In this document: positions 1-64,000 of the stretch, piece by piece
How positions within the stretch are numbered: position 1 is the stretch's first letter
Layout of the letters: every line of letters starts with the position of its first letter
Source: Vulcanimicrobiota bacterium
Lineage (GTDB): Bacteria > Vulcanimicrobiota > Vulcanimicrobiia > Eremiobacterales > Eremiobacteraceae
Direction of reading: 5' to 3'
NCBI GenBank assembly: GCA_963805945.1
Contig: CAWDVP010000001.1
Coordinates: forward strand, 192,001-256,000
Length of the DNA stretch: 64,000 nucleotides
Position numbers and translations under genes: made by a program
Notes under the pieces: model-generated
The model's database searches: none
What the model was told of the DNA's origin: nothing
The model's input: only the letters and a program-made list of their open reading frames with translations

Positions 1-377
1 GCGATCTGCGCGCGCGTACCGTACGTCGAGACTATCTTCGCGACCGCATCGCCGACCGCAAGACCTTCGGTGGTACGGAGCGCGGGATTGAAGATCTCCG
101 CGCGACGTATCGTCCCGTTCTCCACCATGAATCGCAGACCGCTCGGCTCGGGCGGATGGAGATAGAAACAACTGCTGCCGGCCACCGGAGCGGTCGCGAC
201 GAAACGCACGCCGTGCGCGGCGGCCTGCGCCGGCGTCGCGCCGAAGGCGACCGGCCCGACCCCGGTGGGGCCGACGCGCGACGACGACGACAGCCCGGCG
301 GCCACGGCGACGGCGGGCAGCAGCGCGAGCGCTGCGATGCAGGCGGACCGGCACATGGCCACGTGATGGCTCGACAT
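1..377 (-). CDS. Secreted hypothetical protein (runs off window edge)
   Basis: Minus-strand open frame MSSHHVAMCRSACIAALALLPAVAVA.. with signal-peptide-like N-terminus, 8 nt downstream of the tilS stop. Confidence 0.6.
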   Translation of the reverse strand, partial: MSSHHVAMCRSACIAALALLPAVAVAAGLSSSSRVGPTGVGPVAFGATPAQAAAHGVRFVATAPVAGSSCFYLHPPEPSGLRFMVENGTIRRAEIFNPALRTTEGLAVGDAVAKIVSTYGTRAQI

Positions 378-384
378 CAGATCC

Positions 385-1740
385 TCATCCTTGTTGAACG
401 CGCAGCTCGAGAGCGCTCGTGCCGCGAGCGACGTACGGCTCCATCACACGGATTCCCACCACTGCGACGATATCCTCATCTCGGGATACCACAATCGCGT
501 CCGCCCGGCGATGTCTCGGGACGCCCGACTTCGCGAGAAAGCGCGCCAGCGGCACCGGCGTGCGCCGTCCGCTTGGGATGCACTTATCGCCTGCGCGCGG
601 CGCGCGCAGCGTCAAGTTCGTGCCCGGCGGCAGGGCTGCCGCATCCAGCAGCAGCGCATCGTCATGCGCCGCCTTGACCGAGACGCGCCGCAACGTGACC
701 CGCCCGCGCGCGTCGGAAGCCGCCGCGCGCCCGGCCGGCACCGTGATCTCAGAGCCGGCGCGCATTCGAACCCGAGCTTCGCTCGGGCACTACATCCTCG
801 GGCACCACAGCCGCGTCCGGGCCGATCACCGAGAGCTTGCCTGCCGAGAGCTCGATCCTGCCCTGGCCTGCGTGAAACGTTCCGCCGCGGCCCTCGTGGA
901 TGGCGCGCACCACGGCGTCGCAGTGGGCGAGATGGAAATCGCGCAGGCTGCCGAGCTGCCGCTTCACCGCGTGGCGGATCGTGCGGCGCAGCAGCGCCGG
1001 CGGCAACTCGCGCAACTCGCGCGTCGACAATTGGTCGGGTTGTGCGTCAGTGGCGCGCTGGTGGGCGGCGGCGGCAAGCGACTCGAGCAGGGCTTTCTCA
1101 TCCGCGAGCAGCGTCGCCGAGCGGGCGATCGAGCGGCTAGCGCCGGGCACCGCACGCTCGAGCTCGCGCACGAGCGCGCGCACCGGCGTTGCGCCGCAAG
1201 CGCAGATCCGCGTTGGTCTCATCGCCGGCCACGGCGACCCCGGAAGCGCGCACGAATTCGCGCAACTGCGCTTTGCCGTATTGCAGCAGCGGGCGCAGCA
1301 GCGCGATCCCCGGAGCGAGCTGCCGCTGGGCGCGCATGGCGGCCAGCCCGTCGAGGCCGCTGCCGCGCACCAGGGCGAGCAGCATCGTCTCGACGACGTC
1401 GTCGCGGTGATGCCCGGTGATGATGACCGGCGCGCCGACCTCGCGGGCGACGCGCACGAGCGCGCGGTAGCGCTCGGCGCGGGCGGCCGCCTCGAGGGAG
1501 ACCCCGCGGCGCGGCACCCGTACCTTGCGCGCGATGACGCTCGGCGCCCGCGTGCCGGGCTTGTGCGCGCACGGCCGCGATGTCGCGCTCGATGCCGGCC
1601 CGCGGCCGCAAGCCATGGTCGACGTAGACCGCGTGCAGGATCGCGTCGGGCATGGCTTCGCGGGCGAGCAGCAGCGCGGCGGCGCTGTCCGCGCCGCCTG
1701 AGACGGCCACGACGACGTGCCGCGGGCGCTCTCCCCGCGC
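385..1740 (-). CDS. tilS: tRNA(Ile)-lysidine synthetase (frameshifted across ~4 frames)
   Basis: VVAVSGGADS PP-loop, YVDHGLR, AARAERY, TGHHRDDVVET, C-terminal TilS_C-like domain (385-765); start approximate. Confidence 0.88.
771..793 (-). repeat. REP family C palindrome (GTAGTGCCCGAGCGAAGCTCGGG) inside tilS
   Basis: Identical to copy at 14876-14898; half copy at 797-810. Confidence 0.75.
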
Positions 1741-1744
1741 GCCT

Positions 1745-2215
1745 TTAGGAGGTGCGGCGCGCGAAGCGCTGCGCTTCGCGCTGCGCCTCTTTCCGTTTGA
1801 TCGACTCGCGCTTGTCATATTGTCTCTTCCCGCGTCCGATGCCAAGTTCGACCTTCACGCGTCCGCGTTTGAAGTACATGCGCAACGGCAGCAGCGCGTA
1901 TCCCTTCTCCTGCAGCGTGCCGGTCAGCCGCTTCAGCTCGCGCGCATGCAGCAGCAGCTTGCGATCGCGCCGCGGCTCGTGCTGCGAGAAGAACGTGCCC
2001 TGGCCATATGGGGGGATGTGCACGTTGACGAGCCAGGCTTCGCCACCTTTGAGCCGTGCATAGCCGTCGGTGAGCGAGCAGCCGTTCGCGCGCAGGCTCT
2101 TGACCTCGGTCCCCGTCAGCACGACGCCCGCTTCGAACCTGTCTTCGATCGCATAGTCGTAGAACGCCCGGCGATTGCCGGCGATCTGCTTGGTGCCATC
2201 GCCTTCCGCCGCCAC
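1745..2215 (-). CDS. smpB: SsrA-binding protein
   Basis: NRRAFYDY..FEAGVVLTGTEVKSLR..RKLLLH..GKRQYDKRE. Confidence 0.97.
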   Translation of the reverse strand: MAAEGDGTKQIAGNRRAFYDYAIEDRFEAGVVLTGTEVKSLRANGCSLTDGYARLKGGEAWLVNVHIPPYGQGTFFSQHEPRRDRKLLLHARELKRLTGTLQEKGYALLPLRMYFKRGRVKVELGIGRGKRQYDKRESIKRKEAQREAQRFARRTS

Positions 2216-2227
2216 GCCCGCGCGCTC

Positions 2228-2659
2228 CTAGACTGCGATGAAGCGCGAGCGGCCCTCGGCGTAGACCGTGCCCGCGTCGTCCTTCAGGGCGGCGCTCGCG
2301 TCGAGCACCTTGCCGCGCCGCTTATCAATGGCGCCCTCGAGCAGCAGCGGCACGCCGACCGGCGTCGGCTTGCGAAAACGGATCTCGAGCTTCGCGGTGA
2401 CCGCGCGCACGCCCGCGGCGATCGCCGCGTGCGCCATCACCTCATCGAGCAGCGTCGCGACGACGCCGCCGTGCAGCATGTCGCGCCAGCCGCTGAACTG
2501 CTGTGCCACCGACACGACGCAGCGCGCGCTGTTCGGGCCATACTCGAAGGTGAGGCGCAGCCCGTCCTCGTTGTCCGGGCCGCAGGCGAAGCAGCGCCGA
2601 TCGTCCGCCAGGCGCGAGTCGGCGGCCGCGGCGAGCGCGGCGTCGCGCGCGCCGCTCAC
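2228..2659 (-). CDS. PaaI-family hot-dog thioesterase
   Basis: CFACGPDNEDGL, HGGVVATLLDEVM. Confidence 0.9.
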   Translation of the reverse strand: MSGARDAALAAAADSRLADDRRCFACGPDNEDGLRLTFEYGPNSARCVVSVAQQFSGWRDMLHGGVVATLLDEVMAHAAIAAGVRAVTAKLEIRFRKPTPVGVPLLLEGAIDKRRGKVLDASAALKDDAGTVYAEGRSRFIAV

Positions 2660-3576
2660 TTGATGTCGCCGCGCTTGATCTTGTCGAGCTCCGATTGCGA
2701 GAACTCCGGCGCTTCGCCGTACACGATCGCCTCGGAGAAGGCGAGCTTCGCCTCGGTGAGGTTGTGGATCTTCAGATACACCTGGCCGAGCAGCGGCAGG
2801 CCGTACTGGCCGGCCTCGCCCACGTGGCCCTTGTCGAGTTCGATCGCCGTCTTGAGGTACTTGATCGAGGCGTCGTACTGGCCGAGGTCGTCCATGATCG
2901 ACCCGAGATGGTAGAACGCGTCAGGGATAGCTGGGCATCAGATTGGGGACGTCGATGAGGTAGGCGAGCGCGCGGTTCGGATCCTTGAGGTCCACCTGAT
3001 AGATGCTGGCGAGATACTCCCGCGCGAGCACGTCTTTGGGCGAGATCTGCAGCGCCGCCAGGAACTCCGCCTTCGCCCGGCTGGTCGAGTTCTCGCCAAG
3101 CCGGTAGATGCCCAGGCCTACATGCGCGGCGGCGAGGTTCGGATCGATCTGCAGGGCCGCGTTGAACGAGTCCCGCGCGTCCGGGCCGCGCGCGGTCTGG
3201 AACTGCGCCATGAACAGGTAGGTGTACGCGAGGCGCGTCTGCGCGAGCGCATCGCGCGGATTCTTGGCGACGGCCTCTTCTTCAGTGTTGGCGAGCGCGG
3301 TCAGCTCGTCCGTGCCGATGTTGCGCAGGGACGCGTTGAGGAACGACAGCGAGAACGAGTCGCTGGGCGCGATCGCGAGCGCGGCCTCGAAATCGCACTT
3401 CGCCTTGACGAAGTCGCGCGAGTAGAACGCGATGAGACCATCGCCGACGCGCGAGAGGAACGCGCGATCGTCGTACTGCGGAGCCTTGCGCCGCCTGAAG
3501 CGGCGCGCACCGCGGCGGGCATGCACAGCGCGCACGCGACGGCGGCGACGACGAGGGCGAGGCGGACGTTGTTCAT
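2656..3576 (-). CDS. Exported tetratricopeptide repeat protein (frameshifted)
   Basis: Signal peptide in 3301..3576 frame; TPR helices (ALQIDPNLAAAHVGLG) continue in 2921..3535 and 2656..2895. Confidence 0.75.
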
Positions 3577-3588
3577 CTTCTTCCTCTC

Positions 3589-4345
3589 TTACGCAAGCCG
3601 GAGTCGGCCACAGCGCCGTTCGCTCAAGATCGGCGGTAGGCTTGCCTTCGCGAATCTCGCCTGAACGGCATCCACATCATAGCCGACCCGGCGTATCTCC
3701 ACCACGCGCGCTGCGGCGTCGTAGACGCCGAACGACGCGTGCGGGATTCCGGTCGCGTGGTTGGCCCACGCTGCCGACGTTGACGATATAACGGAATTCG
3801 GGGACGATGTCGATTCGCCCGCCATGCAGGAGTCGCTGCTGAAAAGTCCTGCCCGCCGCGTCCTGGTAGTAGACTTCCGCCACGTGGCTATGCCCGACGA
3901 AGGTGAGGGGGCTTTCCGCCCGCTCGAACGCCCTGTGCGCGTCGTCCACGTTCATTATATAGTCGAAGTGCGCGACGGGCGCCCCGTGGACGATCGTGAA
4001 GCCCTCGAATCGGCGTTCCCTCGGCAGCCCCCGGAGGTACTCGCGGTTGGCCTCCGTCAGCTGCTCGCGTGTCCACTGCAGCGCCGCCTTCGCCTGGGGA
4101 TTGAAGCGCTCGTCTCCGACGCCGACCGCCGCGGCCTCGTCGTGGTTCCCGGCGATCGAGATGACGCTCCGCGCGCGCAGCAGGTCGCACACCTCGTTGG
4201 GGCTCGGGCCGTAGCCCACGATGTCGCCCAGGCAGAGCAGCGCATCGACGCGGATCTCGTCGATCGCGGCGAGCACCGCCTCGAGCGCTTCGAGATTCGA
4301 ATGGATGTCAGAGACGATGCCGTAGGTCAGCGCTGCGTCTTCCAT
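3589..4345 (-). CDS. Metallophosphoesterase (YfcE/MJ0936-like; frameshift near C-terminus)
   Basis: SDIHSN, LGDIVGYG, GNHD, HG, GHSH, NVGSVGQPRD. Confidence 0.9.
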
Positions 4346-4358
4346 CGATGCGCGATCG

Positions 4359-4946
4359 CTAGCGTTCGACGCTCAGGTCATCGACGACGCCTTTGACCCC
4401 GTGCACCCCGCGCGCGGTGTCGCGCGCGACGGTCCGCAGCGAAGCGGAAGGAACGCTGCCGGTGAGCGTCACGACCCCGCGATGCGCGCTCACGTGCAGT
4501 TTGAACGCGTTCACCCCGGTCTGTCCGGCCAACGCGACGGCGCACCTTCGCCTCAAGCGCGACGTCGTCGGCGATCTCGTTGCCCGTCGGCGCCTTCGGA
4601 TTGACCGCGATGATGAAGGCCGTGCCCTTCACCCCGTCGATCTTGCGCACCGCTTCCTCGAGCTGCTCGCGCTCTTGCAGTGCTGCGCACCTGTCCGGCC
4701 ATGCTCACGAAGCCCTTCGTGCACGACACCTTGATGAGCGACACGGTGGCGGGGTCGAGCTCGGTGGCTTTGGCGCGGACCTGCGCGCACAGCCATACGT
4801 CGCTCGCCGAGCGCTGAAATGGCCTGGCTGCGTCTGATCTTGGTCTGCCTTGCTGCAGGCGCTTGCACAGTGCGACGGCGAGCGCGCCTGCGAACGCGAT
4901 CGCGAGACGCCAGCCGAGCGATGACCCGTGTGTTCCGTCGTTCCAT
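4359..4946 (-). CDS. Dual BON-domain (OsmY-like) protein, frameshifted
   Basis: VSAHRGVVTLTGSV..VHGVKGVVDDLSV plus an upstream BON repeat (VRKIDGVKG). Confidence 0.7.
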
Positions 4947-4951
4947 TCGAT

Positions 4952-6244
4952 TCACCACAATCCGTTGCTGCGCGTGAGCGGGAGCGCCTCTATCCTGGTC
5001 CCTGCCTCGAGCCGGCCGGTGCCGGCGGGGACGCGCACGAGCGCGTCCGCAAAACCGAGGATGTGCATCTGCGCGGACGTGCCCGTCAGCGGCGTCGCTT
5101 CCAGCGTGCCGGCGCCTGCCGCCAGCCGTACCGGCACGATGCGCTCGATCTCGCGCGCTCCGTCGATGGGCTCGCGCAGCCGCGCTTGCACGCGCGGCGT
5201 GTCGTCCGTTTTGTCGAACAAGCGCAGCAGGACCGGCTTGCCCAGCGTCTCGAGCATGACCACGCCGACGCCGGGTTCCCGGCGAAACCGGATCGAGCGA
5301 CTTCTCATCCTCGATGCCGACGTCGTCGGCCGCCTCTGCCGCGCCGCCGCTCCATGAGATCACACCTGGAGCGCCTGCGGCGGCGACGACCCGCGGCGTG
5401 TACGATCGAGTTCGCCCGACGCTCGATCCGGCCCGAGATGACGACTGCCGTCGCATTTCGTCGAGCGCTCGCCGCAGCACAGCGGCGAGATCTTCGCGGC
5501 GGTACGGCGACGAGGGGGACGCCCTGGGCGCCGCCGAACCCAGGGCGCGCAGAGGCGCACACCTCCGGCGCGATCCCATTGATGGCGTGTTTTTTCGCCG
5601 GCGCGCGGCGACTGCCCCGGCGCGGCGATCTCGTCGCCGCTTCACACAGGCCGAACGATAGACAGTTCGCCGGAGACGGGATCTCCATCACGGCCGCTCC
5701 CACGAGCATGCCGACCGCGCCTGCGGTCGAGCGCATCGCCGCGCGCGGCGAGCAGTTCCGCGCGGGCGACGTCGGCGCCACGCTGGGTCACATGTCCCTG
5801 CGCGGCCGTCGTCTCACGGATCTCGATCGGACCCGTCCGACTCAGATGCGGTTAAGCCCGCCTGATGACGCCGGCTGCGCGCCCTCGGGCGGCGCCCCGC
5901 GGATCGGCGCGCGCGTCGCCTCGCCGCGGCACAGGCCGCGCGCCGCCGTCGCACCCATGCGGACCTCGCCGAGCGATCGATCAACCGGATCGACGCGGCG
6001 CCGAGCGGCCTGCATGTCTTCGACGATGACGGCGAAGCCATCCAGCGCTCGAGCAGGTGATAGGCCAGCACATCCTCTTCTTCCGCCCGCACGGCATCCG
6101 CGGCGTACAGGCCCCGCGGCGGGAGAGCAGCCCGCCGCCGGATCTTCGCTCGACAGCGACATGCCGGATTCGGTGAGCGAGGACGGCGCAGAACCACTTC
6201 GTCCAAGCCAGACCACAGCGCCGGATGTCGTCGACCTTCTGCAT
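4952..6244 (-). CDS. moeA: Molybdopterin molybdotransferase, heavily frameshifted
   Basis: C-terminal MoeA-like domain (PVRL..ATPLTGTSAQMHILGFADALVRVP..LEAGTRIE); GGAGG RBS before ATG at 6244; N-terminal part poorly readable. Confidence 0.6.
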
Positions 6245-6372
6245 GACTTCCAGCCTCCAGTCTCCACGACGGGGCGCGGGCAACTCGATGCCAGTCGAGA
6301 ACTTTGTCGTTTGCTGCGCCCTAACAGGTCACCCGCTCCGCGTCGGCGACCAGGGCGGATCGTCGAAGACGG

Positions 6373-7467
6373 ATGGCTCCGCGTTTCTTCGACGACATGC
6401 TCGCGCGGGCATGCTCGCGGGCGCGTCTGACCTGCGCCTGGTCGACAAGTTACCGTCCAACGATGCGCGTGACGGCGACCTCGGCAAGCTCAACGACAAC
6501 ATCCTCGCCCAAAGAGGACATCGAACCGCTTCATCCGCCAGATGCTCAGCGACGGACGAGTCGAAGAGACCGTGGTCAAGGACATCGGCCTCGACCTCGC
6601 ATAACATCGACGACGTATCGCGCTTCCGCGTCGACGTCTGCTACGAACGCCGGCGCCTGAGCCGTGACTTCCGGGCCGTTCCCCTTGACCCCGCCCAGCT
6701 TCGATGAATGGATCTCTTCCAAGGACGTTCCCGGAGCTCCTCGCAGAATCCGCGCGGCCTCGTGCTGGTCACCGGCCCACGGGCTGCGGCAAGCGACGAC
6801 GCTTGCGGCGATGCTCGACTACATCAACCGGCCTGACGCCGCTACCACATCATCACCATCGAGGACCCGATCGAGTTCATCCACCCGCACCAGTCGGTCG
6901 ATCGTCGCAGCGCGAGGTCGGCCACGACACCACCGTTCGCGGCGGCGCTGAAGCAGGCGCTGCGCCAGGACCCGGACGTGATCCTCGTCGGCGAGATGCG
7001 CGACCACGAAACGATCGAGTCGCGCTGACCGCGGCCGAGACGGGCCACCTCGTTTTCGCGACGCTGCACATCGACAGGTGCGACCGAGACGGTCAACCGC
7101 ATCATCGACGTCTTCCCGGTCGACCAGCAGGAGCAGGTCCGGATCCAGCTCGGCGGCATGTTCAAGGCGGTGCTCGCCCAGTGCCTCATCCCGCGAGCGA
7201 GCGGCACGGACGGGTCTCCGCCATGGAGATCCTGCTCGGCACGCCCGCCGTGCGCAACCTCATCCGCGAGAACAAGCCCTCGCAGATCATGTCGACGATG
7301 CAGACGAGCGCGAAAGAAGGCATGCAGTCGCTCGAGAAGCATCTCACCGAGCTCGTCGTCGCCGGCACGATCACGCGCGACCGGCCATGGAGTATTCGTC
7401 ACATCCCGAAGAGCTGAAGCGCTCCCTGGGCGGGCCGCCGCCGCCGCCGCGCTTCCCCACGGACTAG
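6373..7467 (+). CDS. pilT: Type IV pilus retraction ATPase PilT/PilU, frameshifted
   Basis: [59 protein letters not shown]. Confidence 0.88.
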
Positions 7468-8732
<1,265 letters not shown>

Positions 8733-8838
8733 CGCGGGACCGCCCGCCCTCGCCGTCCAATCGAGCCCGCACAGCGCACAACGCGGCGTCACCCGCGCAG
8801 CCCTTGTCGCCTGCGCTTCTCGGCATGGAGAATTGCCT

Positions 8839-9344
8839 GTGAGATCATTCTGGAGAATGCGCGCTCTTGGCGGCGATCACGATCGTCGCTGCGTCGCTTC
8901 AACACGACATACTCGAAAGCAGCGAGCATTCCGGCTGCGGTAAACCCAGCCACGGGCTTCACGCTGCATATCGACGCGAAGCAGCATTTCCGACAGCGAT
9001 CCGAACGCTATCGCCTGCATCGCTGGTCCCGGCCTGCAGCAGACGACATCAGGGAATGTCGGATCTATGGCACCGACGCTGCCGACGCGCGGCTAGTCGT
9101 CGGTACGAGGTCGTCGTACCTACGGCGATGTGGAAGACCTTCCCGCCACGGCAGGCGCTATCGAGCGTTACCATCGCACCGAGATCCCGAAAGTCTCGCC
9201 CACGCTCCCGGGCATGAGCCAGGAAGAGGCCAGAGGGTGATCGAGGGCATGCTCGAGAGCTACGGCAAAGTGTACCTGTTGTGGGACCCGACCACAAATG
9301 CCGCTTTGACGGGGCCGACCCTTCGTCTTCCCATCCTCAAATAG
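8839..9344 (+). CDS. DUF1264/OBAP-like exported protein, frameshifted
   Basis: Reconstructed across frames: LHIDAKQHF..ECRIYGTDAADARLV..EVVVPTAMWKTFP..YHRTEI..YGKVYLLWDP. Confidence 0.5.
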
Positions 9345-9481
9345 GCTTCGGATCCAGAGGTGAGCATTGCTCTCCTCCTTCTCCTACCGCTACTGCGAAC
9401 GTCTGTTCCTAGATCCTCGCGCGAGCGGAACCCCTGGTTCGCAGGCGGAGCCCACACAAGAACCGCGTAACATCTGCGCTC

Positions 9482-11083
9482 ATGGACACCAAAGATTCGC
9501 TCGCCGGAGTCTCGCTAAGCGCGCCGGCGCTTCCTCGTCAGGAAGAGATCGTGTCACCGGGCGCGCTTGCGTTCGTCGCAGGACTCGCGCGAGAGTTCGA
9601 GCCGGTGCGGCAGCGGCTTCTGGTGGCGCGCGCGGACCGGCAACGCGCTATCGACGCCGGAGAGATCCCGGACTTCCTCGCCGCCACCGCGCGCGTGCGC
9701 GCTGACGAATGGTCTGGCCCGGCGGCGCCGCTCGATCTCCACAACCGCCGCGTCGAGATCACGGGGCCGATCGACCGCAAGATGATGATCAACGCGCTCA
9801 ACTCGGGCGCGAACGTGTTCATGGCGGATTTCGAGGACGCGAACTCGCCGACATGGGAGAACCTGGTCGAGGGACAGGTCAATCTCATCGACGCGATCGA
9901 GCGAACGATCTCGCTCGAAACCCCTGGGAAGAGTACCGGCTCATCGAACGGCCGGCGATGCTCATGGTGCGCCCGCGCGGCTGGCATCTGACGGAGAAGC
10001 ACGTCGCTGCTCGACGGCGCGCCCGTCTCGGGCTCGCTCTTCGATTTCGGCCTCTACTTCTACCACAACGCGCGGCGGCTGCTGGAGCAGGGCAGCGGCC
10101 CGTACTTCTATCTGCCCAAGCTCGAGAGCCATCTCGAGGCGCGCCTGTGGAACGACGTGTTCAACTTCGCCCAGGACGCGCTCGGCGTGCCGCGCGGTTC
10201 GATCCGGGCGACGGTGCTCATCGAGACGATCCTCGGCGCGTTCGAGATGGACGAGATCCTGTTCGAGCTGCGCGATCATTCCGCCGGGCTCAACGCCGGC
10301 CGCTGGGACTATCTCTTCAGCATCATCAAGAAGTTCCGTAACCGCGCCGATTTCGTGCTGCCCGATCGCGGCCAGGTGACCATGACGGTGCCGTTCATGC
10401 GCGCCTACACGGAACTGCTGGTGAAGACGTGCCATCGGCGCGGCGTGCACGCGATCGGCGGCATGGCCGCGTTCATCCCGAGCCGCCGCGACGCCGCGGT
10501 CAACGACGCGGCGCTGGCGAAGGTGCGCGAGGACAAGCGGCGCGAGTCCGGCGACGGCTTCGACGGCACTTGGGTCGCGCACCCGGACCTGGTGCCGGTG
10601 GCGCGCGCGGAGTTCGACCGGGTGCTCGGCGAGCGCCCCAACCAGCTCGAACGCCAGCGCCCCGAGGTTTCGGTGAGCGCGCGCGAACTGCTCGATGTGC
10701 GCGTGCCGGGCGGGTCGCTGAGCGAGGCGGGCGTCCGCGGCGACGTCAGCGTGGGGATCCGCTACCTCGAGTCGTGGCTGCGCGGCGTCGGCGCCGCGGG
10801 CATCAACAACCTGATGGAAGACGTCGCGACCGCCGAGATCGCGCGCTCGCAGGTCTGGCAGTGGCTGCGGCATGGGTCGACGCTGTCAGACGGCAGGGCG
10901 CTCGACCGCGCCACCGTCGCGGCGATCGAAGATCAGGAGATCGCCGCGCAGCGCGAGGCGCTCGGCGCCGAGGCGTTCGCGCACAGCCGCTTCGCCGAAG
11001 CCCGGCGCATCTTCGACCGCGTCGCGCTCGATCCGGACTTCGTGGAGTTCCTCACCTTGCCGGCGTACGAGGCGCTGCCGTAG
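9482..11083 (+). CDS. aceB: Malate synthase A (frameshifted near 9940-10010)
   Basis: [73 protein letters not shown]. Confidence 0.95.
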
Positions 11084-11091
11084 ATTTCGGA

Positions 11092-11111
11092 CGGTCGAAT
11101 GAATTCGACCG
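11092..11111. repeat. REP family B palindrome CGGTCGAATGAATTCGACCG
   Basis: Between convergent aceB and DUF4139 genes; related copies at 26445-26463 and 57942-57961. Confidence 0.7.
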
Positions 11112-11116
11112 CTCCA

Positions 11117-12580
11117 TCACACCCGTATCCGCACCGTGTAGGCGAGCGTCGTCTTGCCGTTCGCGGGGATCTTGATCGTCCACGTCGCGGTGCCGCTCGA
11201 CGTCTTGACGTGCGGCTCCGTCTCGCTCTCGATCGTCCAGTCGCCGGGCATCGGCTCGACGACCTTGAGCAGCACCGGCGCATCCTTGGCGTTGCGCATC
11301 TCGATCTCGAACGAAGCCTCGTAGGTGCTGACGCCGTTGCTCGAGCCGAGCGTGTGCCAGTCGGTCTGCTTCTTCGTCGCCGTCACGTCGAACGACTCGC
11401 CCAGGAAGAGCCGCACCTTCTCCCGCCGCGGGGTGTGGTCGATGCTGTCCTCACCGACGAACTGCGCGTTGCCCTGCGAGTCGCGCTTGTAGATCCGCAC
11501 GATGCCCTTGGGCAGCGCGATGCCCAGCCCGCCGCCCTCGTTGGTGAACTCGATGTAGACGCCCGGCTTGAGCTTCTGGCCGAGATCGCCCGCCCGCTCG
11601 GTGTAGTAATACTCCTGGCCGCGCAGCTCGAGCGATTTCGTGACCGGAATGCGCGAGGCGGAGAGCAGCGCCACCTGTTTCGTCTGGTTGTCGGCGATCG
11701 ATGTCGGCCGGTCGAGCGTGTAGAGGTGATATTCGAAGAGGTTCTCGGTGCGGAACTGATCCGCCGTCTTGGCGAGCGCCGCCATGCTGCGGACCTCGTT
11801 TTGTCCACCCTCGCCCGCCGGCACGCGATTCACGTTGCCGGCCACCAACTGCAGGTGGGCGTTGTCGTACGACGCGCCGCTCGTGTTGGACAGCGTCACC
11901 AAACCGTTGAGGTCGAGCCGGTCGTCCGTCGCGTTGAGCGAGCCCACATAGTCGGCGCGCCAGGAAAGGCCGCCGGTGAGATAGTCGAGTTCGACCGTCT
12001 GCGGCCCCTCGAACGAATTGTCGAGGTCGGTCACCAGCGTCGGGCGATCCCGCAGGTTGGGCGGGATCGAGCTGTAGATGATGCGTCCGTCGACGCTCGT
12101 CTCGATGCGGTTGGCGTACTGCAGCACCACGCCGCCGGTGACGCTGAGGATCTTCGCCTGCTCGCGCGTCTCGACACCCGTCTTGTAGTTGGTGTGCACG
12201 ACGGTCACGTCGCGGCCGACGTTCTTCTCGAGCAGCTTCTCCGGGCTCAGCAGGTCGAAATCGAAGTTCTGCTCGATCACCGAGATCGCGCCGGGCGAGG
12301 TGATGCTGTGGAACAGCGCGGTCGTCGGATCCATGTTCGCGCTCACGTCGCGCAGCGCGAGCCGCTCGACGCCTTTGGGCAGCAAGATGCGGCGCTCGTC
12401 GCGGACAAGCGCGAGATTATCGTTATAGATGGTCAGCGATACGGCTTGTTGATCGGCAAGCGTGCTGGTGCGCTCTCCCGGCTCCGCCAGGACCGCGTGT
12501 TCGGGAACGGCGGACATGAGAAGCGCGCACAGCGCCCCGATCGCCGAGGGAAGAATCGACAGGGTCCGATGCTGGGACAT
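11117..12580 (-). CDS. DUF4139 domain-containing exported protein
   Basis: LTIYNDNLALVRDER, EQNFDFDLLSPEKLL, YLTGGLSWRADY, GEDSIDHTP. Confidence 0.85.
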   Translation of the reverse strand: MSQHRTLSILPSAIGALCALLMSAVPEHAVLAEPGERTSTLADQQAVSLTIYNDNLALVRDERRILLPKGVERLALRDVSANMDPTTALFHSITSPGAISVIEQNFDFDLLSPEKLLEKNVGRDVTVVHTNYKTGVETREQAKILSVTGGVVLQYANRIETSVDGRIIYSSIPPNLRDRPTLVTDLDNSFEGPQTVELDYLTGGLSWRADYVGSLNATDDRLDLNGLVTLSNTSGASYDNAHLQLVAGNVNRVPAGEGGQNEVRSMAALAKTADQFRTENLFEYHLYTLDRPTSIADNQTKQVALLSASRIPVTKSLELRGQEYYYTERAGDLGQKLKPGVYIEFTNEGGGLGIALPKGIVRIYKRDSQGNAQFVGEDSIDHTPRREKVRLFLGESFDVTATKKQTDWHTLGSSNGVSTYEASFEIEMRNAKDAPVLLKVVEPMPGDWTIESETEPHVKTSSGTATWTIKIPANGKTTLAYTVRIRV

Positions 12581-12644
12581 GATGCCCTCCTCAACCGCCC
12601 CTGTGTCGTGTGGGGCGGCTTGAAGGTTCAATGCCCGAGAACCG

Positions 12645-16023
<3,379 letters not shown>

Positions 16024-16026
16024 CAA

Positions 16027-16054
16027 GGGCCGATCTGAAGATCGGCCCCTACAT
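16027..16054 (-). repeat. REP family A GGGCCGATCTGAAGATCGGCCCCTACAT
   Basis: Near-identical copies at 41729-41756 and 55073-55140. Confidence 0.8.
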
Positions 16055-16077
16055 CTACATCGTTCGTCGATGCGACC

Positions 16078-17572
16078 TTATTTGACGGCTTTCACCTGCG
16101 CTTCGGTCACCGCCGGCGCGTTGTTGCCCCACGACGAGCGGATGTACGTGAGCACGGCGGCGATCTCGTCCGGTTTGAGCGTGCCCTTCCACGCCGGCAT
16201 CACGCTATTGTACGTCTTTCCGTTGACACTGACCGCACCGTGCATGCCGTTGTCGAGCGTGCCGATGAGCTTGCTCGGATCTCCGGTGACGTACGGATTG
16301 CCGGCGAGCGGCGGAAACGTGCCGGGCAGCCCCGTGCCAGCGGCATTATGGCAGCTCGCGCAATTCGCCGCGTAGATCTTCGCCCCGTCGGGACCTGCTG
16401 AGGTCGTCGTGGCGCCGACGGTGGCCGCAGGTGCCGGCGTCTCCGGCGCCGCGCCGTAGCCGAGCACCGGGGTCTGACCGATCGGATTGGCCTTGACCTC
16501 TTCGCCGATCTTGCCGGCGGTGTACGCGCTCAGCCAGACGATCACGATGATCGACACCGCGGTGACGCCCATCATGAACGGGCGCTTGTTGATCGCGCGG
16601 CTCGGGTTGCGGTCGATCCATGGCAGCAGGATCAGCGCGGTCACGAAGGCGCCCGGCAGCACGACCGTCGCGACCAGATTGAGGATATCAAGCGGGATGC
16701 GCAGCAGCCCGGCGACGATCGGAGCGACCCGCAGCAGTCCGTACAACTCGTAGAAATACCACGCGGGCGCGGGCGTGAACGTCGCGTTGTTCGGGTCTGC
16801 TTTGTCGAGCAGCGGCGCAGGCATGAACCACGACAATCCGACGATGACCAGGAATACGATGAACGAGACGAGCGTGTCCATGAAGATCTGGTCGGGATAG
16901 AAGCGCCCGACCGTCTTCGGCTTCTCGTCTTGCGGCGGTCCGGCCGCGCCGTTGTGCCGGAAGATGAATAGATGCAAGCCGACGAGGCCGATCAGGAACG
17001 GCGGCGTCAGCCAGACGTGGATGCCGAAGAAGCGGCCGACCGTGAGCGTGCCCAGCGTGGCGCCATCGTTGAGGAAGTACGCGATCTGCGGGCCCCATGA
17101 TGGGCACGCTCGCCGCGATATTGATGCCCACCTGCGGTGGCGAAGTACGCGTTGAGATCCCACGGCAGCAGGTAGCCGGTGAAGCCCATGACGAGGGTGA
17201 AGATGAACAGGATGACGCCGACCACCCACTGGACCTCGCGCGGCCGCTTGTACGCGCCGAAGACGCAGCACCTGGAGCAGGTGCACCGTCACCAGGATGA
17301 TCATCGCCGAGGCGCCCCAATAGTGCAGGCTGATCATGAACTGGCCGAAGGTAGACGTGCTGGTAGATGAACTTCGTCGATTCCCACGCGGTGAGCGACG
17401 ACGGCGCATAATAGAATGTCAAGAACATGCCGGTGATGATCTGGATGGTGAGCGTGATGAGCGTCGCGCTGCCGAAGACATACCAGTACGCGGCTCCTCC
17501 TGGGACGTCTTCCGTCAAGAACTCTTTGAGCGCCGAGACGACGCCGGTGCGTGATTCTATCCAGCTGATCAT
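16078..17572 (-). CDS. Cytochrome b + subunit IV + c-type cytochrome fusion of a Rieske/cytb complex (frameshifted)
   Basis: [43 protein letters not shown]-terminal CASCH..MPAW. Confidence 0.88.
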
Positions 17573-17585
17573 ATGCGGTCGCTCC

Positions 17586-18262
17586 TCACGAATACGAGAC
17601 GATCATGCGTGACGGCGCGTTCGCCGCATATTTCACCCACTCGACCTCGGCGATCCCCGCTTGTTCGCGGAACGGCACCGGGTCCAGCCCGCGCGGTGAT
17701 GGGCCGATGAGCTGGCCCTGCGCGTTCCTCATGTGCGCGCCGACCTTGTTGAACTGCGAGCCGTGGCACGGGCACAGAAACGCCTTGAGGCCGTCATCCC
17801 AAGCGTACTTGCAGTTCAGATGCGGGCAGAGCGAGCTGAACATCACGAAGCCCATGGTGACGACCTCGAACGGCACGCTGCCGCCGCCCTTCACATCGAA
17901 GAGATCGGGGCGCTGCTGCTTGAAGTTCTTCTCTTCTTCGGCAGTCATATGGATGCCCCAGACGTAGTAGTCGTTGTCGCTCACCAGGTAGCCGTCGGCG
18001 ACGCCCTTCTTCACGAAGTTGATCTTGACGGGCTTGTCGAGACTGGTCTGGAGCGCCGCGAATTCATCTTTCGGCAGAGGGTGACGCAGCCCTTGTTGGC
18101 GTTGATCAGTTCGGGCTTCGGCCACAGCCCCGCGCCGATCGGGATCACCAGACCCAAGCCGACCGCGCCGCCCATGACGATCGTCGCCTGCGCCAAGAAC
18201 CGGCTCCGGCCGATCTCTTCGGGTCCGTCCCCGTCAACCTTCGCGTTTGCGTCTTGCGACAC
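17586..18262 (-). CDS. Rieske 2Fe-2S subunit (one frameshift)
   Basis: CPHLNC and CPCHGSQF boxes, GPSPRGLD; N-terminal Tat-like GRSRFL plus TM helix. Confidence 0.9.
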
Positions 18263-18438
18263 GTGTGTGTACCTCCGAGCGTCAGCGTCGTGGGCGCGCA
18301 CGAGAGCGCGCCACTTCATGCTCCACGATAGCGTGCTTGCGCGCAAGGCTTGGCCCTCGAGCGCGAACGAACCTCTGTTCTTTCGCGCTTCCCGGCGCCG
18401 GAGGTCGGCGCAGGCGATGAGACAAAAGTCAGAGCGCT

Positions 18439-19233
18439 GTGGATAGAGAGACGATCCATGCCGCCGCGCGCGAGCAGTTCGGCGCGGTGGCAGAGCACTA
18501 TGTAGCAGAGCCCGCGTCATGCCGCCGGCGACGACCTGGCTCGGCTCGTCGAACTCGCGGCGCCCCGCGGGAGCGAGCGGGTGCTCGACGTCGCCACCGG
18601 CGCGGGGCACACCGCACTCGCGTTCGCACCGCACGTCGCGGAGGTCGTGGCCTGCGATCTCACACCGCGCATGCTCGAGCTCGCGCAGACGCTCGCCGCG
18701 CAGCGCGGCGCCGCCAACATCACCTTCGTCCAGGCGCCGGCAGAGGCGTTGCCTTTCGAGGCCGCGAGCTTCGATCTGGTCACGTGTCGCATCGCGCCGC
18801 ATCATTTCGCCGACCCGGACGCGTTCGTCCGCGAGGTCGCACGCGTGCTCAAGCCGGGTGGGCGCTTCCTGCTCGACGACCAGATGGCGCCCGACGATCC
18901 CGACCTCGACGCCTTCTTCAACCGCTTCGAGAAATGGCGCGATCCCAGCCACGTCCGCGCGTACACCGTCGCCGAGTGGCGCAGCTGGCTCGAGGCGGCC
19001 GGGTTGCGCGTCGGACATGTCGAAGAGCTCGAGCGCGGCTCGTACGATTTCGCGGACTGGACCGCGGCCTCGAAGATGCCCGATGCCTCGCGCGCGGCGC
19101 TCGAACGTTTCTTGTGCGACGCGCCGGAGCGCTGCGCCAGGTTCTTCAGGATCGAGCGGGAAGGCGAGCGCGTACGTTCCTTGCGCGGCTGTTTCGCGCT
19201 CATCACGTCACGGCGTGTGGAGGATGCCCATGA
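18439..19233 (+). CDS. Class I SAM-dependent methyltransferase (frameshift near start)
   Basis: LDVATGAGHT, AEALPF..FDLVTCRIAPHHF, RVLKPGG, RDPSH. Confidence 0.88.
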   Translation: MDRETIHAAAREQFGAVAEHYVAEPASCRRRRPGSARRTRGAPRERAGARRRHRRGAHRTRVRTARRGGRGLRSHTAHARARADARRAARRRQHHLRPGAGRGVAFRGRELRSGHVSHRAASFRRPGRVRPRGRTRAQAGWALPARRPDGARRSRPRRLLQPLREMARSQPRPRVHRRRVAQLARGGRVARRTCRRARARLVRFRGLDRGLEDARCLARGARTFLVRRAGALRQVLQDRAGRRARTFLARLFRAHHVTACGGCP

Positions 19234-19709
19234 TCTCCGTGCTATTCGCGCTGCTCCTCACGGTCGCGGCGCCGGCGAGCCCGAATCTGGTGCAGCAGCA
19301 CATCGCGGACGCGCGCAAGGCCATCGACGCCGGCAACACCGCCTACATCGCGACGCAGCAACGCGGCGACGCGAAGGCGTTCGCGGCGCTGTACGCCGAC
19401 AACGCCGCGAGCATCGGCACCGACGGCTCGGTGACGCGCGGCAGAGCGGCGATCGAAGCGGCCGCCGCTGCGTCGCTCGCGAGCAGCACGTTCCTGCGGG
19501 GGACGATCACGACGACCGACCTTGCGGTCGACGGCGATACCGCGTATGAAGAAGGCACGTACCTCTTCACCATCAAGCCTAAGAACAAACCCGCGGCCGA
19601 CTATACGGGGCGTTATTTGACGATATGGGCGCGCCAGCCGGATGGCGCCTGGAAGATACAGACGGACACCGGCTTCGCCGCGCGGCCATGCACCGGAGGG
19701 GCGAAGTGA
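19230..19709 (+). CDS. Exported NTF2-like/DUF4440 protein
   Basis: Signal peptide; GDAKAFAALY, GDTAYEEGTY, YLTIWARQPDGAWKI. Confidence 0.82.
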   Translation: MISVLFALLLTVAAPASPNLVQQHIADARKAIDAGNTAYIATQQRGDAKAFAALYADNAASIGTDGSVTRGRAAIEAAAAASLASSTFLRGTITTTDLAVDGDTAYEEGTYLFTIKPKNKPAADYTGRYLTIWARQPDGAWKIQTDTGFAARPCTGGAK

Positions 19710-19711
19710 CG

Positions 19712-20275
19712 ATGCAGTGCACCACCTGCGGCGGGCCGCTGCCCGAGGGGGCCAACTACTGCCCGAAGTGCGGCCGTCTGGTCCAGACCGCCGCGCCTGC
19801 GGAGCGCTCGGGGATGCCGCGCTGGCTGCTCGGCGTGCTCATCGGCGGCGCGCTGCTCTTGGTCTCCGTGCCGTTCCTCGGCATTCTCGCCGCGATCCTG
19901 ATCCCGAACTTCTTGCACGCGCGCGCGGAGGCGTTCACCGCCAGGGATCAGGGGAACGAGAAGATGATCGCGACCGCGCTGGAGGGCTATGCCGTCGACC
20001 ATGGCGGCAGATATCCCGACAACCTCACGCAGGTCGTGCCGAAATACCTCAAGGCATTGCCGACCGTGCCGGGCGGCGACGGCGCCGCATACGCCTACCA
20101 ACATCCGGCATCCACGCCGGCGCATGGCGCGTATGAGATATGGGATGACGGCTCGATGGATCCGACGACGCTCACCCGCATCCCGCAAGGCGTGGGCGGA
20201 GCGTCGTGCGTCGACTGCAAGTACGTGGTGTATGCCGCGACGGGCGGCATCATCGGCGTGCCGGGCACGCACTAG
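19712..20275 (+). CDS. Zinc-ribbon + membrane-anchored pilin/GspG-like protein
   Basis: CxxC-x10-CPKCG, TM helix, ILAAILIPNFLHARA..IATALEGYAVDHGGRYP. Confidence 0.72.
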   Translation: MQCTTCGGPLPEGANYCPKCGRLVQTAAPAERSGMPRWLLGVLIGGALLLVSVPFLGILAAILIPNFLHARAEAFTARDQGNEKMIATALEGYAVDHGGRYPDNLTQVVPKYLKALPTVPGGDGAAYAYQHPASTPAHGAYEIWDDGSMDPTTLTRIPQGVGGASCVDCKYVVYAATGGIIGVPGTH

Positions 20276-20280
20276 AGGAG

Positions 20281-20745
20281 CTACTGCCCGATGAGCGCGG
20301 CCCAGAGCCCCGAGCTTTGGCAGTAGCGGATGCCGGTCGTCACGCCGTTGAAGGCGGGCAGATTGCCGAGCGTGGTCACATCGTGATTGTCACCGTCACG
20401 GATCTTGTACGCGTCGCTGGCTTGGCACACGCCGTTGCCGGGGGTGACGTAGAAATAGGTGCCGCCGGCTGGGTCGGCGGGCGTCGACGTCATGTAGGGG
20501 TTGCCGGCGCCGCCGAACAGGGCGGCGTTGACCGGCCCGCTAGCTGCGGGATATTGCCCGGAGTGATCGGTGGCGTACATCTCCAGAGCCGTGGCGATCT
20601 GCTTCATGTTGCCTTCGCATGACGCGGTCTGGGCCTGGGCGCGCGCATGCAGCATGTTCGGCACGAGGATAGCGGCGAGTATCGCTATGACCGCGATCAC
20701 GATCAGCAATTCAAGCAAGGTGAACCCGCGCGCGCTCATGCCCAT
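20281..20745 (-). CDS. Type IV pilin / pseudopilin
   Basis: Prepilin cleavage/N-methylation motif G|FTLLELLIVIAVIAILAAILVP. Confidence 0.9.
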   Translation of the reverse strand: MGMSARGFTLLELLIVIAVIAILAAILVPNMLHARAQAQTASCEGNMKQIATALEMYATDHSGQYPAASGPVNAALFGGAGNPYMTSTPADPAGGTYFYVTPGNGVCQASDAYKIRDGDNHDVTTLGNLPAFNGVTTGIRYCQSSGLWAALIGQ

Positions 20746-20793
20746 GTGACCTATTTATACATCGCGCCGTCCTGGCATTAGATGAATGTTTGA

Positions 20794-21219
20794 TTGGAGA
20801 ATATGATGGATGAGATGAAGAAGACCGACGAGCAGTGGCGGCAGACGCTGACGCCCGAGCAGTACGCCGTGCTGCGTCGGGCCGGCACCGAAGCGCCCTT
20901 CACCGGCGCATTGCTCCACAACAAGGAGCACGGCGCGTACACGTGCGCCGCATGCGGCAACGAGCTTTTCTCATCGGATGCGAAATTCGATTCGGGCAGC
21001 GGTTGGCCGAGCTTCACCGAACCGGCGAACACGGAGCATGTGACGCTCATAGAGGATACGAGCCATGGCATGCGCCGCACCGAGGTGCGCTGCAAGCGCT
21101 GCGGTTCGCACTTGGGTCATGTTTTCGACGACGGTCCGGGACCCAGCGGCCAGCGCTACTGCATCAATTCGGTGTGCCTCGACTTCGCGGCTGCCAAGAA
21201 GCGCGAGAGCGCGACGTAA
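20794..21219 (+). CDS. msrB: Methionine-R-sulfoxide reductase
   Basis: [33 protein letters not shown]. Confidence 0.96.
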
Positions 21220-21264
21220 GTGGGCGGAACCTCGCCTGACCGCGTCAAAACCGCTTCCTCACAC

Positions 21265-21349
21265 GGAGGGATGGCAGAGCGGTTGATTGCGGCAGCCTTG
21301 AAAGCTGTTAGACCGAAAGGTCTCGTGGGTTCGAATCCCACTCCCTCCT
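21265..21349 (+). tRNA. tRNA-Ser (anticodon TGA), CCA not encoded
   Basis: GGAGGGA/TCCCTCC acceptor stem, CT-TGA-AA anticodon loop, long variable arm AGACC-GAAA-GGTCT, GGTTCGAATCC. Confidence 0.95.
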
Positions 21350-21350
21350 G

Positions 21351-21629
21351 ATGCCGCGCATCCATCTGATCGTCCGCGGCAGGGTCCAGGGCGTCTTCTA
21401 CCGGACCACCGCGGTCGAGCGCGCGCGCGACCTGGGGCTCACCGGCTGGGTGCGCAACCTGCACGACGGCGGCGTCGAGATCTGCGCAGAGGGCGCGGCC
21501 GATGGGCTGGCGATCCTGCGCTCGTGGTGCGCGCATGGCCCCGCTGGAGCCGGCGTGCGCGACGTCGAGGAGTTCAAGGAGAACGCGACAGGGGAATTCG
21601 TCGAGTTCGAGCTTCGTTCAGACGGCTGA
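21351..21629 (+). CDS. acyP: Acylphosphatase
   Basis: GRVQGVFYR, GWVRNL.DG. Confidence 0.93.
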   Translation: MPRIHLIVRGRVQGVFYRTTAVERARDLGLTGWVRNLHDGGVEICAEGAADGLAILRSWCAHGPAGAGVRDVEEFKENATGEFVEFELRSDG

Positions 21630-21680
21630 AGCCGCGCAAGCCGGCGCGCGGCCTCCCTCCACCGTGGTTCCTTCAGCCGC

Positions 21681-22805
21681 TCACGGTGTGATCGATCGTA
21701 TCACCTCGTCGCCCGCCATCGACGCCTTGTAGATCTCTTTCGCGTCGAGGTTCATCTTCGTGAGATCGATCATCCGGATCTCGCTATTCTCGTAGGTGCG
21801 GAAGTAGAAGCGCTTCGCTTTGAGGTCGGCGGCGCTCGTCCAGATGGTGTAATCGGCGAGCGTGTTGCCGTGCTCATCCTTTTCGTGTTCGCGAGCCGCT
21901 CCCTTAGGGATATCGAATTGGTTCAGGATGTGAAAGGCCTCCAGCACGGCGTCGTTGCCGGTCGCCGATGGGAAGACCGATTGGGTGAACGCCACGGCGC
22001 GGACGAAACGGGAAGGCGGCGTGAAGTCCCCGGGCATGCCGAGCATCCCGGAGCCTTGGCCGAACGGTTTGAGCTCGACCGACCCCAGCTTCACCGGCGG
22101 CGCATTTTCCATCGAGAAGTTCAAGTAGTTACGCAGATTGTTCATGTGCCAGTCGAACGACGGTGAGTTGGTGACGACGCCCAGCGGGTCATCATAGACA
22201 TGGAGCGCCCCGCCTGTATACTCGATCACGATGTACTTGCCAGAGGCATCGCTCGCGATGTAGTGGACCTCCGGAGCGAAACCCCATCCGCCATACACGA
22301 CGGCGGGGACGACGACTTTCCCGAGGTTCGCCTTCACCTCGTCGACGCTGGCGAAGTTCTCCATGAGCCATGAACCCAATTGCCAGGGAGCCATGGTCTT
22401 GCTCGCATCGGCGGCGGCATAGGGCATATATCCCGCGGCGGTGGGGAAATAGAACGTCCCCACTGACAGACCTTTTTCGTTCAACCCGTCGAAGAGGTAC
22501 GGTTCGCCGACGCCGTTCAGCCCGACGCTCGCGTAACGCGTCTTCCACGTGAGGCCGGGCTTGCCGTCGGGCGTGAGCCCTGTCCTAGCGATGCCGCGCG
22601 GCACCATCATCACCTCGGAGTGGATGTCGATGGCGAATTCCATCGTCCGCGCGTGGATGACGGAACCATCCTGCGCCGTGAGGCTGATGCCGGTGCATGC
22701 AAGCGCGGGCAGAACGGCGCAGCTCACGAGCAGCGCGACGGCGAGCGCGGAAGAGACCAGCTTGACGAAAATGCGATAAGAAACCATCGTGTATGTCTTC
22801 CTCAC
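21681..22805 (-). CDS. Exported choloylglycine hydrolase / penicillin V acylase family Ntn-hydrolase
   Basis: Signal peptide then CTG nucleophile, ARTMEF, DGLNEKGL, TNSP, PGDFTPPSRFVR. Confidence 0.9.
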   Translation of the reverse strand: MRKTYTMVSYRIFVKLVSSALAVALLVSCAVLPALACTGISLTAQDGSVIHARTMEFAIDIHSEVMMVPRGIARTGLTPDGKPGLTWKTRYASVGLNGVGEPYLFDGLNEKGLSVGTFYFPTAAGYMPYAAADASKTMAPWQLGSWLMENFASVDEVKANLGKVVVPAVVYGGWGFAPEVHYIASDASGKYIVIEYTGGALHVYDDPLGVVTNSPSFDWHMNNLRNYLNFSMENAPPVKLGSVELKPFGQGSGMLGMPGDFTPPSRFVRAVAFTQSVFPSATGNDAVLEAFHILNQFDIPKGAAREHEKDEHGNTLADYTIWTSAADLKAKRFYFRTYENSEIRMIDLTKMNLDAKEIYKASMAGDEVIRSITP

Positions 22806-22920
22806 GTGGCCAGAGGATGGCCGGCGCCTTTGTGATGTGGTGACAGACTACGGCACCCTCCGCTCTACGGCCTTGCCGCTCGGACGCGTAGAGTCGACCC
22901 GACTGTGGTATTAGTTGTGT

Positions 22921-23520
22921 TCAGCCTTCGTCGAGCCGCTTGAGCGCGGCGCGCGTGTCCACATCATGAAATGCAGCGCGGTCAAACGCGTCGACGAAAA
23001 GCAATCGGCCACGATTTCCTTGAGCATAGCGCTTCGCTCCGGTGTCGCCTGCGAGCGCACGTAACCGCGCGAAGTCCCGGCGCGGGAACAGCATCGGCGC
23101 ACCCCACGTGTCGCCGCTGCGCAATGCCACGATCGCGTCAGGCCGGTCTTCCCACGCTGCGATGAGCCGGTTAAGATCGCCCGCCGTGACGAAAGGCTGA
23201 TCGCCGAGGACGAAGATGCAGGCGTCGGCGCCGTGCTGCGCCCGCAATCCTGTCGCGATCGACGACGAGATGCCGCGCTCCCACGCGCGATTGACCACCA
23301 CGCTGCAACGCCGTGTATCGACCGCTGCGACCACCCGCGCGCTGTCTGCGCCGACGACGAGGACGCACGCGAGCGCGCGCGCGCCGCACGCGGCATCGAG
23401 CGCATGCTGCAGCAGTGGCCTGCCGCGCAGCGGTGCGGCGAGCTTCCCGCCGCCGAACCTGCGGCCCGCGCCGGCGGCGAGGACCACCGCGACGACGCGC
23501 GGCGTCAGCGTAGCCGCCAC
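22921..23520 (-). CDS. MocA/YgfJ-like molybdenum cofactor nucleotidyltransferase
   Basis: LAAGAGRRFG..KL, LGDQP, GDTGAK, DVDT. Confidence 0.85.
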   Translation of the reverse strand: MAATLTPRVVAVVLAAGAGRRFGGGKLAAPLRGRPLLQHALDAACGARALACVLVVGADSARVVAAVDTRRCSVVVNRAWERGISSSIATGLRAQHGADACIFVLGDQPFVTAGDLNRLIAAWEDRPDAIVALRSGDTWGAPMLFPRRDFARLRALAGDTGAKRYAQGNRGRLLFVDAFDRAAFHDVDTRAALKRLDEG

Positions 23521-24269
23521 AGCCGCAGGCCGCCGGTCTGCGACGACGCCACCAGCGCCGACAACTCGACAGGCGCGAGCGCGGCTGCGAGCGCCGCGAC
23601 GGCAGAAGCGTCGGGTCCCGCATCAGCTTTGTTGATGACGACCGCGAAGCGCGCGCTCTCATCCACGTCAGCGCAGCGCGATTCGTATTCGCGGATGATC
23701 GCCGCCACGTGCGCGGGCGCCAGCGGCTCGCCAGGCCGCGCTCCGGACACCTCGACGATGCGCTCGGGCCGGTGCAAGGTCGCTTCTCCTACGGCAAGCC
23801 CGAGCGCGTCCGCGCCGACGACCACTACGAGCAGGCTCGTGGTGGATGCGAGCACGGGTTCTTTCTCGGACGGCGCTTTGAACGGCTTCATGCGCGCCCC
23901 GTCGGCTTCGTACACGACATAGCGCGCACCGCAGCGGAAGTACAACTCGTCCACGATCTCCGGCGTCACCGCGCGTAATCTGCCCTCGCGTACGCCGGAG
24001 CCGACCGCGATCAACGCGCCGCGCGCGAACGCCGCGGCGACGAATTCGTGCAGTGACCGATCGGGCAGCGGGCGCTCCCACTCCACCAATGGGATGCCGG
24101 CGGGCGGCGCACCGGCTTTCGTCGTCGTCGTCACGATGGTGGGGGCCGACATCGAGAGCTCGCGGCCGAGCGACCATAGCGTCGTCGTCTTGCCGCCGCC
24201 ACCGACGAGCGCGATGTTCTCCGTATCAGCGAGGTCGAGGGCTTCGCGCCAGGTCGCGCAGCTATTCAT
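23505..24269 (-). CDS. yqeC: YqeC-family selenium/molybdenum cofactor accessory protein
   Basis: ALVGGGGKTT, TTTTK, EADGARMKPFKAP..EPV, HRPE, INKAD. Confidence 0.85.
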   Translation of the reverse strand: MNSCATWREALDLADTENIALVGGGGKTTTLWSLGRELSMSAPTIVTTTTKAGAPPAGIPLVEWERPLPDRSLHEFVAAAFARGALIAVGSGVREGRLRAVTPEIVDELYFRCGARYVVYEADGARMKPFKAPSEKEPVLASTTSLLVVVVGADALGLAVGEATLHRPERIVEVSGARPGEPLAPAHVAAIIREYESRCADVDESARFAVVINKADAGPDASAVAALAAALAPVELSALVASSQTGGLRLWRLR

Positions 24270-25048
24270 GACATAGGTCTGAGGAGCGACACCATCTCGT
24301 CGTGGATCGCGCCGTTACTCGCGATGATCTCGCCGCCGTCCAGTGCGAGCTGCCGGCCGGAGAAGTCGCTTGTGCGGCCGCCGGCCTCTTCCACGATGAG
24401 CGCGCCGGCGGCGACATCCCACGCATGCAGACGTGACTCCCAAAAACCGTCTGTCCTTCCGGCTGCGACGTAACACAGGTCGAGCGCCGCAGAACCGTCG
24501 CGCCGCACCGCCTGGCCGAAGCGCATCAGCTCGCGCAGCGCGGCGAGATCCGGCGGCGCGTCGGCGTCGATCGGCGGGAAGCCCGTCGTGAGCAGCGCGT
24601 CTCGCAGCGCGCTGCGCTGCGAGACGTGCATGCGCGTGCCGTTGCAGCGCGCACCGCCGCCGCGCTCCGCGACGAAAAGCTCGTCGCGGACCGGATCGAA
24701 GATCGCGCCGACGACGAGCGCGCCTTCGACTTCGAGCGCGACGGAGACGCAGAAGAACGGATAGCCGTGCGAGAAGTTCGTCGTGCCGTCGAGCGGGTCG
24801 ACGATCCAGCGCCGCGACGAACCCGCGCCCTGCACGCCGCCTTCTTCGCCGAGCACCACGTCGTCGGGAAAGCGCTTGGCGAGGACGCCTCTGATGAGCG
24901 CCTCGCTCGCGGTGTCGGCATCGGTGACGAGATCGCCGCGCAGCCCTTTCGAACGCACGTCTACACGGTGGCCGAATCTCATCCGGACGAGCTCGCCCGC
25001 CGCGCACGCGGCGCGTTCGGCGACCGACAGTTCTTCGGTCCACGCCAT
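24266..25048 (-). CDS. suhB: Inositol monophosphatase family protein
   Basis: DLVT.AD, GEE, WIVDPLDGTTNF, GSAALDL, WDVAAG. Confidence 0.88.
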   Translation of the reverse strand: MAWTEELSVAERAACAAGELVRMRFGHRVDVRSKGLRGDLVTDADTASEALIRGVLAKRFPDDVVLGEEGGVQGAGSSRRWIVDPLDGTTNFSHGYPFFCVSVALEVEGALVVGAIFDPVRDELFVAERGGGARCNGTRMHVSQRSALRDALLTTGFPPIDADAPPDLAALRELMRFGQAVRRDGSAALDLCYVAAGRTDGFWESRLHAWDVAAGALIVEEAGGRTSDFSGRQLALDGGEIIASNGAIHDEMVSLLRPMS

Positions 25049-25081
25049 CGGCTTCGCATTCGAGCGCGGGCAAGATTCATC

Positions 25082-26438
25082 ATGCACACCGTCGAACGCA
25101 CTTCTGCTGTGCTGAAAACAGGTTCCGAGATCCCGACGTATCAACTGCCAGGGCCTAAGGGCGCCGAGGTCGTGCGCGTGGAGACGGCGCTCGACACGAC
25201 CGGCACGAAGACCGCGCCGATCGCCGTCAAGCACGCCAAAGGGCCTCATGCTCGAGGACGTGGACGGCAACGTCTTCCTCGACTTCACCAGCGGCATGGT
25301 CACGGCGACAGGCCATTCCCATCCCGCGGTGGTGAAGGCGATCGCGGAACAAGCGGAACGCTGGCTGTTCATCAACAGCCCTGATTTCTATTCGCCGCTC
25401 CAGGCAGAGGTGGTCACGCGTCTCGCCGCGTTGGTGCCCGGCATCGGCGCGCGCAAGGTGTTCATGTGCAACAGCGGCAGCGAGGCGAATGAGGCCGCCA
25501 TCAAGGCGACGCGCTGGAACAATCCGACGCGCAAGCGGATCATCGGATTCATCGGTGCCTTCCACGGCCGCACGATGGGCGCGAACTCGCTCACCGCGAG
25601 CAAGATCGTGCAGCGCGCGCGCTTCACCTCGAACATGCCCGACGTCCATCACCTGCCGTATGCGACCTGCTATCGCTGTCCGTACAAGATGTCATACCCC
25701 AATTGCGACATCTGGTGCGCGCGCATCCTCGAAGAGCTCTACTTCAAGCAGCTCATCCCGCCGGACGAGGTGTCCGCCATCTTCGTCGAGCCGATCCAAG
25801 GCGAAGGCGGCTACATCGTGCCGCCGCCGGAGTTCGTGCAGATCATCCGCGACATCGCGCAGCGCTACGGCATCCCCTATGTCGACGACGAAGTGCAGGC
25901 GGGCATGGGCAAGACCGGCAAGATGCTCGCGATCGAGCATCACGGCGTCACCGCGAACTGCACCTCGCTCGGCAAAGCGCTCGGCTCGGGCGTCGCCGTC
26001 GCCGCGCAGGTGCTCGACGCGGATCTCGACTTCGGCGCGCAGGGCGCCCACTCGAACACCTTCGGCGGGAACGGCGTCGCGCTCGCGGCCGCTAAGGCGA
26101 CGCTCGACGTCTTCGACGCCGAGCACCTCGTCGAGCGCGCGGCGGAACAGGGCGAGTATTTCATCGCCCGCCTGCGCGAGCTGCACGAACGCCACGCGGC
26201 GATCGGCGACGTCCGCGGCAAAGGGCTGATGCTGGCGATCGACTTCGTCGTCGACCGCACGACCCGAGAACCGGACCCCGCGTTCCGCGACCGCGTCGTG
26301 GGGAACTGCTTCCGACATGGGCTCATGGTCTTGCCGTGCGGTTTCTCCGCCATCCGCTTCACCCCGGCGCTCGTCGTCGATCGCGCGCAGATCGATCAGG
26401 CCGTCGCCGTGCTCGAGCGGTCCATCAGAGAGGCCTAA
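25082..26438 (+). CDS. Class III PLP aminotransferase (GABA/ornithine-type; frameshift near start)
   Basis: DVDGNVFLDF, NSGSEANE, FHGRT, EPIQGEGG, DEVQAGMG, GKALG, HSNTFGGN. Confidence 0.9.
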
Positions 26439-26444
26439 GCCCGG

Positions 26445-26463
26445 CGGTCGAGTAAATTCGACC
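26445..26463. repeat. REP family B degenerate copy
   Basis: CGGTCGAGTAAATTCGACC. Confidence 0.55.
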
Positions 26464-26465
26464 AC

Positions 26466-27786
26466 GTGGAGCTGCAAGAGGAGTTCATCAGCGACCTGAT
26501 CGGCCGGCCGGTCGAGCTATGGACCGACGATTCTGCCATGCCCATCGGCAAGCTCGCCGACATGGTCGTCGACGGCCGCGAGAGCTTCCCGCCGGTCACG
26601 GGCCTCTACGTCAAATGCCGCGACGGCATCGTGCGCTACGCGCCGTTCGACGCGATCCGCTCGCTGGACGACCGGGCGATCATCCTCAATCGGGCCCCGC
26701 ACGACGCCAAATACGAGCGCGCCGCCGACGACGAGCTGCTGCTCAACCGCGAACTGCTCGACAAGCAGATCGTGGACGTCGACGGCAAGAAAGTCGTGCG
26801 CGTCAACGACTTGCGCATGGCGCCCACCGGCGATCGGTTGCGGCTCATCGCGGTGGATATCGGCCTCGCAGGACTGCTGCGCAGGCTCGGCCTGCATGGG
26901 CTCGGCAAGCGTTGGCTCGAGCAGCCCACCAAACCCGGCTTACGCCAGTCGCTCATCTCGTGGGATGCGGTCGCGCCGCTGCATCACGTCGGCGCGCAGG
27001 ATGCGGTGCGGCTGCGCCTGCCGCACGACCGCATCGAACGGATCCATCCGGCCGACCTCGCTGCGATCATCGAGGATCTCAACGCCGGCGACCAAGCATC
27101 GCTGGTGAGCTCGCTCGACGAAGAGACCGCCGCTGAGGCGCTCGAGCAGCTCGACGTCGACACCCAGCTGTCGATCCTCGAAGATCTGCGGCCGGACCGC
27201 GCCGCCGACATCATCGAGAACATGAGCACCGACGACGCGGCCGATCTGCTCGCCGAGGTCGAGCCGGAGGTGCAGCGCCAGATCCTCTCGCTTGATGGAG
27301 CCGAAAGAGGCCGAAGAGGTGCGCGAGCTGCTCTCGCACGACGAGGATTCGGCCGGCGGCATCATGACCACCGAATATCTGTCCGTGCCGCTCGGCCTCA
27401 CCGTCGCCGAGACCTTCGAGCACATCCGCAAGGCCGCGGGAGACGCGGAACTCGTCTACTACGTGTACGTGCTCAACGAGCACGAGCACATCTTAGGAGT
27501 GCTCTCGCTGCGCGACCTGCTCGCGACGCCGCCGAGCGCGCCGATCACCGACGTCATGACGACGGACGTCGTGACCGTGCCGGTGGACGCCTCGCGCGAA
27601 GAGGTCGCCTCCACCATCGCGCGTTATGACTTCGTCGCGGTGCCTGTCGTCGACGCCGGCGGCATCATGCGCGGCATCGTCACCGTGGACGACGTGATCG
27701 ACCACCTGCTTCCGGAGCGCGTGCGCAAGATGATGCCGCGCGTCGGCAAATCACGGAACAGACCCGCGCACCACGCCGATCGGTGA
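26466..27786 (+). CDS. PRC-barrel + MgtE N-terminal + CBS-pair protein without TM domain (one frameshift)
   Basis: LLDKQIVDVDGKKVVRVND, HPADLAAIIE, DSAGGIMTTEY, GIVTVDDVID. Confidence 0.85.
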
Positions 27787-27791
27787 CGTAG

Positions 27792-28991
27792 ATGACGCCG
27801 GACGAACTCGCCGACCTCTCCGAGAGCGCGGCACGCATCGTCGCCGGCAGCGGCGGCCTCAAGGCGCTCGCGCAGCTGCTGGCGGACAGCGCTCGCGCGA
27901 CGGTGCTCATCGAGGACGACCGGTGGCGCCATCTCGCGCTCGCGACGGGGCGCGGCAGCGGCGCGCTCAAGATACCGCCGTCCTTCGCGCAGTGGTATAA
28001 GCGCCGAAGAACGGCAACGGGCGCGTCGCGCGCGCGAGCCTCGACGCGCATCTCGAAGCGGTATGCGCGCCGATGCCCGGCAGCAGCGGCGACGACGAGA
28101 TCGCGGGCTACGTCACGATGTTCCTGCGCAGCAAGCCCACGGCGGCGCTCTCCGCGGCTCTGCGCATCGTCGCGAGCGCGGCGGGCATCGAGGCCACGCG
28201 GCGCGGCGGGGGCAAGGCGCAGTCGCGTCGCTCGTTCTGGGAACGCTATCTGCGCGGGGAGTTCGCCGACGCGACGTCGCTCAAAGATGAGGCCGCCGCC
28301 GCGGGCATCGGCGCTCCCGCCCGCGTATCTCGGCGCGGTGTTCGAGGTCGAAGGTTCGCCGCCGGCGGCCGCGCAGGATGCGATCGCGCAGGCGATCGGA
28401 CCTGCGGACGGCGTGTGCCCGCTGCCGCCCGCGTCAGGGCAGATCGTGGCGCTGTTCCCCATGCGCCATCATGCGGATGTGGCTCGCGCCCGCCAGGCGG
28501 CGAACAACGCGCTGCGCGACGTCCCCGCTCAGTCGGCGGCGCGTGCGCTCACCTGCGGCATCGGCGGCTACCACGCCGACATCCTCGAATGCGCCGCATC
28601 TGTCGAGGAGGGGCGGCACGCGCTCGGACTGGGCCGGCGTCTGTACGGACGCGGCTCGGTGACGCTGTATTCCGAGCTCGGCGTCTACGCGTTGCTCCAC
28701 GCGGGCGGCGATCGCGATGCGTTCATGCGCTTCGCCGAGGCGCAGATCGCGCCGCTGCAGATCTACGACCGCAAGCACAAGACCGATCTGCTCACCACGC
28801 TGCGGCTATACTTCGACCTCGGGGAGAACGTCAAGGAGGCCGCGGAGCGGCTCTCCGTCCATCGCCACACCATCTTCTACCGGCTCAACCAGATCTCGCA
28901 GATCCTCAAGGTCGATCTGCATCTTCCCAAGGATCAGCTGTCGCTGCGCGCCGCGCTCGCGATCTGGCAGATGGAGCGCGACGGCGCATGA
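27792..28991 (+). CDS. PucR/CdaR family transcriptional regulator (frameshifted)
   Basis: LL.TLRLYFD..NVKEAAERLSVHRHTIFYRL. Confidence 0.88.
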   Translation: MTPDELADLSESAARIVAGSGGLKALAQLLADSARATVLIEDDRWRHLALATGRGSGALKIPPSFAQWYKRRRTATGASRARASTRISKRYARRCPAAAATTRSRATSRCSCAASPRRRSPRLCASSRARRASRPRGAAGARRSRVARSGNAICAGSSPTRRRSKMRPPPRASALPPAYLGAVFEVEGSPPAAAQDAIAQAIGPADGVCPLPPASGQIVALFPMRHHADVARARQAANNALRDVPAQSAARALTCGIGGYHADILECAASVEEGRHALGLGRRLYGRGSVTLYSELGVYALLHAGGDRDAFMRFAEAQIAPLQIYDRKHKTDLLTTLRLYFDLGENVKEAAERLSVHRHTIFYRLNQISQILKVDLHLPKDQLSLRAALAIWQMERDGA

Positions 28992-30304
28992 GCAAGAAGG
29001 AAGTCGTGCGCCGCGCCAAAGAGCTCGGCATCAAGTTCGTGCGGCTGCAGTTCGCCGACATCCACGGCGTCACCAAGAACGTCGCCATCCCGGTGCGCGA
29101 GCTCGAGACCGCGCTCGAAGGCAAGGTCGAGTTCGACGGCTCGTGCATCGAGGGTTTCGTCCGCAACGAAGAGTCGGACATGTGCCTTGCGCCGGATCCG
29201 GGGACGTTCGCGGTCTTGCCGGGACCGCCCGGTGCGCCGCTCGAGGCGCGCCTCATGTGCGACGTGCGCAACCTCGACGGCACGCCGTTCGAGGGCTGCA
29301 CCCGCAGCGCGTTGCGCCGGGTGGTGGACGAGGCGGCCGAACTCGGCTTCGAGGTCCACGCCAGCGCGGAATTGGAGTTCTTCCTCTTCGAGCCGGACGC
29401 CGCGGGCCTGCCGACCACCGTCACGAGCGATCGCGGCTCGTATTTCGACCTCGGGCCGATCGACCGCGGCGACGTCGCGCGACGCGACGTGAGCTTGGCG
29501 CTCGAGGAGATGGGTATCCGCGTCGACGCCACGCATCACGAGGTCTCGCACGGCCAGCACGAGGTCGATCTCGCTTACACGGACGCGCTTTCGCTGGCGG
29601 ATGCGATCGCGACGGCGCGCGTCGTGGTGAAGACGGTGGCGGCGCGGCATGGCCTGCACGCCACCTTCATGCCGAAGCCATTGCTCAAGCAAGACGGCAG
29701 CGGGCTGCACGTCGCCCAATACCTCACGCGCGACGGAGTCAACGCATTCTACGACGAGGGCGACCCGCTGCGCCTGAGCGAGACCGGCCTGGCATGCGTC
29801 GGCGGCTTGCTCGCCCATGCGCGAGGACTGACGGCGATCACCAATCCGACCGTCAATTCCTACAAGCGCCTCGTGCCCGGCTACGACGCGCCGTCCTACG
29901 TCCAATGGTCGCAGCGCGCGAAGAGCTCGCTTGTGCGTGTGCCTGCCGACCCGGGCGGGATCCGCATCGAGCTGCGCTCGCCCGATCCCTCGTGCAATCC
30001 GTACCTAGCGATTGCGTGCATCGTCAAGGCCGGCCTGGACGGCATTCGCCGAAAACTGGTTCCGGGCGACCCTGTCGAAGTGAGTCTTGCGCAGCTGAGC
30101 GACGACGAGCGCGCCGCGCTCGGCGTGGAGCAGCTGCCCGCCTCGCTTCAGGAAGCCGTCAGCGCGCTCGACGCGGACGCGGTGATCCGCGCGACGTTGG
30201 GCGACCATACCTACCACCGCTTCCGGGAGGCCAAGCTGGCCGAATGGGAAGCGTATCGCACCCAAGTGCATCCCTGGGAGATCGATGCCTACCTCTCGTC
30301 ATAA
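28988..30304 (+). CDS. Glutamine synthetase-like protein (gamma-glutamylation paralog)
   Basis: LQFADIHG, FDGSCIEGF, HHEV..GQHE, FMPKP, NSYKRLVPGYDAP, RIELRSPDP. Confidence 0.88.
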   Translation: MSKKEVVRRAKELGIKFVRLQFADIHGVTKNVAIPVRELETALEGKVEFDGSCIEGFVRNEESDMCLAPDPGTFAVLPGPPGAPLEARLMCDVRNLDGTPFEGCTRSALRRVVDEAAELGFEVHASAELEFFLFEPDAAGLPTTVTSDRGSYFDLGPIDRGDVARRDVSLALEEMGIRVDATHHEVSHGQHEVDLAYTDALSLADAIATARVVVKTVAARHGLHATFMPKPLLKQDGSGLHVAQYLTRDGVNAFYDEGDPLRLSETGLACVGGLLAHARGLTAITNPTVNSYKRLVPGYDAPSYVQWSQRAKSSLVRVPADPGGIRIELRSPDPSCNPYLAIACIVKAGLDGIRRKLVPGDPVEVSLAQLSDDERAALGVEQLPASLQEAVSALDADAVIRATLGDHTYHRFREAKLAEWEAYRTQVHPWEIDAYLSS

Positions 30305-30310
30305 TCAATA

Positions 30311-31030
30311 ATGAAGATGGAACGCAGCGACAGAAGCATACTGCTCGTCGACGACGAGCCGCAGATCGTCGAAGTGCTCGATCGCTACCTGAGCGATGAG
30401 GGCTTCTTCGTGCATAAGGCGTACGACGGCCCCAGCGCGGTGAAGCTCGCCGCGCAGGAGCAGCCCGATCTCATCCTGCTCGATCTCAAGCTGCCGGGCA
30501 TGTCCGGCTTCGAGGCGTTCCGCGAGATCCGCGCGCTTTCCGGCGTGCCGATCATCATGCTCACGTCGCGCGGCGATGAGGTCGACAAGATCGTCGGTCT
30601 CGAGCTCGGCGCCGACGATTACATCACCAAGCCGTTCAGCCCGCGCGAGGTGGTCGCCCGCATCAAAGCGGTGCTGCGGCGGTCGACCGCTCGGGCGGCT
30701 GCGCACGGCCACGACGAGCACGCCGCGGCGATCCGCGCGCACGACATCGAGATCGACCCGGAGGAGCACGAGGTCCGCATCGGCGGGCGCGCCGTGGCGC
30801 TGACGCCCACCGAGTTCCGCATCTTGGAGCTGCTGGCGGCGACACCGGGCCGGACATTTTCGCGGACGCAGCTGCTGGACAAGATCCGCGGCGACGACCT
30901 CGAGATCTACGATCGCACGCTGGACCGCCACGTCGCCAATCTCCGGCACAAGATCGAGGTGGATCCGGCGAACCCGCAGTACATCGTGACCGTCTTCGGC
31001 GTCGGGTATAAGATGGCGAAGCAAGCATGA
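30311..31030 (+). CDS. OmpR/PhoB family response regulator
   Basis: LLVDDE, LLDLKLPG, GADDYITKPF, LTPTEF, DRHVANLRHK, TVFGVGYK. Confidence 0.95.
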   Translation: MKMERSDRSILLVDDEPQIVEVLDRYLSDEGFFVHKAYDGPSAVKLAAQEQPDLILLDLKLPGMSGFEAFREIRALSGVPIIMLTSRGDEVDKIVGLELGADDYITKPFSPREVVARIKAVLRRSTARAAAHGHDEHAAAIRAHDIEIDPEEHEVRIGGRAVALTPTEFRILELLAATPGRTFSRTQLLDKIRGDDLEIYDRTLDRHVANLRHKIEVDPANPQYIVTVFGVGYKMAKQA

Positions 31031-31764
31031 TGCATCGCGACGCGCCGCGGGTCGGCGAACTGGTGCACGAGATGCGCAACCAGCTCGCGGTGGCGCGCGC
31101 CAATCTCGAGGCCTTCCTCGACGGCAAGCTCTCGCCGAACGCCGAGCGTTTGGAGGCCGTGCTCCAAACCCTGCGCGAGCTGGAAGAGCTGATCAAAGAC
31201 CTGCGCGTGATGCAGCTGGACGCGCCGACGACCTCGCGCATGCAGGAGATCGACGTCTGCGCGCTGCTGCAGAGCGAATACACCGCTGTCGAGGCCGTGG
31301 CGGTCGAGAAGCGCGTGTCGCTCTCGGTGTTCCGCTGCCCGCATCCGAACGGAGCCTGCCAGCGCTTTCTCGGCGATCCCGTCCGCGTCTCGCAGATCGT
31401 GAAGAACCTGATGCTCAACGCGGTGCGCTACACGCCGGCGGGTGGTTCGGTGGCCGTGGATTGCAGCCGGCGGGCCGACCAGCTCGAGGTGCGGATCAGC
31501 GATTCTGGCCCGGGCGTCGACGACGTCGACGCCGGGCACATCTTTGAATCGGGCTATCGCGGTGCGAGCACTGACCAGAGCGCCGGCACCGGGGTGGGGC
31601 TCTCCGTCGTCAAGCGGCTCGTCGAGGAGCACGGCGGTTCCATAACGCTCGGCCCCAAGACGCCCAAGGGAGCGACATTCACGCTGCGACTACCCGGCTG
31701 GCTGCCCGAGGACCACAAGTCCTGCGCGGTCGAGGGCTGCGACATCTGCTCGCCTAGCCCCTAA
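31027..31764 (+). CDS. Histidine kinase (HisKA + HATPase only, BaeS-like, Cys-rich)
   Basis: HEMRNQL, NLMLNAVRY, DSGPG, GTGVGL; ATGA overlap with regulator. Confidence 0.88.
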   Translation: MMHRDAPRVGELVHEMRNQLAVARANLEAFLDGKLSPNAERLEAVLQTLRELEELIKDLRVMQLDAPTTSRMQEIDVCALLQSEYTAVEAVAVEKRVSLSVFRCPHPNGACQRFLGDPVRVSQIVKNLMLNAVRYTPAGGSVAVDCSRRADQLEVRISDSGPGVDDVDAGHIFESGYRGASTDQSAGTGVGLSVVKRLVEEHGGSITLGPKTPKGATFTLRLPGWLPEDHKSCAVEGCDICSPSP

Positions 31765-31807
31765 GACACGACCTGTCCCGGTCGATGGACGCGGATGTGA
31801 AGAGCCG

Positions 31808-31851
31808 CTTCACATCGAGTTCGCCTGGCCGTAAGAGACGTGCGGTACCCT
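31808..31851 (+). promoter_or_regulatory. Direct-repeat site (CTTCA-N6-GTTCG) plus -10 TACCCT; likely leaderless xfp promoter
   Basis: Same geometry as five other promoters in the island; -10 lies 6 nt before the ATG. Confidence 0.55.
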
Positions 31852-31857
31852 GGATGC

Positions 31858-34240
31858 ATGACGATCCTCCTGGACCGTGCGTCCGGAGCGCGCCTCGAGC
31901 ATTTGGAGCGCTATTGGCGCGCGGCCAACTATCTCGGCGCGATCCAGCTCTACCTCAAAGACAACGTGCTGCTCGAGCAGCCGCTGCGAGCAGCGCACGT
32001 CAAAGAGCGGCTGCTCGGCCACTGGGGCACGCAGCCCGGGCTGAACCTGATCTACGCGCACCTCGACCGCCTCATCGCGGACACCGGAGCGCGGATACTG
32101 CTGGTGGTCGGTCCCGGTCACGGGGCACCGGCGATCTACGCCGACCTCTTCCTCGAAGGCAGTCTCGGACACCGCTATCCGGAGTTCTCCCGCAACCGCG
32201 CGGGCGTTGAGCGGCTCGCGCGGCTCTTCTCATGGCCCGGCGGCCTGCCGAGCCATCTCAGCGCGTTCTCGCCGGGCGCACTGCATGAAGGCGGCGAGCT
32301 CGGCTACAGCATCGCCCACGCCTTCGGCGCGGCGCTCGACAACCCGGATCTCATCGTCGCGTGCATCGTCGGCGACGGCGAAGCCGAGACCGGGCCGCTC
32401 GCCGCCGCGTGGCAATCGAACAAGTTCCTCAATCCGGCCAGCTCGGGCGCCGTGCTGCCGATCCTGCATCTCAACGGCTACAAGCTGTCGGGTCCTGCGC
32501 TCTTCGCGCGCATGAGCGCGCTGGAACTGCATCAGTATTTCGTCGGCTGCGGCTACGACGTCCGCCACATCATCACCGACGACGACCATGGCGATGCGCA
32601 TCGACAGCTATGGAGCGCGATGAACTGGGCGTATGCCCGTATCCGGCACATCCAGGCCGAGGCGCGCGAAGGCCGGGCGATCGCGCCGCCGGCATGGCCG
32701 CTCATCGTTCTGCGCACCCCGAAGGGATGGACAGGCCCGCGCGAGCTCCACGGCCGGCCCATCGAGGGCACCTTCCACTCGCATCAATTGCCGCTGCCCG
32801 ATCCGCGCGGCGATCCCGAGCAATTTGCCGCGCTCGAAGCGTGGCTGCGCAGCTACCGCCCGGACGAACTGTTCGATGATCCAGGGAGCGCCGCGTTCGG
32901 ACGTGCTCGCGGTCATCCCGCCGGACGCGTTGCGCATGGGTATGAGTCCACACGCGAACGGCGACGCCCGGCCGTTGCGCCTACCCTCGACCCACGCATA
33001 TGCGGTCGACGTCGGCACGCGCGGTGCCACCGCTGTCTCCGCGACGGAAGTCCTCGGGGGCTTCTTGCGCGACACGTTCCGGCTCAACGTCGAGCAGCGT
33101 TGCTTCCGGTTGATGTGCCCAGACGAGACCATGTCGAACAAGCTCGAAACGGTCTTTGAGGCGACTGACCGCGCGTTCATGTGGCCGCTCGTCGAGAGCG
33201 ATGAGTTCTTGTCGCGTGATGGACGCGTGATGGAGATCTTGAGCGAGACGACCTGCGAAGGCTGGCTGGAGGGCTACGTGCTCTCCGGACGGCACGGCGT
33301 CTTCGCCTGCTATGAGGCGTTCGCCACCATCGTCGACTCGATGGTGTCGCAGCACGCGAAGTGGCTCAAGACCGCCCGCGAAGTCACGTGGCGGCAGCCG
33401 GTCCCGTCCTTGAACATCCTGCTCACCTCGCACGCGTGGCGGCAGGACCACAACGGCTATTCGCACCAGGGGCCGGGGTTCATCGACGCGCTGATCAGCA
33501 AGAAAAGCTCCATCGTCCGCGCCTATCTGCCGCCGGACGCGAATTGCCTCGTGTCCGTGTTCGAGCATTGCCTGCGCAGCCGCGACCACATCAATCTGGT
33601 CATCGTTTCCAAGAACGACGCGCCGCAATGGCTTTCGATGCAGGAGGCGGAGCAGCACTGCGCGCGCGGCGCGTCGATCTGGGATTGGGCGGGCGACGAG
33701 GGCGACGGCGCCGCCGAGGTCGTGCTCGCCGCCGCGGGTGACGTGCCGACGCTGGAAACGCTCGCCGCCGCGTGGCTGCTGCGCAGGCATGCGCCGGAGT
33801 TGCGCGTGCGCGTCGTCAACGTCGTCGATCTTTTCGCGCTCGCCGAGCCCGACGAGCATCCGCACGGCCTCGACGCGCAGACCTTCGCGCGATGCTTCGG
33901 CGAACATCTGCCGGTCGTATTCGCGTTCCATGGCTACCCGCGTGTCATCCACGAATTGGTGCACCGCCGGCCCGACCCGACGCGCTTCCACGTCCGCGGC
34001 TATATCGAGGAGGGCTCGACGACGACGCCTTTCGATATGGTGGTGCGCAACCAGGTGAGCCGCTATCATCTCGCGCTCGAAGCGCTGCGCCGCGCCGGTT
34101 CGAAGAGCACTGCGGTCGCGGCCGCGACGGATCTCTTCAACGACAGGTTGGCGGCGCATCGCACGTACGTGGTCGAGCACGGCGTCGACATGCCGGAGAT
34201 AACCCAGTGGATGTGGGCTGATGCGGGCACGCCGTCGTAG
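31858..34240 (+). CDS. xfp: Phosphoketolase (one frameshift near 32880)
   Basis: LLGHWGT, GPGHG, HEGGELGY, GDGEAETG, LSE..CEGWLEGY, WRQDHNG.SHQ, GYIEEGSTTTPF. Confidence 0.95.
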
Positions 34241-35534
34241 CGGCTCGCCGCGCGGCGCGACCTCATACCTCTCGTGCGATGCGGGGTCGAGCAGCTACAA
34301 AGCCGCGCTGTACGACGTCGGGTCGCCGCTGCCGCTCGATCCGCCTGCGCCGCGCTGGTCCGGCGAGATCTCGTGGAAGCACCTGCCCGGCAACGCGTCC
34401 GTCCGTTCGTCCTGGCAGGATGGCCGGGTGAGCGAAAGCGCGCTCATGCTGGAACGCCCTCTCGATGCGCCCGGCCGGCTGCTGCACGAGATGGCTGCGG
34501 CGGCGGTGCCCGCGTTCCCGGCGCCGGGCGACGTCGACGCCGCGGTCCATCGCATCGTGCACGCCGGTGACCTGCGGTCTTCGCCCGCCCGCGTCACGAT
34601 GGAGGTGCGGCGCACCATCGCGGCGGCGGCACCGCTCGCGCCGGAGCACAACGAGCTGGCGCTCGCCGGCATCGATGCGCTGAGCCGGGCGCTGCCCAGG
34701 GCCGAACAGTTCGTCGTCAGCGACTCCGCATATCACGCCGACATGCCCGACGCGGCGTCGACGTATGCGGTGCCGATGGCGTGGCAGAAGGTGTGGGGCA
34801 TCCGCAGGCTGGGCTTCCACGGGATCAGCCATAAGGATGCCGCGCAGCGCAGCGCTCGTCTGATCGGCGCGCCCTTGCGCGGGCTCAAAATCGTGACGTG
34901 CCATCTCGGCAACGGCTGTTCGCTTGCCGCGACGGCCGCGGGCTGCAGCGTCGACACGACCATGGGCTGGACGCCGCTCGAAGGCCTCGTCATGGGTCAA
35001 CGCTCGGGCAGCGTCGACCCGGGCATCATCCTCTATCTGCTCGAGCGCGGCCGCTATACGCCCGCCGAGCTGGCGCGCGTGCTCAACGAGCAGTCCGGCC
35101 TGCGCGGGATCTCCGGGCTGTCGGGTGACATGCGCGAGATCATCGCCGCTGCGACCGGCGGCCACCCGCAGGCGACGCTGGCGTTCGACGTCTTCACCCA
35201 TCGCCTGCGCGCGGCGATCGGCGCGATGACGGCGAGCCTCGGCGGCATCGACGTGCTGACGTTCACCGGCGGCATCGGCGAGAACGCGGCGGAGGTCCGG
35301 CTCGCCGCATGCTGCGGCCTCGAATTCCTCGGCATGCGTCTCGACGAAGAGCGCAATCGCGGCGTCGGCGCGAAGGACGCGGATATCGCGATGCCCGATT
35401 CGCGCGTGCGCATCCTCGTGGTGCACGCTCGCGAGACCTGGGCGATGGTTCGCGAATGCGCGCAGGCGTTCGAACGCCAACCCGAGCTCCGCTCGGGCAC
35501 TACCGACGGTTCTCGCGGAAGCAAGGAGCTGTAG
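34221..35534 (+). CDS. ackA: Acetate/propionate kinase
   Basis: AGSSSYK, HRIVH, LAPEHN, GFHGISH, CHLGNG, MGWTPLEG, FTGGIGEN. Confidence 0.92.
   Translation: MRARRRSGSPRGATSYLSCDAGSSSYKAALYDVGSPLPLDPPAPRWSGEISWKHLPGNASVRSSWQDGRVSESALMLERPLDAPGRLLHEMAAAAVPAFPAPGDVDAAVHRIVHAGDLRSSPARVTMEVRRTIAAAAPLAPEHNELALAGIDALSRALPRAEQFVVSDSAYHADMPDAASTYAVPMAWQKVWGIRRLGFHGISHKDAAQRSARLIGAPLRGLKIVTCHLGNGCSLAATAAGCSVDTTMGWTPLEGLVMGQRSGSVDPGIILYLLERGRYTPAELARVLNEQSGLRGISGLSGDMREIIAAATGGHPQATLAFDVFTHRLRAAIGAMTASLGGIDVLTFTGGIGENAAEVRLAACCGLEFLGMRLDEERNRGVGAKDADIAMPDSRVRILVVHARETWAMVRECAQAFERQPELRSGTTDGSRGSKEL
35481..35503 (-). repeat. REP family C copy in ackA 3' end
   Basis: One mismatch to 771-793. Confidence 0.7.
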
Positions 35535-35537
35535 ATC

Positions 35538-35994
35538 ATGGGACTCTTCCACACCATCCTCGTGCCCATCGACGGGTCGGAAGCCTCAGACGCCGCGTGC
35601 GCGCTCGCCGTGCGGCTCGCGGCGGAGCACGGCGCGTCGATCGCTTTCATCAACGTCGTGGAGACGGACAAGATCATCGCCTCCGTCGTCCCCGGGCAAG
35701 GCTACGCCGACCCGATGCCGGCGATCGAGGCGCTGCGCGCGGGGGGCGGCGCGATGCTCAAGGACGCGCTGGACGCTCGCCAAGGCGGCTGGCGTCGCCG
35801 CCACGTCTGAGCTCGCAGAAGGCGATTGCCTCCAGACCATTCTCGATCGGGCCAAGAGCGGCGACGCAGACCTCATCGTCATGGGCAGCCATGGCCGGGG
35901 CGGCGTGGCGCGCCTCATGCTCGGCAGCATCGCCGAGGGCGTGCTGCGAAACGGCACCACGCCGGTGCTCGTCACCAAGGCGCACAAGGACTGA
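35538..35994 (+). CDS. Universal stress protein (one frameshift)
   Basis: ILVPIDGSEAS, DLIVMGSHGRGG..LGSIAEGVLR..PVLV. Confidence 0.9.
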
Positions 35995-35999
35995 CGCCG

Positions 36000-36452
36000 A
36001 TGCTAGGACATCTCGACGCCGACGAGATCGACGAGCTGCTCTCGCGCGGGATCGTCGGGCGCATCGGCTGCCACGCCGGCGGGCGCACCTATGTCGTGCC
36101 GATCACCTACGCCTATGAAGACGGCGCGATCATCGGTCACAGCGCGAACGGCTTGAAGCTGCAGATGATGCGCGAGAATCCGAACGTGTGCTTCGAGGTG
36201 GACCAGATGGACGATCTGGCGAACTGGCGCAGCGTGATCGCGTGGGGCCGATATGAGGAGCTGGGCGGCGCTGAGGCGGACCATGCGATGGCGCAGCTGC
36301 TCGGCAAGCTGCTGCCGTTGACGGCGACGAGCGAGACGAGCCATCCCGTGAAGGACCTCGCGCATCAGCATCGCGCGATGGCCGAAGGCCTCACGGCCGT
36401 CGTCTATCGCATCCGCCTCACGGAGAAATCCGGCCGCTTCGAGAGGCGCTAG
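36000..36452 (+). CDS. Pyridoxamine 5'-phosphate oxidase / NimA-family flavin-binding protein
   Basis: GRIGC..YVVPITY, G.KL.MMRENPNVCFEVD, WRSVIAWG. Confidence 0.88.
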   Translation: MLGHLDADEIDELLSRGIVGRIGCHAGGRTYVVPITYAYEDGAIIGHSANGLKLQMMRENPNVCFEVDQMDDLANWRSVIAWGRYEELGGAEADHAMAQLLGKLLPLTATSETSHPVKDLAHQHRAMAEGLTAVVYRIRLTEKSGRFERR

Positions 36453-36456
36453 ACCA

Positions 36457-39022
36457 GTGGCTCGCACGAGCCCGGGCGACGCCGCCGGCGACGGTTGGCG
36501 CGCGGTAGAGTTGGGCGCGTCGGCTCGCATGTCGACCGCTGACGTCTTCACCGCGTTGGACGGTTCGCCGCAGGGGCTCTCGTCGGCGGAGGCGGCGCGA
36601 CGGCTGGTCGTCGCCGGTCCCAATTCGCTGCACCGGTACCACGCGCACGCAGGCGCCGTCCTCACCCGTCAGCTGAACAACCCGCTACTGCTGTTGCTCG
36701 CTGCCACCGCGATCGCAGCCGTCCTCCTCGGCGAGAAGACCGACGCGCTCATCATCTTGGCCATCGTCGGACTGAGCATCGGGCTCGGTTTTATCAACGA
36801 GTATCGCTCGGCGCGCGCGATCGAAGCGCTCCAAGCACAGGTCACGCATTCGGCCGTCGCCCTGCGCGACGGTCGCGTACAAGGGCTTGACGTCGCGACG
36901 CTGGTGCCCGGCGACGTCATCCTCTTGGATGTCGGTGACATCGTGCCCGCCGACGCCCGCCTGCTCGACGTCGCCGGCCTCGAGTGCGACGAGAGCGCGC
37001 TCACCGGCGAGTCGCAGCCCGTGGAGAAATCGGCGCTGCCGATGTCGACGGCGGCCGGCCCGCTCGAGCTGACGTCGTGCGCGTTCATGGGCACCGTCGT
37101 GCGCGGCGGCAGCGGCCGCGCCGTGGTCGTCCGCACGGGGACGCGCAGCGAGTTCGGCGCTATCGCCCAGCGGTTGAGCACCCGCCTCCCGGAGACGGTC
37201 TTCCAACAGGGGCTGCGCAAGTTCTCGACGATGCTGGTGCAGATCACGCTCGTGCTTTGCATCATCATCTTCATCCTCAACCTCTGGCTGCTGCACCGCC
37301 CGCTCTTCGAGTCGCTGCTGTTCGCCCTTGCCATCGCGGTCGGGCTCACGCCCCAGCTGTTGCCTGCCATCGTCACGATCGGGCTCGCGCGCGGCGCGAG
37401 CATGATGGCCCGCAAGTCGGTGATCGTCAAGCGCCTCGTCAGTATCGAGGATTTCGGCAACATCGAGGTGCTTTTCACGGACAAGACGGGGACGCTGACG
37501 GAGGGACGCATCACCTTCAGGGGCGCGATCGACGAACATGGCTCGCCCTCGGACGAGATCCTCTCGCTGGGGCTGTTGTGCAACGCGGCTTCGCCACAAG
37601 ATGGGGGCGCCATCGGCGGCACGCCGCTCGATCGCGCGCTGTGGGAAGCGCCGCCGCCCGCCGGACTGACGGGCAGCACACGCCTCGGTGCGGCGCCATT
37701 CGACTACACGCGGCGCCGCATGTCGGTGCTCGTACGAGGATGCGCTCGGACATCGCACCATCGTCACCAAGGGCGCCCCCGAGGCGGTCTTCGCCTGCTG
37801 TGCGCAGGTGCCCGCATCGCTGCGCGCATCGCTTGACGCGCAGTTCGCGGCCGGTTCGCGCGTCGTCGCCGTGGCGACTCGCGATGCGGGCGCGGCGACG
37901 TCGGTGAGCGCGGCGGACGAACATGACCTCACGCCGGCGGGCCTGCTGGTCTTCGAAGACGCGCCGAAAGCCGACGCACGCGAATCGCTCGACCGCTTGC
38001 GCGCGCTGGGCGTGGAGGTCAAGCTGCTGACCGGTGACAACGAGCGCGTGGCGCAGAAGGTGTGGGCGGATCTCGGCCTGGGCGAGGCGCGCTGCCTCAC
38101 CGGCGTCGAGATCGAAGCGATGGCGGATGCGCAGCTGCGGCGTGAGTTGCCCGGCGTGTCGATCCTCGCGCGCGTCTCGCCCGAACAGAAGTCGCGGATC
38201 ATCCGCGCGCAGCGGGCGACGGGGACGGACGTCGGATTCCTCGGCGACGGCGTCAACGACGCCATCGCGCTGCACGACGCGGACGTCGGCATCTCGGTCG
38301 ATTCGGCGGTCGACGTGGCCAAAGATGCGGCGGACATCGTGCTGCTCCGCAAGGATCTCGGCACGCTCGCCGACGGCGTCGTCGAGGGTCGCCGCATCTT
38401 CGCCAACACGATCAAGTACGTGCTCATGGGCACCTCGTCCAACTTCGGCAACATGGTGAGCACCGCCGGCGCGTCGCTCATCATCCCCTTCTTGCCGATG
38501 CTGCCGTCGCAGATACTGCTCAACAACCTGCTCTACGATGCGAGCGAGATGACCATACCGACCGACAACGTCGACCCGGAGATGCTGCGCCGGCCGGCGC
38601 ATTGGGACATCGGCATGATCCGCAGGTTCATGGCCGTGTTCGGACCGATCAGCTCGCTCTTCGATTTCGCGATCTTCGGCGCCCTGATCTTCATCTTCCA
38701 TGCGGGAGAGACGATGTTCCAGACCGGCTTCTTCGTCGAAAGTCTCGTCACGCAGACGCTCGTCATCTTCGCCATCCGCACGCGGCGCGTGCCCTTCTTC
38801 CGCAGCCGGCCGAGCGCGGCGCTGACGATCACGACGCTCGCGGCGGTCGCGATCGGCATATCGCTGCCGTTCTCGCCGCTCGCGGGCCTCTTCGGCTTCG
38901 CGCCGCTGCCGCAATTGCTCTTCGGAACGATCATGGCCGCGATCGTCACGGTCTACTTCACGCTCGTCGAGACGGCCAAGACCTTCTTCTACCGGCGGGT
39001 CATCGCCGAGGCGGGCCGATGA
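36457..39022 (+). CDS. mgtA: Mg2+-translocating P-type ATPase (one frameshift)
   Basis: [43 protein letters not shown]. Confidence 0.88.
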
Positions 39023-41740
39023 GCGCCGGCGGCGAGCGCGCCTGGCCGCACCGGCTCGACGCGTTGTTCTCACCGCGGAGCGTCGCGGTCATCGGGGCGA
39101 GCGAGCGGCCGCACAGCGTCGGCCGCATCGTCTTCTCGAATCTCACCGACGGGTCGTTCGGCGGCGCCGCGTTTCCGGTGACGCCGGCGCACGCGTCGGT
39201 GCTCGGGCATGCGGCGTTCGCGGACATCGGCGCAGTGCCTCGCCCAGTCGACCTCGCGATCATCGCGACGCCTGCGGCGTCCGTCCCCGGCATCGTCGCG
39301 CAGTGCGCCGCCGCCGGCGTCAACGCCGCCATCATCCTGTCGGCGGGGTTCCGTGAGACGGGCGCTGCGGGCGTCGAGCTGGAGCGGCGCATCGCGCTCA
39401 GCGCCGCCAGCACGGGCCTGCGCATCCTCGGCCCCAATTGTCTCGGGCTGATGTCGCCGGGCAGCGGTTTGAACGCGAGTTTCGCCGGCGAATCGGCTCT
39501 GCCCGGGTCTGTGGGATTCGTGAGCCAGAGCGGCGCGCTGTGCACCGCAGTGTTGGATTGGAGCCTGGGCGAGCGCGTCGGCTTCAGCGCGTTCGTGTCG
39601 GTCGGCTCGATGCTCGACATCGGCTGGGCCGATCTCATCTACTATCTCGGTGACGACCCGGCGTGCAAGAGCATCGTGTTGTACATGGAGTCGGTCGGCA
39701 ATGCCCGCACGTTCTTGTCGGCGGCGCGCGAGGTGGCGCAGTCCAAGCCGATCGTGGTCATGAAGGCCGGCCGGACGGCGGTCGCCGCGCATGCCGCCGC
39801 CTCGCACACCGGCGCGCTTGCGGGCAGCGACGACGTCATCGATGCGGCGCTGCGACGCTGTGGCGTGCTGCGCGTCGACGCGCTCGAAGACCTCTTCCAG
39901 ATGGCAGACGTGCTTTCGAAGCAGCCCCGGCCTCGAGGCAGACGACTCGCCATCGTGACCAATGCCGGCGGCGCCGGCGTGATCGCCGCGGACGCGCTCA
40001 TCCGGGGCGGCGGCGAGACGGCGACGCTGTCGGCCGCCAGCATGGCAGCGCTCGACGTCTTCTTGCCCCCGAGCTGGAGCAAGGGCGACCCGATCGATAT
40101 GTTGGGCGACGCCGATCCCGCGCGCTACGAGCGCACGCTTGAGATCGTGGCGGCGGACGAGGGCGTGGACGGGCTGCTCGTCGCGCTCGCACCGCAAGGC
40201 GTCGCCGATGCAGCCGACGTCGCCGCACGGGTGGCCCAAGCACGGGCGCTTGGATCGAAAGCCCGTGCTCGCGGCCTGGATCGGCGGACCAGGGGTGAGC
40301 GCAGGCGCCGCCGTGCTGCGCGACGCCGGCGTGCCGGTGTTCACCTATCCGGACACCGCGGCCCGCGTCTTCAACGACATGTGGCGCAGCGAGGCGAATC
40401 TGCGCGCGCTGTTCGAGACTCCCGCGCCTACCACGGAACTTGACGAGGCCTCGCGGCGCGCGGTCGCGGCCGAAGTCATCGCCGGCGCGCAGTCACGCGG
40501 GCGTACGGTGCTCACCGAAGCCGAAGCGAAACGCATGCTCGCCGCATATGGCATCCCGACGGTGCCGACGGCGAGCGCCTCGAACATCGCGGACGCCATC
40601 CTCGCCGCGAAGCGGATGGGCTATCCCGTGGTCGTGAAGCTCAACTCCGAGACGATCACGCACAAGAGCGAGGTCGGCGGCGTGTGCTTGGACGTCGCGG
40701 ATGCGAGCGGGGTCGAGAGCGCGTATCGCCAGATCGAAGCGTCGGTGCTGGCGGCGACGGGGCCGGGAAACTTCGCGGGCGTGAGCGTCGAGCCGATGAT
40801 CCGTCGGCGTGGGATCGAGCTGATCCTCGGCAGCGCCGTCGACGCGCAGTTCGGACCGACGCTCTTGTTCGGCACGGGCGGGACGCTCGCTGAGGTGCTC
40901 GCCGACAGCGCGGTCGAGCTGCCGCCCTTGACGACGACGCTCGCGCGGCAGCTCATGGAGCGGACGAAGATATACCGCGCCCTCAAAGGCATCCGTGGCG
41001 AGCCGCCGGCCGACCTCGCGGCGCTCGAAACCACGCTCGTCCGCTTCGGCACATTGGTCATGGAACAGCCGCGCATCCGCGAGATCGAGATGAACCCGCT
41101 GCTCGCCGGGAGCGATGGCGTGCTCGCGCTGGATGCCCGCGCGATCCTCCATCCAGCGGAATCGCGCGACGAGGACCTGCCGCGCCCGGCCATCCGCGCC
41201 TATCCGGCGCAGTATGCTGGTGAGTGCGTGTTGCGCGACGGCGCGCGCCTCCACATCCGGCCGATCCGTCCCGATGACGAGCCCATGATGCGCGAGTTCC
41301 ACGGCGCGCTGTCGAAGGAGAGCGTCTACCATCGGTACGCGGGCATCGTCTCGCTCGATCAGCGCATCGTCCACGAGAACCTCTCGCGCGTGTGCTTCAT
41401 CGACTACGCGCGGCAGATCGCACTCGTGGCGATCGCGGGCTCCACGATCGTCGCGGTCGCGCGGCTCATCCGTGCGCACGATGCGGATGAAGCGGAGTTC
41501 GCGCTCGTCGTGACGGACGCGTACCAGCGCCGCGGCCTCGGCATGGAACTCATGCGACGCCTATTGGCCATCGCCCGCACCGAACGCATCGGCGCCGTCG
41601 TCGGCTACATCTTGAATGAGAATCTCGGCATGCAGCGCATCTGCTCGACGCTCGGCTTCACGCTCGAGCCGGGTGACGCGAAGGATTTCGTCCGCGCGGT
41701 GTATCGGGTGACGCCCGACGTCCCGACCGGGCCGATCTAA
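39019..41740 (+). CDS. NDP-forming acetyl-CoA synthetase-like + GNAT (Pat/YfiQ-type protein acetyltransferase; one frameshift)
   Basis: [37 protein letters not shown]-terminal GNAT ([16 protein letters not shown]). Confidence 0.88.
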
Positions 41741-41756
41741 AGATCGGCCCCTACAT
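41729..41756 (-). repeat. REP family A copy, supplies the pat stop codon
   Basis: GGGCCGATCTAAAGATCGGCCCCTACAT. Confidence 0.8.
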
Positions 41757-42196
41757 CAAGATTTGTTCGAGCGTACTGCCAGGACCGGGATGGGCGACGC
41801 GCGCAGCACGCCTTCCGCGATGCTGCCGAGGAACAGGCGTGCGAGACCGTGGCGGCCGTGACTGCCGATGACGATGAGAGCGCAGCCGCGGGCGGCGGCG
41901 GCGTCAAGGATGGCGCGCACCGGCTCTTCCTCTTGCAGCACAAGCTCGTGTTGCACGCCCGCGCTCTTCGCGCGGGCACCCGCCTCGGCGAGGATCGCCT
42001 GGCCTTCGGCACGCAGTTGGTCGAACATCGGATTTCGGCCGCCGCCGTGGGCCACGATCGGCGCGTCCAAAACCGACAGGTCGAGCGCGTAGCAGAAGAT
42101 GAGCGAGCTGTGCCCCTTGGCCAGCGCTATCGCGAGGTCCGTCGCCGCGTGCGCGCAGTGCGATCCGTCGACGGCGACGAGGATGCGTTCGAACAC
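41756..42196 (-). CDS. Universal stress protein
   Basis: ILVAVDGS, LIVIGSHGRHG..LGSIAEGVLR. Confidence 0.92.
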   Translation of the reverse strand: MFERILVAVDGSHCAHAATDLAIALAKGHSSLIFCYALDLSVLDAPIVAHGGGRNPMFDQLRAEGQAILAEAGARAKSAGVQHELVLQEEEPVRAILDAAAARGCALIVIGSHGRHGLARLFLGSIAEGVLRASPIPVLAVRSNKS

Positions 42197-42266
42197 GGAC
42201 TGCCTGCCTTCCGCTTCGATGATACCGCCGGCTCAGGAAGAGGCCGTGAATTCCAGGCCCGCTTCT

Positions 42267-42863
42267 TCACACCTCGTGGATGGCGCCTTCCGATCGAGCG
42301 CCGAGCTCGGCGACGAGCTCCTCGATGAACCGATCGAGCGCCGGCCAATCGGTATACTCGTAGTCACGCGACGTGTCGGTGTCACCGCCCTCCCGCCTCG
42401 CGATGTCTTTCATCACGAGACGCAACAGCACGTTGTAATGGCTATAGAGCAGCGCGCCGGCGATCGGCATGACGCGGGCCGGGCGCCAGTGCGTCTCCTC
42501 GAAGAAGGCGTCGAGCATGCCTTGTACCTCATGCGCCGCCTTCGCCCGCGCTTCGGGGCTGGCGGACGCCTTCTCGGCGCCGGCCTCCGAGAGGCTGATC
42601 GAAAGGAGCGCCGTCCGCATGTGTTCGAGCATCGCCTTGTGCTTGCGCACGAAAGCGATCATCTCGGGCTCGTGGTGCCCGGTATGGATCGACGCGACGA
42701 GGATGACGGCGCTATAGGCGCTCAGATCGATATCGCCGTGCATGCTCGCGACATCGACCACTTCCTCGGGCACCGCGTGCGTCCGGACGGTGGCGGCGAC
42801 GTGTTCGGCCACCCGCTTCGCCTGGCCCTCGCGTGTGGCGTAGGCGATGAGAATCTGTTTCAC
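42267..42863 (-). CDS. hemG: HemG-type flavodoxin (menaquinone-dependent protoporphyrinogen oxidase-like)
   Basis: YATREGQ, ASIH.G, AGALLYSHY, DTSRDYEYTDW. Confidence 0.78.
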   Translation of the reverse strand: MKQILIAYATREGQAKRVAEHVAATVRTHAVPEEVVDVASMHGDIDLSAYSAVILVASIHTGHHEPEMIAFVRKHKAMLEHMRTALLSISLSEAGAEKASASPEARAKAAHEVQGMLDAFFEETHWRPARVMPIAGALLYSHYNVLLRLVMKDIARREGGDTDTSRDYEYTDWPALDRFIEELVAELGARSEGAIHEV

Positions 42864-42888
42864 GCAACCCTCGATCTTCGGCGAGAGA

Positions 42889-43356
42889 TCACGAGCGGGC
42901 GCTCTCTTCCATGACGTCTTTGATGCGGCGAAGCAGTTCGCGCGCGGTCTCCTGTGCGATGCGGTGGCCCAACGCCATATCGAACACCTGCCCCGCTGGA
43001 CCGAACGGCGGCTCGTAGTCGCCAGTCAGCGAGAGGAAGCATCGGCCGCCCGGCTCGGCGTGCAGCGTGAGCGAACCCTTGAATGTCGGAAAGGCGCCGC
43101 CGTGCTTCGGTGACCAGTGCAGCGACAATTGCTGCTGCTGGCGATCGAGCTCGTCGCCGGCCGGCGCATACGTGGCGACCACCTCCCGGCCGATGCTCAC
43201 GCCGCCCGGCACGCCGAGCACGTCTCCCGGCAGCTTCAACTCCAGCGTCCCCGGCGTTGCGTTGGGAACGGCGAGCTGGTCCATATACCATTCCAAGTAC
43301 GACGGCACTTGGGCCGCGGGCCAGCGCACGAGCAGGCCTTCATGGAGATGTGCCAT
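42889..43356 (-). CDS. Hypothetical protein, SRPBCC/START-like stress-cluster type
   Basis: FPTFKGSL..L.GDYEPPFG.AGQVFD..LGHRIA. Confidence 0.65.
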   Translation of the reverse strand: MAHLHEGLLVRWPAAQVPSYLEWYMDQLAVPNATPGTLELKLPGDVLGVPGGVSIGREVVATYAPAGDELDRQQQQLSLHWSPKHGGAFPTFKGSLTLHAEPGGRCFLSLTGDYEPPFGPAGQVFDMALGHRIAQETARELLRRIKDVMEESARS

Positions 43357-43362
43357 GCCTCT

Positions 43363-43406
43363 ATTCCACCGCACCGGTCTGCCGGGCATATGAACTTCCG
43401 GTGAAG
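43363..43406 (-). promoter_or_regulatory. Direct-repeat site plus -10 TGGAAT (leaderless)
   Basis: Plus-strand TGAAC 43391 and TGAAG 43402; -10 at 43363-43368. Confidence 0.6.
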
Positions 43407-43453
43407 TCCGGCGGGCGTGCGGGACCGCTCTCGCCTCGACCGAAGGTGCCGTC

Positions 43454-44458
43454 ATGCAGGCGATGCTGTTGGAAACTGCTGGTCGCGCGTTGCGTGCCGC
43501 CGACGTGCCTGTCCCCACACCGGAAGCCCATCAGGTGCTCGTGCAGGTGGACGCGTGCGGCGTGTGCCGGACGGATCTCCACATCCTCGACGGCGAGCTG
43601 GCCAAGCCGAAGCTGCCGCTCGTGCTCGGACACGAGATCGTCGGGCGCGTCGCAGCGCTTGGCGCTGACGTCTCCCGTTTCGCGGCCGGCGATCGCGTCG
43701 GCATCCCGTGGCTCGGCTGGACGTGCGGGCACTGCGTCTTCTGCCGCTCGGGGCGCGAGAACTTGTGTGCGCGCGCGCGCTTCACCGGCTACGACATCGA
43801 CGGCGGCTACGCCGAATACACCGTGGCCGACGAGCGCTATTGCTTTTCCATCTCCTCGATCTACTCGGACGCCGAAGCGGCTCCGCTCATGTGCGCGGGG
43901 CTTATCGGCTATCGCTGCCTGCGCGCGGCGGGCGACGCGGCGCGCCTCGGCATCTACGGCTTCGGCGCGGCGGCGCACATCATCGCGCAGGTGGCGCGCC
44001 ACCAGGGCCGCCGGGTGTTCGCATTCGTGCGGCCGGGCGACGACACGGCCCAGCGCTTCGCGCTCGACCTCGGCGCGGTCTGGGCAGGTGACTCGACGCA
44101 GACGCCGCCCGAGCCGCTCGACGCCGCCATCATCTTCGCGCCTGCGGGCGAGCTGGTGCCGGCGGCGCTCGCAGCCCTCGAACGCGGCGGCACCGTCGTG
44201 TGCGGCGGCATCCACATGAGCCCGATCCCATCATTCGACTACGATTTGCTGTGGGGCGAGCGCTCGATCCGCTCGGTCGCCAATCTCACGCGCCGCGATG
44301 CCGAGGAGTTCCTCGCGCTCGCGCCTGCCGTGCCGGTCCGCACGCACATCATGAACTATCCGCGCGCGCGGGCGGATGAGGCTCTCGCCGACCTGCGCGC
44401 CGGGCGCGTGCGCGGGGCGGCGGTGCTCGTTTCGCAGGGACTAGCTCCAAGAAAATAG
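43454..44458 (+). CDS. Zinc-dependent alcohol dehydrogenase (AdhP-like)
   Basis: CGVCRTD, GHE, CGHCVFC..C, GFGAAA. Confidence 0.93.
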   Translation: MQAMLLETAGRALRAADVPVPTPEAHQVLVQVDACGVCRTDLHILDGELAKPKLPLVLGHEIVGRVAALGADVSRFAAGDRVGIPWLGWTCGHCVFCRSGRENLCARARFTGYDIDGGYAEYTVADERYCFSISSIYSDAEAAPLMCAGLIGYRCLRAAGDAARLGIYGFGAAAHIIAQVARHQGRRVFAFVRPGDDTAQRFALDLGAVWAGDSTQTPPEPLDAAIIFAPAGELVPAALAALERGGTVVCGGIHMSPIPSFDYDLLWGERSIRSVANLTRRDAEEFLALAPAVPVRTHIMNYPRARADEALADLRAGRVRGAAVLVSQGLAPRK

Positions 44459-44490
44459 CGCGGCCTCCCCGGTCGGGGGAGAGCCGCGCT
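44457..44490 (-). terminator. Hairpin terminator between adh and hsp20
   Basis: AGCGCGGC-CTCCCC..GGGGAG-GCCGCGCT stem followed by ATTTTC on the minus strand. Confidence 0.55.
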
Positions 44491-44524
44491 GCCGCCTCCA
44501 TGGGCGGTGACTTGTACGGGCCGA

Positions 44525-45001
44525 CTAGCCCTTGATGCCGATCCGTTCGGCTTGGGCTGCTTTCGGCGCCGGTATCTTGACCTTGAGGATCCCGTGCTCG
44601 TACTCCGCTTCGACCTTCTTCGGGTCGATGGGCTCCGGGAATGTGAGCGAGCGGAGGAACTCGCCGCGCTGGCGTTCGCGATAGAAGTACTGAGGACGAT
44701 CCTCTTTCTTCATCTCTTCGCTGCGCGCGGTGATGGTGAGCGCCTTGCCGCTGGCCTGGATCTCGATGTTCTCCTTCTTCATCCCAGGCAGCGCGCACTC
44801 GACGACATACATGCCCTCTTTCTCGTACACGTCAAGATCGAAGGTGAAGGCCGGCGTCCGGAACGCCGTTTGCGCGGCGGGCAGCCAGCCAAGAAGCGGT
44901 TTGAGGCCTTCGCTCATGCGTGTGAATTCCGCGAATGGGTCATATAGTTCGACCGTCTGCAGTTCTTTGGTGGCTCTCTCGCCGTTGATGGTGGTCGCCA
45001 T
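44525..45001 (-). CDS. Hsp20/alpha-crystallin small heat shock protein
   Basis: LPGMKKENIEI, RERQRGEFLRS, AEYEHGIL. Confidence 0.95.
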   Translation of the reverse strand: MATTINGERATKELQTVELYDPFAEFTRMSEGLKPLLGWLPAAQTAFRTPAFTFDLDVYEKEGMYVVECALPGMKKENIEIQASGKALTITARSEEMKKEDRPQYFYRERQRGEFLRSLTFPEPIDPKKVEAEYEHGILKVKIPAPKAAQAERIGIKG

Positions 45002-45053
45002 GATGTCCCTCCTTGTTCAGAGCGGTTCCGGTTTTGCCCGGCGACCTACAGCA

Positions 45054-45098
45054 AGCGTACTCGCGTCATCAGAGCGATGCTATGAAGATGGCGTGAGG
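45054..45098 (-). promoter_or_regulatory. Direct-repeat site plus -10 TACGCT upstream of hsp20
   Basis: Plus-strand TGAAG 45083 and TGAGG 45094. Confidence 0.6.
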
Positions 45099-45109
45099 GT
45101 TGCGACTTT

Positions 45110-45814
45110 TCACGACCCAGCGCCTCGCTGCGCCGCGTGCTCGAGCAGCCTGCGGACCTCGTCGTCTTGGGTCTGGGAGAAATCTTCGTACCACGCGCCG
45201 ACGGCGAAGAACGGATCGGGGGTCTGCGCGCACACGACCTCGTCGACCATTTCAGCGAGTTCGGCGGCCGCCTCCGGCGCGGCCACAGGGACCGCGACGA
45301 CGATCGCCGCGGGCCGCTCGCGCCGCAGCGCCTGCACGGCGGCTTGCATGCTCGAACCGGTCGCCAGCCCGTCGTCCACGAGGATCACGGTGCGGCCTTG
45401 TACGACCGGTGGCGGGCGATGGTTGCGGTATGCAGCCTCACGGCGTTCCACTTCGTGACGCGCTTGCTCCACGATCTCCGCGATCGTCTGCTTCGGCAGA
45501 TCGAGGTGGCGGGCCAGTTCCTCGTCGATCAACACCAGCCCGCCGCTTGCGGCGGCGCCAAGCGCCAGCTCTTCATAGCCCGGCACGCCGATCTTCTTGA
45601 CGACGAGGATGTCGAGCGGCACGCGGAGCGCCGACGCGATCTCAAAGGCGACGGGCACGCCGCCGCGGGGCAACGCCAGGACGACGACGTCAGGACGATC
45701 TGCGAAGCTAGAGAGCAGGCCGGCGAGCACGCGCCCGGCATCGGTGCGATCGCCAAACCCATGCGCCCGCGGGTGTGTCCGGGCGCCGGCATGGCTGCGA
45801 TCGAGTGTGTTCAT
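45110..45814 (-). CDS. Phosphoribosyltransferase (Rv0571c/Rv2143-like)
   Basis: DR.DAG, LALPRGGVPV, VDDGLATG, AVGAWYEDF. Confidence 0.9.
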   Translation of the reverse strand: MNTLDRSHAGARTHPRAHGFGDRTDAGRVLAGLLSSFADRPDVVVLALPRGGVPVAFEIASALRVPLDILVVKKIGVPGYEELALGAAASGGLVLIDEELARHLDLPKQTIAEIVEQARHEVERREAAYRNHRPPPVVQGRTVILVDDGLATGSSMQAAVQALRRERPAAIVVAVPVAAPEAAAELAEMVDEVVCAQTPDPFFAVGAWYEDFSQTQDDEVRRLLEHAAQRGAGS

Positions 45815-45851
45815 GGCTCATCTCGCTTTTCTCAAAGCGTGCGCGCCTGCG

Positions 45852-46007
45852 TCAGCGTCTCCGCCGCTTGGTCTTTGGATCGAGCTCGGCCCGTCGTTTG
45901 CGCGCGTCGACGCGCTCGTATTCCTCGATGCGCGCGATGGACAGCCTCGCATTGTCCGGCTTGCCGTGCCGCATGGTCGAGCGCGTCCGCTTCTTCGGCT
46001 TCTTCAC
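45852..46007 (-). CDS. Small very basic hypothetical protein (51 aa)
   Basis: GTG-start MKKPKKRTRSTMRHGKPDNARLSIARIEEYERVDARKRRAELDPKTKRRRR; below ORF-track cutoff. Confidence 0.4.
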   Translation of the reverse strand: MKKPKKRTRSTMRHGKPDNARLSIARIEEYERVDARKRRAELDPKTKRRRR

Positions 46008-46019
46008 GGGCAGACAGCC

Positions 46020-46050
46020 ATAGCGATGCCGGGGTCTCCGGCATCGCTAT
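46020..46050. terminator. Perfect 13-bp hairpin downstream of the cyc2-like gene
   Basis: ATAGCGATGCCGG-GGTCT-CCGGCATCGCTAT; no U-tract. Confidence 0.45.
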
Positions 46051-46077
46051 CCGAGTGCGCGCTCACGGGTGCTCCTC

Positions 46078-47244
46078 CTAGTGCAGCGCTCCGAAGGTCG
46101 TGTCGAATTGCAGGTTCATCCGCCACGCCGGCATCGTGCCGCTTTGCATCCCCACCTCGCCGTTGAGCGTCCACGCGGTGGCCGCACGCGACGAGACGTG
46201 GCGCGAGACGACGATGCCGAGATCGACGTTGCCGTATTGGGTGATCGTGCCCAACCCGTCGTTGGTCATCTCTTTGCGAACGCCGAGCATGACCACGTTC
46301 TTGTAGAGCGGTTCGGTGAGGTCGATCGAGTAGCCGTAGCTGTGCGCCGGGCCGAACGCGGGACCGGCGTTCGAGTCGTTGTTGTTCTGCACGAGCGCGA
46401 ACAATCCGGGGAGGCCGTGCTGCGGGTCGATCTCGATATATGGTCCGACCGCGCTGTAATTGTCAAAGGAGCCGTCCGAGAGCGGATACGAGCCCGTCGC
46501 TCCGTACACGCCTGCCTCGATCGGCTTATCCGCGCGTGCGTATGCGAGGCGGTACTGGAACGTCCGGTCGGACTCCCAGTCGAAGGCGGTGTTCAGATTG
46601 TCGCCGGTGGTCACATAGGCGGCTTCGGCGACGTAGCCCGGACGGATGTATTGCATCTTCGCGCCCCAGCGATTGGACGACAGGCCGTACGTGTGCTCGC
46701 CGACGGTCATCGACGGCGGTACGAATCCGGACAGCTCGAACCACTGGCTGAACGGAGAGGGAGCCGGCAGTTCCAGCTTACCGACAGTCAAGTGCCCGTC
46801 ACGGTGGAGCAGGTTGTTGTAGGTCAACCACAGCGTGTCGGTGCCGCCCGGCTGATCGTTCTGCTGGATCCATTGGTGCAGATGCCAGGTGATGTCGTTG
46901 CCTATGTAGCCCGCGCCGTGCAGCGACAGATTGCCGGTCTGCATAACGTACGGCTCGGCGGCGTCCTGCGTGTCGTAGAAGATCGCTTCGGCGCCCCACA
47001 GCGGGAAGGCCTTATGGATGGTGCTCGCGTCCAGCGACGAGTAGTCGCTGCGCTGCACGTATCGTCCGTACGCGTTGAGCGCCGGCACGGAGGAGTGGCA
47101 GACCTCGCAATTGATGCCGTACGCTTGGGCGAAGACCGGCATGGCCTGGGTCGGGCGCAGGCTCTCGATCACGAACGCGACCGCGAGCACGCCCCCGACG
47201 ATCAGGATGGTAGCCCGGATGGTGCCTCGGGCGGGCGCGTTCAC
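46078..47244 (-). CDS. Cyc2-like monoheme cytochrome c-porin fusion
   Basis: Signal peptide then MPVFAQAYGINCEVCHSSVPALNAYGR, followed by ~320 aa of amphipathic beta-strand-like sequence. Confidence 0.75.
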   Translation of the reverse strand: MNAPARGTIRATILIVGGVLAVAFVIESLRPTQAMPVFAQAYGINCEVCHSSVPALNAYGRYVQRSDYSSLDASTIHKAFPLWGAEAIFYDTQDAAEPYVMQTGNLSLHGAGYIGNDITWHLHQWIQQNDQPGGTDTLWLTYNNLLHRDGHLTVGKLELPAPSPFSQWFELSGFVPPSMTVGEHTYGLSSNRWGAKMQYIRPGYVAEAAYVTTGDNLNTAFDWESDRTFQYRLAYARADKPIEAGVYGATGSYPLSDGSFDNYSAVGPYIEIDPQHGLPGLFALVQNNNDSNAGPAFGPAHSYGYSIDLTEPLYKNVVMLGVRKEMTNDGLGTITQYGNVDLGIVVSRHVSSRAATAWTLNGEVGMQSGTMPAWRMNLQFDTTFGALH

Positions 47245-47597
47245 GGCTTGACCTCGACCGTCAGCACCATGTCCCCATGTCCAGGGCCGCACGGTTGGCT
47301 GCAATGGATCTTATAGGTCCCGGCCGTCTTCGGCGTCACCATGACGTCGACGAACTTGCCCGGCGCGATCGTCGTGTCGGGGATGCCGAGTTCCGTGGAC
47401 GAGATGCCGTGCACGCCGCCCGATGAGGTGAGATGCAGCGTGGTGGTCTCTCCGACGTGCATCTCGACGGTCGCCGGGGTGAACTTCCAGTTCGAGGCCA
47501 CGACGTCGACCGTGGGATGGGCGAAGGCCGGCAGTGCCAGCATGAGAACCGCGCCGCCAGCAAGGCCGGCAAGCCGATGTGCGAGTGAAAATGTCAT
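47241..47597 (-). CDS. Exported stand-alone cupredoxin with CuA motif
   Basis: Signal peptide (..PAFA|H), WKFTP, VHG, CSQPCGPGHGDM; stop overlaps next start (GTGA). Confidence 0.85.
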   Translation of the reverse strand: MTFSLAHRLAGLAGGAVLMLALPAFAHPTVDVVASNWKFTPATVEMHVGETTTLHLTSSGGVHGISSTELGIPDTTIAPGKFVDVMVTPKTAGTYKIHCSQPCGPGHGDMVLTVEVKP

Positions 47598-47619
47598 GGT
47601 TATCTCTCCTTCTGACATC

Positions 47620-47673
47620 AGTCTACCAGAGCGGGTCGCGCAGGACGTGAAGCCGTTTGGAAGGTGTGTGAAG
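47620..47673 (-). promoter_or_regulatory. Triple direct-repeat site plus -10 TAGACT upstream of CuA-cyc2 operon
   Basis: Plus-strand TGAAG 47648, GGAAG 47659, TGAAG 47669. Confidence 0.62.
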
Positions 47674-47770
47674 GGTGCGACTAGGGACGCACGGGTGCTG
47701 GCGGCGCCTGCGAGAATCGTCCCGCTGAGTTAGACGCATCGGCCCAGGAAGCGACCGCTCTATCGGCCGG

Positions 47771-49402
47771 TCACCACGTGCGCATGCCGGGCGCGCCGTA
47801 CGGATGCACGTGCACCAGGTCGTACATCGGCCCGACGTAGGCGAGGAAGGCCAGCACGACCGCCGCGAGCGCCCACATGCCGATCTTGTCGAACGCGGCC
47901 GGCGTGGGCATGGCCTCGTCCTCGGGCTGCGCGAACGTCACGGCCTCGTCCGCGGGCTCATCGTGCAGGCGCGTGCCGATCGCCACGGTCGCGAACATGA
48001 GGATGCTGATGAAGAGGATCGCGCCGCCGATCGCCGCCGCGATCATCTCGGGCATCCACAGGCTCGCCGCGGCCGAACCGAAATACGTCACGTCGTCGGT
48101 GCGCCGCGGCGAGCCGAGCAGGCCGGCCCAATGCATGGCGGTGGACATCACGAGCATCCCGATGAACCAGGCATAGGTCTGTGCCAGCGCCAGTTTCGGC
48201 GCCCACAACTTGCGCCCGGTGAGCGCCGGCACCAGCCAATAGGCGATGCCGACGAACGACAGCGCCACCGGGCCGCCCACGGTCACATGGAAGTGCCCGA
48301 CGATCCACATGGTGTTGTGCACCAGCGTGTCCATGCTGTACGAGGCGTTCACCACGCCGCCGAAACCGCCGAAGATGAACAGGATCATGCCGAGCGCAGG
48401 CCCCGCGAACGCCGGGTTGCTCCACGGCAGCGTGGCGACGGCGCCGATGAAGCCGGGGCGGCCCTTGCGCCGCGCGGCCATCTCGAACGAGGCGAAGATC
48501 GCGAACGCGGTCATGATCGACGGGATGACGACGCCGTAGGTCGTCATGGTGTGGACCCATTTCCATGCCGCCGAGATGCCCGGCTCCATGAACTGGTGAT
48601 GCAGACCGACCGGCGTCGAGAGGATCAACAGCAGCAGAAACGCCAGACGCGTGAGCGCGTCGCTGAACACCTTGCCGCCGTATAGCGTCGGCACGATGTT
48701 GTACCAGATCAGATACGCGCCCATGATCCAGAAGTAGACGAGCGGATGGCCGAAGTACCAGAACAGCATGCGCGTCATCATCACGTCGACGGTCGGCGTC
48801 CAGCCGAGCGACCACGGGATGAGGAAGAACAGCATCTCGATCGCCACGCCGATCGTGGCGATGAACCACATGACGAACGTGCAGGTGGCGCCGTGCACCA
48901 TGAGCGGCAGCGCCTCGCCGGGGCGCGTCCGCCGGAAGTACACGACGTTCTCGAGGATCTCGTAGAGCACGAACCAGGTCGCGACGACGAGCACGGTCGC
49001 GCCGATGTAGAACGACGGATGCGCCTTGAGCGGCGCGTAGAACGTGTAGAGCACCGACGCGCTGCCGCTGAGGATGGCGACGGTGGCGGTGAGCGTGCCC
49101 GCGAGCATCAGCGCGAAGCCCGACCAGGAAAGCGCGAGCGAGCGCTCGCGCGGTATGGTGCGATACACGCCGAACAGCGACAGCCCGCAGATGAAGAACG
49201 TGGTGAACACGATCGCCATGAGCACGCCGTGCGCGGTGAGCATGCGATAGTAGTCGAACCAGTGCGGTGCGGCGAACCAGCGCGCGCGAGAGAACGCTTG
49301 CAGCAGGCCGAAGATCGCGCCGACGACGATCGCGCCGGTGGCCGTGTACACGTAGCCGAGGATGAGACGGTTCTCGCGCTGGACCTGCGCCGACGCCGCC
49401 AT
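47771..49402 (-). CDS. cbaA: ba3-type (B-family) heme-copper oxidase subunit I
   Basis: YYRMLTAHGV, LYTFYAPL, FWYFGHPLVYFW, GLHHQF, HNTMWIVGHFH, PRR. Confidence 0.93.
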   Translation of the reverse strand: MAASAQVQRENRLILGYVYTATGAIVVGAIFGLLQAFSRARWFAAPHWFDYYRMLTAHGVLMAIVFTTFFICGLSLFGVYRTIPRERSLALSWSGFALMLAGTLTATVAILSGSASVLYTFYAPLKAHPSFYIGATVLVVATWFVLYEILENVVYFRRTRPGEALPLMVHGATCTFVMWFIATIGVAIEMLFFLIPWSLGWTPTVDVMMTRMLFWYFGHPLVYFWIMGAYLIWYNIVPTLYGGKVFSDALTRLAFLLLLILSTPVGLHHQFMEPGISAAWKWVHTMTTYGVVIPSIMTAFAIFASFEMAARRKGRPGFIGAVATLPWSNPAFAGPALGMILFIFGGFGGVVNASYSMDTLVHNTMWIVGHFHVTVGGPVALSFVGIAYWLVPALTGRKLWAPKLALAQTYAWFIGMLVMSTAMHWAGLLGSPRRTDDVTYFGSAAASLWMPEMIAAAIGGAILFISILMFATVAIGTRLHDEPADEAVTFAQPEDEAMPTPAAFDKIGMWALAAVVLAFLAYVGPMYDLVHVHPYGAPGMRTW

Positions 49403-49404
49403 CG

Positions 49405-49872
49405 CTATTTCACCTCGATCGCGCCGTACATGAAATGATGACCGGCGCCGCAATACTCGTTGCACAGCAGCAGATGCTGACCGGGCGTGCGGAAGACATG
49501 GGTCGCCTTGCTGACCCAGCCGGGCACCACGAGCATGTTCACGTCGGTGTCGGTGATGAAGAAGCCATGTACGACATCGGGACTCGTGCTGTAGAACGTC
49601 ACCTTCGCGCCGACGGGCACGGTGATGCGCGGCGGCGTGAACGAGAACACGCGGGCCACGACATAGGCCTCATACTCGTTCGGGCCGGTCTGATGCAGGC
49701 CCGGCGCGTCGAACGGCGCGGTCTGCGCCACCTTGGTGGGGTCGATGGTCTTCTCGTAGCTCGGTGGGATGATGCCGTCCATGAGCGCCGCGCTGCCGAT
49801 GATCGCCAAGAAGATGACGAGCGCCACGACACCAAAACCGAGCCACAGCTTCTCGAGCCGATGGACGTGCAC
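49405..49872 (-). CDS. cbaB: ba3-type oxidase subunit II (CuA)
   Basis: One TM helix, SPDVVHGF, CNEYCGAGHHFM. Confidence 0.93.
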   Translation of the reverse strand: MHVHRLEKLWLGFGVVALVIFLAIIGSAALMDGIIPPSYEKTIDPTKVAQTAPFDAPGLHQTGPNEYEAYVVARVFSFTPPRITVPVGAKVTFYSTSPDVVHGFFITDTDVNMLVVPGWVSKATHVFRTPGQHLLLCNEYCGAGHHFMYGAIEVK

Positions 49873-49873
49873 G

Positions 49874-49993
49874 CTACCACCTGCTCGCCATGAGCGCGTA
49901 CATCAGAAGCCAGCCGACGACGATGAAGACGCCCAAGCCCGTGAGAAAGCGCGCGGTGCCCGGCAGCGGTTGGTCGTCGCGGTCCTGGCTCAT
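49874..49993 (-). CDS. cbaD: ba3-type oxidase subunit IIa (39 aa)
   Basis: MSQDRDDQPLPGTARFLTGLGVFIVVGWLLMYALMASRW, single TM, directly upstream of cbaB; missing from ORF track. Confidence 0.75.
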   Translation of the reverse strand: MSQDRDDQPLPGTARFLTGLGVFIVVGWLLMYALMASRW

Positions 49994-50002
49994 TTGGATG
50001 CC

Positions 50003-50047
50003 ATGATACCAGCCGTCCGACGGACGGCGTATGAAGATTCTGCGAAG
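50003..50047 (-). promoter_or_regulatory. Direct-repeat site plus -10 TATCAT upstream of cbaDBA
   Basis: Plus-strand TGAAG 50032 and CGAAG 50043. Confidence 0.62.
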
Positions 50048-51892
50048 TTAACCGACGACGCTGCCCGCGGCTTCGCGCAGGCGGGCGCCCTCGATCGCGA
50101 CGCTCGCGAGCTGCGCGAAGACCTCGATCGTGCGCACCGTCTCCTCGCTCGGCACGAGGTGGTCGCGCGGCTCGTCGGGCGACAGCACGCCCATGAGCAC
50201 GCCGTTCGAATCGAAGAACGGGAAGAGCAGCAGGTCGTCCTCGTGCCATTCACCCTGCGCGCCGCGCGGCAGCGTGGCGAGCTGCGGGTTGCGCACGACG
50301 CCGCCCTCGATGTGCAGTTCCATCGGCGCGTAGTAATAGGTGTCGCGCACGCGCGCGCGTTCGGTCATCGACGCCTGCAGCTCGGCGTCGGGCACCTCTT
50401 GCCCGACGACCGCCGCCGCGAAACCGATCGCCGCGCGTCGCACGAACACGTTGCGCGTGGGGTCGCGCACGACGATGGTGCCCGCGGTGAAGTTGAACTG
50501 GCTGACGGCGACCTCGAGGATGCGCTTGAGGACGCGGTCGAGGTCCCGCTCCTTGAAGATGGACGCGGTGAGGTCGAGGATGCTCGCCAGCCTGGCCGCC
50601 TGTTTGCGCCGCCCTTCGGCGGCGGTCTCGGCGTCGCGGTAGAGGCGCTGCATCTCGCGATTGGTCTCGGTCAGTTCTTCAGCGCGACGCTGTTCGGTGG
50701 TGAAGAGATGCACGTTCTCGATCGCCGCCGCCGCCAGGTGGGCGAAGAGCGCGACGTTGTCCAGCGTGGCTTTGGACGGCACCTTGTCGTCGGCAGGCGC
50801 ATCCGGCTCGAGCAGCCCGATGACGTCGCCCGATGACGAGTGCAGGCGGAAGAGCAGCGTATCCGCTTCGTTCCAATCGTCGGGCGAGTTGCGCGCCTCG
50901 CCGAGACGGCTGCGATCGAAGGTCAGCGCCGGATCCGTATACCACGTCTGCTCTTCGACGGGCGCGTAATACACGCTCGGGCGGACCTCGAAGCGTTTGT
51001 CGAGCTTCAGGTCGACCTGGGCGAACGCGAACTCGCCGTCGCGCAGGGCCGCCTCCACATCGGGCGCGTAGCCGCGCACCGCGCTGGCGCGATAGACCTC
51101 GCGATCCCTGTCCGCCACCAGAATCGAGCCGGCCCGGAAGCCGAATGCTTTGATCGTGGCGTCCAGGATGCGGTCGAGCAGCATCGCCAGCTCGCGTTCA
51201 CGCATGAGCGTGACGCTGAGCTCGACGACCTTGCGCAGGGTCGCGGCTTGCGCCTTCGTCTCGGCGAGCATGATCTGTTCGCTGCGCGCCGCGTTCGAGA
51301 GCGCTGCGCTGCGAAGCGAGAGCGCCGCATTGCGCTCGTCGATCTCACGGACGAGCAGTCCGATGTTGAGGACATTGAGCCACAGCACCGCCGCCTGGAA
51401 GAACAGGCTGACCGACGTCGATGATGGCGTAGGACGCAGCCAATGCGACAAGACGATGACGGCGGTAGCGCCAAAACCCGCGGCGAGCGCTCCCGGATAA
51501 CGCTCACGCGCAGCCGCGATCGCGGTGAAGATGATGAGGCCGACCCACGTTCCCGGGAATACCGGCTCGTAGGCCACCACGACGGCCGAGAGGGCGATGA
51601 AGTCCGCGACGAGGACGAGCCGCGCCATCTGGCGGATCGCCGTGAAGCTCTGCGCGCGGTTGTTGAACCACGCGGCCGCGAGGCTCGCGACCAGCCAGAA
51701 CACGATCGCCGCGGGCCTGACCCACGCCGGGCTCGAGGCCGGCAACCAGTAGGCGATCGCCGCGGTCATGAAGACCGTGATGAGGCGCACGCGAAGAATG
51801 CCCGCTTCGATGCGGCGCTGCTCTTCGAGAGTCGTGCCTAAGATGTCGTCTATCATGGCGTTGGGTGCGGCGCCGGCTGTGCGGGCCGCCAT
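50048..51892 (-). CDS. Membrane protein with ~5-6 TM helices and two tandem GAF domains, no output domain
   Basis: Hydrophobic N-terminus; two homologous repeats (..YYAP.E..W.E.D.LLF...G..G.L.PD.P..VPS..FA.LA..AIE). Confidence 0.8.
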   Translation of the reverse strand: MAARTAGAAPNAMIDDILGTTLEEQRRIEAGILRVRLITVFMTAAIAYWLPASSPAWVRPAAIVFWLVASLAAAWFNNRAQSFTAIRQMARLVLVADFIALSAVVVAYEPVFPGTWVGLIIFTAIAAARERYPGALAAGFGATAVIVLSHWLRPTPSSTSVSLFFQAAVLWLNVLNIGLLVREIDERNAALSLRSAALSNAARSEQIMLAETKAQAATLRKVVELSVTLMRERELAMLLDRILDATIKAFGFRAGSILVADRDREVYRASAVRGYAPDVEAALRDGEFAFAQVDLKLDKRFEVRPSVYYAPVEEQTWYTDPALTFDRSRLGEARNSPDDWNEADTLLFRLHSSSGDVIGLLEPDAPADDKVPSKATLDNVALFAHLAAAAIENVHLFTTEQRRAEELTETNREMQRLYRDAETAAEGRRKQAARLASILDLTASIFKERDLDRVLKRILEVAVSQFNFTAGTIVVRDPTRNVFVRRAAIGFAAAVVGQEVPDAELQASMTERARVRDTYYYAPMELHIEGGVVRNPQLATLPRGAQGEWHEDDLLLFPFFDSNGVLMGVLSPDEPRDHLVPSEETVRTIEVFAQLASVAIEGARLREAAGSVVG

Positions 51893-51941
51893 CTCTTTTG
51901 TTATCGGCAGCCGCGGCGGGGGAGCGGACCGGACACGCCGG

Positions 51942-52166
51942 TCAGTGGATCGTTCAGCCGCCGTTGAAGCCGACGGACACCGAGCCGTCCGGCGCCACGA
52001 TCACCGGCACTTTGAGACCGCCCGAGAGGGCCCGCATCTGTTCCCGAGCCGCGAGGTCGCCCTCCGCGTCGATCTGAAGAAACGGGACACCGCGTTCGCG
52101 CATGTCCGCCATCGCGGCCGCGCAGTAGGGGCAGCCGGGCTTGGTATAGATAATGGTCTGCGCCAT
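51942..52166 (-). CDS. Glutaredoxin-like protein, candidate selenoprotein (..GFNGG-U-TIH*)
   Basis: YTKPGCPYC, KVPVI; TGA at 51954-51956 followed by 3 codons, a second TGA and a hairpin. Confidence 0.75.
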
Positions 52167-52539
52167 GAAGCTCATTTCGACCGATGCCGCTCCCACCCCC
52201 GTGGCCGCGTATTCGCAAGCCGTCATGGCGCGCGATTTCGTGTTCACCGCCGGCCAGGTCGGCATCGACCCGGCGACGGGCAAACTCCACGACGGCCTCG
52301 AGCGGCAAGCCGAGGCCACCTTCGCGCACGTGGCCGCGATCCTGCGCGCCGCCGGTCTGGAAGTGTCCGATATCACCAAGGTGACGATCTACGTCACGGA
52401 TCTATCGCGCTTCGCGACCGTGAACGCGCTCTTCGAGCGATTCGTCGGCGCGCACCGGCCGGCGCGGTCGACGGTCGCCGTCGCGGCGCTGCCGCTCGGC
52501 GCGCTCATCGAGGTCGACGCGATCGCCGCGAAGCGCTAG
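52165..52539 (+). CDS. RidA/YjgF/UK114 family deaminase
   Basis: YSQA, AGQVG, PARSTVAV..LP.GALIEVD. Confidence 0.92.
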   Translation: MKLISTDAAPTPVAAYSQAVMARDFVFTAGQVGIDPATGKLHDGLERQAEATFAHVAAILRAAGLEVSDITKVTIYVTDLSRFATVNALFERFVGAHRPARSTVAVAALPLGALIEVDAIAAKR

Positions 52540-53825
52540 TGCGTACGCTCTGACTCGATCTCCGCGAGTTTGGCGACGGCCAGCGAGTCTTTGGGGTCTT
52601 GCGCCAGCGCGGCTTTGACCTGCTCCTCCGCCAGCGCATATTTCTTCTGCGCTTCGTACACATAGCCCAAGCCGAGATGCAGGCGCGCGTTGTGCGGCTG
52701 CAGCGCGATGCCCTTGATGAAGGCGGCCTCGGCGAGGTTGTACTGGCCGTGGCTGTAGTAGAGGAAGCCGAGATTGAGGAACACGTTGCGCTCGTGTGGA
52801 TCGAGCGTGATCGCGCGCTGGTACTGCTCGACCGCGCCGGTGAAATCGCCGAGGTGGTCGTAGTCGACGCCGAGGTTCTCGTATCCAAGCGCGAAACCGG
52901 GATCGAGCGTGATCGCCTGTTGGATCTTCTCGATCGCCGCCTTGTATTGACCTTCGTTGATCAGTTCGACGCCCCAGTTGAGCCAGGCGAACGAGTAGCG
53001 CGAATCGATGCCGAGCGCGAACTTGTATTGCGTGATGGCGTCGTCGTAGCGCCCCATCTCGCCGTAGATCGTGCCGAGCAGGTTGTGCGCGTCGATGAAA
53101 CGTTCGTTCCGGTCCAGCGCATAGCCGAGCTGCGCGATCGCCGCGTCGTACTTCTGCTCTGCTTTGTAGACGACCGCCAGATTGTAGTGGTTCGAGGGAT
53201 CGAACGGATAGCGCGTCTCTTCCAGCTCGATCTCACCCTCGAGCTCGCCGAGCTTGCCCTCATCGGCGTACGCGGCGACGAGATTCGCGAAGCCCTCCTT
53301 TGAAGGCAGGCTCTTGCGAAACGCCGCGATGGCCTCGTCGACGTGGTCCTGCGCCGCATACACGCCGCCCAGGCGGTTGTACACCTCGCGATTATTCGGA
53401 TCGACCGCCAGGACCGCCTGATACGCAGCTTCAGCGGCTTTGTAGTTCTCGAGCCGGTATTCCACGTCGCCGAGCAGCCGCTGGATCTCGATGTTACGCG
53501 GCTCTTGCAGCGCGGCCTTGCGCAGCAGTTCGGCGGCGGCTTGGTTGAGGCCGCGGTCAGCGTCGTAGCGCGCCTCGTTGAGCAGTTCCGAAGCGCCGGA
53601 CGAGCGCGGGCCCGCGGGCACGCCCGCCGGGTAGCTGGACACAGGGTGGGTCGACGTGGCAGGCGCTGGCGCAGACGCGAGCGGTGACGCCGATGCGCTG
53701 GCCGATGCCGACGCGATAGGCGCCGGTGCCGGTGAAGGCGTTCCCGCGGCCGCTGCGACGCCCGGGCCGCCGATGCACGCGATGACGAGCACCGCGATGA
53801 TCGGCGGAAGCTGCGATCTGGTCAC
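52536..53825 (-). CDS. Exported TPR protein with Pro/Ala/Ser linker
   Basis: Signal peptide, low-complexity linker, about 9-10 TPR repeats. Confidence 0.85.
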   Translation of the reverse strand: MTRSQLPPIIAVLVIACIGGPGVAAAAGTPSPAPAPIASASASASASPLASAPAPATSTHPVSSYPAGVPAGPRSSGASELLNEARYDADRGLNQAAAELLRKAALQEPRNIEIQRLLGDVEYRLENYKAAEAAYQAVLAVDPNNREVYNRLGGVYAAQDHVDEAIAAFRKSLPSKEGFANLVAAYADEGKLGELEGEIELEETRYPFDPSNHYNLAVVYKAEQKYDAAIAQLGYALDRNERFIDAHNLLGTIYGEMGRYDDAITQYKFALGIDSRYSFAWLNWGVELINEGQYKAAIEKIQQAITLDPGFALGYENLGVDYDHLGDFTGAVEQYQRAITLDPHERNVFLNLGFLYYSHGQYNLAEAAFIKGIALQPHNARLHLGLGYVYEAQKKYALAEEQVKAALAQDPKDSLAVAKLAEIESERTH

Positions 53826-53889
53826 GAGGGCTCCTTCCCCGCCGTGCGAAAATGTGGGTTCGTCACTTCGCCCTTTGTGGAGAACCCTC

Positions 53890-54225
53890 ATGCGTTCTTT
53901 GGCCGCCGTCACCGCGTGCGCCGCGGCGCTTTTCCTCACCGGATGCCCGAATCCGAACGCCATCGGCGTGCAGAAATACGGCACCATCGCCGCGACCTGC
54001 GTGTTGGCGAGCAGCGGCCAGCCGGTGGTCGGTGCTCTCGTCAAGGTCAACTCGACTCAGACCTGCGACACGCTCGCCAACGGCGCATGTTCTGTCACCG
54101 GCGTGCCCATCGGCTCGCAGGTCGTGCAGGCTTTCGCCCCGGGCCTGCAGAGCGACCTCACGCCGGTCCAAGTGATGGAGAACCAAATCGCCCCGGTGAC
54201 GCTGCAGATGGCGCCGGCACCATAG
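53890..54225 (+). CDS. Lipoprotein with carboxypeptidase-regulatory-like beta-sandwich
   Basis: Lipobox LTGC; GQPVVGALV..GVPIG. Confidence 0.7.
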   Translation: MRSLAAVTACAAALFLTGCPNPNAIGVQKYGTIAATCVLASSGQPVVGALVKVNSTQTCDTLANGACSVTGVPIGSQVVQAFAPGLQSDLTPVQVMENQIAPVTLQMAPAP

Positions 54226-54240
54226 GCGGAGTGCGTCCGC

Positions 54241-55062
54241 GTGCCTGAGCTGCCGGAACTCGAGCTGCTGCGTGCGACGCTCGCCGACCGGGCCGCCGGA
54301 CATACGATCCTCGAGGTCGTGCTCGATCCGAAGCGCGCGTTCATCATCCGCTACCCGCCGCTCTCCTTCGCCGCGGAGCTCGCCGGCAAGACGCTGACGC
54401 AGGTGCAGCGGCGCGGCAAGTTCCTCATCTTCTCCTTCGAGGGGTTCGACAAGCGCCTTGTCATCAATCCGATGTTGGGCGGCCGCTTCGCGCTGTGCAG
54501 CCGCGCCGCTCCGTCGCTTCCGGCGACCTGCTTCACCCTGCGCCTCGATCGCGCGCTCGACATCCGCTTTCTCGATTCGACGCTCATGGCGCGCATCTAC
54601 CTGACCGCGGATCCCGATGAGGACGTGCCGGCGTTCGCCGGACTGGGCCCCGACGCGCTCGATCCGGCGCTCACCTACGACGCGTTCGCGGCGCGGCTGC
54701 GCAAGCATCGCGGCGAGTTGAAGAACGCGCTGCGCAATCAGGTCTTCGTGTCGGGCGTCGGCAATGCGTACGCCGACGAGATCCTCTTCGCCGCCCGCTT
54801 GCGGCCGCTTCGCCGCGCGAGCACGCTTTCCGACCCTGAGCGCCGCACGCTGTACGACGCGATGCGGTCGACGCTGCGCGAGGCGGTCGCAGTGACCGCC
54901 CGTCAATATGAAGCGGGCAAGCATCCGCTCCACAAACAGGATCGCCGCTTCATGCAGATCCACAGCCGCAAGCAGTCGGCGTGCCCGCGCTGCGGCCACC
55001 GTATCTCGGTGGTGCATCCCGGCGGCGAGGCGACCTACTACTGCCGCGGCTGCCAGCTCTAG
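54241..55062 (+). CDS. Fpg/Nei family DNA glycosylase
   Basis: PELPE, RRGK, LGPDAL, GVGNAYADEIL, CPRC..YCRGCQ zinc finger. Confidence 0.93.
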   Translation: MPELPELELLRATLADRAAGHTILEVVLDPKRAFIIRYPPLSFAAELAGKTLTQVQRRGKFLIFSFEGFDKRLVINPMLGGRFALCSRAAPSLPATCFTLRLDRALDIRFLDSTLMARIYLTADPDEDVPAFAGLGPDALDPALTYDAFAARLRKHRGELKNALRNQVFVSGVGNAYADEILFAARLRPLRRASTLSDPERRTLYDAMRSTLREAVAVTARQYEAGKHPLHKQDRRFMQIHSRKQSACPRCGHRISVVHPGGEATYYCRGCQL

Positions 55063-55072
55063 AGGCCGACAA

Positions 55073-55140
55073 ATGTAGGGGCCGATCTTTAGGTCGGCTC
55101 GCCAGGACATGAGGGTCGACCTGAGGGTCGACCCCTACAT
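55073..55140. repeat. Inverted pair of family A REPs (REPIN/BIME-like doublet)
   Basis: ATGTAGGGGCCGATCTTTAGGTCGGCTC ... GGGTCGACCTGAGGGTCGACCCCTACAT. Confidence 0.8.
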
Positions 55141-55180
55141 CGGAGGGCGCGCCGCCGGTTTGTGAGAACCCGGCCAGCCT

Positions 55181-56323
55181 ATGAAAACGATGCGCGACGC
55201 GATTCTTCTTCTTTGTATCTGCGCTGCCGCGACGGGCTGCACCACCTCGGGCACCGGCGGCGGCGGCCCAGGTCCCACGCCGACGCCGCCCATCCCCGCG
55301 GGCATCTATTACGTCAACGGCGGGACCTCGCCCAATAAGGTGCCGGCGCTCTCGTCCGCGCCGATCGCGTCGGGGTTGCAGCCCTCGCCCTTGCCCGGCT
55401 CGCCATTCTCCACTAACACGGAGAACGGAGCGGCCGGCGCGCCTTTCGGCATAGCGCTCGCCAAAGGCGGCACCGTGCTCTATGTGGTGAATGACAACGC
55501 TGCGTCGATTTCAGCGTTCCCCGTCAACGCAGATGGGACGTTGAACGCGCCCCTAGCGCCGGCCCCGGCTGGCGGCGTGGGCCCGAACGGCGTATGTGTG
55601 GACCCGCTCAGCCAGTTCGCCGCCGTCGCGAACACCGGAAACTCGAGCGTCGAGTCGTTCACTATCGGCGCGAACGGCGCGCTGACGCAGGCCTCTAATG
55701 TCGCGACCGGCGGACTCAACTCGCCACAGGCCTGCGCGTTCTCGGCGGACAGCAAGTATCTGTACGTCACCAACGGTGCGGGCGCCGGGGGAGTCTCCGG
55801 CTATTCGGTCACTCCCGGGACCGGCGTGCTCGTCGCGCTTGCCGGCTCGCCGTACAACCTCGCGGGTAGCCATCCGTGTCAGGGCATCGCGCTGACGTCG
55901 ACCGCCCTCTTCGCCACCAACTTCGCGGAGAACCAGATCACCGCGTTCCTCATCCCCGGCACCGGCCAACTGCAATCGCCCACGCCTTTCGGCACGGCAA
56001 TCTCGCCGTCGAGCCTCGCGGCCACCCCGAATGGCAAGTTTCTGTATGTGGCCAACCCCGGTGCGCAAGCAGTGGACGGCTATGCGGTCAACGGCTTCGC
56101 GCTCACGCGCCTCGCCGGTGCCCCGTTTCCGACGCAAGCCACCAAGACCGCGATGGTCGCGATCAATTCCGCCGGCACGCTGCTCGCCGCGCTCGACGAA
56201 CAGGCGCCCGGCGTGACGTTGTTCGCCGTGAAAAGCGACGGGACGCTCGGCTTCGCGCCGCAGAACGAGTACGGTCTGCCGGCTCTGGCCGGCCAGAACC
56301 CGATGGCGATCGTCGTGCGCTAA
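55181..56323 (+). CDS. Lactonase-like beta-propeller lipoprotein
   Basis: Lipobox ATGC; repeated GSPF / P.GKFLYVAN blades. Confidence 0.82.
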   Translation: MKTMRDAILLLCICAAATGCTTSGTGGGGPGPTPTPPIPAGIYYVNGGTSPNKVPALSSAPIASGLQPSPLPGSPFSTNTENGAAGAPFGIALAKGGTVLYVVNDNAASISAFPVNADGTLNAPLAPAPAGGVGPNGVCVDPLSQFAAVANTGNSSVESFTIGANGALTQASNVATGGLNSPQACAFSADSKYLYVTNGAGAGGVSGYSVTPGTGVLVALAGSPYNLAGSHPCQGIALTSTALFATNFAENQITAFLIPGTGQLQSPTPFGTAISPSSLAATPNGKFLYVANPGAQAVDGYAVNGFALTRLAGAPFPTQATKTAMVAINSAGTLLAALDEQAPGVTLFAVKSDGTLGFAPQNEYGLPALAGQNPMAIVVR

Positions 56324-56328
56324 AGCGC

Positions 56329-56356
56329 TTATCCACAGCGCTCGCACTTATGCACA
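56329..56356 (+). promoter_or_regulatory. Two tandem DnaA-box-like 9-mers
   Basis: TTATCCACA (56329) and TTATGCACA (56348). Confidence 0.45.
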
Positions 56357-56483
56357 GCCCGACGCTGGGCCAACATAACCGCGTCCGCCTTCAACCAAAG
56401 TCGAAAAGCGCGCCGGCCGCCGATGCGAAGCTCATCTCCCGGGATCAATCGATTCCGGTTTTTCTTTTTCAAGGAGGGGAAAC

Positions 56484-57932
56484 GTGCCGCCACGCGCATC
56501 GGCCAAGAGCGCGCTCGACTTCGCCAAGAAGCACGGCGCCAAGATCATCGATTTCAAGTTCATCGATCTGCCTGGGATGTGGCAGCACACCTCGGTGCCG
56601 GCTGATCAGCTCGACGATGCCACGTTCGAGCACGGCATCGGCTTCGACGGTTCGAGCATCCGCGGTTTCCAGGAGATCCAGGAGAGCGACATGGTGCTGC
56701 TCCCGGATCCCGAGAGCGCGCGGCTGGACACGTTCTGCGCCATCCCGACCGTCTCGTTCGTCTGCGACGTCTTCGACCCGCGCGAGCAGGCGCTCTACGA
56801 CCGCGATCCGCGCAACATCGCCAAGCGCGCGCAGGCGTATCTGAAGAAGAGCGGCATCGGCGACACCGCGTACTTCGGCCCCGAGCTCGAGTTCTACATC
56901 TTCGACCACGTGAGCTACGACAATCTCCCCTACATGAGCGGCTACGCCATCGATTCCGAAGAAGCGCATTGGAACTCGGGCGCCAACGACGAGCCGAACC
57001 TGGGCTACTCGCTGCGCCCCAAGGAAGGCTACTTCCCCGTCCAGCCGTCCGACAAGCTCATGGACATCCGCTCGGAGATGGTGCTCACGCTCAAGGAATG
57101 GGGCGTGCCCGTCGAGATGCATCACCACGAGGTCGCGACCGCCGGCCAGACCGAGATCGACATCCGCTACAACACGCTGCTGCAGCAAGCCGATAACGTC
57201 ATGATCTACAAGTACGTGACGCGCAACGTGGCCCGCCGCCACGGCAAGACGGTGACCTTCATGCCGAAACCGCTCTTCGGCGACAACGGTTCGGGCATGC
57301 ATGTGCACCAGAGCATCTGGAAAGCCGGCAAGAACCTGTTCTACGACGAGAAGGGCTACGCCGAGGTTTCCAAGACCGCGTTGTACTACATCGGCGGCCT
57401 GCTCACGCACATCGACGCGCTGCTCGCGTTGTGCGCGCCGACCACGAACTCGTACAAGCGGCTCGTGCCGCACTACGAGGCGCCGGTCAACGTGGCGTTC
57501 TCCAAGGGCAACCGTTCCGCGGCGGTGCGCATCCCCATCTTCTTCAAAGGCCCGCGCTTCGCGAAGTCCAAGCGCATCGAATTCCGACCGCCGGATCCGA
57601 CCGCCAATCCGTATCTCGCGTTCTCGGCGCTGCTCATGGCCGGTCTCGACGGCATCAAGCGCAAGATCGACCCCACCAAGGCCGGCTTCGGGCCGCTCGA
57701 CAAGAACATCTACGAGCTTCCCGCGAGCGAGGCGCGCCGCATCAAGTCGGTGCCCGGCAGTCTGGACGCCACGCTGAGCGCGCTCGAGCGCGATCACGAC
57801 TTCTTGACCGCAGGCGGCGTCTTCTCCGAGAGCCTCATCGAGACGTGGATCGACTACAAGCGGGTGAAGGAGCTGCAAGAAGTCCGCATCCGCCCGACGC
57901 CGTACGAGTACTACCTCTACTACGACCTGTGA
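56484..57932 (+). CDS. glnA: Type I glutamine synthetase
   Basis: FDGSSIRGF, HHHEVATAGQ, FMPKP..DNGSGMH, NSYKRLVP.YEAP, NRSA, DKNIYEL adenylylation loop. Confidence 0.97.
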   Translation: MPPRASAKSALDFAKKHGAKIIDFKFIDLPGMWQHTSVPADQLDDATFEHGIGFDGSSIRGFQEIQESDMVLLPDPESARLDTFCAIPTVSFVCDVFDPREQALYDRDPRNIAKRAQAYLKKSGIGDTAYFGPELEFYIFDHVSYDNLPYMSGYAIDSEEAHWNSGANDEPNLGYSLRPKEGYFPVQPSDKLMDIRSEMVLTLKEWGVPVEMHHHEVATAGQTEIDIRYNTLLQQADNVMIYKYVTRNVARRHGKTVTFMPKPLFGDNGSGMHVHQSIWKAGKNLFYDEKGYAEVSKTALYYIGGLLTHIDALLALCAPTTNSYKRLVPHYEAPVNVAFSKGNRSAAVRIPIFFKGPRFAKSKRIEFRPPDPTANPYLAFSALLMAGLDGIKRKIDPTKAGFGPLDKNIYELPASEARRIKSVPGSLDATLSALERDHDFLTAGGVFSESLIETWIDYKRVKELQEVRIRPTPYEYYLYYDL

Positions 57933-57941
57933 TCGTTATAG

Positions 57942-57983
57942 CGGCCGAATTCATTCGACCGTAGTGCCCGATCGCAACTCGGG
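57942..57983. repeat. Abutting family B and degenerate family C REPs
   Basis: CGGCCGAATTCATTCGACCG then GTAGTGCCCGATCGCAACTCGGG. Confidence 0.65.
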
Positions 57984-58434
57984 TCTCGACGGACCCGTCA
58001 CGTTCCGGGGCGCGCGGCCTGACGATCGCGATGCGGTGGTCGCGCTCGTCTTCACCACCCTGCGGGCGTTCGGCATCGAACCGGAACCCGAAGGGCTCGA
58101 TGCCGATGCGATGGAGTTCGGCAGCCCGGACGATGCGGCGGCGGAATTCGTGGCGGAATGCGACGGGCGCGTCGTGGGGTCGATCGCGCTGCGCGATCGC
58201 GGCGACGGAACCGGCCACATCTCGAAGCTGTTCGTCGACCAGTCGCTCCGCGGCAAGAGCATCGGCCGGACGCTGCTCGAGCGTGCCGTGCAGGAGGCGC
58301 GGCGCAGAGGCTTGCGCACGCTCGACTTGGAGACCCGCGCCCAGTTCGAAGCAGCGCTTCGACTGTATGAATCCACCGGTTGGAAGCGCGGACACCCGAC
58401 CCCACGAACTTGTGCGACCGCACGTACCTGCTGA
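57964..58434 (+). CDS. GNAT acetyltransferase
   Basis: KLFVD..RGKSIGR.LL, ALRLYESTGW. Confidence 0.88.
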   Translation: MPDRNSGLDGPVTFRGARPDDRDAVVALVFTTLRAFGIEPEPEGLDADAMEFGSPDDAAAEFVAECDGRVVGSIALRDRGDGTGHISKLFVDQSLRGKSIGRTLLERAVQEARRRGLRTLDLETRAQFEAALRLYESTGWKRGHPTPRTCATARTC

Positions 58435-58483
58435 CGCTCTAGCGCGGCATGAGACCGGCGCCGCAATCCGCAACCCTAGACCT

Positions 58484-59602
58484 ATGCCGCTGCCCGGACC
58501 CGCCATCACCGCAGGCTCTTTCTACGCCTCTTTTCTCTTCGACGTCGCCGACACGATCGACCTGAAGCGGCTCGGCAGCATCGCGGGTGAGAGCGTCGCG
58601 CCCGCGCCGCTGCGCATGCGCATCACGCCCTCGCCGGAGCACATCCAATTCGCCGTGCCGCCGTTGGCCGCGAATCTCGCTCCCGTCACGGTCGACGGCC
58701 ATCCAGCGACGGTGCGCGCCAAGATCTACGATTACGGCGTCATCTCTGTCCGCTTCGCGTTCCCGTACTCGGGCGAGTGGTCGGGGTTCGCCGGGCTGGC
58801 GAACGGGCTGCGCCGCGGCGATCAGCTCGCCAATGAGGCGCGCCGCCTGCTCGCGGAGATCCTGGCCGACTGCGGCGGCGCGCTCGGCGAGCCCCACGAC
58901 ACGCTGGTCGAGGACTATTTCACCTGCGCGATCGAGGCGCTGACGCAGCCGCTCGACGCCGCGACGCTGCTCACGGAGCGCAAAGCCGCGCTCGTCGGCC
59001 TCATGATGGCGGAGACGCGCGACCTTTCGCCGGACGAGCAGACCGAGGTGCTGCGCCAGCGCTTCAGCTATTTCCCCGAAGATCTGGTGGTCGTGCAATG
59101 GGACTGCGCGTTCGTTCTCGACACGCAGGAGAACGCGTTGGTGCTGCTCGACCTCTTCGAATTCGCCAACTCGCAGCTGGTCGAGTTCCGCACCTACGAC
59201 GCGCAGCTCGACGCCCAGATCGACACGATCTACGGGCTCGACCAGACGCGGCGCTTGCGCATCCGTCCGCTGCACCGGCGCGAGGCCGAACAGCGCGCCG
59301 ACCAGCTCGGCTATCTGCTCGTCGACATCCGGGAGCTGTCCGATCGCGCCAGCAACGCGTTGAAGATCATCGGCGACGCCTACTACGCACGGGTCTACCG
59401 CGCGCTTGCGGCACGGCTCGGCATCGACGTGTGGCAGAGGGAGATCGAGAGCAAGCTCGACAGCGTCGGCGACGTGTACCGCTATCTCATCGACCAGGCG
59501 CAGGCCGCGCGCAGCGAGTTCCTCGAGGTGATCGTCATCGTCCTCATCGCGGTCGAGATCGTCGTCGGCGTGCTCGGCCTGCTGCTCATGGGGCGGCACT
59601 AA
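58484..59602 (+). CDS. RMD1/YagE-like (DUF155-type) membrane protein
   Basis: FDVADTIDL, KIYDYGVIS, KIIGDAYYAR, LEVIVIVLIAVE. Confidence 0.7.
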   Translation: MPLPGPAITAGSFYASFLFDVADTIDLKRLGSIAGESVAPAPLRMRITPSPEHIQFAVPPLAANLAPVTVDGHPATVRAKIYDYGVISVRFAFPYSGEWSGFAGLANGLRRGDQLANEARRLLAEILADCGGALGEPHDTLVEDYFTCAIEALTQPLDAATLLTERKAALVGLMMAETRDLSPDEQTEVLRQRFSYFPEDLVVVQWDCAFVLDTQENALVLLDLFEFANSQLVEFRTYDAQLDAQIDTIYGLDQTRRLRIRPLHRREAEQRADQLGYLLVDIRELSDRASNALKIIGDAYYARVYRALAARLGIDVWQREIESKLDSVGDVYRYLIDQAQAARSEFLEVIVIVLIAVEIVVGVLGLLLMGRH

Positions 59603-59659
59603 GGCCGTAAAGGGCCGGCGGCACGCGGGTCGCGAACCAGCGGCGCAGAGGGCGTCTAT

Positions 59660-61339
59660 ATGAAGCGATTCATGGTCGTGCTCGCGGCAGCGTTCCTTTG
59701 GACGATGCCCGCAGCCGCATTCGCCGACCTCGACACCAACACCGATCCGCCTGCCGGTATCGCGACCACGACATCCGCGCTCGCGGACGTGCTGGCGGCG
59801 AACGTGCGCGCGAGGGGAAAGTCGCTCACTTCGTTCGCAACGCGCATCGAGGAATGGTCGATCGAGACCAACGGCAACGAATCGACCGAGCGCATCGTCT
59901 GGTCCGGCGAAGATTTCAAGCGGGTGGAGAACGGCGGCCCGCTGTCGACGCAGAGCGGCCGGATCGGCGGCGTCAGTTGGGACCACACCGAGAACGGCAT
60001 CACGGTCATCGGCGGCGGCGTCCATCATCAAGGGGAAGCCTTCGACGCATCGCTGCGGGCCGCGCGCGCCGGCACGCCGGGCGATGCGGTCAAGCTGCTG
60101 GGGGAAGTGACGGCGCCGGTGGCCGCCTACGTCGTCGAGGTGCGGCCGTCAGGTTATCCTCCGGCCTGGCTGTTCTTCGACAAGTCGAGCGGCTTGCTGG
60201 TCCGCAGAGAGGATATCTTCGAGGGTGTCCGTTCGACGGCCACCTACGGCGACTTCAAGGCGTTCAGCGGGGCGATCGTCGCGACGACGATCAAGCGCAC
60301 GAACGGCGATTCCAGCTATGATTCGCTGAGCACGCTCACGTCGCTGAAGCTCAACGTGCCGGTGCCGGGTTCGGAGCTCAACATCCCGGCGACGCGCCAG
60401 GGCTTGGTGGAGTTCCCGCCCGGCGTGACCAGCGTCCGTCTGCCCGCGAGCCTCCCGCTTCCCGGCTCAGCGCCCCGACTGATGGATAGGGACTACACCA
60501 TCTCGCGCAGCGCGCTGCGCCGCAGCATCTCGGTCCGCGTGAATATCAACGGCCGCGGGCTCGATTTCATCCTCGACTCCGGCGCGAGCGGCATCCTCAT
60601 CGACAAGGACGTCGCCGACAGCTTAGGGCTCAAGCGCTACGGCGCAAGCGGCCAGGAAGTCCAAGGACACGCGGATGCGTCGCGCGTGGTCGTGCCCGAG
60701 ATGAAGATCGGCGATCTCACGATGAAGAACGTCGTGGCCTACAGCGTGAGCTTCCAAGACCGTCCAGCCGACACCGAGAAAGTCGTCGGGCTGCTCGGTT
60801 TCGATTTCATCGCGAGCGTGGGTCTTAAGGTGGACTGGGACAAAGGCGAGCTGACCGCGTTCGCTCCTGGCACGATGAGCGTGCCGGAGAACGGCATCGC
60901 GGTCCCGATCAATCTCGACGACCGCGTGCCTGATATCAGCGTGTCGGTGGGCGGCGTCAGCAGCGATCACTTCATCCTCGACACCGGCGCCTCGGACGTC
61001 ATCATCTTCCCTCGTTTTGCGGCGCTGCATCGCGCCGAGCTCGTCGATCAAGGTTTCGGCACCACCATTCAACATGTGTTCGGCGACACGTATATCGGCG
61101 TGGTCGGCGGCGCAGCAAAGGTGTATCCGGTCCAGCTCAAGCGCTTCGTCTTCGGCGTCGCTTTCAACAAGTTTCTGGTCTTAGTCGTCGACCCGGACTC
61201 GCAGTTCCAGTTCCAGGACACGGACGGCCTGGTCGGCTGGCCGTTCTTCCATTATTTCAACTTGTACTTCGACTACGCCAACTCGCGCATCGTGCTCGAA
61301 CCAGACGGCGATTTCAAGAAGGCCGCCAAGTCCCCATAA
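59660..61339 (+). CDS. Exported protein with two retropepsin-like aspartyl protease domains
   Basis: FILDSGAS..GLLG and FILDTGAS..GLVG. Confidence 0.88.
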   Translation: MKRFMVVLAAAFLWTMPAAAFADLDTNTDPPAGIATTTSALADVLAANVRARGKSLTSFATRIEEWSIETNGNESTERIVWSGEDFKRVENGGPLSTQSGRIGGVSWDHTENGITVIGGGVHHQGEAFDASLRAARAGTPGDAVKLLGEVTAPVAAYVVEVRPSGYPPAWLFFDKSSGLLVRREDIFEGVRSTATYGDFKAFSGAIVATTIKRTNGDSSYDSLSTLTSLKLNVPVPGSELNIPATRQGLVEFPPGVTSVRLPASLPLPGSAPRLMDRDYTISRSALRRSISVRVNINGRGLDFILDSGASGILIDKDVADSLGLKRYGASGQEVQGHADASRVVVPEMKIGDLTMKNVVAYSVSFQDRPADTEKVVGLLGFDFIASVGLKVDWDKGELTAFAPGTMSVPENGIAVPINLDDRVPDISVSVGGVSSDHFILDTGASDVIIFPRFAALHRAELVDQGFGTTIQHVFGDTYIGVVGGAAKVYPVQLKRFVFGVAFNKFLVLVVDPDSQFQFQDTDGLVGWPFFHYFNLYFDYANSRIVLEPDGDFKKAAKSP

Positions 61340-61390
61340 AGCGCCGGCGCGCCGCAGGGCACCTCGGCCGCCGCGTTCAAACCCCTGCGC

Positions 61391-61495
61391 GTGAAAGAAC
61401 CAGCGAAGCTGTGGCGTCTCCTCCTGCTGCTCGCGGTGGCGATCTTCGCCATCGTGTGGCTCCACCGCTATGCGGTCATGAACGGCGCGCATTGA
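61391..61495 (+). CDS. Small single-TM hypothetical protein (34 aa)
   Basis: MKEPAKLWRLLLLLAVAIFAIVWLHRYAVMNGAH; stop overlaps the TTG start of the next gene. Confidence 0.5.
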   Translation: MKEPAKLWRLLLLLAVAIFAIVWLHRYAVMNGAH

Positions 61496-62826
61496 ACCCG
61501 GATATCTTCAAGAGCTACGACATCCGCGGCATCTACCCGGCTGAGTTCGACGAAGCGACGGCGGAGCGCATCGGCCGTGCCTACGTGCGCTACCTGCAGC
61601 CCGCGACCATCGGCGTCGGGCGCGACATGCGCGTGTCGTCTGAAACGCTGTTCCGAGCCTTCGCGAAAGGCGCCACGGAACAGGGGGCCGATGTGGTCGA
61701 CCTCGGACTCACCTCCACTGACGAGTTCTACTTCGCCATCGGCCACTTCGGCTATCCGGCAGGCGCGATGATCACGGCGTCGCACAATCCCAAGGAGTAC
61801 AATGGGCTGAAGCTGTGCCGCGAGAACGCGATCGCGCTCTCCGGCGAGAGCGGCATCTTCGCCATCCGCGACCTCGCCATGGCAGGCGCGTTCGCGCCCG
61901 CCGCGCGCGCAGGCTCGATCACGGCGCTCGACCCGTTGCCGGCGTTCGTGGAGCACTGCCTGTCCTTCATCGATGTCGCGGCGATCCGGCCGCTGAAGAT
62001 CGCCGTCGACGCAGGCAACGGCATGGCGGGTCACATCGTGCCGGCGGTCTTCAAGCGCCTGCCGGTGGAGCTCATCCCGCTCTACTTCGACCTCGACGGC
62101 TCGTTTCCGAACCATCCGGCCAGCCCGATCGAACCTGAGAACATGGCCGACCTCCAGGCCGCGGTGCGTGCCAACAACGCCGACCTCGGCGCGGCGTTTG
62201 ACGGCGACGCCGACCGCGTCTTCATCACCGACGAGCACGGCGCGCTCATCGGCGGCGATATGGTCACCTCGCTCGTCGCAAAAGAACTGCTCCTCAGCCA
62301 CCCCGGCGCGACGATCCTCTACAATCTGATCTGCTCGCGCAGCGTGCCGGAGATCATCGCCGCCAACGGCGGCGTGCCCGTACGCACGCGCGTCGGCCAC
62401 TCGCACATCAAGGCGATCATGCGCGAGCGCGATGCGGTGTTCGGCGGCGAGCACTCGGGGCATTTCTACTTCCGCGACAACTACTTCGCCGACTCGGGCC
62501 TCATCGCGCTGCTGCTCGTGCTGCAGTTGGTCTCGCGGCAAGACGCGCCGCTGAGCGCATTGCTGCGGCCGCTCGACACGCGCGTGCGCAGCGGCGAGAT
62601 CAACAGCCGGGTGCGCGACAGCGCGGCCACGATGGCGGAGCTCGAACGCCGCTACGCCGACGCGCGAATCGATCATCTCGACGGCGTCACCATCCAGTAC
62701 GACACGTGGTGGGCCAACGTGCGGCCCTCGAACACCGAGCCGCTGCTGCGGCTCAACGTGGAAGCCGACGACGCAGTGACGCTGGCCGCCAAGCGCGACG
62801 AGCTGCTCGCCATCATCCGGTCGTAG
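61492..62826 (+). CDS. Phosphomannomutase/phosphoglucomutase
   Basis: FKSYDIRG, TASHNP, FDGDADR, GEHSGH, RPSNTEP. Confidence 0.95.
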   Translation: MNPDIFKSYDIRGIYPAEFDEATAERIGRAYVRYLQPATIGVGRDMRVSSETLFRAFAKGATEQGADVVDLGLTSTDEFYFAIGHFGYPAGAMITASHNPKEYNGLKLCRENAIALSGESGIFAIRDLAMAGAFAPAARAGSITALDPLPAFVEHCLSFIDVAAIRPLKIAVDAGNGMAGHIVPAVFKRLPVELIPLYFDLDGSFPNHPASPIEPENMADLQAAVRANNADLGAAFDGDADRVFITDEHGALIGGDMVTSLVAKELLLSHPGATILYNLICSRSVPEIIAANGGVPVRTRVGHSHIKAIMRERDAVFGGEHSGHFYFRDNYFADSGLIALLLVLQLVSRQDAPLSALLRPLDTRVRSGEINSRVRDSAATMAELERRYADARIDHLDGVTIQYDTWWANVRPSNTEPLLRLNVEADDAVTLAAKRDELLAIIRS

Positions 62827-62832
62827 CCGTCA

Positions 62833-64000
62833 GTGCTCGGCGCCGACCGCTACCGTGCGCTGTTCTCCAATCGCGCGGTCGCGCTGCTGGTGGCCGCGCT
62901 CGTGTTCTCGCGCATCGGCGACCAGTTCGTCGCCATCGGCCTGCTGTGGGCCACGCTCGAGATCACGCACAGCGCCGCGGCGGCCGGCGTGGTGCTCGCG
63001 GCGTACACCACCGCGCTCATCATCGCCGGCATCGGCGCCGCGTCGCTGCTCGACCGCTACCCGCGCAAGCCGCTCATGCTGCTCGACAACGCCGCGCGCG
63101 CCATCTGCATCGGGGGCTTGGCGTGGGCCGGCATCGCCCACACGCTCACCCTGCCGCTGTTGGTCGGCCTTTCACTGGTCGCGGGTTTCGCCAGCGCGAT
63201 CACCGTCGTCGGCACGCGCGCATATTTGCCGACGCTCGTGCCGGAAGAACTGCTCACCTCGGTGTTCGCCGTCGACTCCACGCTGTACCAGGTGGCGGCC
63301 ATCGCCGGGCCTGCGCTCGCCGGTCTTGTCACCGCGCGCTTCGGCGCGAGCTGGTCGCTGGCAACGGGCGCTGCCTGCTTCGTGCTCTTCGTGCTGGTCG
63401 CCGCGGCGATTCCGGCCGGCGCGCTCGATGAAGGCATCCCGCCTGAGGCGCGCCCGCTCTCGGTGAACGACGAGCTGCTCGGCGCACGCTTCATCCTCAC
63501 CAACCCGGTGCTGCGCGGCGTCACCGCGCTCACCGTCATCGCCAATTTCTTCTTCGGCATCTGCATCGTCGGGCTGGCGTTCCTGAGCAGGGACGTCTTC
63601 GGCCGCGCTGCCGGCGGACAGGGCATCATGCTCACGGCGTTGGCCGTCGGGGCGCTGCTCGCCGGTATCTGGCTCGGCGCCGGACACTGGCACCGTCCGC
63701 GCGGCCTTTCGTTTATCGGCGTGAACGTGCTCATCGGCGTGCTCGCCATCGCGATCGGCCTCGCGCCGACCATCCTCCTCGCCTGCGCCCTGCTCGTGGC
63801 CTTCGGCGCAGCTGACGCGGCGTTCTTCATATGGATGTCGGAGATGCGCCAGCGCACGCCGCCGCCGGAGCTGCTCGCGCGGGTCATCAGCGCTTCGATG
63901 ATCCTCAACGTGGTCTCGGTCCCGTTCGCGAGCGCGGTCACCGGCTTCGCCGTGACCGGCATCGGCGTGCGGCCGATGTTCGTCGTCGCGGGTGCCGCGC
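62833..64000 (+). CDS. MFS transporter (DHA3/MFS_3-like; runs off window edge)
   Basis: Open hydrophobic frame: SRIGDQF, LLDRYPRKPLM, AGPALAG. Confidence 0.85.
   Translation, partial: MLGADRYRALFSNRAVALLVAALVFSRIGDQFVAIGLLWATLEITHSAAAAGVVLAAYTTALIIAGIGAASLLDRYPRKPLMLLDNAARAICIGGLAWAGIAHTLTLPLLVGLSLVAGFASAITVVGTRAYLPTLVPEELLTSVFAVDSTLYQVAAIAGPALAGLVTARFGASWSLATGAACFVLFVLVAAAIPAGALDEGIPPEARPLSVNDELLGARFILTNPVLRGVTALTVIANFFFGICIVGLAFLSRDVFGRAAGGQGIMLTALAVGALLAGIWLGAGHWHRPRGLSFIGVNVLIGVLAIAIGLAPTILLACALLVAFGAADAAFFIWMSEMRQRTPPPELLARVISASMILNVVSVPFASAVTGFAVTGIGVRPMFVVAGAA

Follow-up and report, generated by a model that had tools for sequence, protein, structure and literature searches.

Gene content of the locus

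The window (the whole stretch of 64,000 nucleotides that was analysed) holds a response regulator gene, a short histidine kinase gene and an island of fermentation, respiration, heme and stress genes (Table 1). The source genome is 82% complete at 2.3 Mb, and four genes of the predicted xfp operon are frameshifted in its assembly. The regulator gene lies downstream of pucR-glnA and has no box of its own, so there is no sign of autoregulation. Nitrogen control was considered and dropped because the glnA linkage is confined to the genus.

The oxidase operon encodes COX1, COX2 and a 39-aa subunit and scores far below the CtaD cut-off; the term ba3-type, taken over from the first-pass annotation, is a putative label. 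Cyc2 proteins are marked by one CxxCH near the N-terminus, set in a conserved motif and joined to a porin, and the present cytochrome is a putative member. Exactly one CxxCH was observed in 33/33 homologues, and an atlas search gave a porin-family lead on 20% of one cluster. Cyc2-like genes have been reported in Eremiobacterota MAGs (PMC8357290). START-fold genes were found near the locus in most genomes.

Table 1. Features of the locus by window position. Ranks are genome-wide, for the relatives' model and then the other-genera model.
Feature	Position	Strand	Details
OmpR/PhoB-family response regulator, 239 aa	30311..31030	+	PF00072 and PF00486 over cut-off
Cytoplasmic histidine kinase, 245 aa	31027..31764	+	DHp and ATPase domain only; His14
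Kinase codons Cys78, Cys104, Cys111, Cys146	31258, 31336, 31357, 31462		
Extra inverted half-site	31796..31802	-	TGTGAAG on +; upstream of xfp box
xfp box	31808..31825	+	CTTCACA-N4-GTTCGCC; word match; ranks 4 and 21
xfp predicted -10	31846..31851	+	TACCCT; 6 nt before xfp ATG (31858)
Predicted xfp operon	31858..41740	+	phosphoketolase, acetate kinase, Usp, pyridoxamine-oxidase-like, P-type cation ATPase, acyl-CoA synthetase/GNAT
Usp gene	41756..42196	-	
usp promoter, atypical	42219..42271	-	-10 TATCAT 42219-24; half-sites 11 and 22 nt upstream (42234-51)
usp inverted half-site	42265-71		within usp promoter
HemG-type protoporphyrinogen dehydrogenase	42267-42863	-	
START/SRPBCC-fold protein (srp)	42889-43356	-	
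srp-hemG promoter	43363..43406	-	box CTTCACC-N4-GTTCATA 43389-406; -10 TGGAAT 43363-68; ranks 3 and 2
Hsp20 gene	44525..45001	-	
hsp20 promoter	45054..45098	-	box CCTCACG-N4-CTTCATA 45081-98; -10 TACGCT 45054-59; ranks 14 and 3
Cyc2-like monoheme cytochrome	46078-47244	-	
Cupredoxin with CuA-type motif	47241-47597	-	
cup-cyc2 promoter	47620..47673	-	three half-sites 47646-73; -10 TAGACT 47620-25; rank 2
Heme-copper oxidase operon	47771..49993	-	39-aa subunit 49874-49993, subunit II 49405-49872, subunit I 47771-49402
cba promoter	50003..50047	-	box CTTCGCA-N4-CTTCATA 50030-47; -10 TATCAT 50003-08; rank 1 in both models

A direct-repeat box shared by five promoters

The first-pass annotation had described a six-promoter regulon with two CTTCA-like half-sites upstream of a fixed spacer and a TAnnnT -10 box. 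All 19 words that it quoted were located where it had placed them, and each of the six promoters has a half-site whose end lies 22-23 nt ahead of a TAnnnT-like hexamer (TGGAAT for srp). The full arrangement was observed at xfp, srp, hsp20, cup and cba and not at usp, where the ATTCACG/CTTCCTG pair (14.1 bits) ends 11 nt from the -10 box and the pair occupying the activating slot scores -6.0. As judged from its spacing, the usp site is not of the activating geometry, and because of this 11-nt distance we count five promoters, not six. A better consensus of the box is CTTCACA-N4-CTTCAY(A), a direct repeat with an 11-bp period.

The motif cTTCACA-N4-cTTCAca was also recovered de novo from promoters of relatives alone, without the source genome, and a -10 box follows it at 22 nt. 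The other-genera model, a de novo EM, was trained on 62 promoters that came from 39 genomes outside the genus, and it reached a log-likelihood of 219 versus 59-60 in three shuffles. With an untrained -10 matrix the best spacer was 22 (mean -0.4 bits, n=34), and the remaining spacers gave -2.1 to -7.4. Among 4.6 million genome positions the relatives' model placed cba, cup, srp and xfp first to fourth and hsp20 fourteenth. In the same genome the other-genera model placed cba, srp and hsp20 first to third and xfp twenty-first; the cup site was absent from the 233 genome matches of at least 10 bits under the latter. For 12 column-permuted matrices, 0-1 of each top 14 fell in the island. The strict pattern has four matches in the genome at up to one mismatch, three of them within the island and all intergenic and oriented toward a gene; at up to two mismatches there are 15, with no xfp, srp or usp site among the matches listed.

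Across genomes, which are related and whose counts are therefore not independent of one another, the pattern outnumbered its reversed control by 155 to 63 in 43 genomes with the regulator and by 32 to 23 in 18 genomes without it. Scores of at least 15 in regulator-bearing genomes were observed upstream of cup (24/31), cbaB (14/38), xfp (4/8), srp (7/49), usp (6/48) and the regulator (2/48), where orthologous genes that sit inside operons were counted all the same; many orthologous promoters of these genomes thus show no detected box. Four same-genus cup promoters carry a fourth half-site, and their -10 box is set back by exactly 11 bp, one repeat period. The box promoters of the island have hexamers unlike TTGACA at the -35 position. 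TTCACA as a plain -35 box was rejected, as it is repeated and ends 20-21 nt before the -10 box, which is too far. The box is very likely real and activating, as far as can be judged from its sequence and placement. The xfp mRNA is predicted to be leaderless; the srp and cbaD ATG codons lie 6 and 9 nt downstream of their -10 boxes, and of 23 genes downstream of distant boxes, 9 have their ATG 6-7 nt after the -10.

In relatives the predicted regulon extends beyond the genes of the window: distant boxes precede hemA, hemN, Usp, Hsp20, BON and rubrerythrin genes. Low-oxygen-type families make up 13 of the 22 proteins behind such boxes: HemA, HemN, an anaerobic sulfatase maturase, rubrerythrin, two BON, two pyridoxamine-oxidase-like and two PRTase proteins, a P-type ATPase, Usp and Hsp20. 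Judged by these families, the distant targets are an FNR/FixK-type low-oxygen set. In the source genome (82% complete), no box with a score of at least 9 precedes adh, prt or pnpox, hemA was not found and hemN has a 33% match at best. Our literature search found no paper on Eremiobacterota regulons.

The OmpR-type regulator travels with its candidate targets

The regulator joins a receiver domain to a Trans_reg_C winged helix. Its phospho-Asp D58 and the Lys K107 are invariant across 22 orthologues, and the recognition helix RTLDRHxxNLR is likewise invariant among orthologues. Of the genomes with cbaB, 37/39 also have the regulator, and 16/61 genomes have neither of the two. In 36/43 genomes cbaB or cyc2 is found no more than 20 kb from the regulator gene, despite rearrangements. 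An alignment-based scan of named genomes returned mostly generic OmpR loci, which served as controls. A direct repeat of about 11-bp period near the -35 position is a sequence trait of OmpR/PhoB-type activators and is present here. Footprinting in relatives, fixed spacing and synteny support the earlier link between a direct-repeat activator box and this OmpR gene, and the regulator probably binds the box. Its orthologue was not found in G011 (97% complete), which has a strong cup box (27-28 bits), nor in G019 (79% complete), which has boxes before usp and hsp20.

A sensor-less kinase with four invariant cysteines

The first-pass annotation named no signal and overlooked the kinase. This protein consists of DHp and ATPase domains alone; Cache, HAMP and PAS domains are absent. 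No membrane segment was found in 120 homologues (no hydrophobic 19-mer above 1.74). The four cysteines are kept in 25/25 and 120/120 of the homologues listed and were seen together in 0/132 control kinase domains (0/48, 0/79 and 0/5), and an additional C-terminal Cys pair is optional. A kinase scan of named genomes gave no match. One of the 120 listed homologues is labelled Dormibacteraeota.

The structure model, aligned by VIA-align, has an ordinary DHp and ATPase fold in which the loop holding Cys104 and Cys111 has a pLDDT of about 64. From the topology of this model we infer that the cysteines may all sit near one edge of the ATPase domain. The best solved match to this domain is SrrB (6PAJ), where Cys146 aligns with a SrrB cysteine. 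HK853 cysteines match Cys78 and lie near Cys111 in the alignment; these may form a disulfide, for which our literature search found no support.

A FixL-like PAS kinase adjoins the regulator in 12 of 14 genomes without the full Cys kinase. FixL-type heme-PAS kinases are marked by a PAS domain that most resembles FixL/DosP and by a His-x6-Tyr spacing around the heme ligand. The PAS domain of the FixL-like kinase is a putative heme binder; of its 14 solved matches, 13 are heme-PAS domains of the FixL or DosP type. An unlikely reading keeps the box and regulator as described and makes the cysteines structural, as a zinc site, with the kinase controlled by a partner. Such a partner could be the START-fold protein or, encoded elsewhere in the genome, a heme-PAS kinase like FixL. 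It draws on the START-fold genes near the locus, on FixL-like kinases elsewhere in the genome in 4/6 same-genus relatives, and on some lineages that keep the regulator next to a degenerate kinase or to no more than a DHp fragment of 58-66 aa. However, a FixL-like kinase was found neither in the source genome (82% complete) nor in 14 further genomes with the full Cys kinase, a search for a longer form joining a sensor domain to the four cysteines found none, and one cysteine matches the SrrB position. We lean slightly towards the cysteines being the sensor, and there is a good probability that low oxygen or redox state is the signal.

Comparison with known systems

SrrAB of Staphylococcus aureus, a ResDE-type system, is described as an OmpR-type regulator and a kinase with cysteines in its ATPase domain, where they form a redox disulfide (PMC8534201, PMC8774646). 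Respiration and anaerobic metabolism are the targets there and the predicted targets here, and one cysteine aligns. SrrB sits in the membrane and carries Cache, HAMP and PAS domains, and its single disulfide is not conserved across all staphylococci, whereas the present kinase has no sensor or membrane part and four invariant cysteines. Fully oxidised SrrB is described as retaining about 60% of its activity (PMC8774646).

The FixLJ-FixK/FNR systems of alphaproteobacteria share with the island and its relatives Hsp20, phosphoketolase, Zn-ADH, Usp, HemA, HemN, a heme-copper oxidase and a P-type ATPase (PMC2908626, PMC6515984), and predicted core FixK/FNR regulons list Hsp20, phosphoketolase, Zn-ADH, HemA, HemN, UspA and oxidases (PMC2908626). 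FixL-like PAS kinases at the locus in some relatives add to the likeness. FixK and FNR, as described, are CRP-family factors that use palindromes, whereas here an OmpR-type factor and a direct repeat are seen. Exact TTGA-N6-TCAA and TGTGA-N6-TCACA have no match in the island and 12 and 2 matches elsewhere in the genome.

In the DosRST regulon of Mycobacterium tuberculosis, hypoxia controls genes for Usp, Hsp20, pyridoxamine-oxidase-like, PRTase and cation ATPase proteins, and the same five families recur here. DosR is a NarL-type regulator with the palindromic box GGGAC-N4-GTCCC. The DosRST system differs in its regulator type, its palindrome and its heme-GAF sensors; GGGAC-N4-GTCCC is absent from the island, and the five LuxR-type domains of the genome lie outside the window. 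DosT is described as a heme-GAF protein (PMC8534201).

It is rather improbable that another protein binds the box, whether Rex, a paralogue of the OmpR-type regulator, a member of the CRP/FNR family or an alternative sigma factor. The genome does encode five further OmpR-type domains, Rex and two CRP-type proteins, a second OmpR operon is followed by a weaker site (C2:172493), and the G011 box occurs without a regulator orthologue. The Rex box is the palindrome TGTGAA-N4-TTCACA, so TTCACA equals a Rex half-site, and an inverted copy is present at xfp. However, the xfp site is the sole exact genome-wide match to TGTGAA-N4-7-TTCACA and has a 7-nt spacer (6 in G002), and the island has no exact CRP, FNR or DosR palindrome. 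An arrangement of two to four directly repeated units, held at a constant distance from the -10 box, points to a winged-helix activator, not a repressor or sigma factor, and the regulator encoded at 30311 alone travels with the targets.

The earlier statement that CopR of Corynebacterium glutamicum binds a TGAAG direct repeat was correct, the site being given as TGAAGATTTnnTGAAGATTT, and the half-site core TGAAG/CTTCA and the 11-bp period are shared (PMC3140484). The CopR site is described there as a single one, 266-285 bp upstream of the mapped start, whereas the sites here abut the -35 position, and CopRS has copper-resistance targets and a kinase that senses extracellular copper (PMC3140484). 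Neither that target set, which comprises a multicopper oxidase and a copper export ATPase, nor a distant single site is matched by the island. The likeness is confined to the DNA word because of the distant site and copper-resistance role of CopR. A copper or other metal response, with cysteines binding Cu(I) and copper proteins induced when copper is available, is highly improbable. In its favour, ATCTTCA and the period are shared with the opposite strand of the CopR half-site, oxidase and cupredoxin require copper, and a weaker genome match precedes a DUF411 protein with a CGCC motif. Against it, the target genes serve fermentation and heme synthesis or encode Usp, Hsp20 and BON proteins, neither the island nor the 22 distant targets that were scanned include a multicopper oxidase, and FixL-like kinases replace the Cys kinase.

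Proposed mechanism

We consider it reasonably likely that the box of the five promoters is bound by the regulator after its phosphorylation by a four-cysteine kinase that reads oxygen or redox state. The cysteines would act as a thiol/disulfide or a metal or Fe-S switch, with the sensor-less kinase active at low oxygen. The phosphorylated regulator would bind the repeat head-to-tail just upstream of the -35 position and recruit RNA polymerase to a -10 box of the extended type; many of the resulting mRNAs would be leaderless. The respiratory output would comprise the heme-copper oxidase, the cupredoxin, the Cyc2-like cytochrome and heme synthesis, alongside substrate-level ATP via phosphoketolase and acetate kinase and protection by Usp and Hsp20.

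More tentatively, this may be an oxygen sensor of the whole Eremiobacterota class, in which an oxygen-labile Fe-S or metal-thiolate centre held by the four ATPase-domain cysteines gates phosphorylation, the OmpR-type regulator runs an FNR/DosR-like programme, and a FixL-like heme kinase takes the place of the Cys kinase in some lineages. If true, microaerobic iron oxidation through a Cyc2-cupredoxin-oxidase chain would be wired into a hypoxia response. For a widespread phylum of which little has been cultured, the system supplies a regulator, a box and a list of targets for life at low oxygen. Tying the Cyc2-like cytochrome and oxidase to a hypoxia-type programme would make it testable whether and when these bacteria oxidise iron. 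As a soluble protein of 245 aa that is easy to express and assay, the kinase would serve as a minimal model of catalytic-domain sensing.

Inverted half-sites

Folded as an RNA hairpin, the inverted repeat at xfp finds no support as a terminator (z-scores of -1.4, -1.1 and -0.2; no U-tract). The inverted half-site near the xfp box was also observed in 4/4 same-genus xfp promoters.

The promoter box

The first-pass annotation had proposed that six promoters of the window share a CTTCA motif and are controlled by the OmpR/PhoB-type regulator encoded at 30311. All 19 words it quoted were found in place, and the repeat is better described by the consensus CTTCACA-N4-CTTCAY(A), a direct repeat with an 11-bp period (the box). 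Allowing no more than a single mismatch, the strict pattern gave four matches genome-wide, three of them in the cluster of box-bearing promoters (the island). De novo EM was run on the upstream regions of cbaB, cup (cupredoxin-cyc2) and xfp (phosphoketolase operon) from relatives, leaving out the genome of the window. The 75 regions of relatives returned cTTCACAnnatcTTCAca with 16.5 bits, and 62 regions taken from other genera (39 genomes) returned the same motif with a log-likelihood of 219 versus 59-60 in three shuffles. The spacer peaked at 22 nt with an untrained -10 matrix.

When the all-relatives model was scanned over 4.6 million positions, cba (heme-copper oxidase) ranked 1, cup 2, srp (SRPBCC-hemG) 3, xfp 4 and hsp20 14, while usp was absent from its 43 matches. 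The proposed group of six promoters therefore stands for the ranked members and not for usp. In the other-genera model cba, srp, hsp20 and xfp ranked 1, 2, 3 and 21, and cup of this genome was without rank in that scan. With 12 permuted matrices, 0-1 of each top 14 fell in the island. The usp pair scores 14.1 bits yet ends 11 nt from its own -10 box; given this position, it may be a repressor site, a leftover or a site that works in some other way.

The predicted -10 boxes of xfp, srp and cbaD are followed by ATG codons after 6, 6 and 9 nt, which at the sequence level backs their assignment. Transcription is predicted to begin 6-8 nt past each -10 box, for xfp and srp on the start codon itself. 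The -35 positions of the island promoters are without consensus, as would be expected of activator-dependent promoters. Further elements upstream of the xfp box are given in the table.

Predicted regulon content

Twenty loci, nearly all away from the island, were chosen by consensus likeness from 150 listed pattern matches, and four sites of the window's own genome were added. We called 23 downstream ORFs (two loci gave none and one gave two) and scanned 22, among which 13 proteins belong to low-oxygen-type families: HemA, HemN (TIGR00538 over cut-off), an anaerobic sulfatase maturase-like enzyme, rubrerythrin, two BON, two pyridoxamine-oxidase-like proteins, two PRTases, a P-type ATPase, Usp and Hsp20. 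The others are STAS, DUF4097, choloylglycine hydrolase, sulfide:quinone reductase-like and DUF411 proteins and four without family. The predicted core regulons of FixK and FNR, as presented in PMC2908626, contain Hsp20, phosphoketolase, Zn-ADH, HemA, HemN, UspA, P-type ATPase and oxidases, and the microoxia-induced proteins named for Bradyrhizobium in PMC6515984 include Usp, phosphoketolase, HemN and Hsp20. These shared families make it likely that the box regulon works like an FNR/FixK/DosR programme, yet belongs to none of the three. The sulfide:quinone reductase-like gene at L243, which has a 6 nt leader, is a likely further member. Two sets of flagellar basal-body genes are also preceded by box-like sites, one lying before flgC and the other before an flgF-like gene.

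Features observed in the window, in its genome (G000) and in relatives (L, extracted loci)
Feature	Location	Observation
Regulator-kinase pair fused behind PucR-type regulator and glutamine synthetase gene	window 27792-31030	only in this genus
GTCCCG word and inverted TGTGAAG half-site upstream of xfp box	window 31775-31802	kept in same-genus genomes
Frameshifts splitting phosphoketolase (near 32870), Usp (near 35800), P-type ATPase and acyl-CoA synthetase/GNAT	window 31858-41740	
'SRPBCC' protein	window 42889-43356	START fold; best Z 11.4, rmsd 3.4, 141 aligned
Strong box outside island	G000 C2:588891 (L243)	kept in several relatives
Box-like site, flagellar	G000 C4:129054 (L247)	
Box-like site, flagellar	G000 C2:87056 (L244)	
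Short protein	G000 C2:247971-248519 (L257)	weak match to IscB/HNH nucleases
PAS-kinase cassette	L279:6790-9062; L280:6102-8256; L281:7289-9245	
Hairpin mini-proteins	L191:7589-7762; L206:7831-8028	partial matches in L197, L199, L207

The labels of homologues (Candidatus Eremiobacteraceae, Vulcanimicrobiaceae, Baltobacteraceae) and the atlas taxa assign the genome to Eremiobacterota. In the window (C1:192001-256000; genome 2.3 Mb, 82% complete), Pfam and NCBIfam agreed with the earlier gene map: regulator, kinase, phosphoketolase, acetate kinase and two Usp; a pyridoxamine-oxidase-like protein, P-type ATPase, acyl-CoA synthetase/GNAT, HemG and Zn-ADH; Hsp20, PRTase, cupredoxin and COX1/COX2. 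The Cyc2 label is based on a single N-terminal CxxCH in 33/33 homologues and on a weak porin lead. In most genomes the regulator has START-fold proteins as neighbours, frequently 2-3 of them; they form one uncharacterised family without Pfam over cut-off and may bind quinones or lipids. The frameshifts in the xfp operon are likely assembly errors; comparable breaks, at other places, were observed in some long-contig relatives.

The cysteine kinase

The sensor-less kinase (P0002, 245 aa, gene at 31027) starts at the stop codon of the regulator, and residue 14 is its phospho-His. Its predicted fold is a plain DHp and ATPase arrangement (pLDDT 81.9), matching HK853 with Z 22.0 and rmsd 5.8 over 207 aligned. 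Cys78, Cys104, Cys111 and Cys146 are invariant in all 25 genome orthologues and in 120/120 homologues among the matches listed (515 found); these 120 have no membrane segment, and 65 carry an extra C-terminal Cys pair. More than two of the four cysteines were found in none of the control domains (0/48 from 25 longer homologues, 0/79 from other phyla and 0/5 paralogues). From the topology of the model, the four cysteines would cluster in space. Among solved structures SrrB (6PAJ) matches the ATPase domain best, and Cys146 aligns to one SrrB cysteine; reviews ascribe a redox-sensitive disulfide to the ATPase domain of SrrB (PMC8534201, PMC8774646). In HK853, cysteines occupy the Cys78 column and a position adjacent to Cys111. 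A purely structural role for the four residues, with sensing by a partner, is an unlikely reading.

A cysteine-based pathway from low oxygen through kinase and regulator to the box promoters is likely. Low oxygen would alter the state of the cysteine site and the kinase would then phosphorylate the regulator, whose dimers would occupy the repeat beside the -35 position and bring polymerase to extended -10 promoters. The output would be a heme-copper oxidase supplied by the Cyc2-like cytochrome and cupredoxin, along with additional heme, ATP from the acetate pathway and stress proteins. A cultured Vulcanimicrobium strain is reported to show slow growth at 1% O2 (PMC9758169).

Fourteen genomes of a second family retain the regulator, and no full Cys kinase was found in them; in 12 of these a PAS kinase lies within about 8 kb of the regulator, with FixL and DosP as its closest solved relatives. 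Outside the window's family only 1/9 Cys-kinase genomes has this PAS kinase. Within the window's family, 8/31 genomes carry it at a site other than the locus, so the two kinases are not mutually exclusive. Several relatives also have, at unrelated places, a cassette that combines a FixL-like PAS kinase with two receiver proteins. In some genomes without the full kinase, stand-alone proteins of 58-66 aa, consisting only of its His-bearing helix hairpin, adjoin the regulator and may be phosphotransfer or inhibitor proteins. Observations at L192, L193, L201 and L208 include degenerate kinases, one form of 178 aa that lacks the cysteines and the ATP lid and others of 253-256 aa whose ATP lid is worn, as well as tandem regulator copies, three in G045.

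Candidate binding factors

The genome encodes six OmpR-type domains, two CRP-type proteins, Rex and five LuxR-type domains. No exact CRP, FNR or DosR palindromes were found in the island, and a single Rex-like palindrome, its halves 7 nt apart, is present at xfp. Orthologues of the regulator (E <= 1e-90, a cut set by us) occur in 43/61 genomes, a tally in which three unpublished genomes (G010, G013, G016) are scored as regulator-less; motif, alignments and synteny are independent of these three. Gene order varies greatly from genus to genus. In 36 of the 43 genomes the distance from the regulator to cbaB or cyc2 is within 20 kb (within 10 kb in 32), and in six of the remaining seven these genes are on other contigs. 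The regulator is present in 37/39 cbaB genomes, and 16 genomes have neither gene. In the 43 regulator-bearing genomes a fixed pattern had 155 matches and its reversed control 63; in the 18 regulator-less ones the numbers were 32 and 23. Kin are not independent in these counts, which include a recurring match, identical across genera, that is probably not a promoter.

Binding of the box by another factor is improbable, and two genomes count against the link to the regulator: G011 (97% complete), where no orthologue was found though cup carries a 27-28 bit site, and the regulator-less G019 (79%), with sites before usp and hsp20. Orthologous upstream regions, including the motif training set, scored at least 15 in 59/236 cases: cup 24/31, cbaB 14/38, xfp 4/8, srp 7/49, usp 6/48, regulator 2/48, hsp20 1/6, pnpox 1/4, adh 0/2 and prt 0/2. 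Many regions are without a detected site, partly because they are positioned inside operons.

Copper as the signal is very unlikely. The CopR box that the first-pass annotation gave for Corynebacterium is correct (C. glutamicum, PMC3140484) but is unlike the island boxes in position and targets. In listings of openly accessible papers on Eremiobacterota regulons, two-component systems and cyc2, and on sensor-less cysteine kinases, we found no description of this system. Cyc2-like genes are already reported for Eremiobacterota MAGs in PMC8357290, and the kinase is the newest part of the system.

Follow-up and report, generated by a model that had tools for sequence, protein, structure and literature searches.

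Candidate electron-uptake locus of a heterotrophic Eremiobacterota bacterium with a Cyc2-like porin, a free CuA protein and a ba3-type oxidase

A locus of an Eremiobacterota (Vulcanimicrobiota) genome was analysed within a stretch of 64,000 nucleotides, here called the window. It may encode a low-oxygen electron-uptake chain from an extracellular donor via Cyc2 and CuA to ba3, yielding extra energy for a heterotroph; we put the probability of this reading at about one half. Electrons would enter at a predicted outer-membrane heme-porin, from a donor dissolved outside the cell that is most likely Fe(II) in free or organically bound form. The soluble CuA protein would be their periplasmic carrier and the ba3-type oxidase would deliver them to O2, while an OmpR-type pair would switch the module on at low oxygen or by redox. 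Confidence that the donor is Fe(II) and that the flow is inward is moderate. Observed were a barrel model, cofactor motifs, gene pairing, fusions and a box shared by cua-cyc2, cbaDBA and a stress/fermentation island. The central features are:

46078..47244, minus strand: predicted Cyc2-type monoheme cytochrome-porin, 388 aa; signal to A34, mature M35, CxxCH at 46-50, barrel at about 82-383
47241..47597, minus strand: exported single-domain CuA cupredoxin, 118 aa; H63, C99, C103, H107, M110; stop overlaps the cyc2 start
47646..47674, minus strand: direct-repeat box ahead of the CuA gene, with three TTC units at a period of 11 nt
47771..49402, minus strand: CbaA, B-family (ba3-type) heme-copper O2 reductase subunit I, 543 aa; HPxVY intact
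49405..49872, minus strand: CbaB, subunit II, 155 aa; single membrane helix, CuA site complete
49874..49993, minus strand: CbaD-like single-helix subunit, 39 aa
50030..50047, minus strand: direct-repeat box upstream of cbaD; best site of the genome for the CuA-promoter matrix

For the product of 46078-47244 the preliminary description had listed a signal peptide, a heme motif and a beta-rich body, and all three were confirmed. A hydrophobic helix (residues 5-27) with an AxA-type cut forms the predicted signal peptide; the N-terminus runs from this helix through TQA and the cut to MPVFAQAYGINCEVCHSSVPALNAYGR, and a MPVFAQAYGINCEVCHSSVPALNAYGR-type motif occurs only once in the six-frame ORFs of the genome. 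Alanine precedes the predicted cut in 319 of 332 homologues. The barrel that had been expected was predicted by AlphaFold2 (alignment of 81 rows) with 16 long strands, a pLDDT of 92.4 and a single, N-terminal CxxCH. Structurally it resembled OprP most closely (Z 24.4, rmsd 3.0 over 284 residues), which the available text of 10.1101/228056 reports as the template for Cyc2. PxL follows CxxCH by four residues (P54-A-L56) and was kept in 119 of 119 close relatives, and the length of 388 aa lies above the Cyc2 minimum of 365 aa. As modelled, the product has the architecture of Cyc2. A plain porin was rejected, since CxxCH is invariant.

The start differs from the PxFAR type that the preliminary description gave for known Cyc2 iron oxidases; the motif is PxFAQAY. 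Upstream of CxxCH stands AMPVFAQAY, in which A, P, F, A and Y of the strict motif AxPxFAR[Q/K][T/Y] are retained and R and Q/K are absent. Because AMPxFAQAY is the motif of the family, none of the 119 close relatives passes the published PxFAR[QK][TY] filter. Nevertheless, the protein is homologous over its full length to proteins that carry the strict motif: a profile comparison (probability 100, E 1.5e-39, 352 columns) matched it from end to end with sequences whose start is of the PxFARKY type. No match to the barrel protein was obtained in sequence searches of Pfam, NCBIfam or the PDB, and profile searches with the barrel family did not reach the reference Cyc2 sequences. The family formed a separate long-branched clade with members known from sequence alone in a quick tree, which also contained a second Eremiobacterota family (LPxFAHRY). 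A 31-residue heme peptide searched against the PDB did not return cytochrome f. By analogy with that protein, a parallel resting on papers and alignment, we suggest that the sixth heme ligand of all Cyc2 proteins may be the mature N-terminal amine.

In the adjoining cupredoxin, the His...CxxxCxxxHxxM ligand set and the fold of a CuA domain were both found. All five ligands are invariant in 55 of 55 aligned homologues, and the model agreed with the CuA domain of Thermus ba3 to an rmsd of 1.2-1.3 A over 90 columns. In three relatives (P0004, P0200 and L047) a C-terminal CuA domain is fused to the Cyc2 barrel, and none of these loci has a CuA gene upstream. Others, e.g. P0002, P0006, P0016, P0151, L029 and L058, carry a cytochrome c fused to the barrel. 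The cytochrome c fusion P0151 and the CuA fusions P0200 and P0004 share one starred clade of the quick tree. Judged from these sequences, there is a strong case that CuA is the redox partner of Cyc2; that it feeds ba3 is held with moderate confidence. The shuttle role proposed before has gained the evidence of the fusions, and the direction of transfer is what we infer.

Cyc2 and CuA might instead serve no energetic purpose and act in metal handling or redox sensing (periplasmic detoxification or uptake of Fe(II), or loading of CbaB with copper at its CuA site), with ba3 nearby through shared regulation. Absence of the PCuAC chaperone from all five genomes of the genus would fit, as would an uncharacterised Bacillus cupredoxin among the close structural matches of the CuA protein and a histidine directly after the predicted signal cut in 33 of 55 CuA proteins. 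However, the ligands are invariant as in electron-transfer sites, and a class I cytochrome c replaces CuA in fusions, which is not expected of a copper chaperone. Moreover, a gene beside the caa3 operon is presumably SCO-like, and the island of the host showed no recognisable transporter for iron or copper. We regard this alternative as very unlikely.

The genes cbaD, cbaB, cbaA, the CuA gene and the Cyc2-like gene all lie on the minus strand, in that order. Both the location just downstream of cbaD-cbaB-cbaA and the GTGA overlap of the CuA stop with the GTG start of the Cyc2-like gene agree with the earlier account (47241-47597 against 46078-47244); about 173 nt separate cbaA from the CuA gene. 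Conservation of the linkage could also be shown. Of 78 Cyc2 copies, 58 have a CuA gene as their immediate upstream neighbour (a script counted 57, to which locus L074 was added); 17 of the remaining 20 are unfused. The conserved unit is CuA plus Cyc2. The ba3 genes keep the order of the window in 12 of 75 loci, each of which belongs to the family of the host or lies close to it, and they are nearby in 26 of 75. Anywhere in the genome, ba3 was found in 41 of 58 Cyc2-bearing genomes, and no match was obtained in the other 17. The link to ba3 is looser than that between CuA and Cyc2. Thus, of the compact Cyc2-CuA-ba3 cluster described before, the CuA-cyc2 pairing stood and the single unit did not. 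A fixed five-gene operon was rejected, as CuA-cyc2 has its own box and ba3 is often elsewhere or not found. Matches to the Cyc2 family occurred in 314 of 331 genomes of the class, about 215 of them strong by hand count. The family is often present in several copies, and its carriers include soil MAGs without known iron metabolism. A true RuBisCO was found in only 7 of 58 carriers, and a plasmid search gave no match.

CbaA aligns end to end with subunit I of Thermus ba3 (E about 1e-120). This nearest relative, the HPxVY tyrosine, six histidine ligands and a subunit II with CuA place the enzyme among the B-family O2 reductases. The heme types b and a3 are not readable from sequence. The cross-link tyrosine separates O2 reductases from NO reductases; it is kept, and an identity as NO reductase was rejected. 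The 39-aa protein is presumably CbaD, by position and analogy. Since a bd oxidase is absent from all five genomes of the genus, ba3 is the only high-affinity-type oxidase found.

A TTCNC-N6-TTC box precedes 42 of 63 CuA genes, compared with 1.6 in shuffles. With a matrix trained on CuA promoters only, the cbaD site ranked first among 4.6 million positions of the genome. Sites of at least 12 bits were present ahead of 15 of 21 cbaD genes and of 9 of 17 cyc2 genes that stand alone; none of 28 control genes had one, and random windows reached this score in 0.8% of cases. The relatives compared are not independent of one another. Genome-wide the matrix is weak (111 sites at 13.5 bits or more), and the CuA site of the host, at 14.6 bits, lies outside the top 40. 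The suspected connection with ba3 was recovered as a shared promoter box, not as one operon, cua-cyc2 having its own. No FNR/CRP-like dyad emerged when the regions ahead of cua, cbaD, usp and SRPBCC were searched for palindromes, and a sigma-70 scan gave no site. The Pho regulon was rejected, as inspection of the top box sites by eye revealed no phosphate gene. Further boxes mark four stress/fermentation genes beside a conserved OmpR-type regulator and a four-cysteine kinase:

30311..31030, plus strand: response regulator of the OmpR/PhoB family that may bind the box
31027..31764, plus strand: small soluble histidine kinase, no separate sensor domain; C78, C104, C111, C146
31808..45814: stress/fermentation island; boxes at 31808 (plus), 42251 (minus), 43406 (minus) and 45098 (minus)

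The island encodes phosphoketolase, acetate kinase, Usp proteins, a P-type ATPase, an acyl-CoA synthetase-GNAT protein, flavodoxin, SRPBCC, alcohol dehydrogenase, Hsp20 and a phosphoribosyltransferase. Regulator orthologues, at a cut-off of at least 47.5% identity (other paralogues of the host reach 47%), were present in 27 of 75 loci, and in four of these the regulator gene immediately follows cyc2. The kinase (245 aa) is without PAS, GAF or membrane sensor, and the four cysteines in its ATPase domain are invariant in 16 of 16 orthologues. With moderate to weak confidence, the pair may bind the box and respond to low oxygen or redox. A box before phosphoketolase-acetate kinase would also fit a shortage of oxygen with surplus electrons.

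The same data bear on an uptake conduit that is not mainly for iron or ba3. Humic quinones or another soluble reductant would be the donor, and any oxidase (caa3, ba3) or a phototroph reaction centre the acceptor. Such a role would suit a family that is near-universal and often multi-copy in the class and linked more loosely to ba3 than to CuA, and the host also has caa3. The second-ranked box, moreover, precedes a sulfide:quinone-reductase-like gene, which lies below the family cut-off. However, the best box is that of the cbaD promoter, beside cua-cyc2 in the family of the host, and a monoheme pore was argued to suit dissolved Fe2+ (10.1101/228056, in the part available). This conduit appears quite unlikely.

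The host is a heterotrophic diderm. Families of BamA, LpxC and CcsA were each detected in 5 of 5 genomes of the genus (the BamA match of the host itself is partial, covering model positions 1-135 of 325). The outer membrane assumed for the host is thus supported by outer-membrane and lipid A genes, alongside c-heme assembly genes. RuBisCO was found in none of the five genomes, for which autotrophic iron oxidation was rejected, and no NiFe hydrogenase was found in the genus. The proposed chain would therefore provide supplementary energy for a heterotroph, not autotrophy. The statement that a c-type shuttle is missing holds for the cluster only, as the genome contains a lipoprotein-type monoheme cytochrome c (C6:241594-242070), a second anchored cytochrome c (C1:28341-28901) and a caa3-type CoxB. 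A possible alternative redox partner of the CuA protein lies within the window:

16078..18125, minus strand: Rieske protein and cytochrome b fused to cytochrome c (bc complex)

This complex could also feed an outward conduit, in which quinol would reduce CuA via bc and Cyc2 would reduce Fe(III) or humic quinones, with ba3 as a parallel sink under the same regulator. The box shared with fermentation genes, a heterotrophic host in which neither RuBisCO nor hydrogenase was found, and the 17 of 58 carriers lacking a ba3 match are consistent with this. CuA centres, however, lie near +250 mV, too high a potential for the reduction of most Fe(III) oxides above pH 4. In the available portions of the literature, it was proposed that At. 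ferrooxidans uses Cyc2/rusticyanin in reverse, acidophilic heterotrophs were named as microaerobic reducers of Fe(III) (PMC8790237), and Cyc2 homologues were enriched in a humic bog hypolimnion (PMC6344600). By contrast, the Cyc2 proteins assayed in 10.1101/228056, PMC13692758 and PMC13647500 oxidise Fe(II), as far as these texts were available. A cultured relative showed no growth without O2 under any condition tested; the available text mentions neither Fe(III) among these conditions nor the module in that strain (PMC9758169). Outward flow is the leading alternative, yet considered unlikely.

Several observations speak against the inward chain: the box also precedes fermentation genes, the genome encodes further c-type carriers, the protein departs from the strict Cyc2 motif, ba3 gave no match in 17 of 58 genomes, and the family is near-universal in the class, soil MAGs without known iron metabolism included.

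In the text available, PMC13692758 states that the natural periplasmic partner of Cyc2 has yet to be identified in the case of the neutrophilic enzyme, and 10.1101/228056 calls Cyc2 function outside cluster 1 uncertain. The present lineage supplies a candidate partner, which some members join to Cyc2 in a single chain of about 510 aa, so that donor, direction and potentials become directly measurable. To employ a free CuA domain as mobile carrier would be novel for that centre. If the flow is inward, iron or humics would be oxidised cryptically by heterotrophic Eremiobacterota in soils, peat, Antarctic desert and mine waste, and motif-filtered surveys would undercount these oxidisers. The chain, if true, would be an overlooked energy source for a widespread soil lineage. 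More tentatively, most of this globally common acidic-soil class might possess a hidden uptake regulon, with a Cyc2 discarded by filters, a plastocyanin-like CuA shuttle to ba3 that is swappable with cytochrome c, a novel four-cysteine kinase and an N-terminal amine ligand.

With known Cyc2 proteins (Mariprofundus Cyc2PV-1, Acidithiobacillus Cyc2, Leptospirillum Cyt572 and Ghiorsea Cyc2TAG1) the porin shares a signal peptide, a mature start at x-P-x-F, one CxxCH with PxL four residues later, a 16-strand OprP-like barrel and a length above 365 aa. It differs in AMPxFAQAY instead of AxPxFAR[QK][TY], in its own clade and in a short C-terminal tail after the last strand, where some relatives have a fused CuA or cytochrome c.

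ResDE, SrrAB and DosR control low-oxygen regulons of respiratory, Usp, Hsp20 and fermentation genes. Likewise, one regulator would govern such genes here, through OmpR-type direct repeats of 11-nt period; the present kinase differs in being soluble, 245 aa long, free of a sensor domain and equipped with four invariant cysteines.

Subunit I with HPxVY, the small subunit and the CuA subunit II are common to Thermus thermophilus ba3, which uses a soluble cytochrome c552 (title of PDB 2fwl). In the present cluster no close soluble c552 gene was found, and a free copy of the CuA domain adjoins the oxidase genes.

Within the phylum, Cyc2 has already been reported, and Eremiobacterota of mine settings were predicted to oxidise iron (PMC8357290, MAG 15; PMC13594681, Baltobacteraceae). 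The phylum and the proposed iron oxidation are the same; gene context, partner and regulator are given here and do not appear in the text available of those reports. In the literature searched, the CuA partner and the regulon were not found. As a second family with LPxFAHRY exists, the earlier hits may or may not belong to the present one.

The rus operon of Acidithiobacillus (cyc2-cyc1-cup-coxBACD-rus; PMC10654088, available in part) likewise unites cyc2, a periplasmic copper protein and a heme-copper oxidase. Reverse operation of Cyc2 was proposed for that genus (PMC8790237, in the text available). None of cyc1, rusticyanin or aa3 genes accompanies cyc2 in our cluster: the carrier has a binuclear CuA motif instead of type 1 copper, diheme Cyc1 is missing, the oxidase is of the B-family and not aa3, two boxes replace one operon, and the host is a heterotroph. 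The locus may thus resemble the rus operon in its working at most.

For the postulated electron-transfer chain from a Cyc2-like protein via a CuA protein to a ba3 oxidase, the coordinates of the open reading frames bore out all five genes of the preliminary description, at the same positions and on one strand:

49874-49993, minus strand, cbaD
49405-49872, minus strand, cbaB
47771-49402, minus strand, cbaA
47241-47597, minus strand, CuA protein gene (cua)
46078-47244, minus strand, heme-porin gene (cyc2)

The five reading frames are intact, and the GTGA overlap behind the proposed coupling of cua and cyc2 was seen in the sequence. The GC level does not shift along the window. The host genome comprises 2.3 Mb (completeness 82%). 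The closest named loci, from Eremiobacterota/Vulcanimicrobiota MAGs, are 60-65% identical; among the 21 closest, 18 are labelled with this phylum or member genera, presumably including Cybelea, one as Aquilonibacter and two otherwise (Binatus, Acidoferrum). A GAF-domain membrane protein without recognised output domain (50048-51892) is encoded directly upstream of cbaD throughout the genus (72-77% identity). At 16078-18125 and 36457-41740, cytochrome b, phosphoketolase, P-type ATPase and acyl-CoA synthetase look split across frames, suggesting assembly frameshifts.

For the 388-aa heme-porin no match was found in Pfam, NCBIfam or PDB sequences. Its AlphaFold2 model (81-row alignment, pLDDT 92.4) starts with a signal helix, followed by a small heme region and 16 long strands. 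Foldseek returned 16-strand porins, and OprP was the top structural match among 48,161 chains (Z 24.4, rmsd 3.0, 284 residues). Thus, the beta-barrel on which the assignment had been made dependent is predicted. According to the accessible text of Keffer et al. (10.1101/228056), Cyc2 proteins have a signal peptide, a single CxxCH between an upstream AxPxFAR[Q/K][T/Y] and a downstream PxL, and a 16-strand barrel like that of OprO/OprP; the strict upstream motif served as filter for their tree. The heme-porin shows all of these features save this motif (AMPVFAQAY here), whose strict form occurred in 0/119 close relatives. The family profile aligned with distant matches over 352 columns, and 7/22 of these carry the strict motif. 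A quick tree (83 rows) groups the 37 rows of the family on one side of a branch supported by SH-aLRT 95; FARKY-type proteins and a second family from Eremiobacterota fall elsewhere. Because of the barrel model, the shared features, the profile alignment and the tree, the heme-porin is classified as Cyc2-like by predicted build and descent, on a divergent branch. The second Cyc2-like family (P0270-P0307, LPxFAHRY start) forms a separate clade; none was detected in the host genome.

Matches to the Cyc2-like profile were obtained in 322 of 401 genomes of the phylum, and in 29/29, 280/297 and 5/5 genomes of three families of the same class; these tallies take in nine genomes marked unpublished, on which no other claim rests. 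About 215 of those 331 same-class genomes match at E 1e-60 or better (hand count). The weaker matches probably take in the LPxFAHRY family.

Gene neighbourhoods were compared in 75 distinct loci with 78 strong cyc2 copies (the 21 closest loci and 60 stretches from top profile matches, picked to favour long contigs and a wide range of genera, minus 6 duplicates). The claimed linkage was kept in relatives, as a CuA-motif gene lies directly upstream of 58/78 copies (57 by script, and L074, which escaped it because of the distance rule), but it is not universal. Among the other 20, one has a C-terminal CuA fusion, two a C-terminal cytochrome c fusion, one CuA about 1 kb upstream, one a divergent gene carrying three CxxCH, and one is ended by the contig. 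Protein searches turned up more fusions of both types to the barrel, which are sister branches within one starred clade of the quick tree. That some relatives have a class I cytochrome c exactly where others have CuA is the strongest reason to infer that the CuA protein is an electron carrier for the barrel. All five CuA ligands are kept in 55/55 aligned proteins, and the predicted structure superposes on the Thermus CuA domain, whose fold the model of the free protein resembles. Where oxidase subunits have Glu between the two Cys, 52/55 of these proteins have Ile or Val. A His immediately follows the predicted signal cut in 33/55, a possible extra copper site. A second CuA domain of the host genome (G000 C2:681193-681993, 56% identical) is fused behind a signal peptide and a further domain, which we take to be copper-amine-oxidase-N-like. 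In L044, L045, L048 and L061, cyc2 or the cua-cyc2 unit is duplicated, in tandem or close by.

In CbaA, a ba3-type subunit I, the cross-link Tyr is kept. Its tie to cua-cyc2 is real, but looser than the preliminary description implied: the order cbaA-cua-cyc2 occurred in 12/75 loci, all belonging or adjacent to the host's family; 26/75 of the fetched stretches contain cbaA, and 41/58 genomes carry it somewhere. The host genome further encodes caa3, a bc complex and two anchored monoheme cytochromes. That electrons are taken up from a non-iron donor, or enter a different oxidase, is considered quite unlikely.

A direct repeat, TTCNC-N6-TTC with a period of 11 nt, was found upstream of 42/63 CuA genes, compared to 1.6 in shuffles; other periods were far weaker (14 at period 10, 8 at period 8). 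With a matrix from these regions alone, the site 37-54 nt upstream of cbaD ranked first among 4.6 million host-genome positions. Sites of at least 12 bits preceded 15/21 cbaD, 9/17 lone cyc2 and 9/39 usp genes, compared to 0/28 neighbouring control genes and 0.8% of random windows; related loci are not independent, and the matrix alone is weak, with 111 host-genome sites at 13.5 bits or more. In the window the box also precedes genes for phosphoketolase, a Usp, an SRPBCC protein and Hsp20 in the stress/fermentation island (31808-45814). This gene set presumably resembles hypoxia regulons. SRPBCC-like and Usp genes recur around cyc2 and cba across families, often in multiple copies (L006-L081). 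The genome's second-best box precedes a sulfide:quinone-reductase-like flavoprotein (G000 C2:587414-588856, L082; NF049943 below cut-off).

Direct repeats of such kind are sites for OmpR-type proteins. An OmpR-family regulator gene and a gene for a 245-aa soluble histidine kinase (31027-31764) stand at the left end of the island; regulator orthologues occur in 27/75 loci, immediately after cyc2 in L030, L035, L036 and L037. Judged by sequence, cua-cyc2, cbaDBA and the island genes may have a common switch, with the OmpR-family protein as candidate binder. Four cysteines inside the kinase's ATPase domain are invariant in 16/16 rows, and the kinase is a candidate redox or metal sensor. It has no sensor domain; a C-terminal CxxC is present in 11/16 orthologues, and in some loci the gene is reduced to the first 60-70 residues. 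Metal handling or sensing by the whole module is regarded as very unlikely.

An outer membrane, whose absence would have spoken against the chain, is indicated for the host by BamA and LpxC families in 5/5 genus genomes; the CcsA family likewise occurs in 5/5. Four of the five reach 96-98% completeness; RuBisCO, NiFe hydrogenase, bd oxidase and PCuAC were detected in 0/5. Among cyc2 carriers, 7/58 have true RuBisCO (E below 1e-130). A cultured relative is described as a strict aerobe with LPS outer membrane (PMC9758169, accessible part). At a lower-GC contig end (G000 C6:1-2600, L085), which may be foreign or misassembled, a DmsE-like protein with four CxxCH adjoins a sulfatase-like frame.

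With a probability of about 0.5, the module is a low-O2 chain. At low O2 the regulator would switch on cua-cyc2 and cbaDBA, and the barrel would admit a dissolved donor to its heme. The CuA protein would ferry the electrons to CbaB at its CuA site, and ba3 would reduce O2, building proton motive force for a heterotroph. Outward flow, with Fe(III) or humic reduction, appears unlikely, though reverse operation of Cyc2 has been proposed (PMC8790237) and Cyc2 homologues are enriched in a humic lake (PMC6344600), as far as the accessible portions go. Overall, a real, conserved module of Cyc2 kind with a well supported partner and a putative shared switch emerges; the dissolved donor and inward direction are proposals.

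Cyc2-like genes were already reported in Eremiobacterota (PMC8357290, PMC13594681), Fe(II) oxidation by a cluster 3 Cyc2 in E. coli (PMC13647500) and rus operons (PMC10654088) are described, each in the accessible text. In the largely open-access literature covered, no report of a CuA-Cyc2 pair, the box regulon or Cyc2 amine ligation was found.

For the sixth heme ligand, one axial His is present in the AlphaFold3 models of three Cyc2 proteins (PMC13741234, in part), while the accessible text on EPR gives two axial ligands in Cyc2, interpreted there as either Met or His (PMC13692758). Candidates besides the N-terminal amine are M35, H121 and H184, which are conserved within the close family. 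Ala stands immediately before x-P-x-F in 319/332 homologues; position 1 of the mature protein is variably M, I, L, V, T or Y. Protein sequencing of Cyt572 gave the start YPGFARKY (PMC13741234), which resembles that of cytochrome f, YPIFAQQNY (PMC2291561), whose heme is bound via N-terminal Tyr1 and His25 (PMC8044140; all as far as accessible). By analogy with cytochrome f, Cyc2 may use its N-terminal amine as sixth heme ligand.
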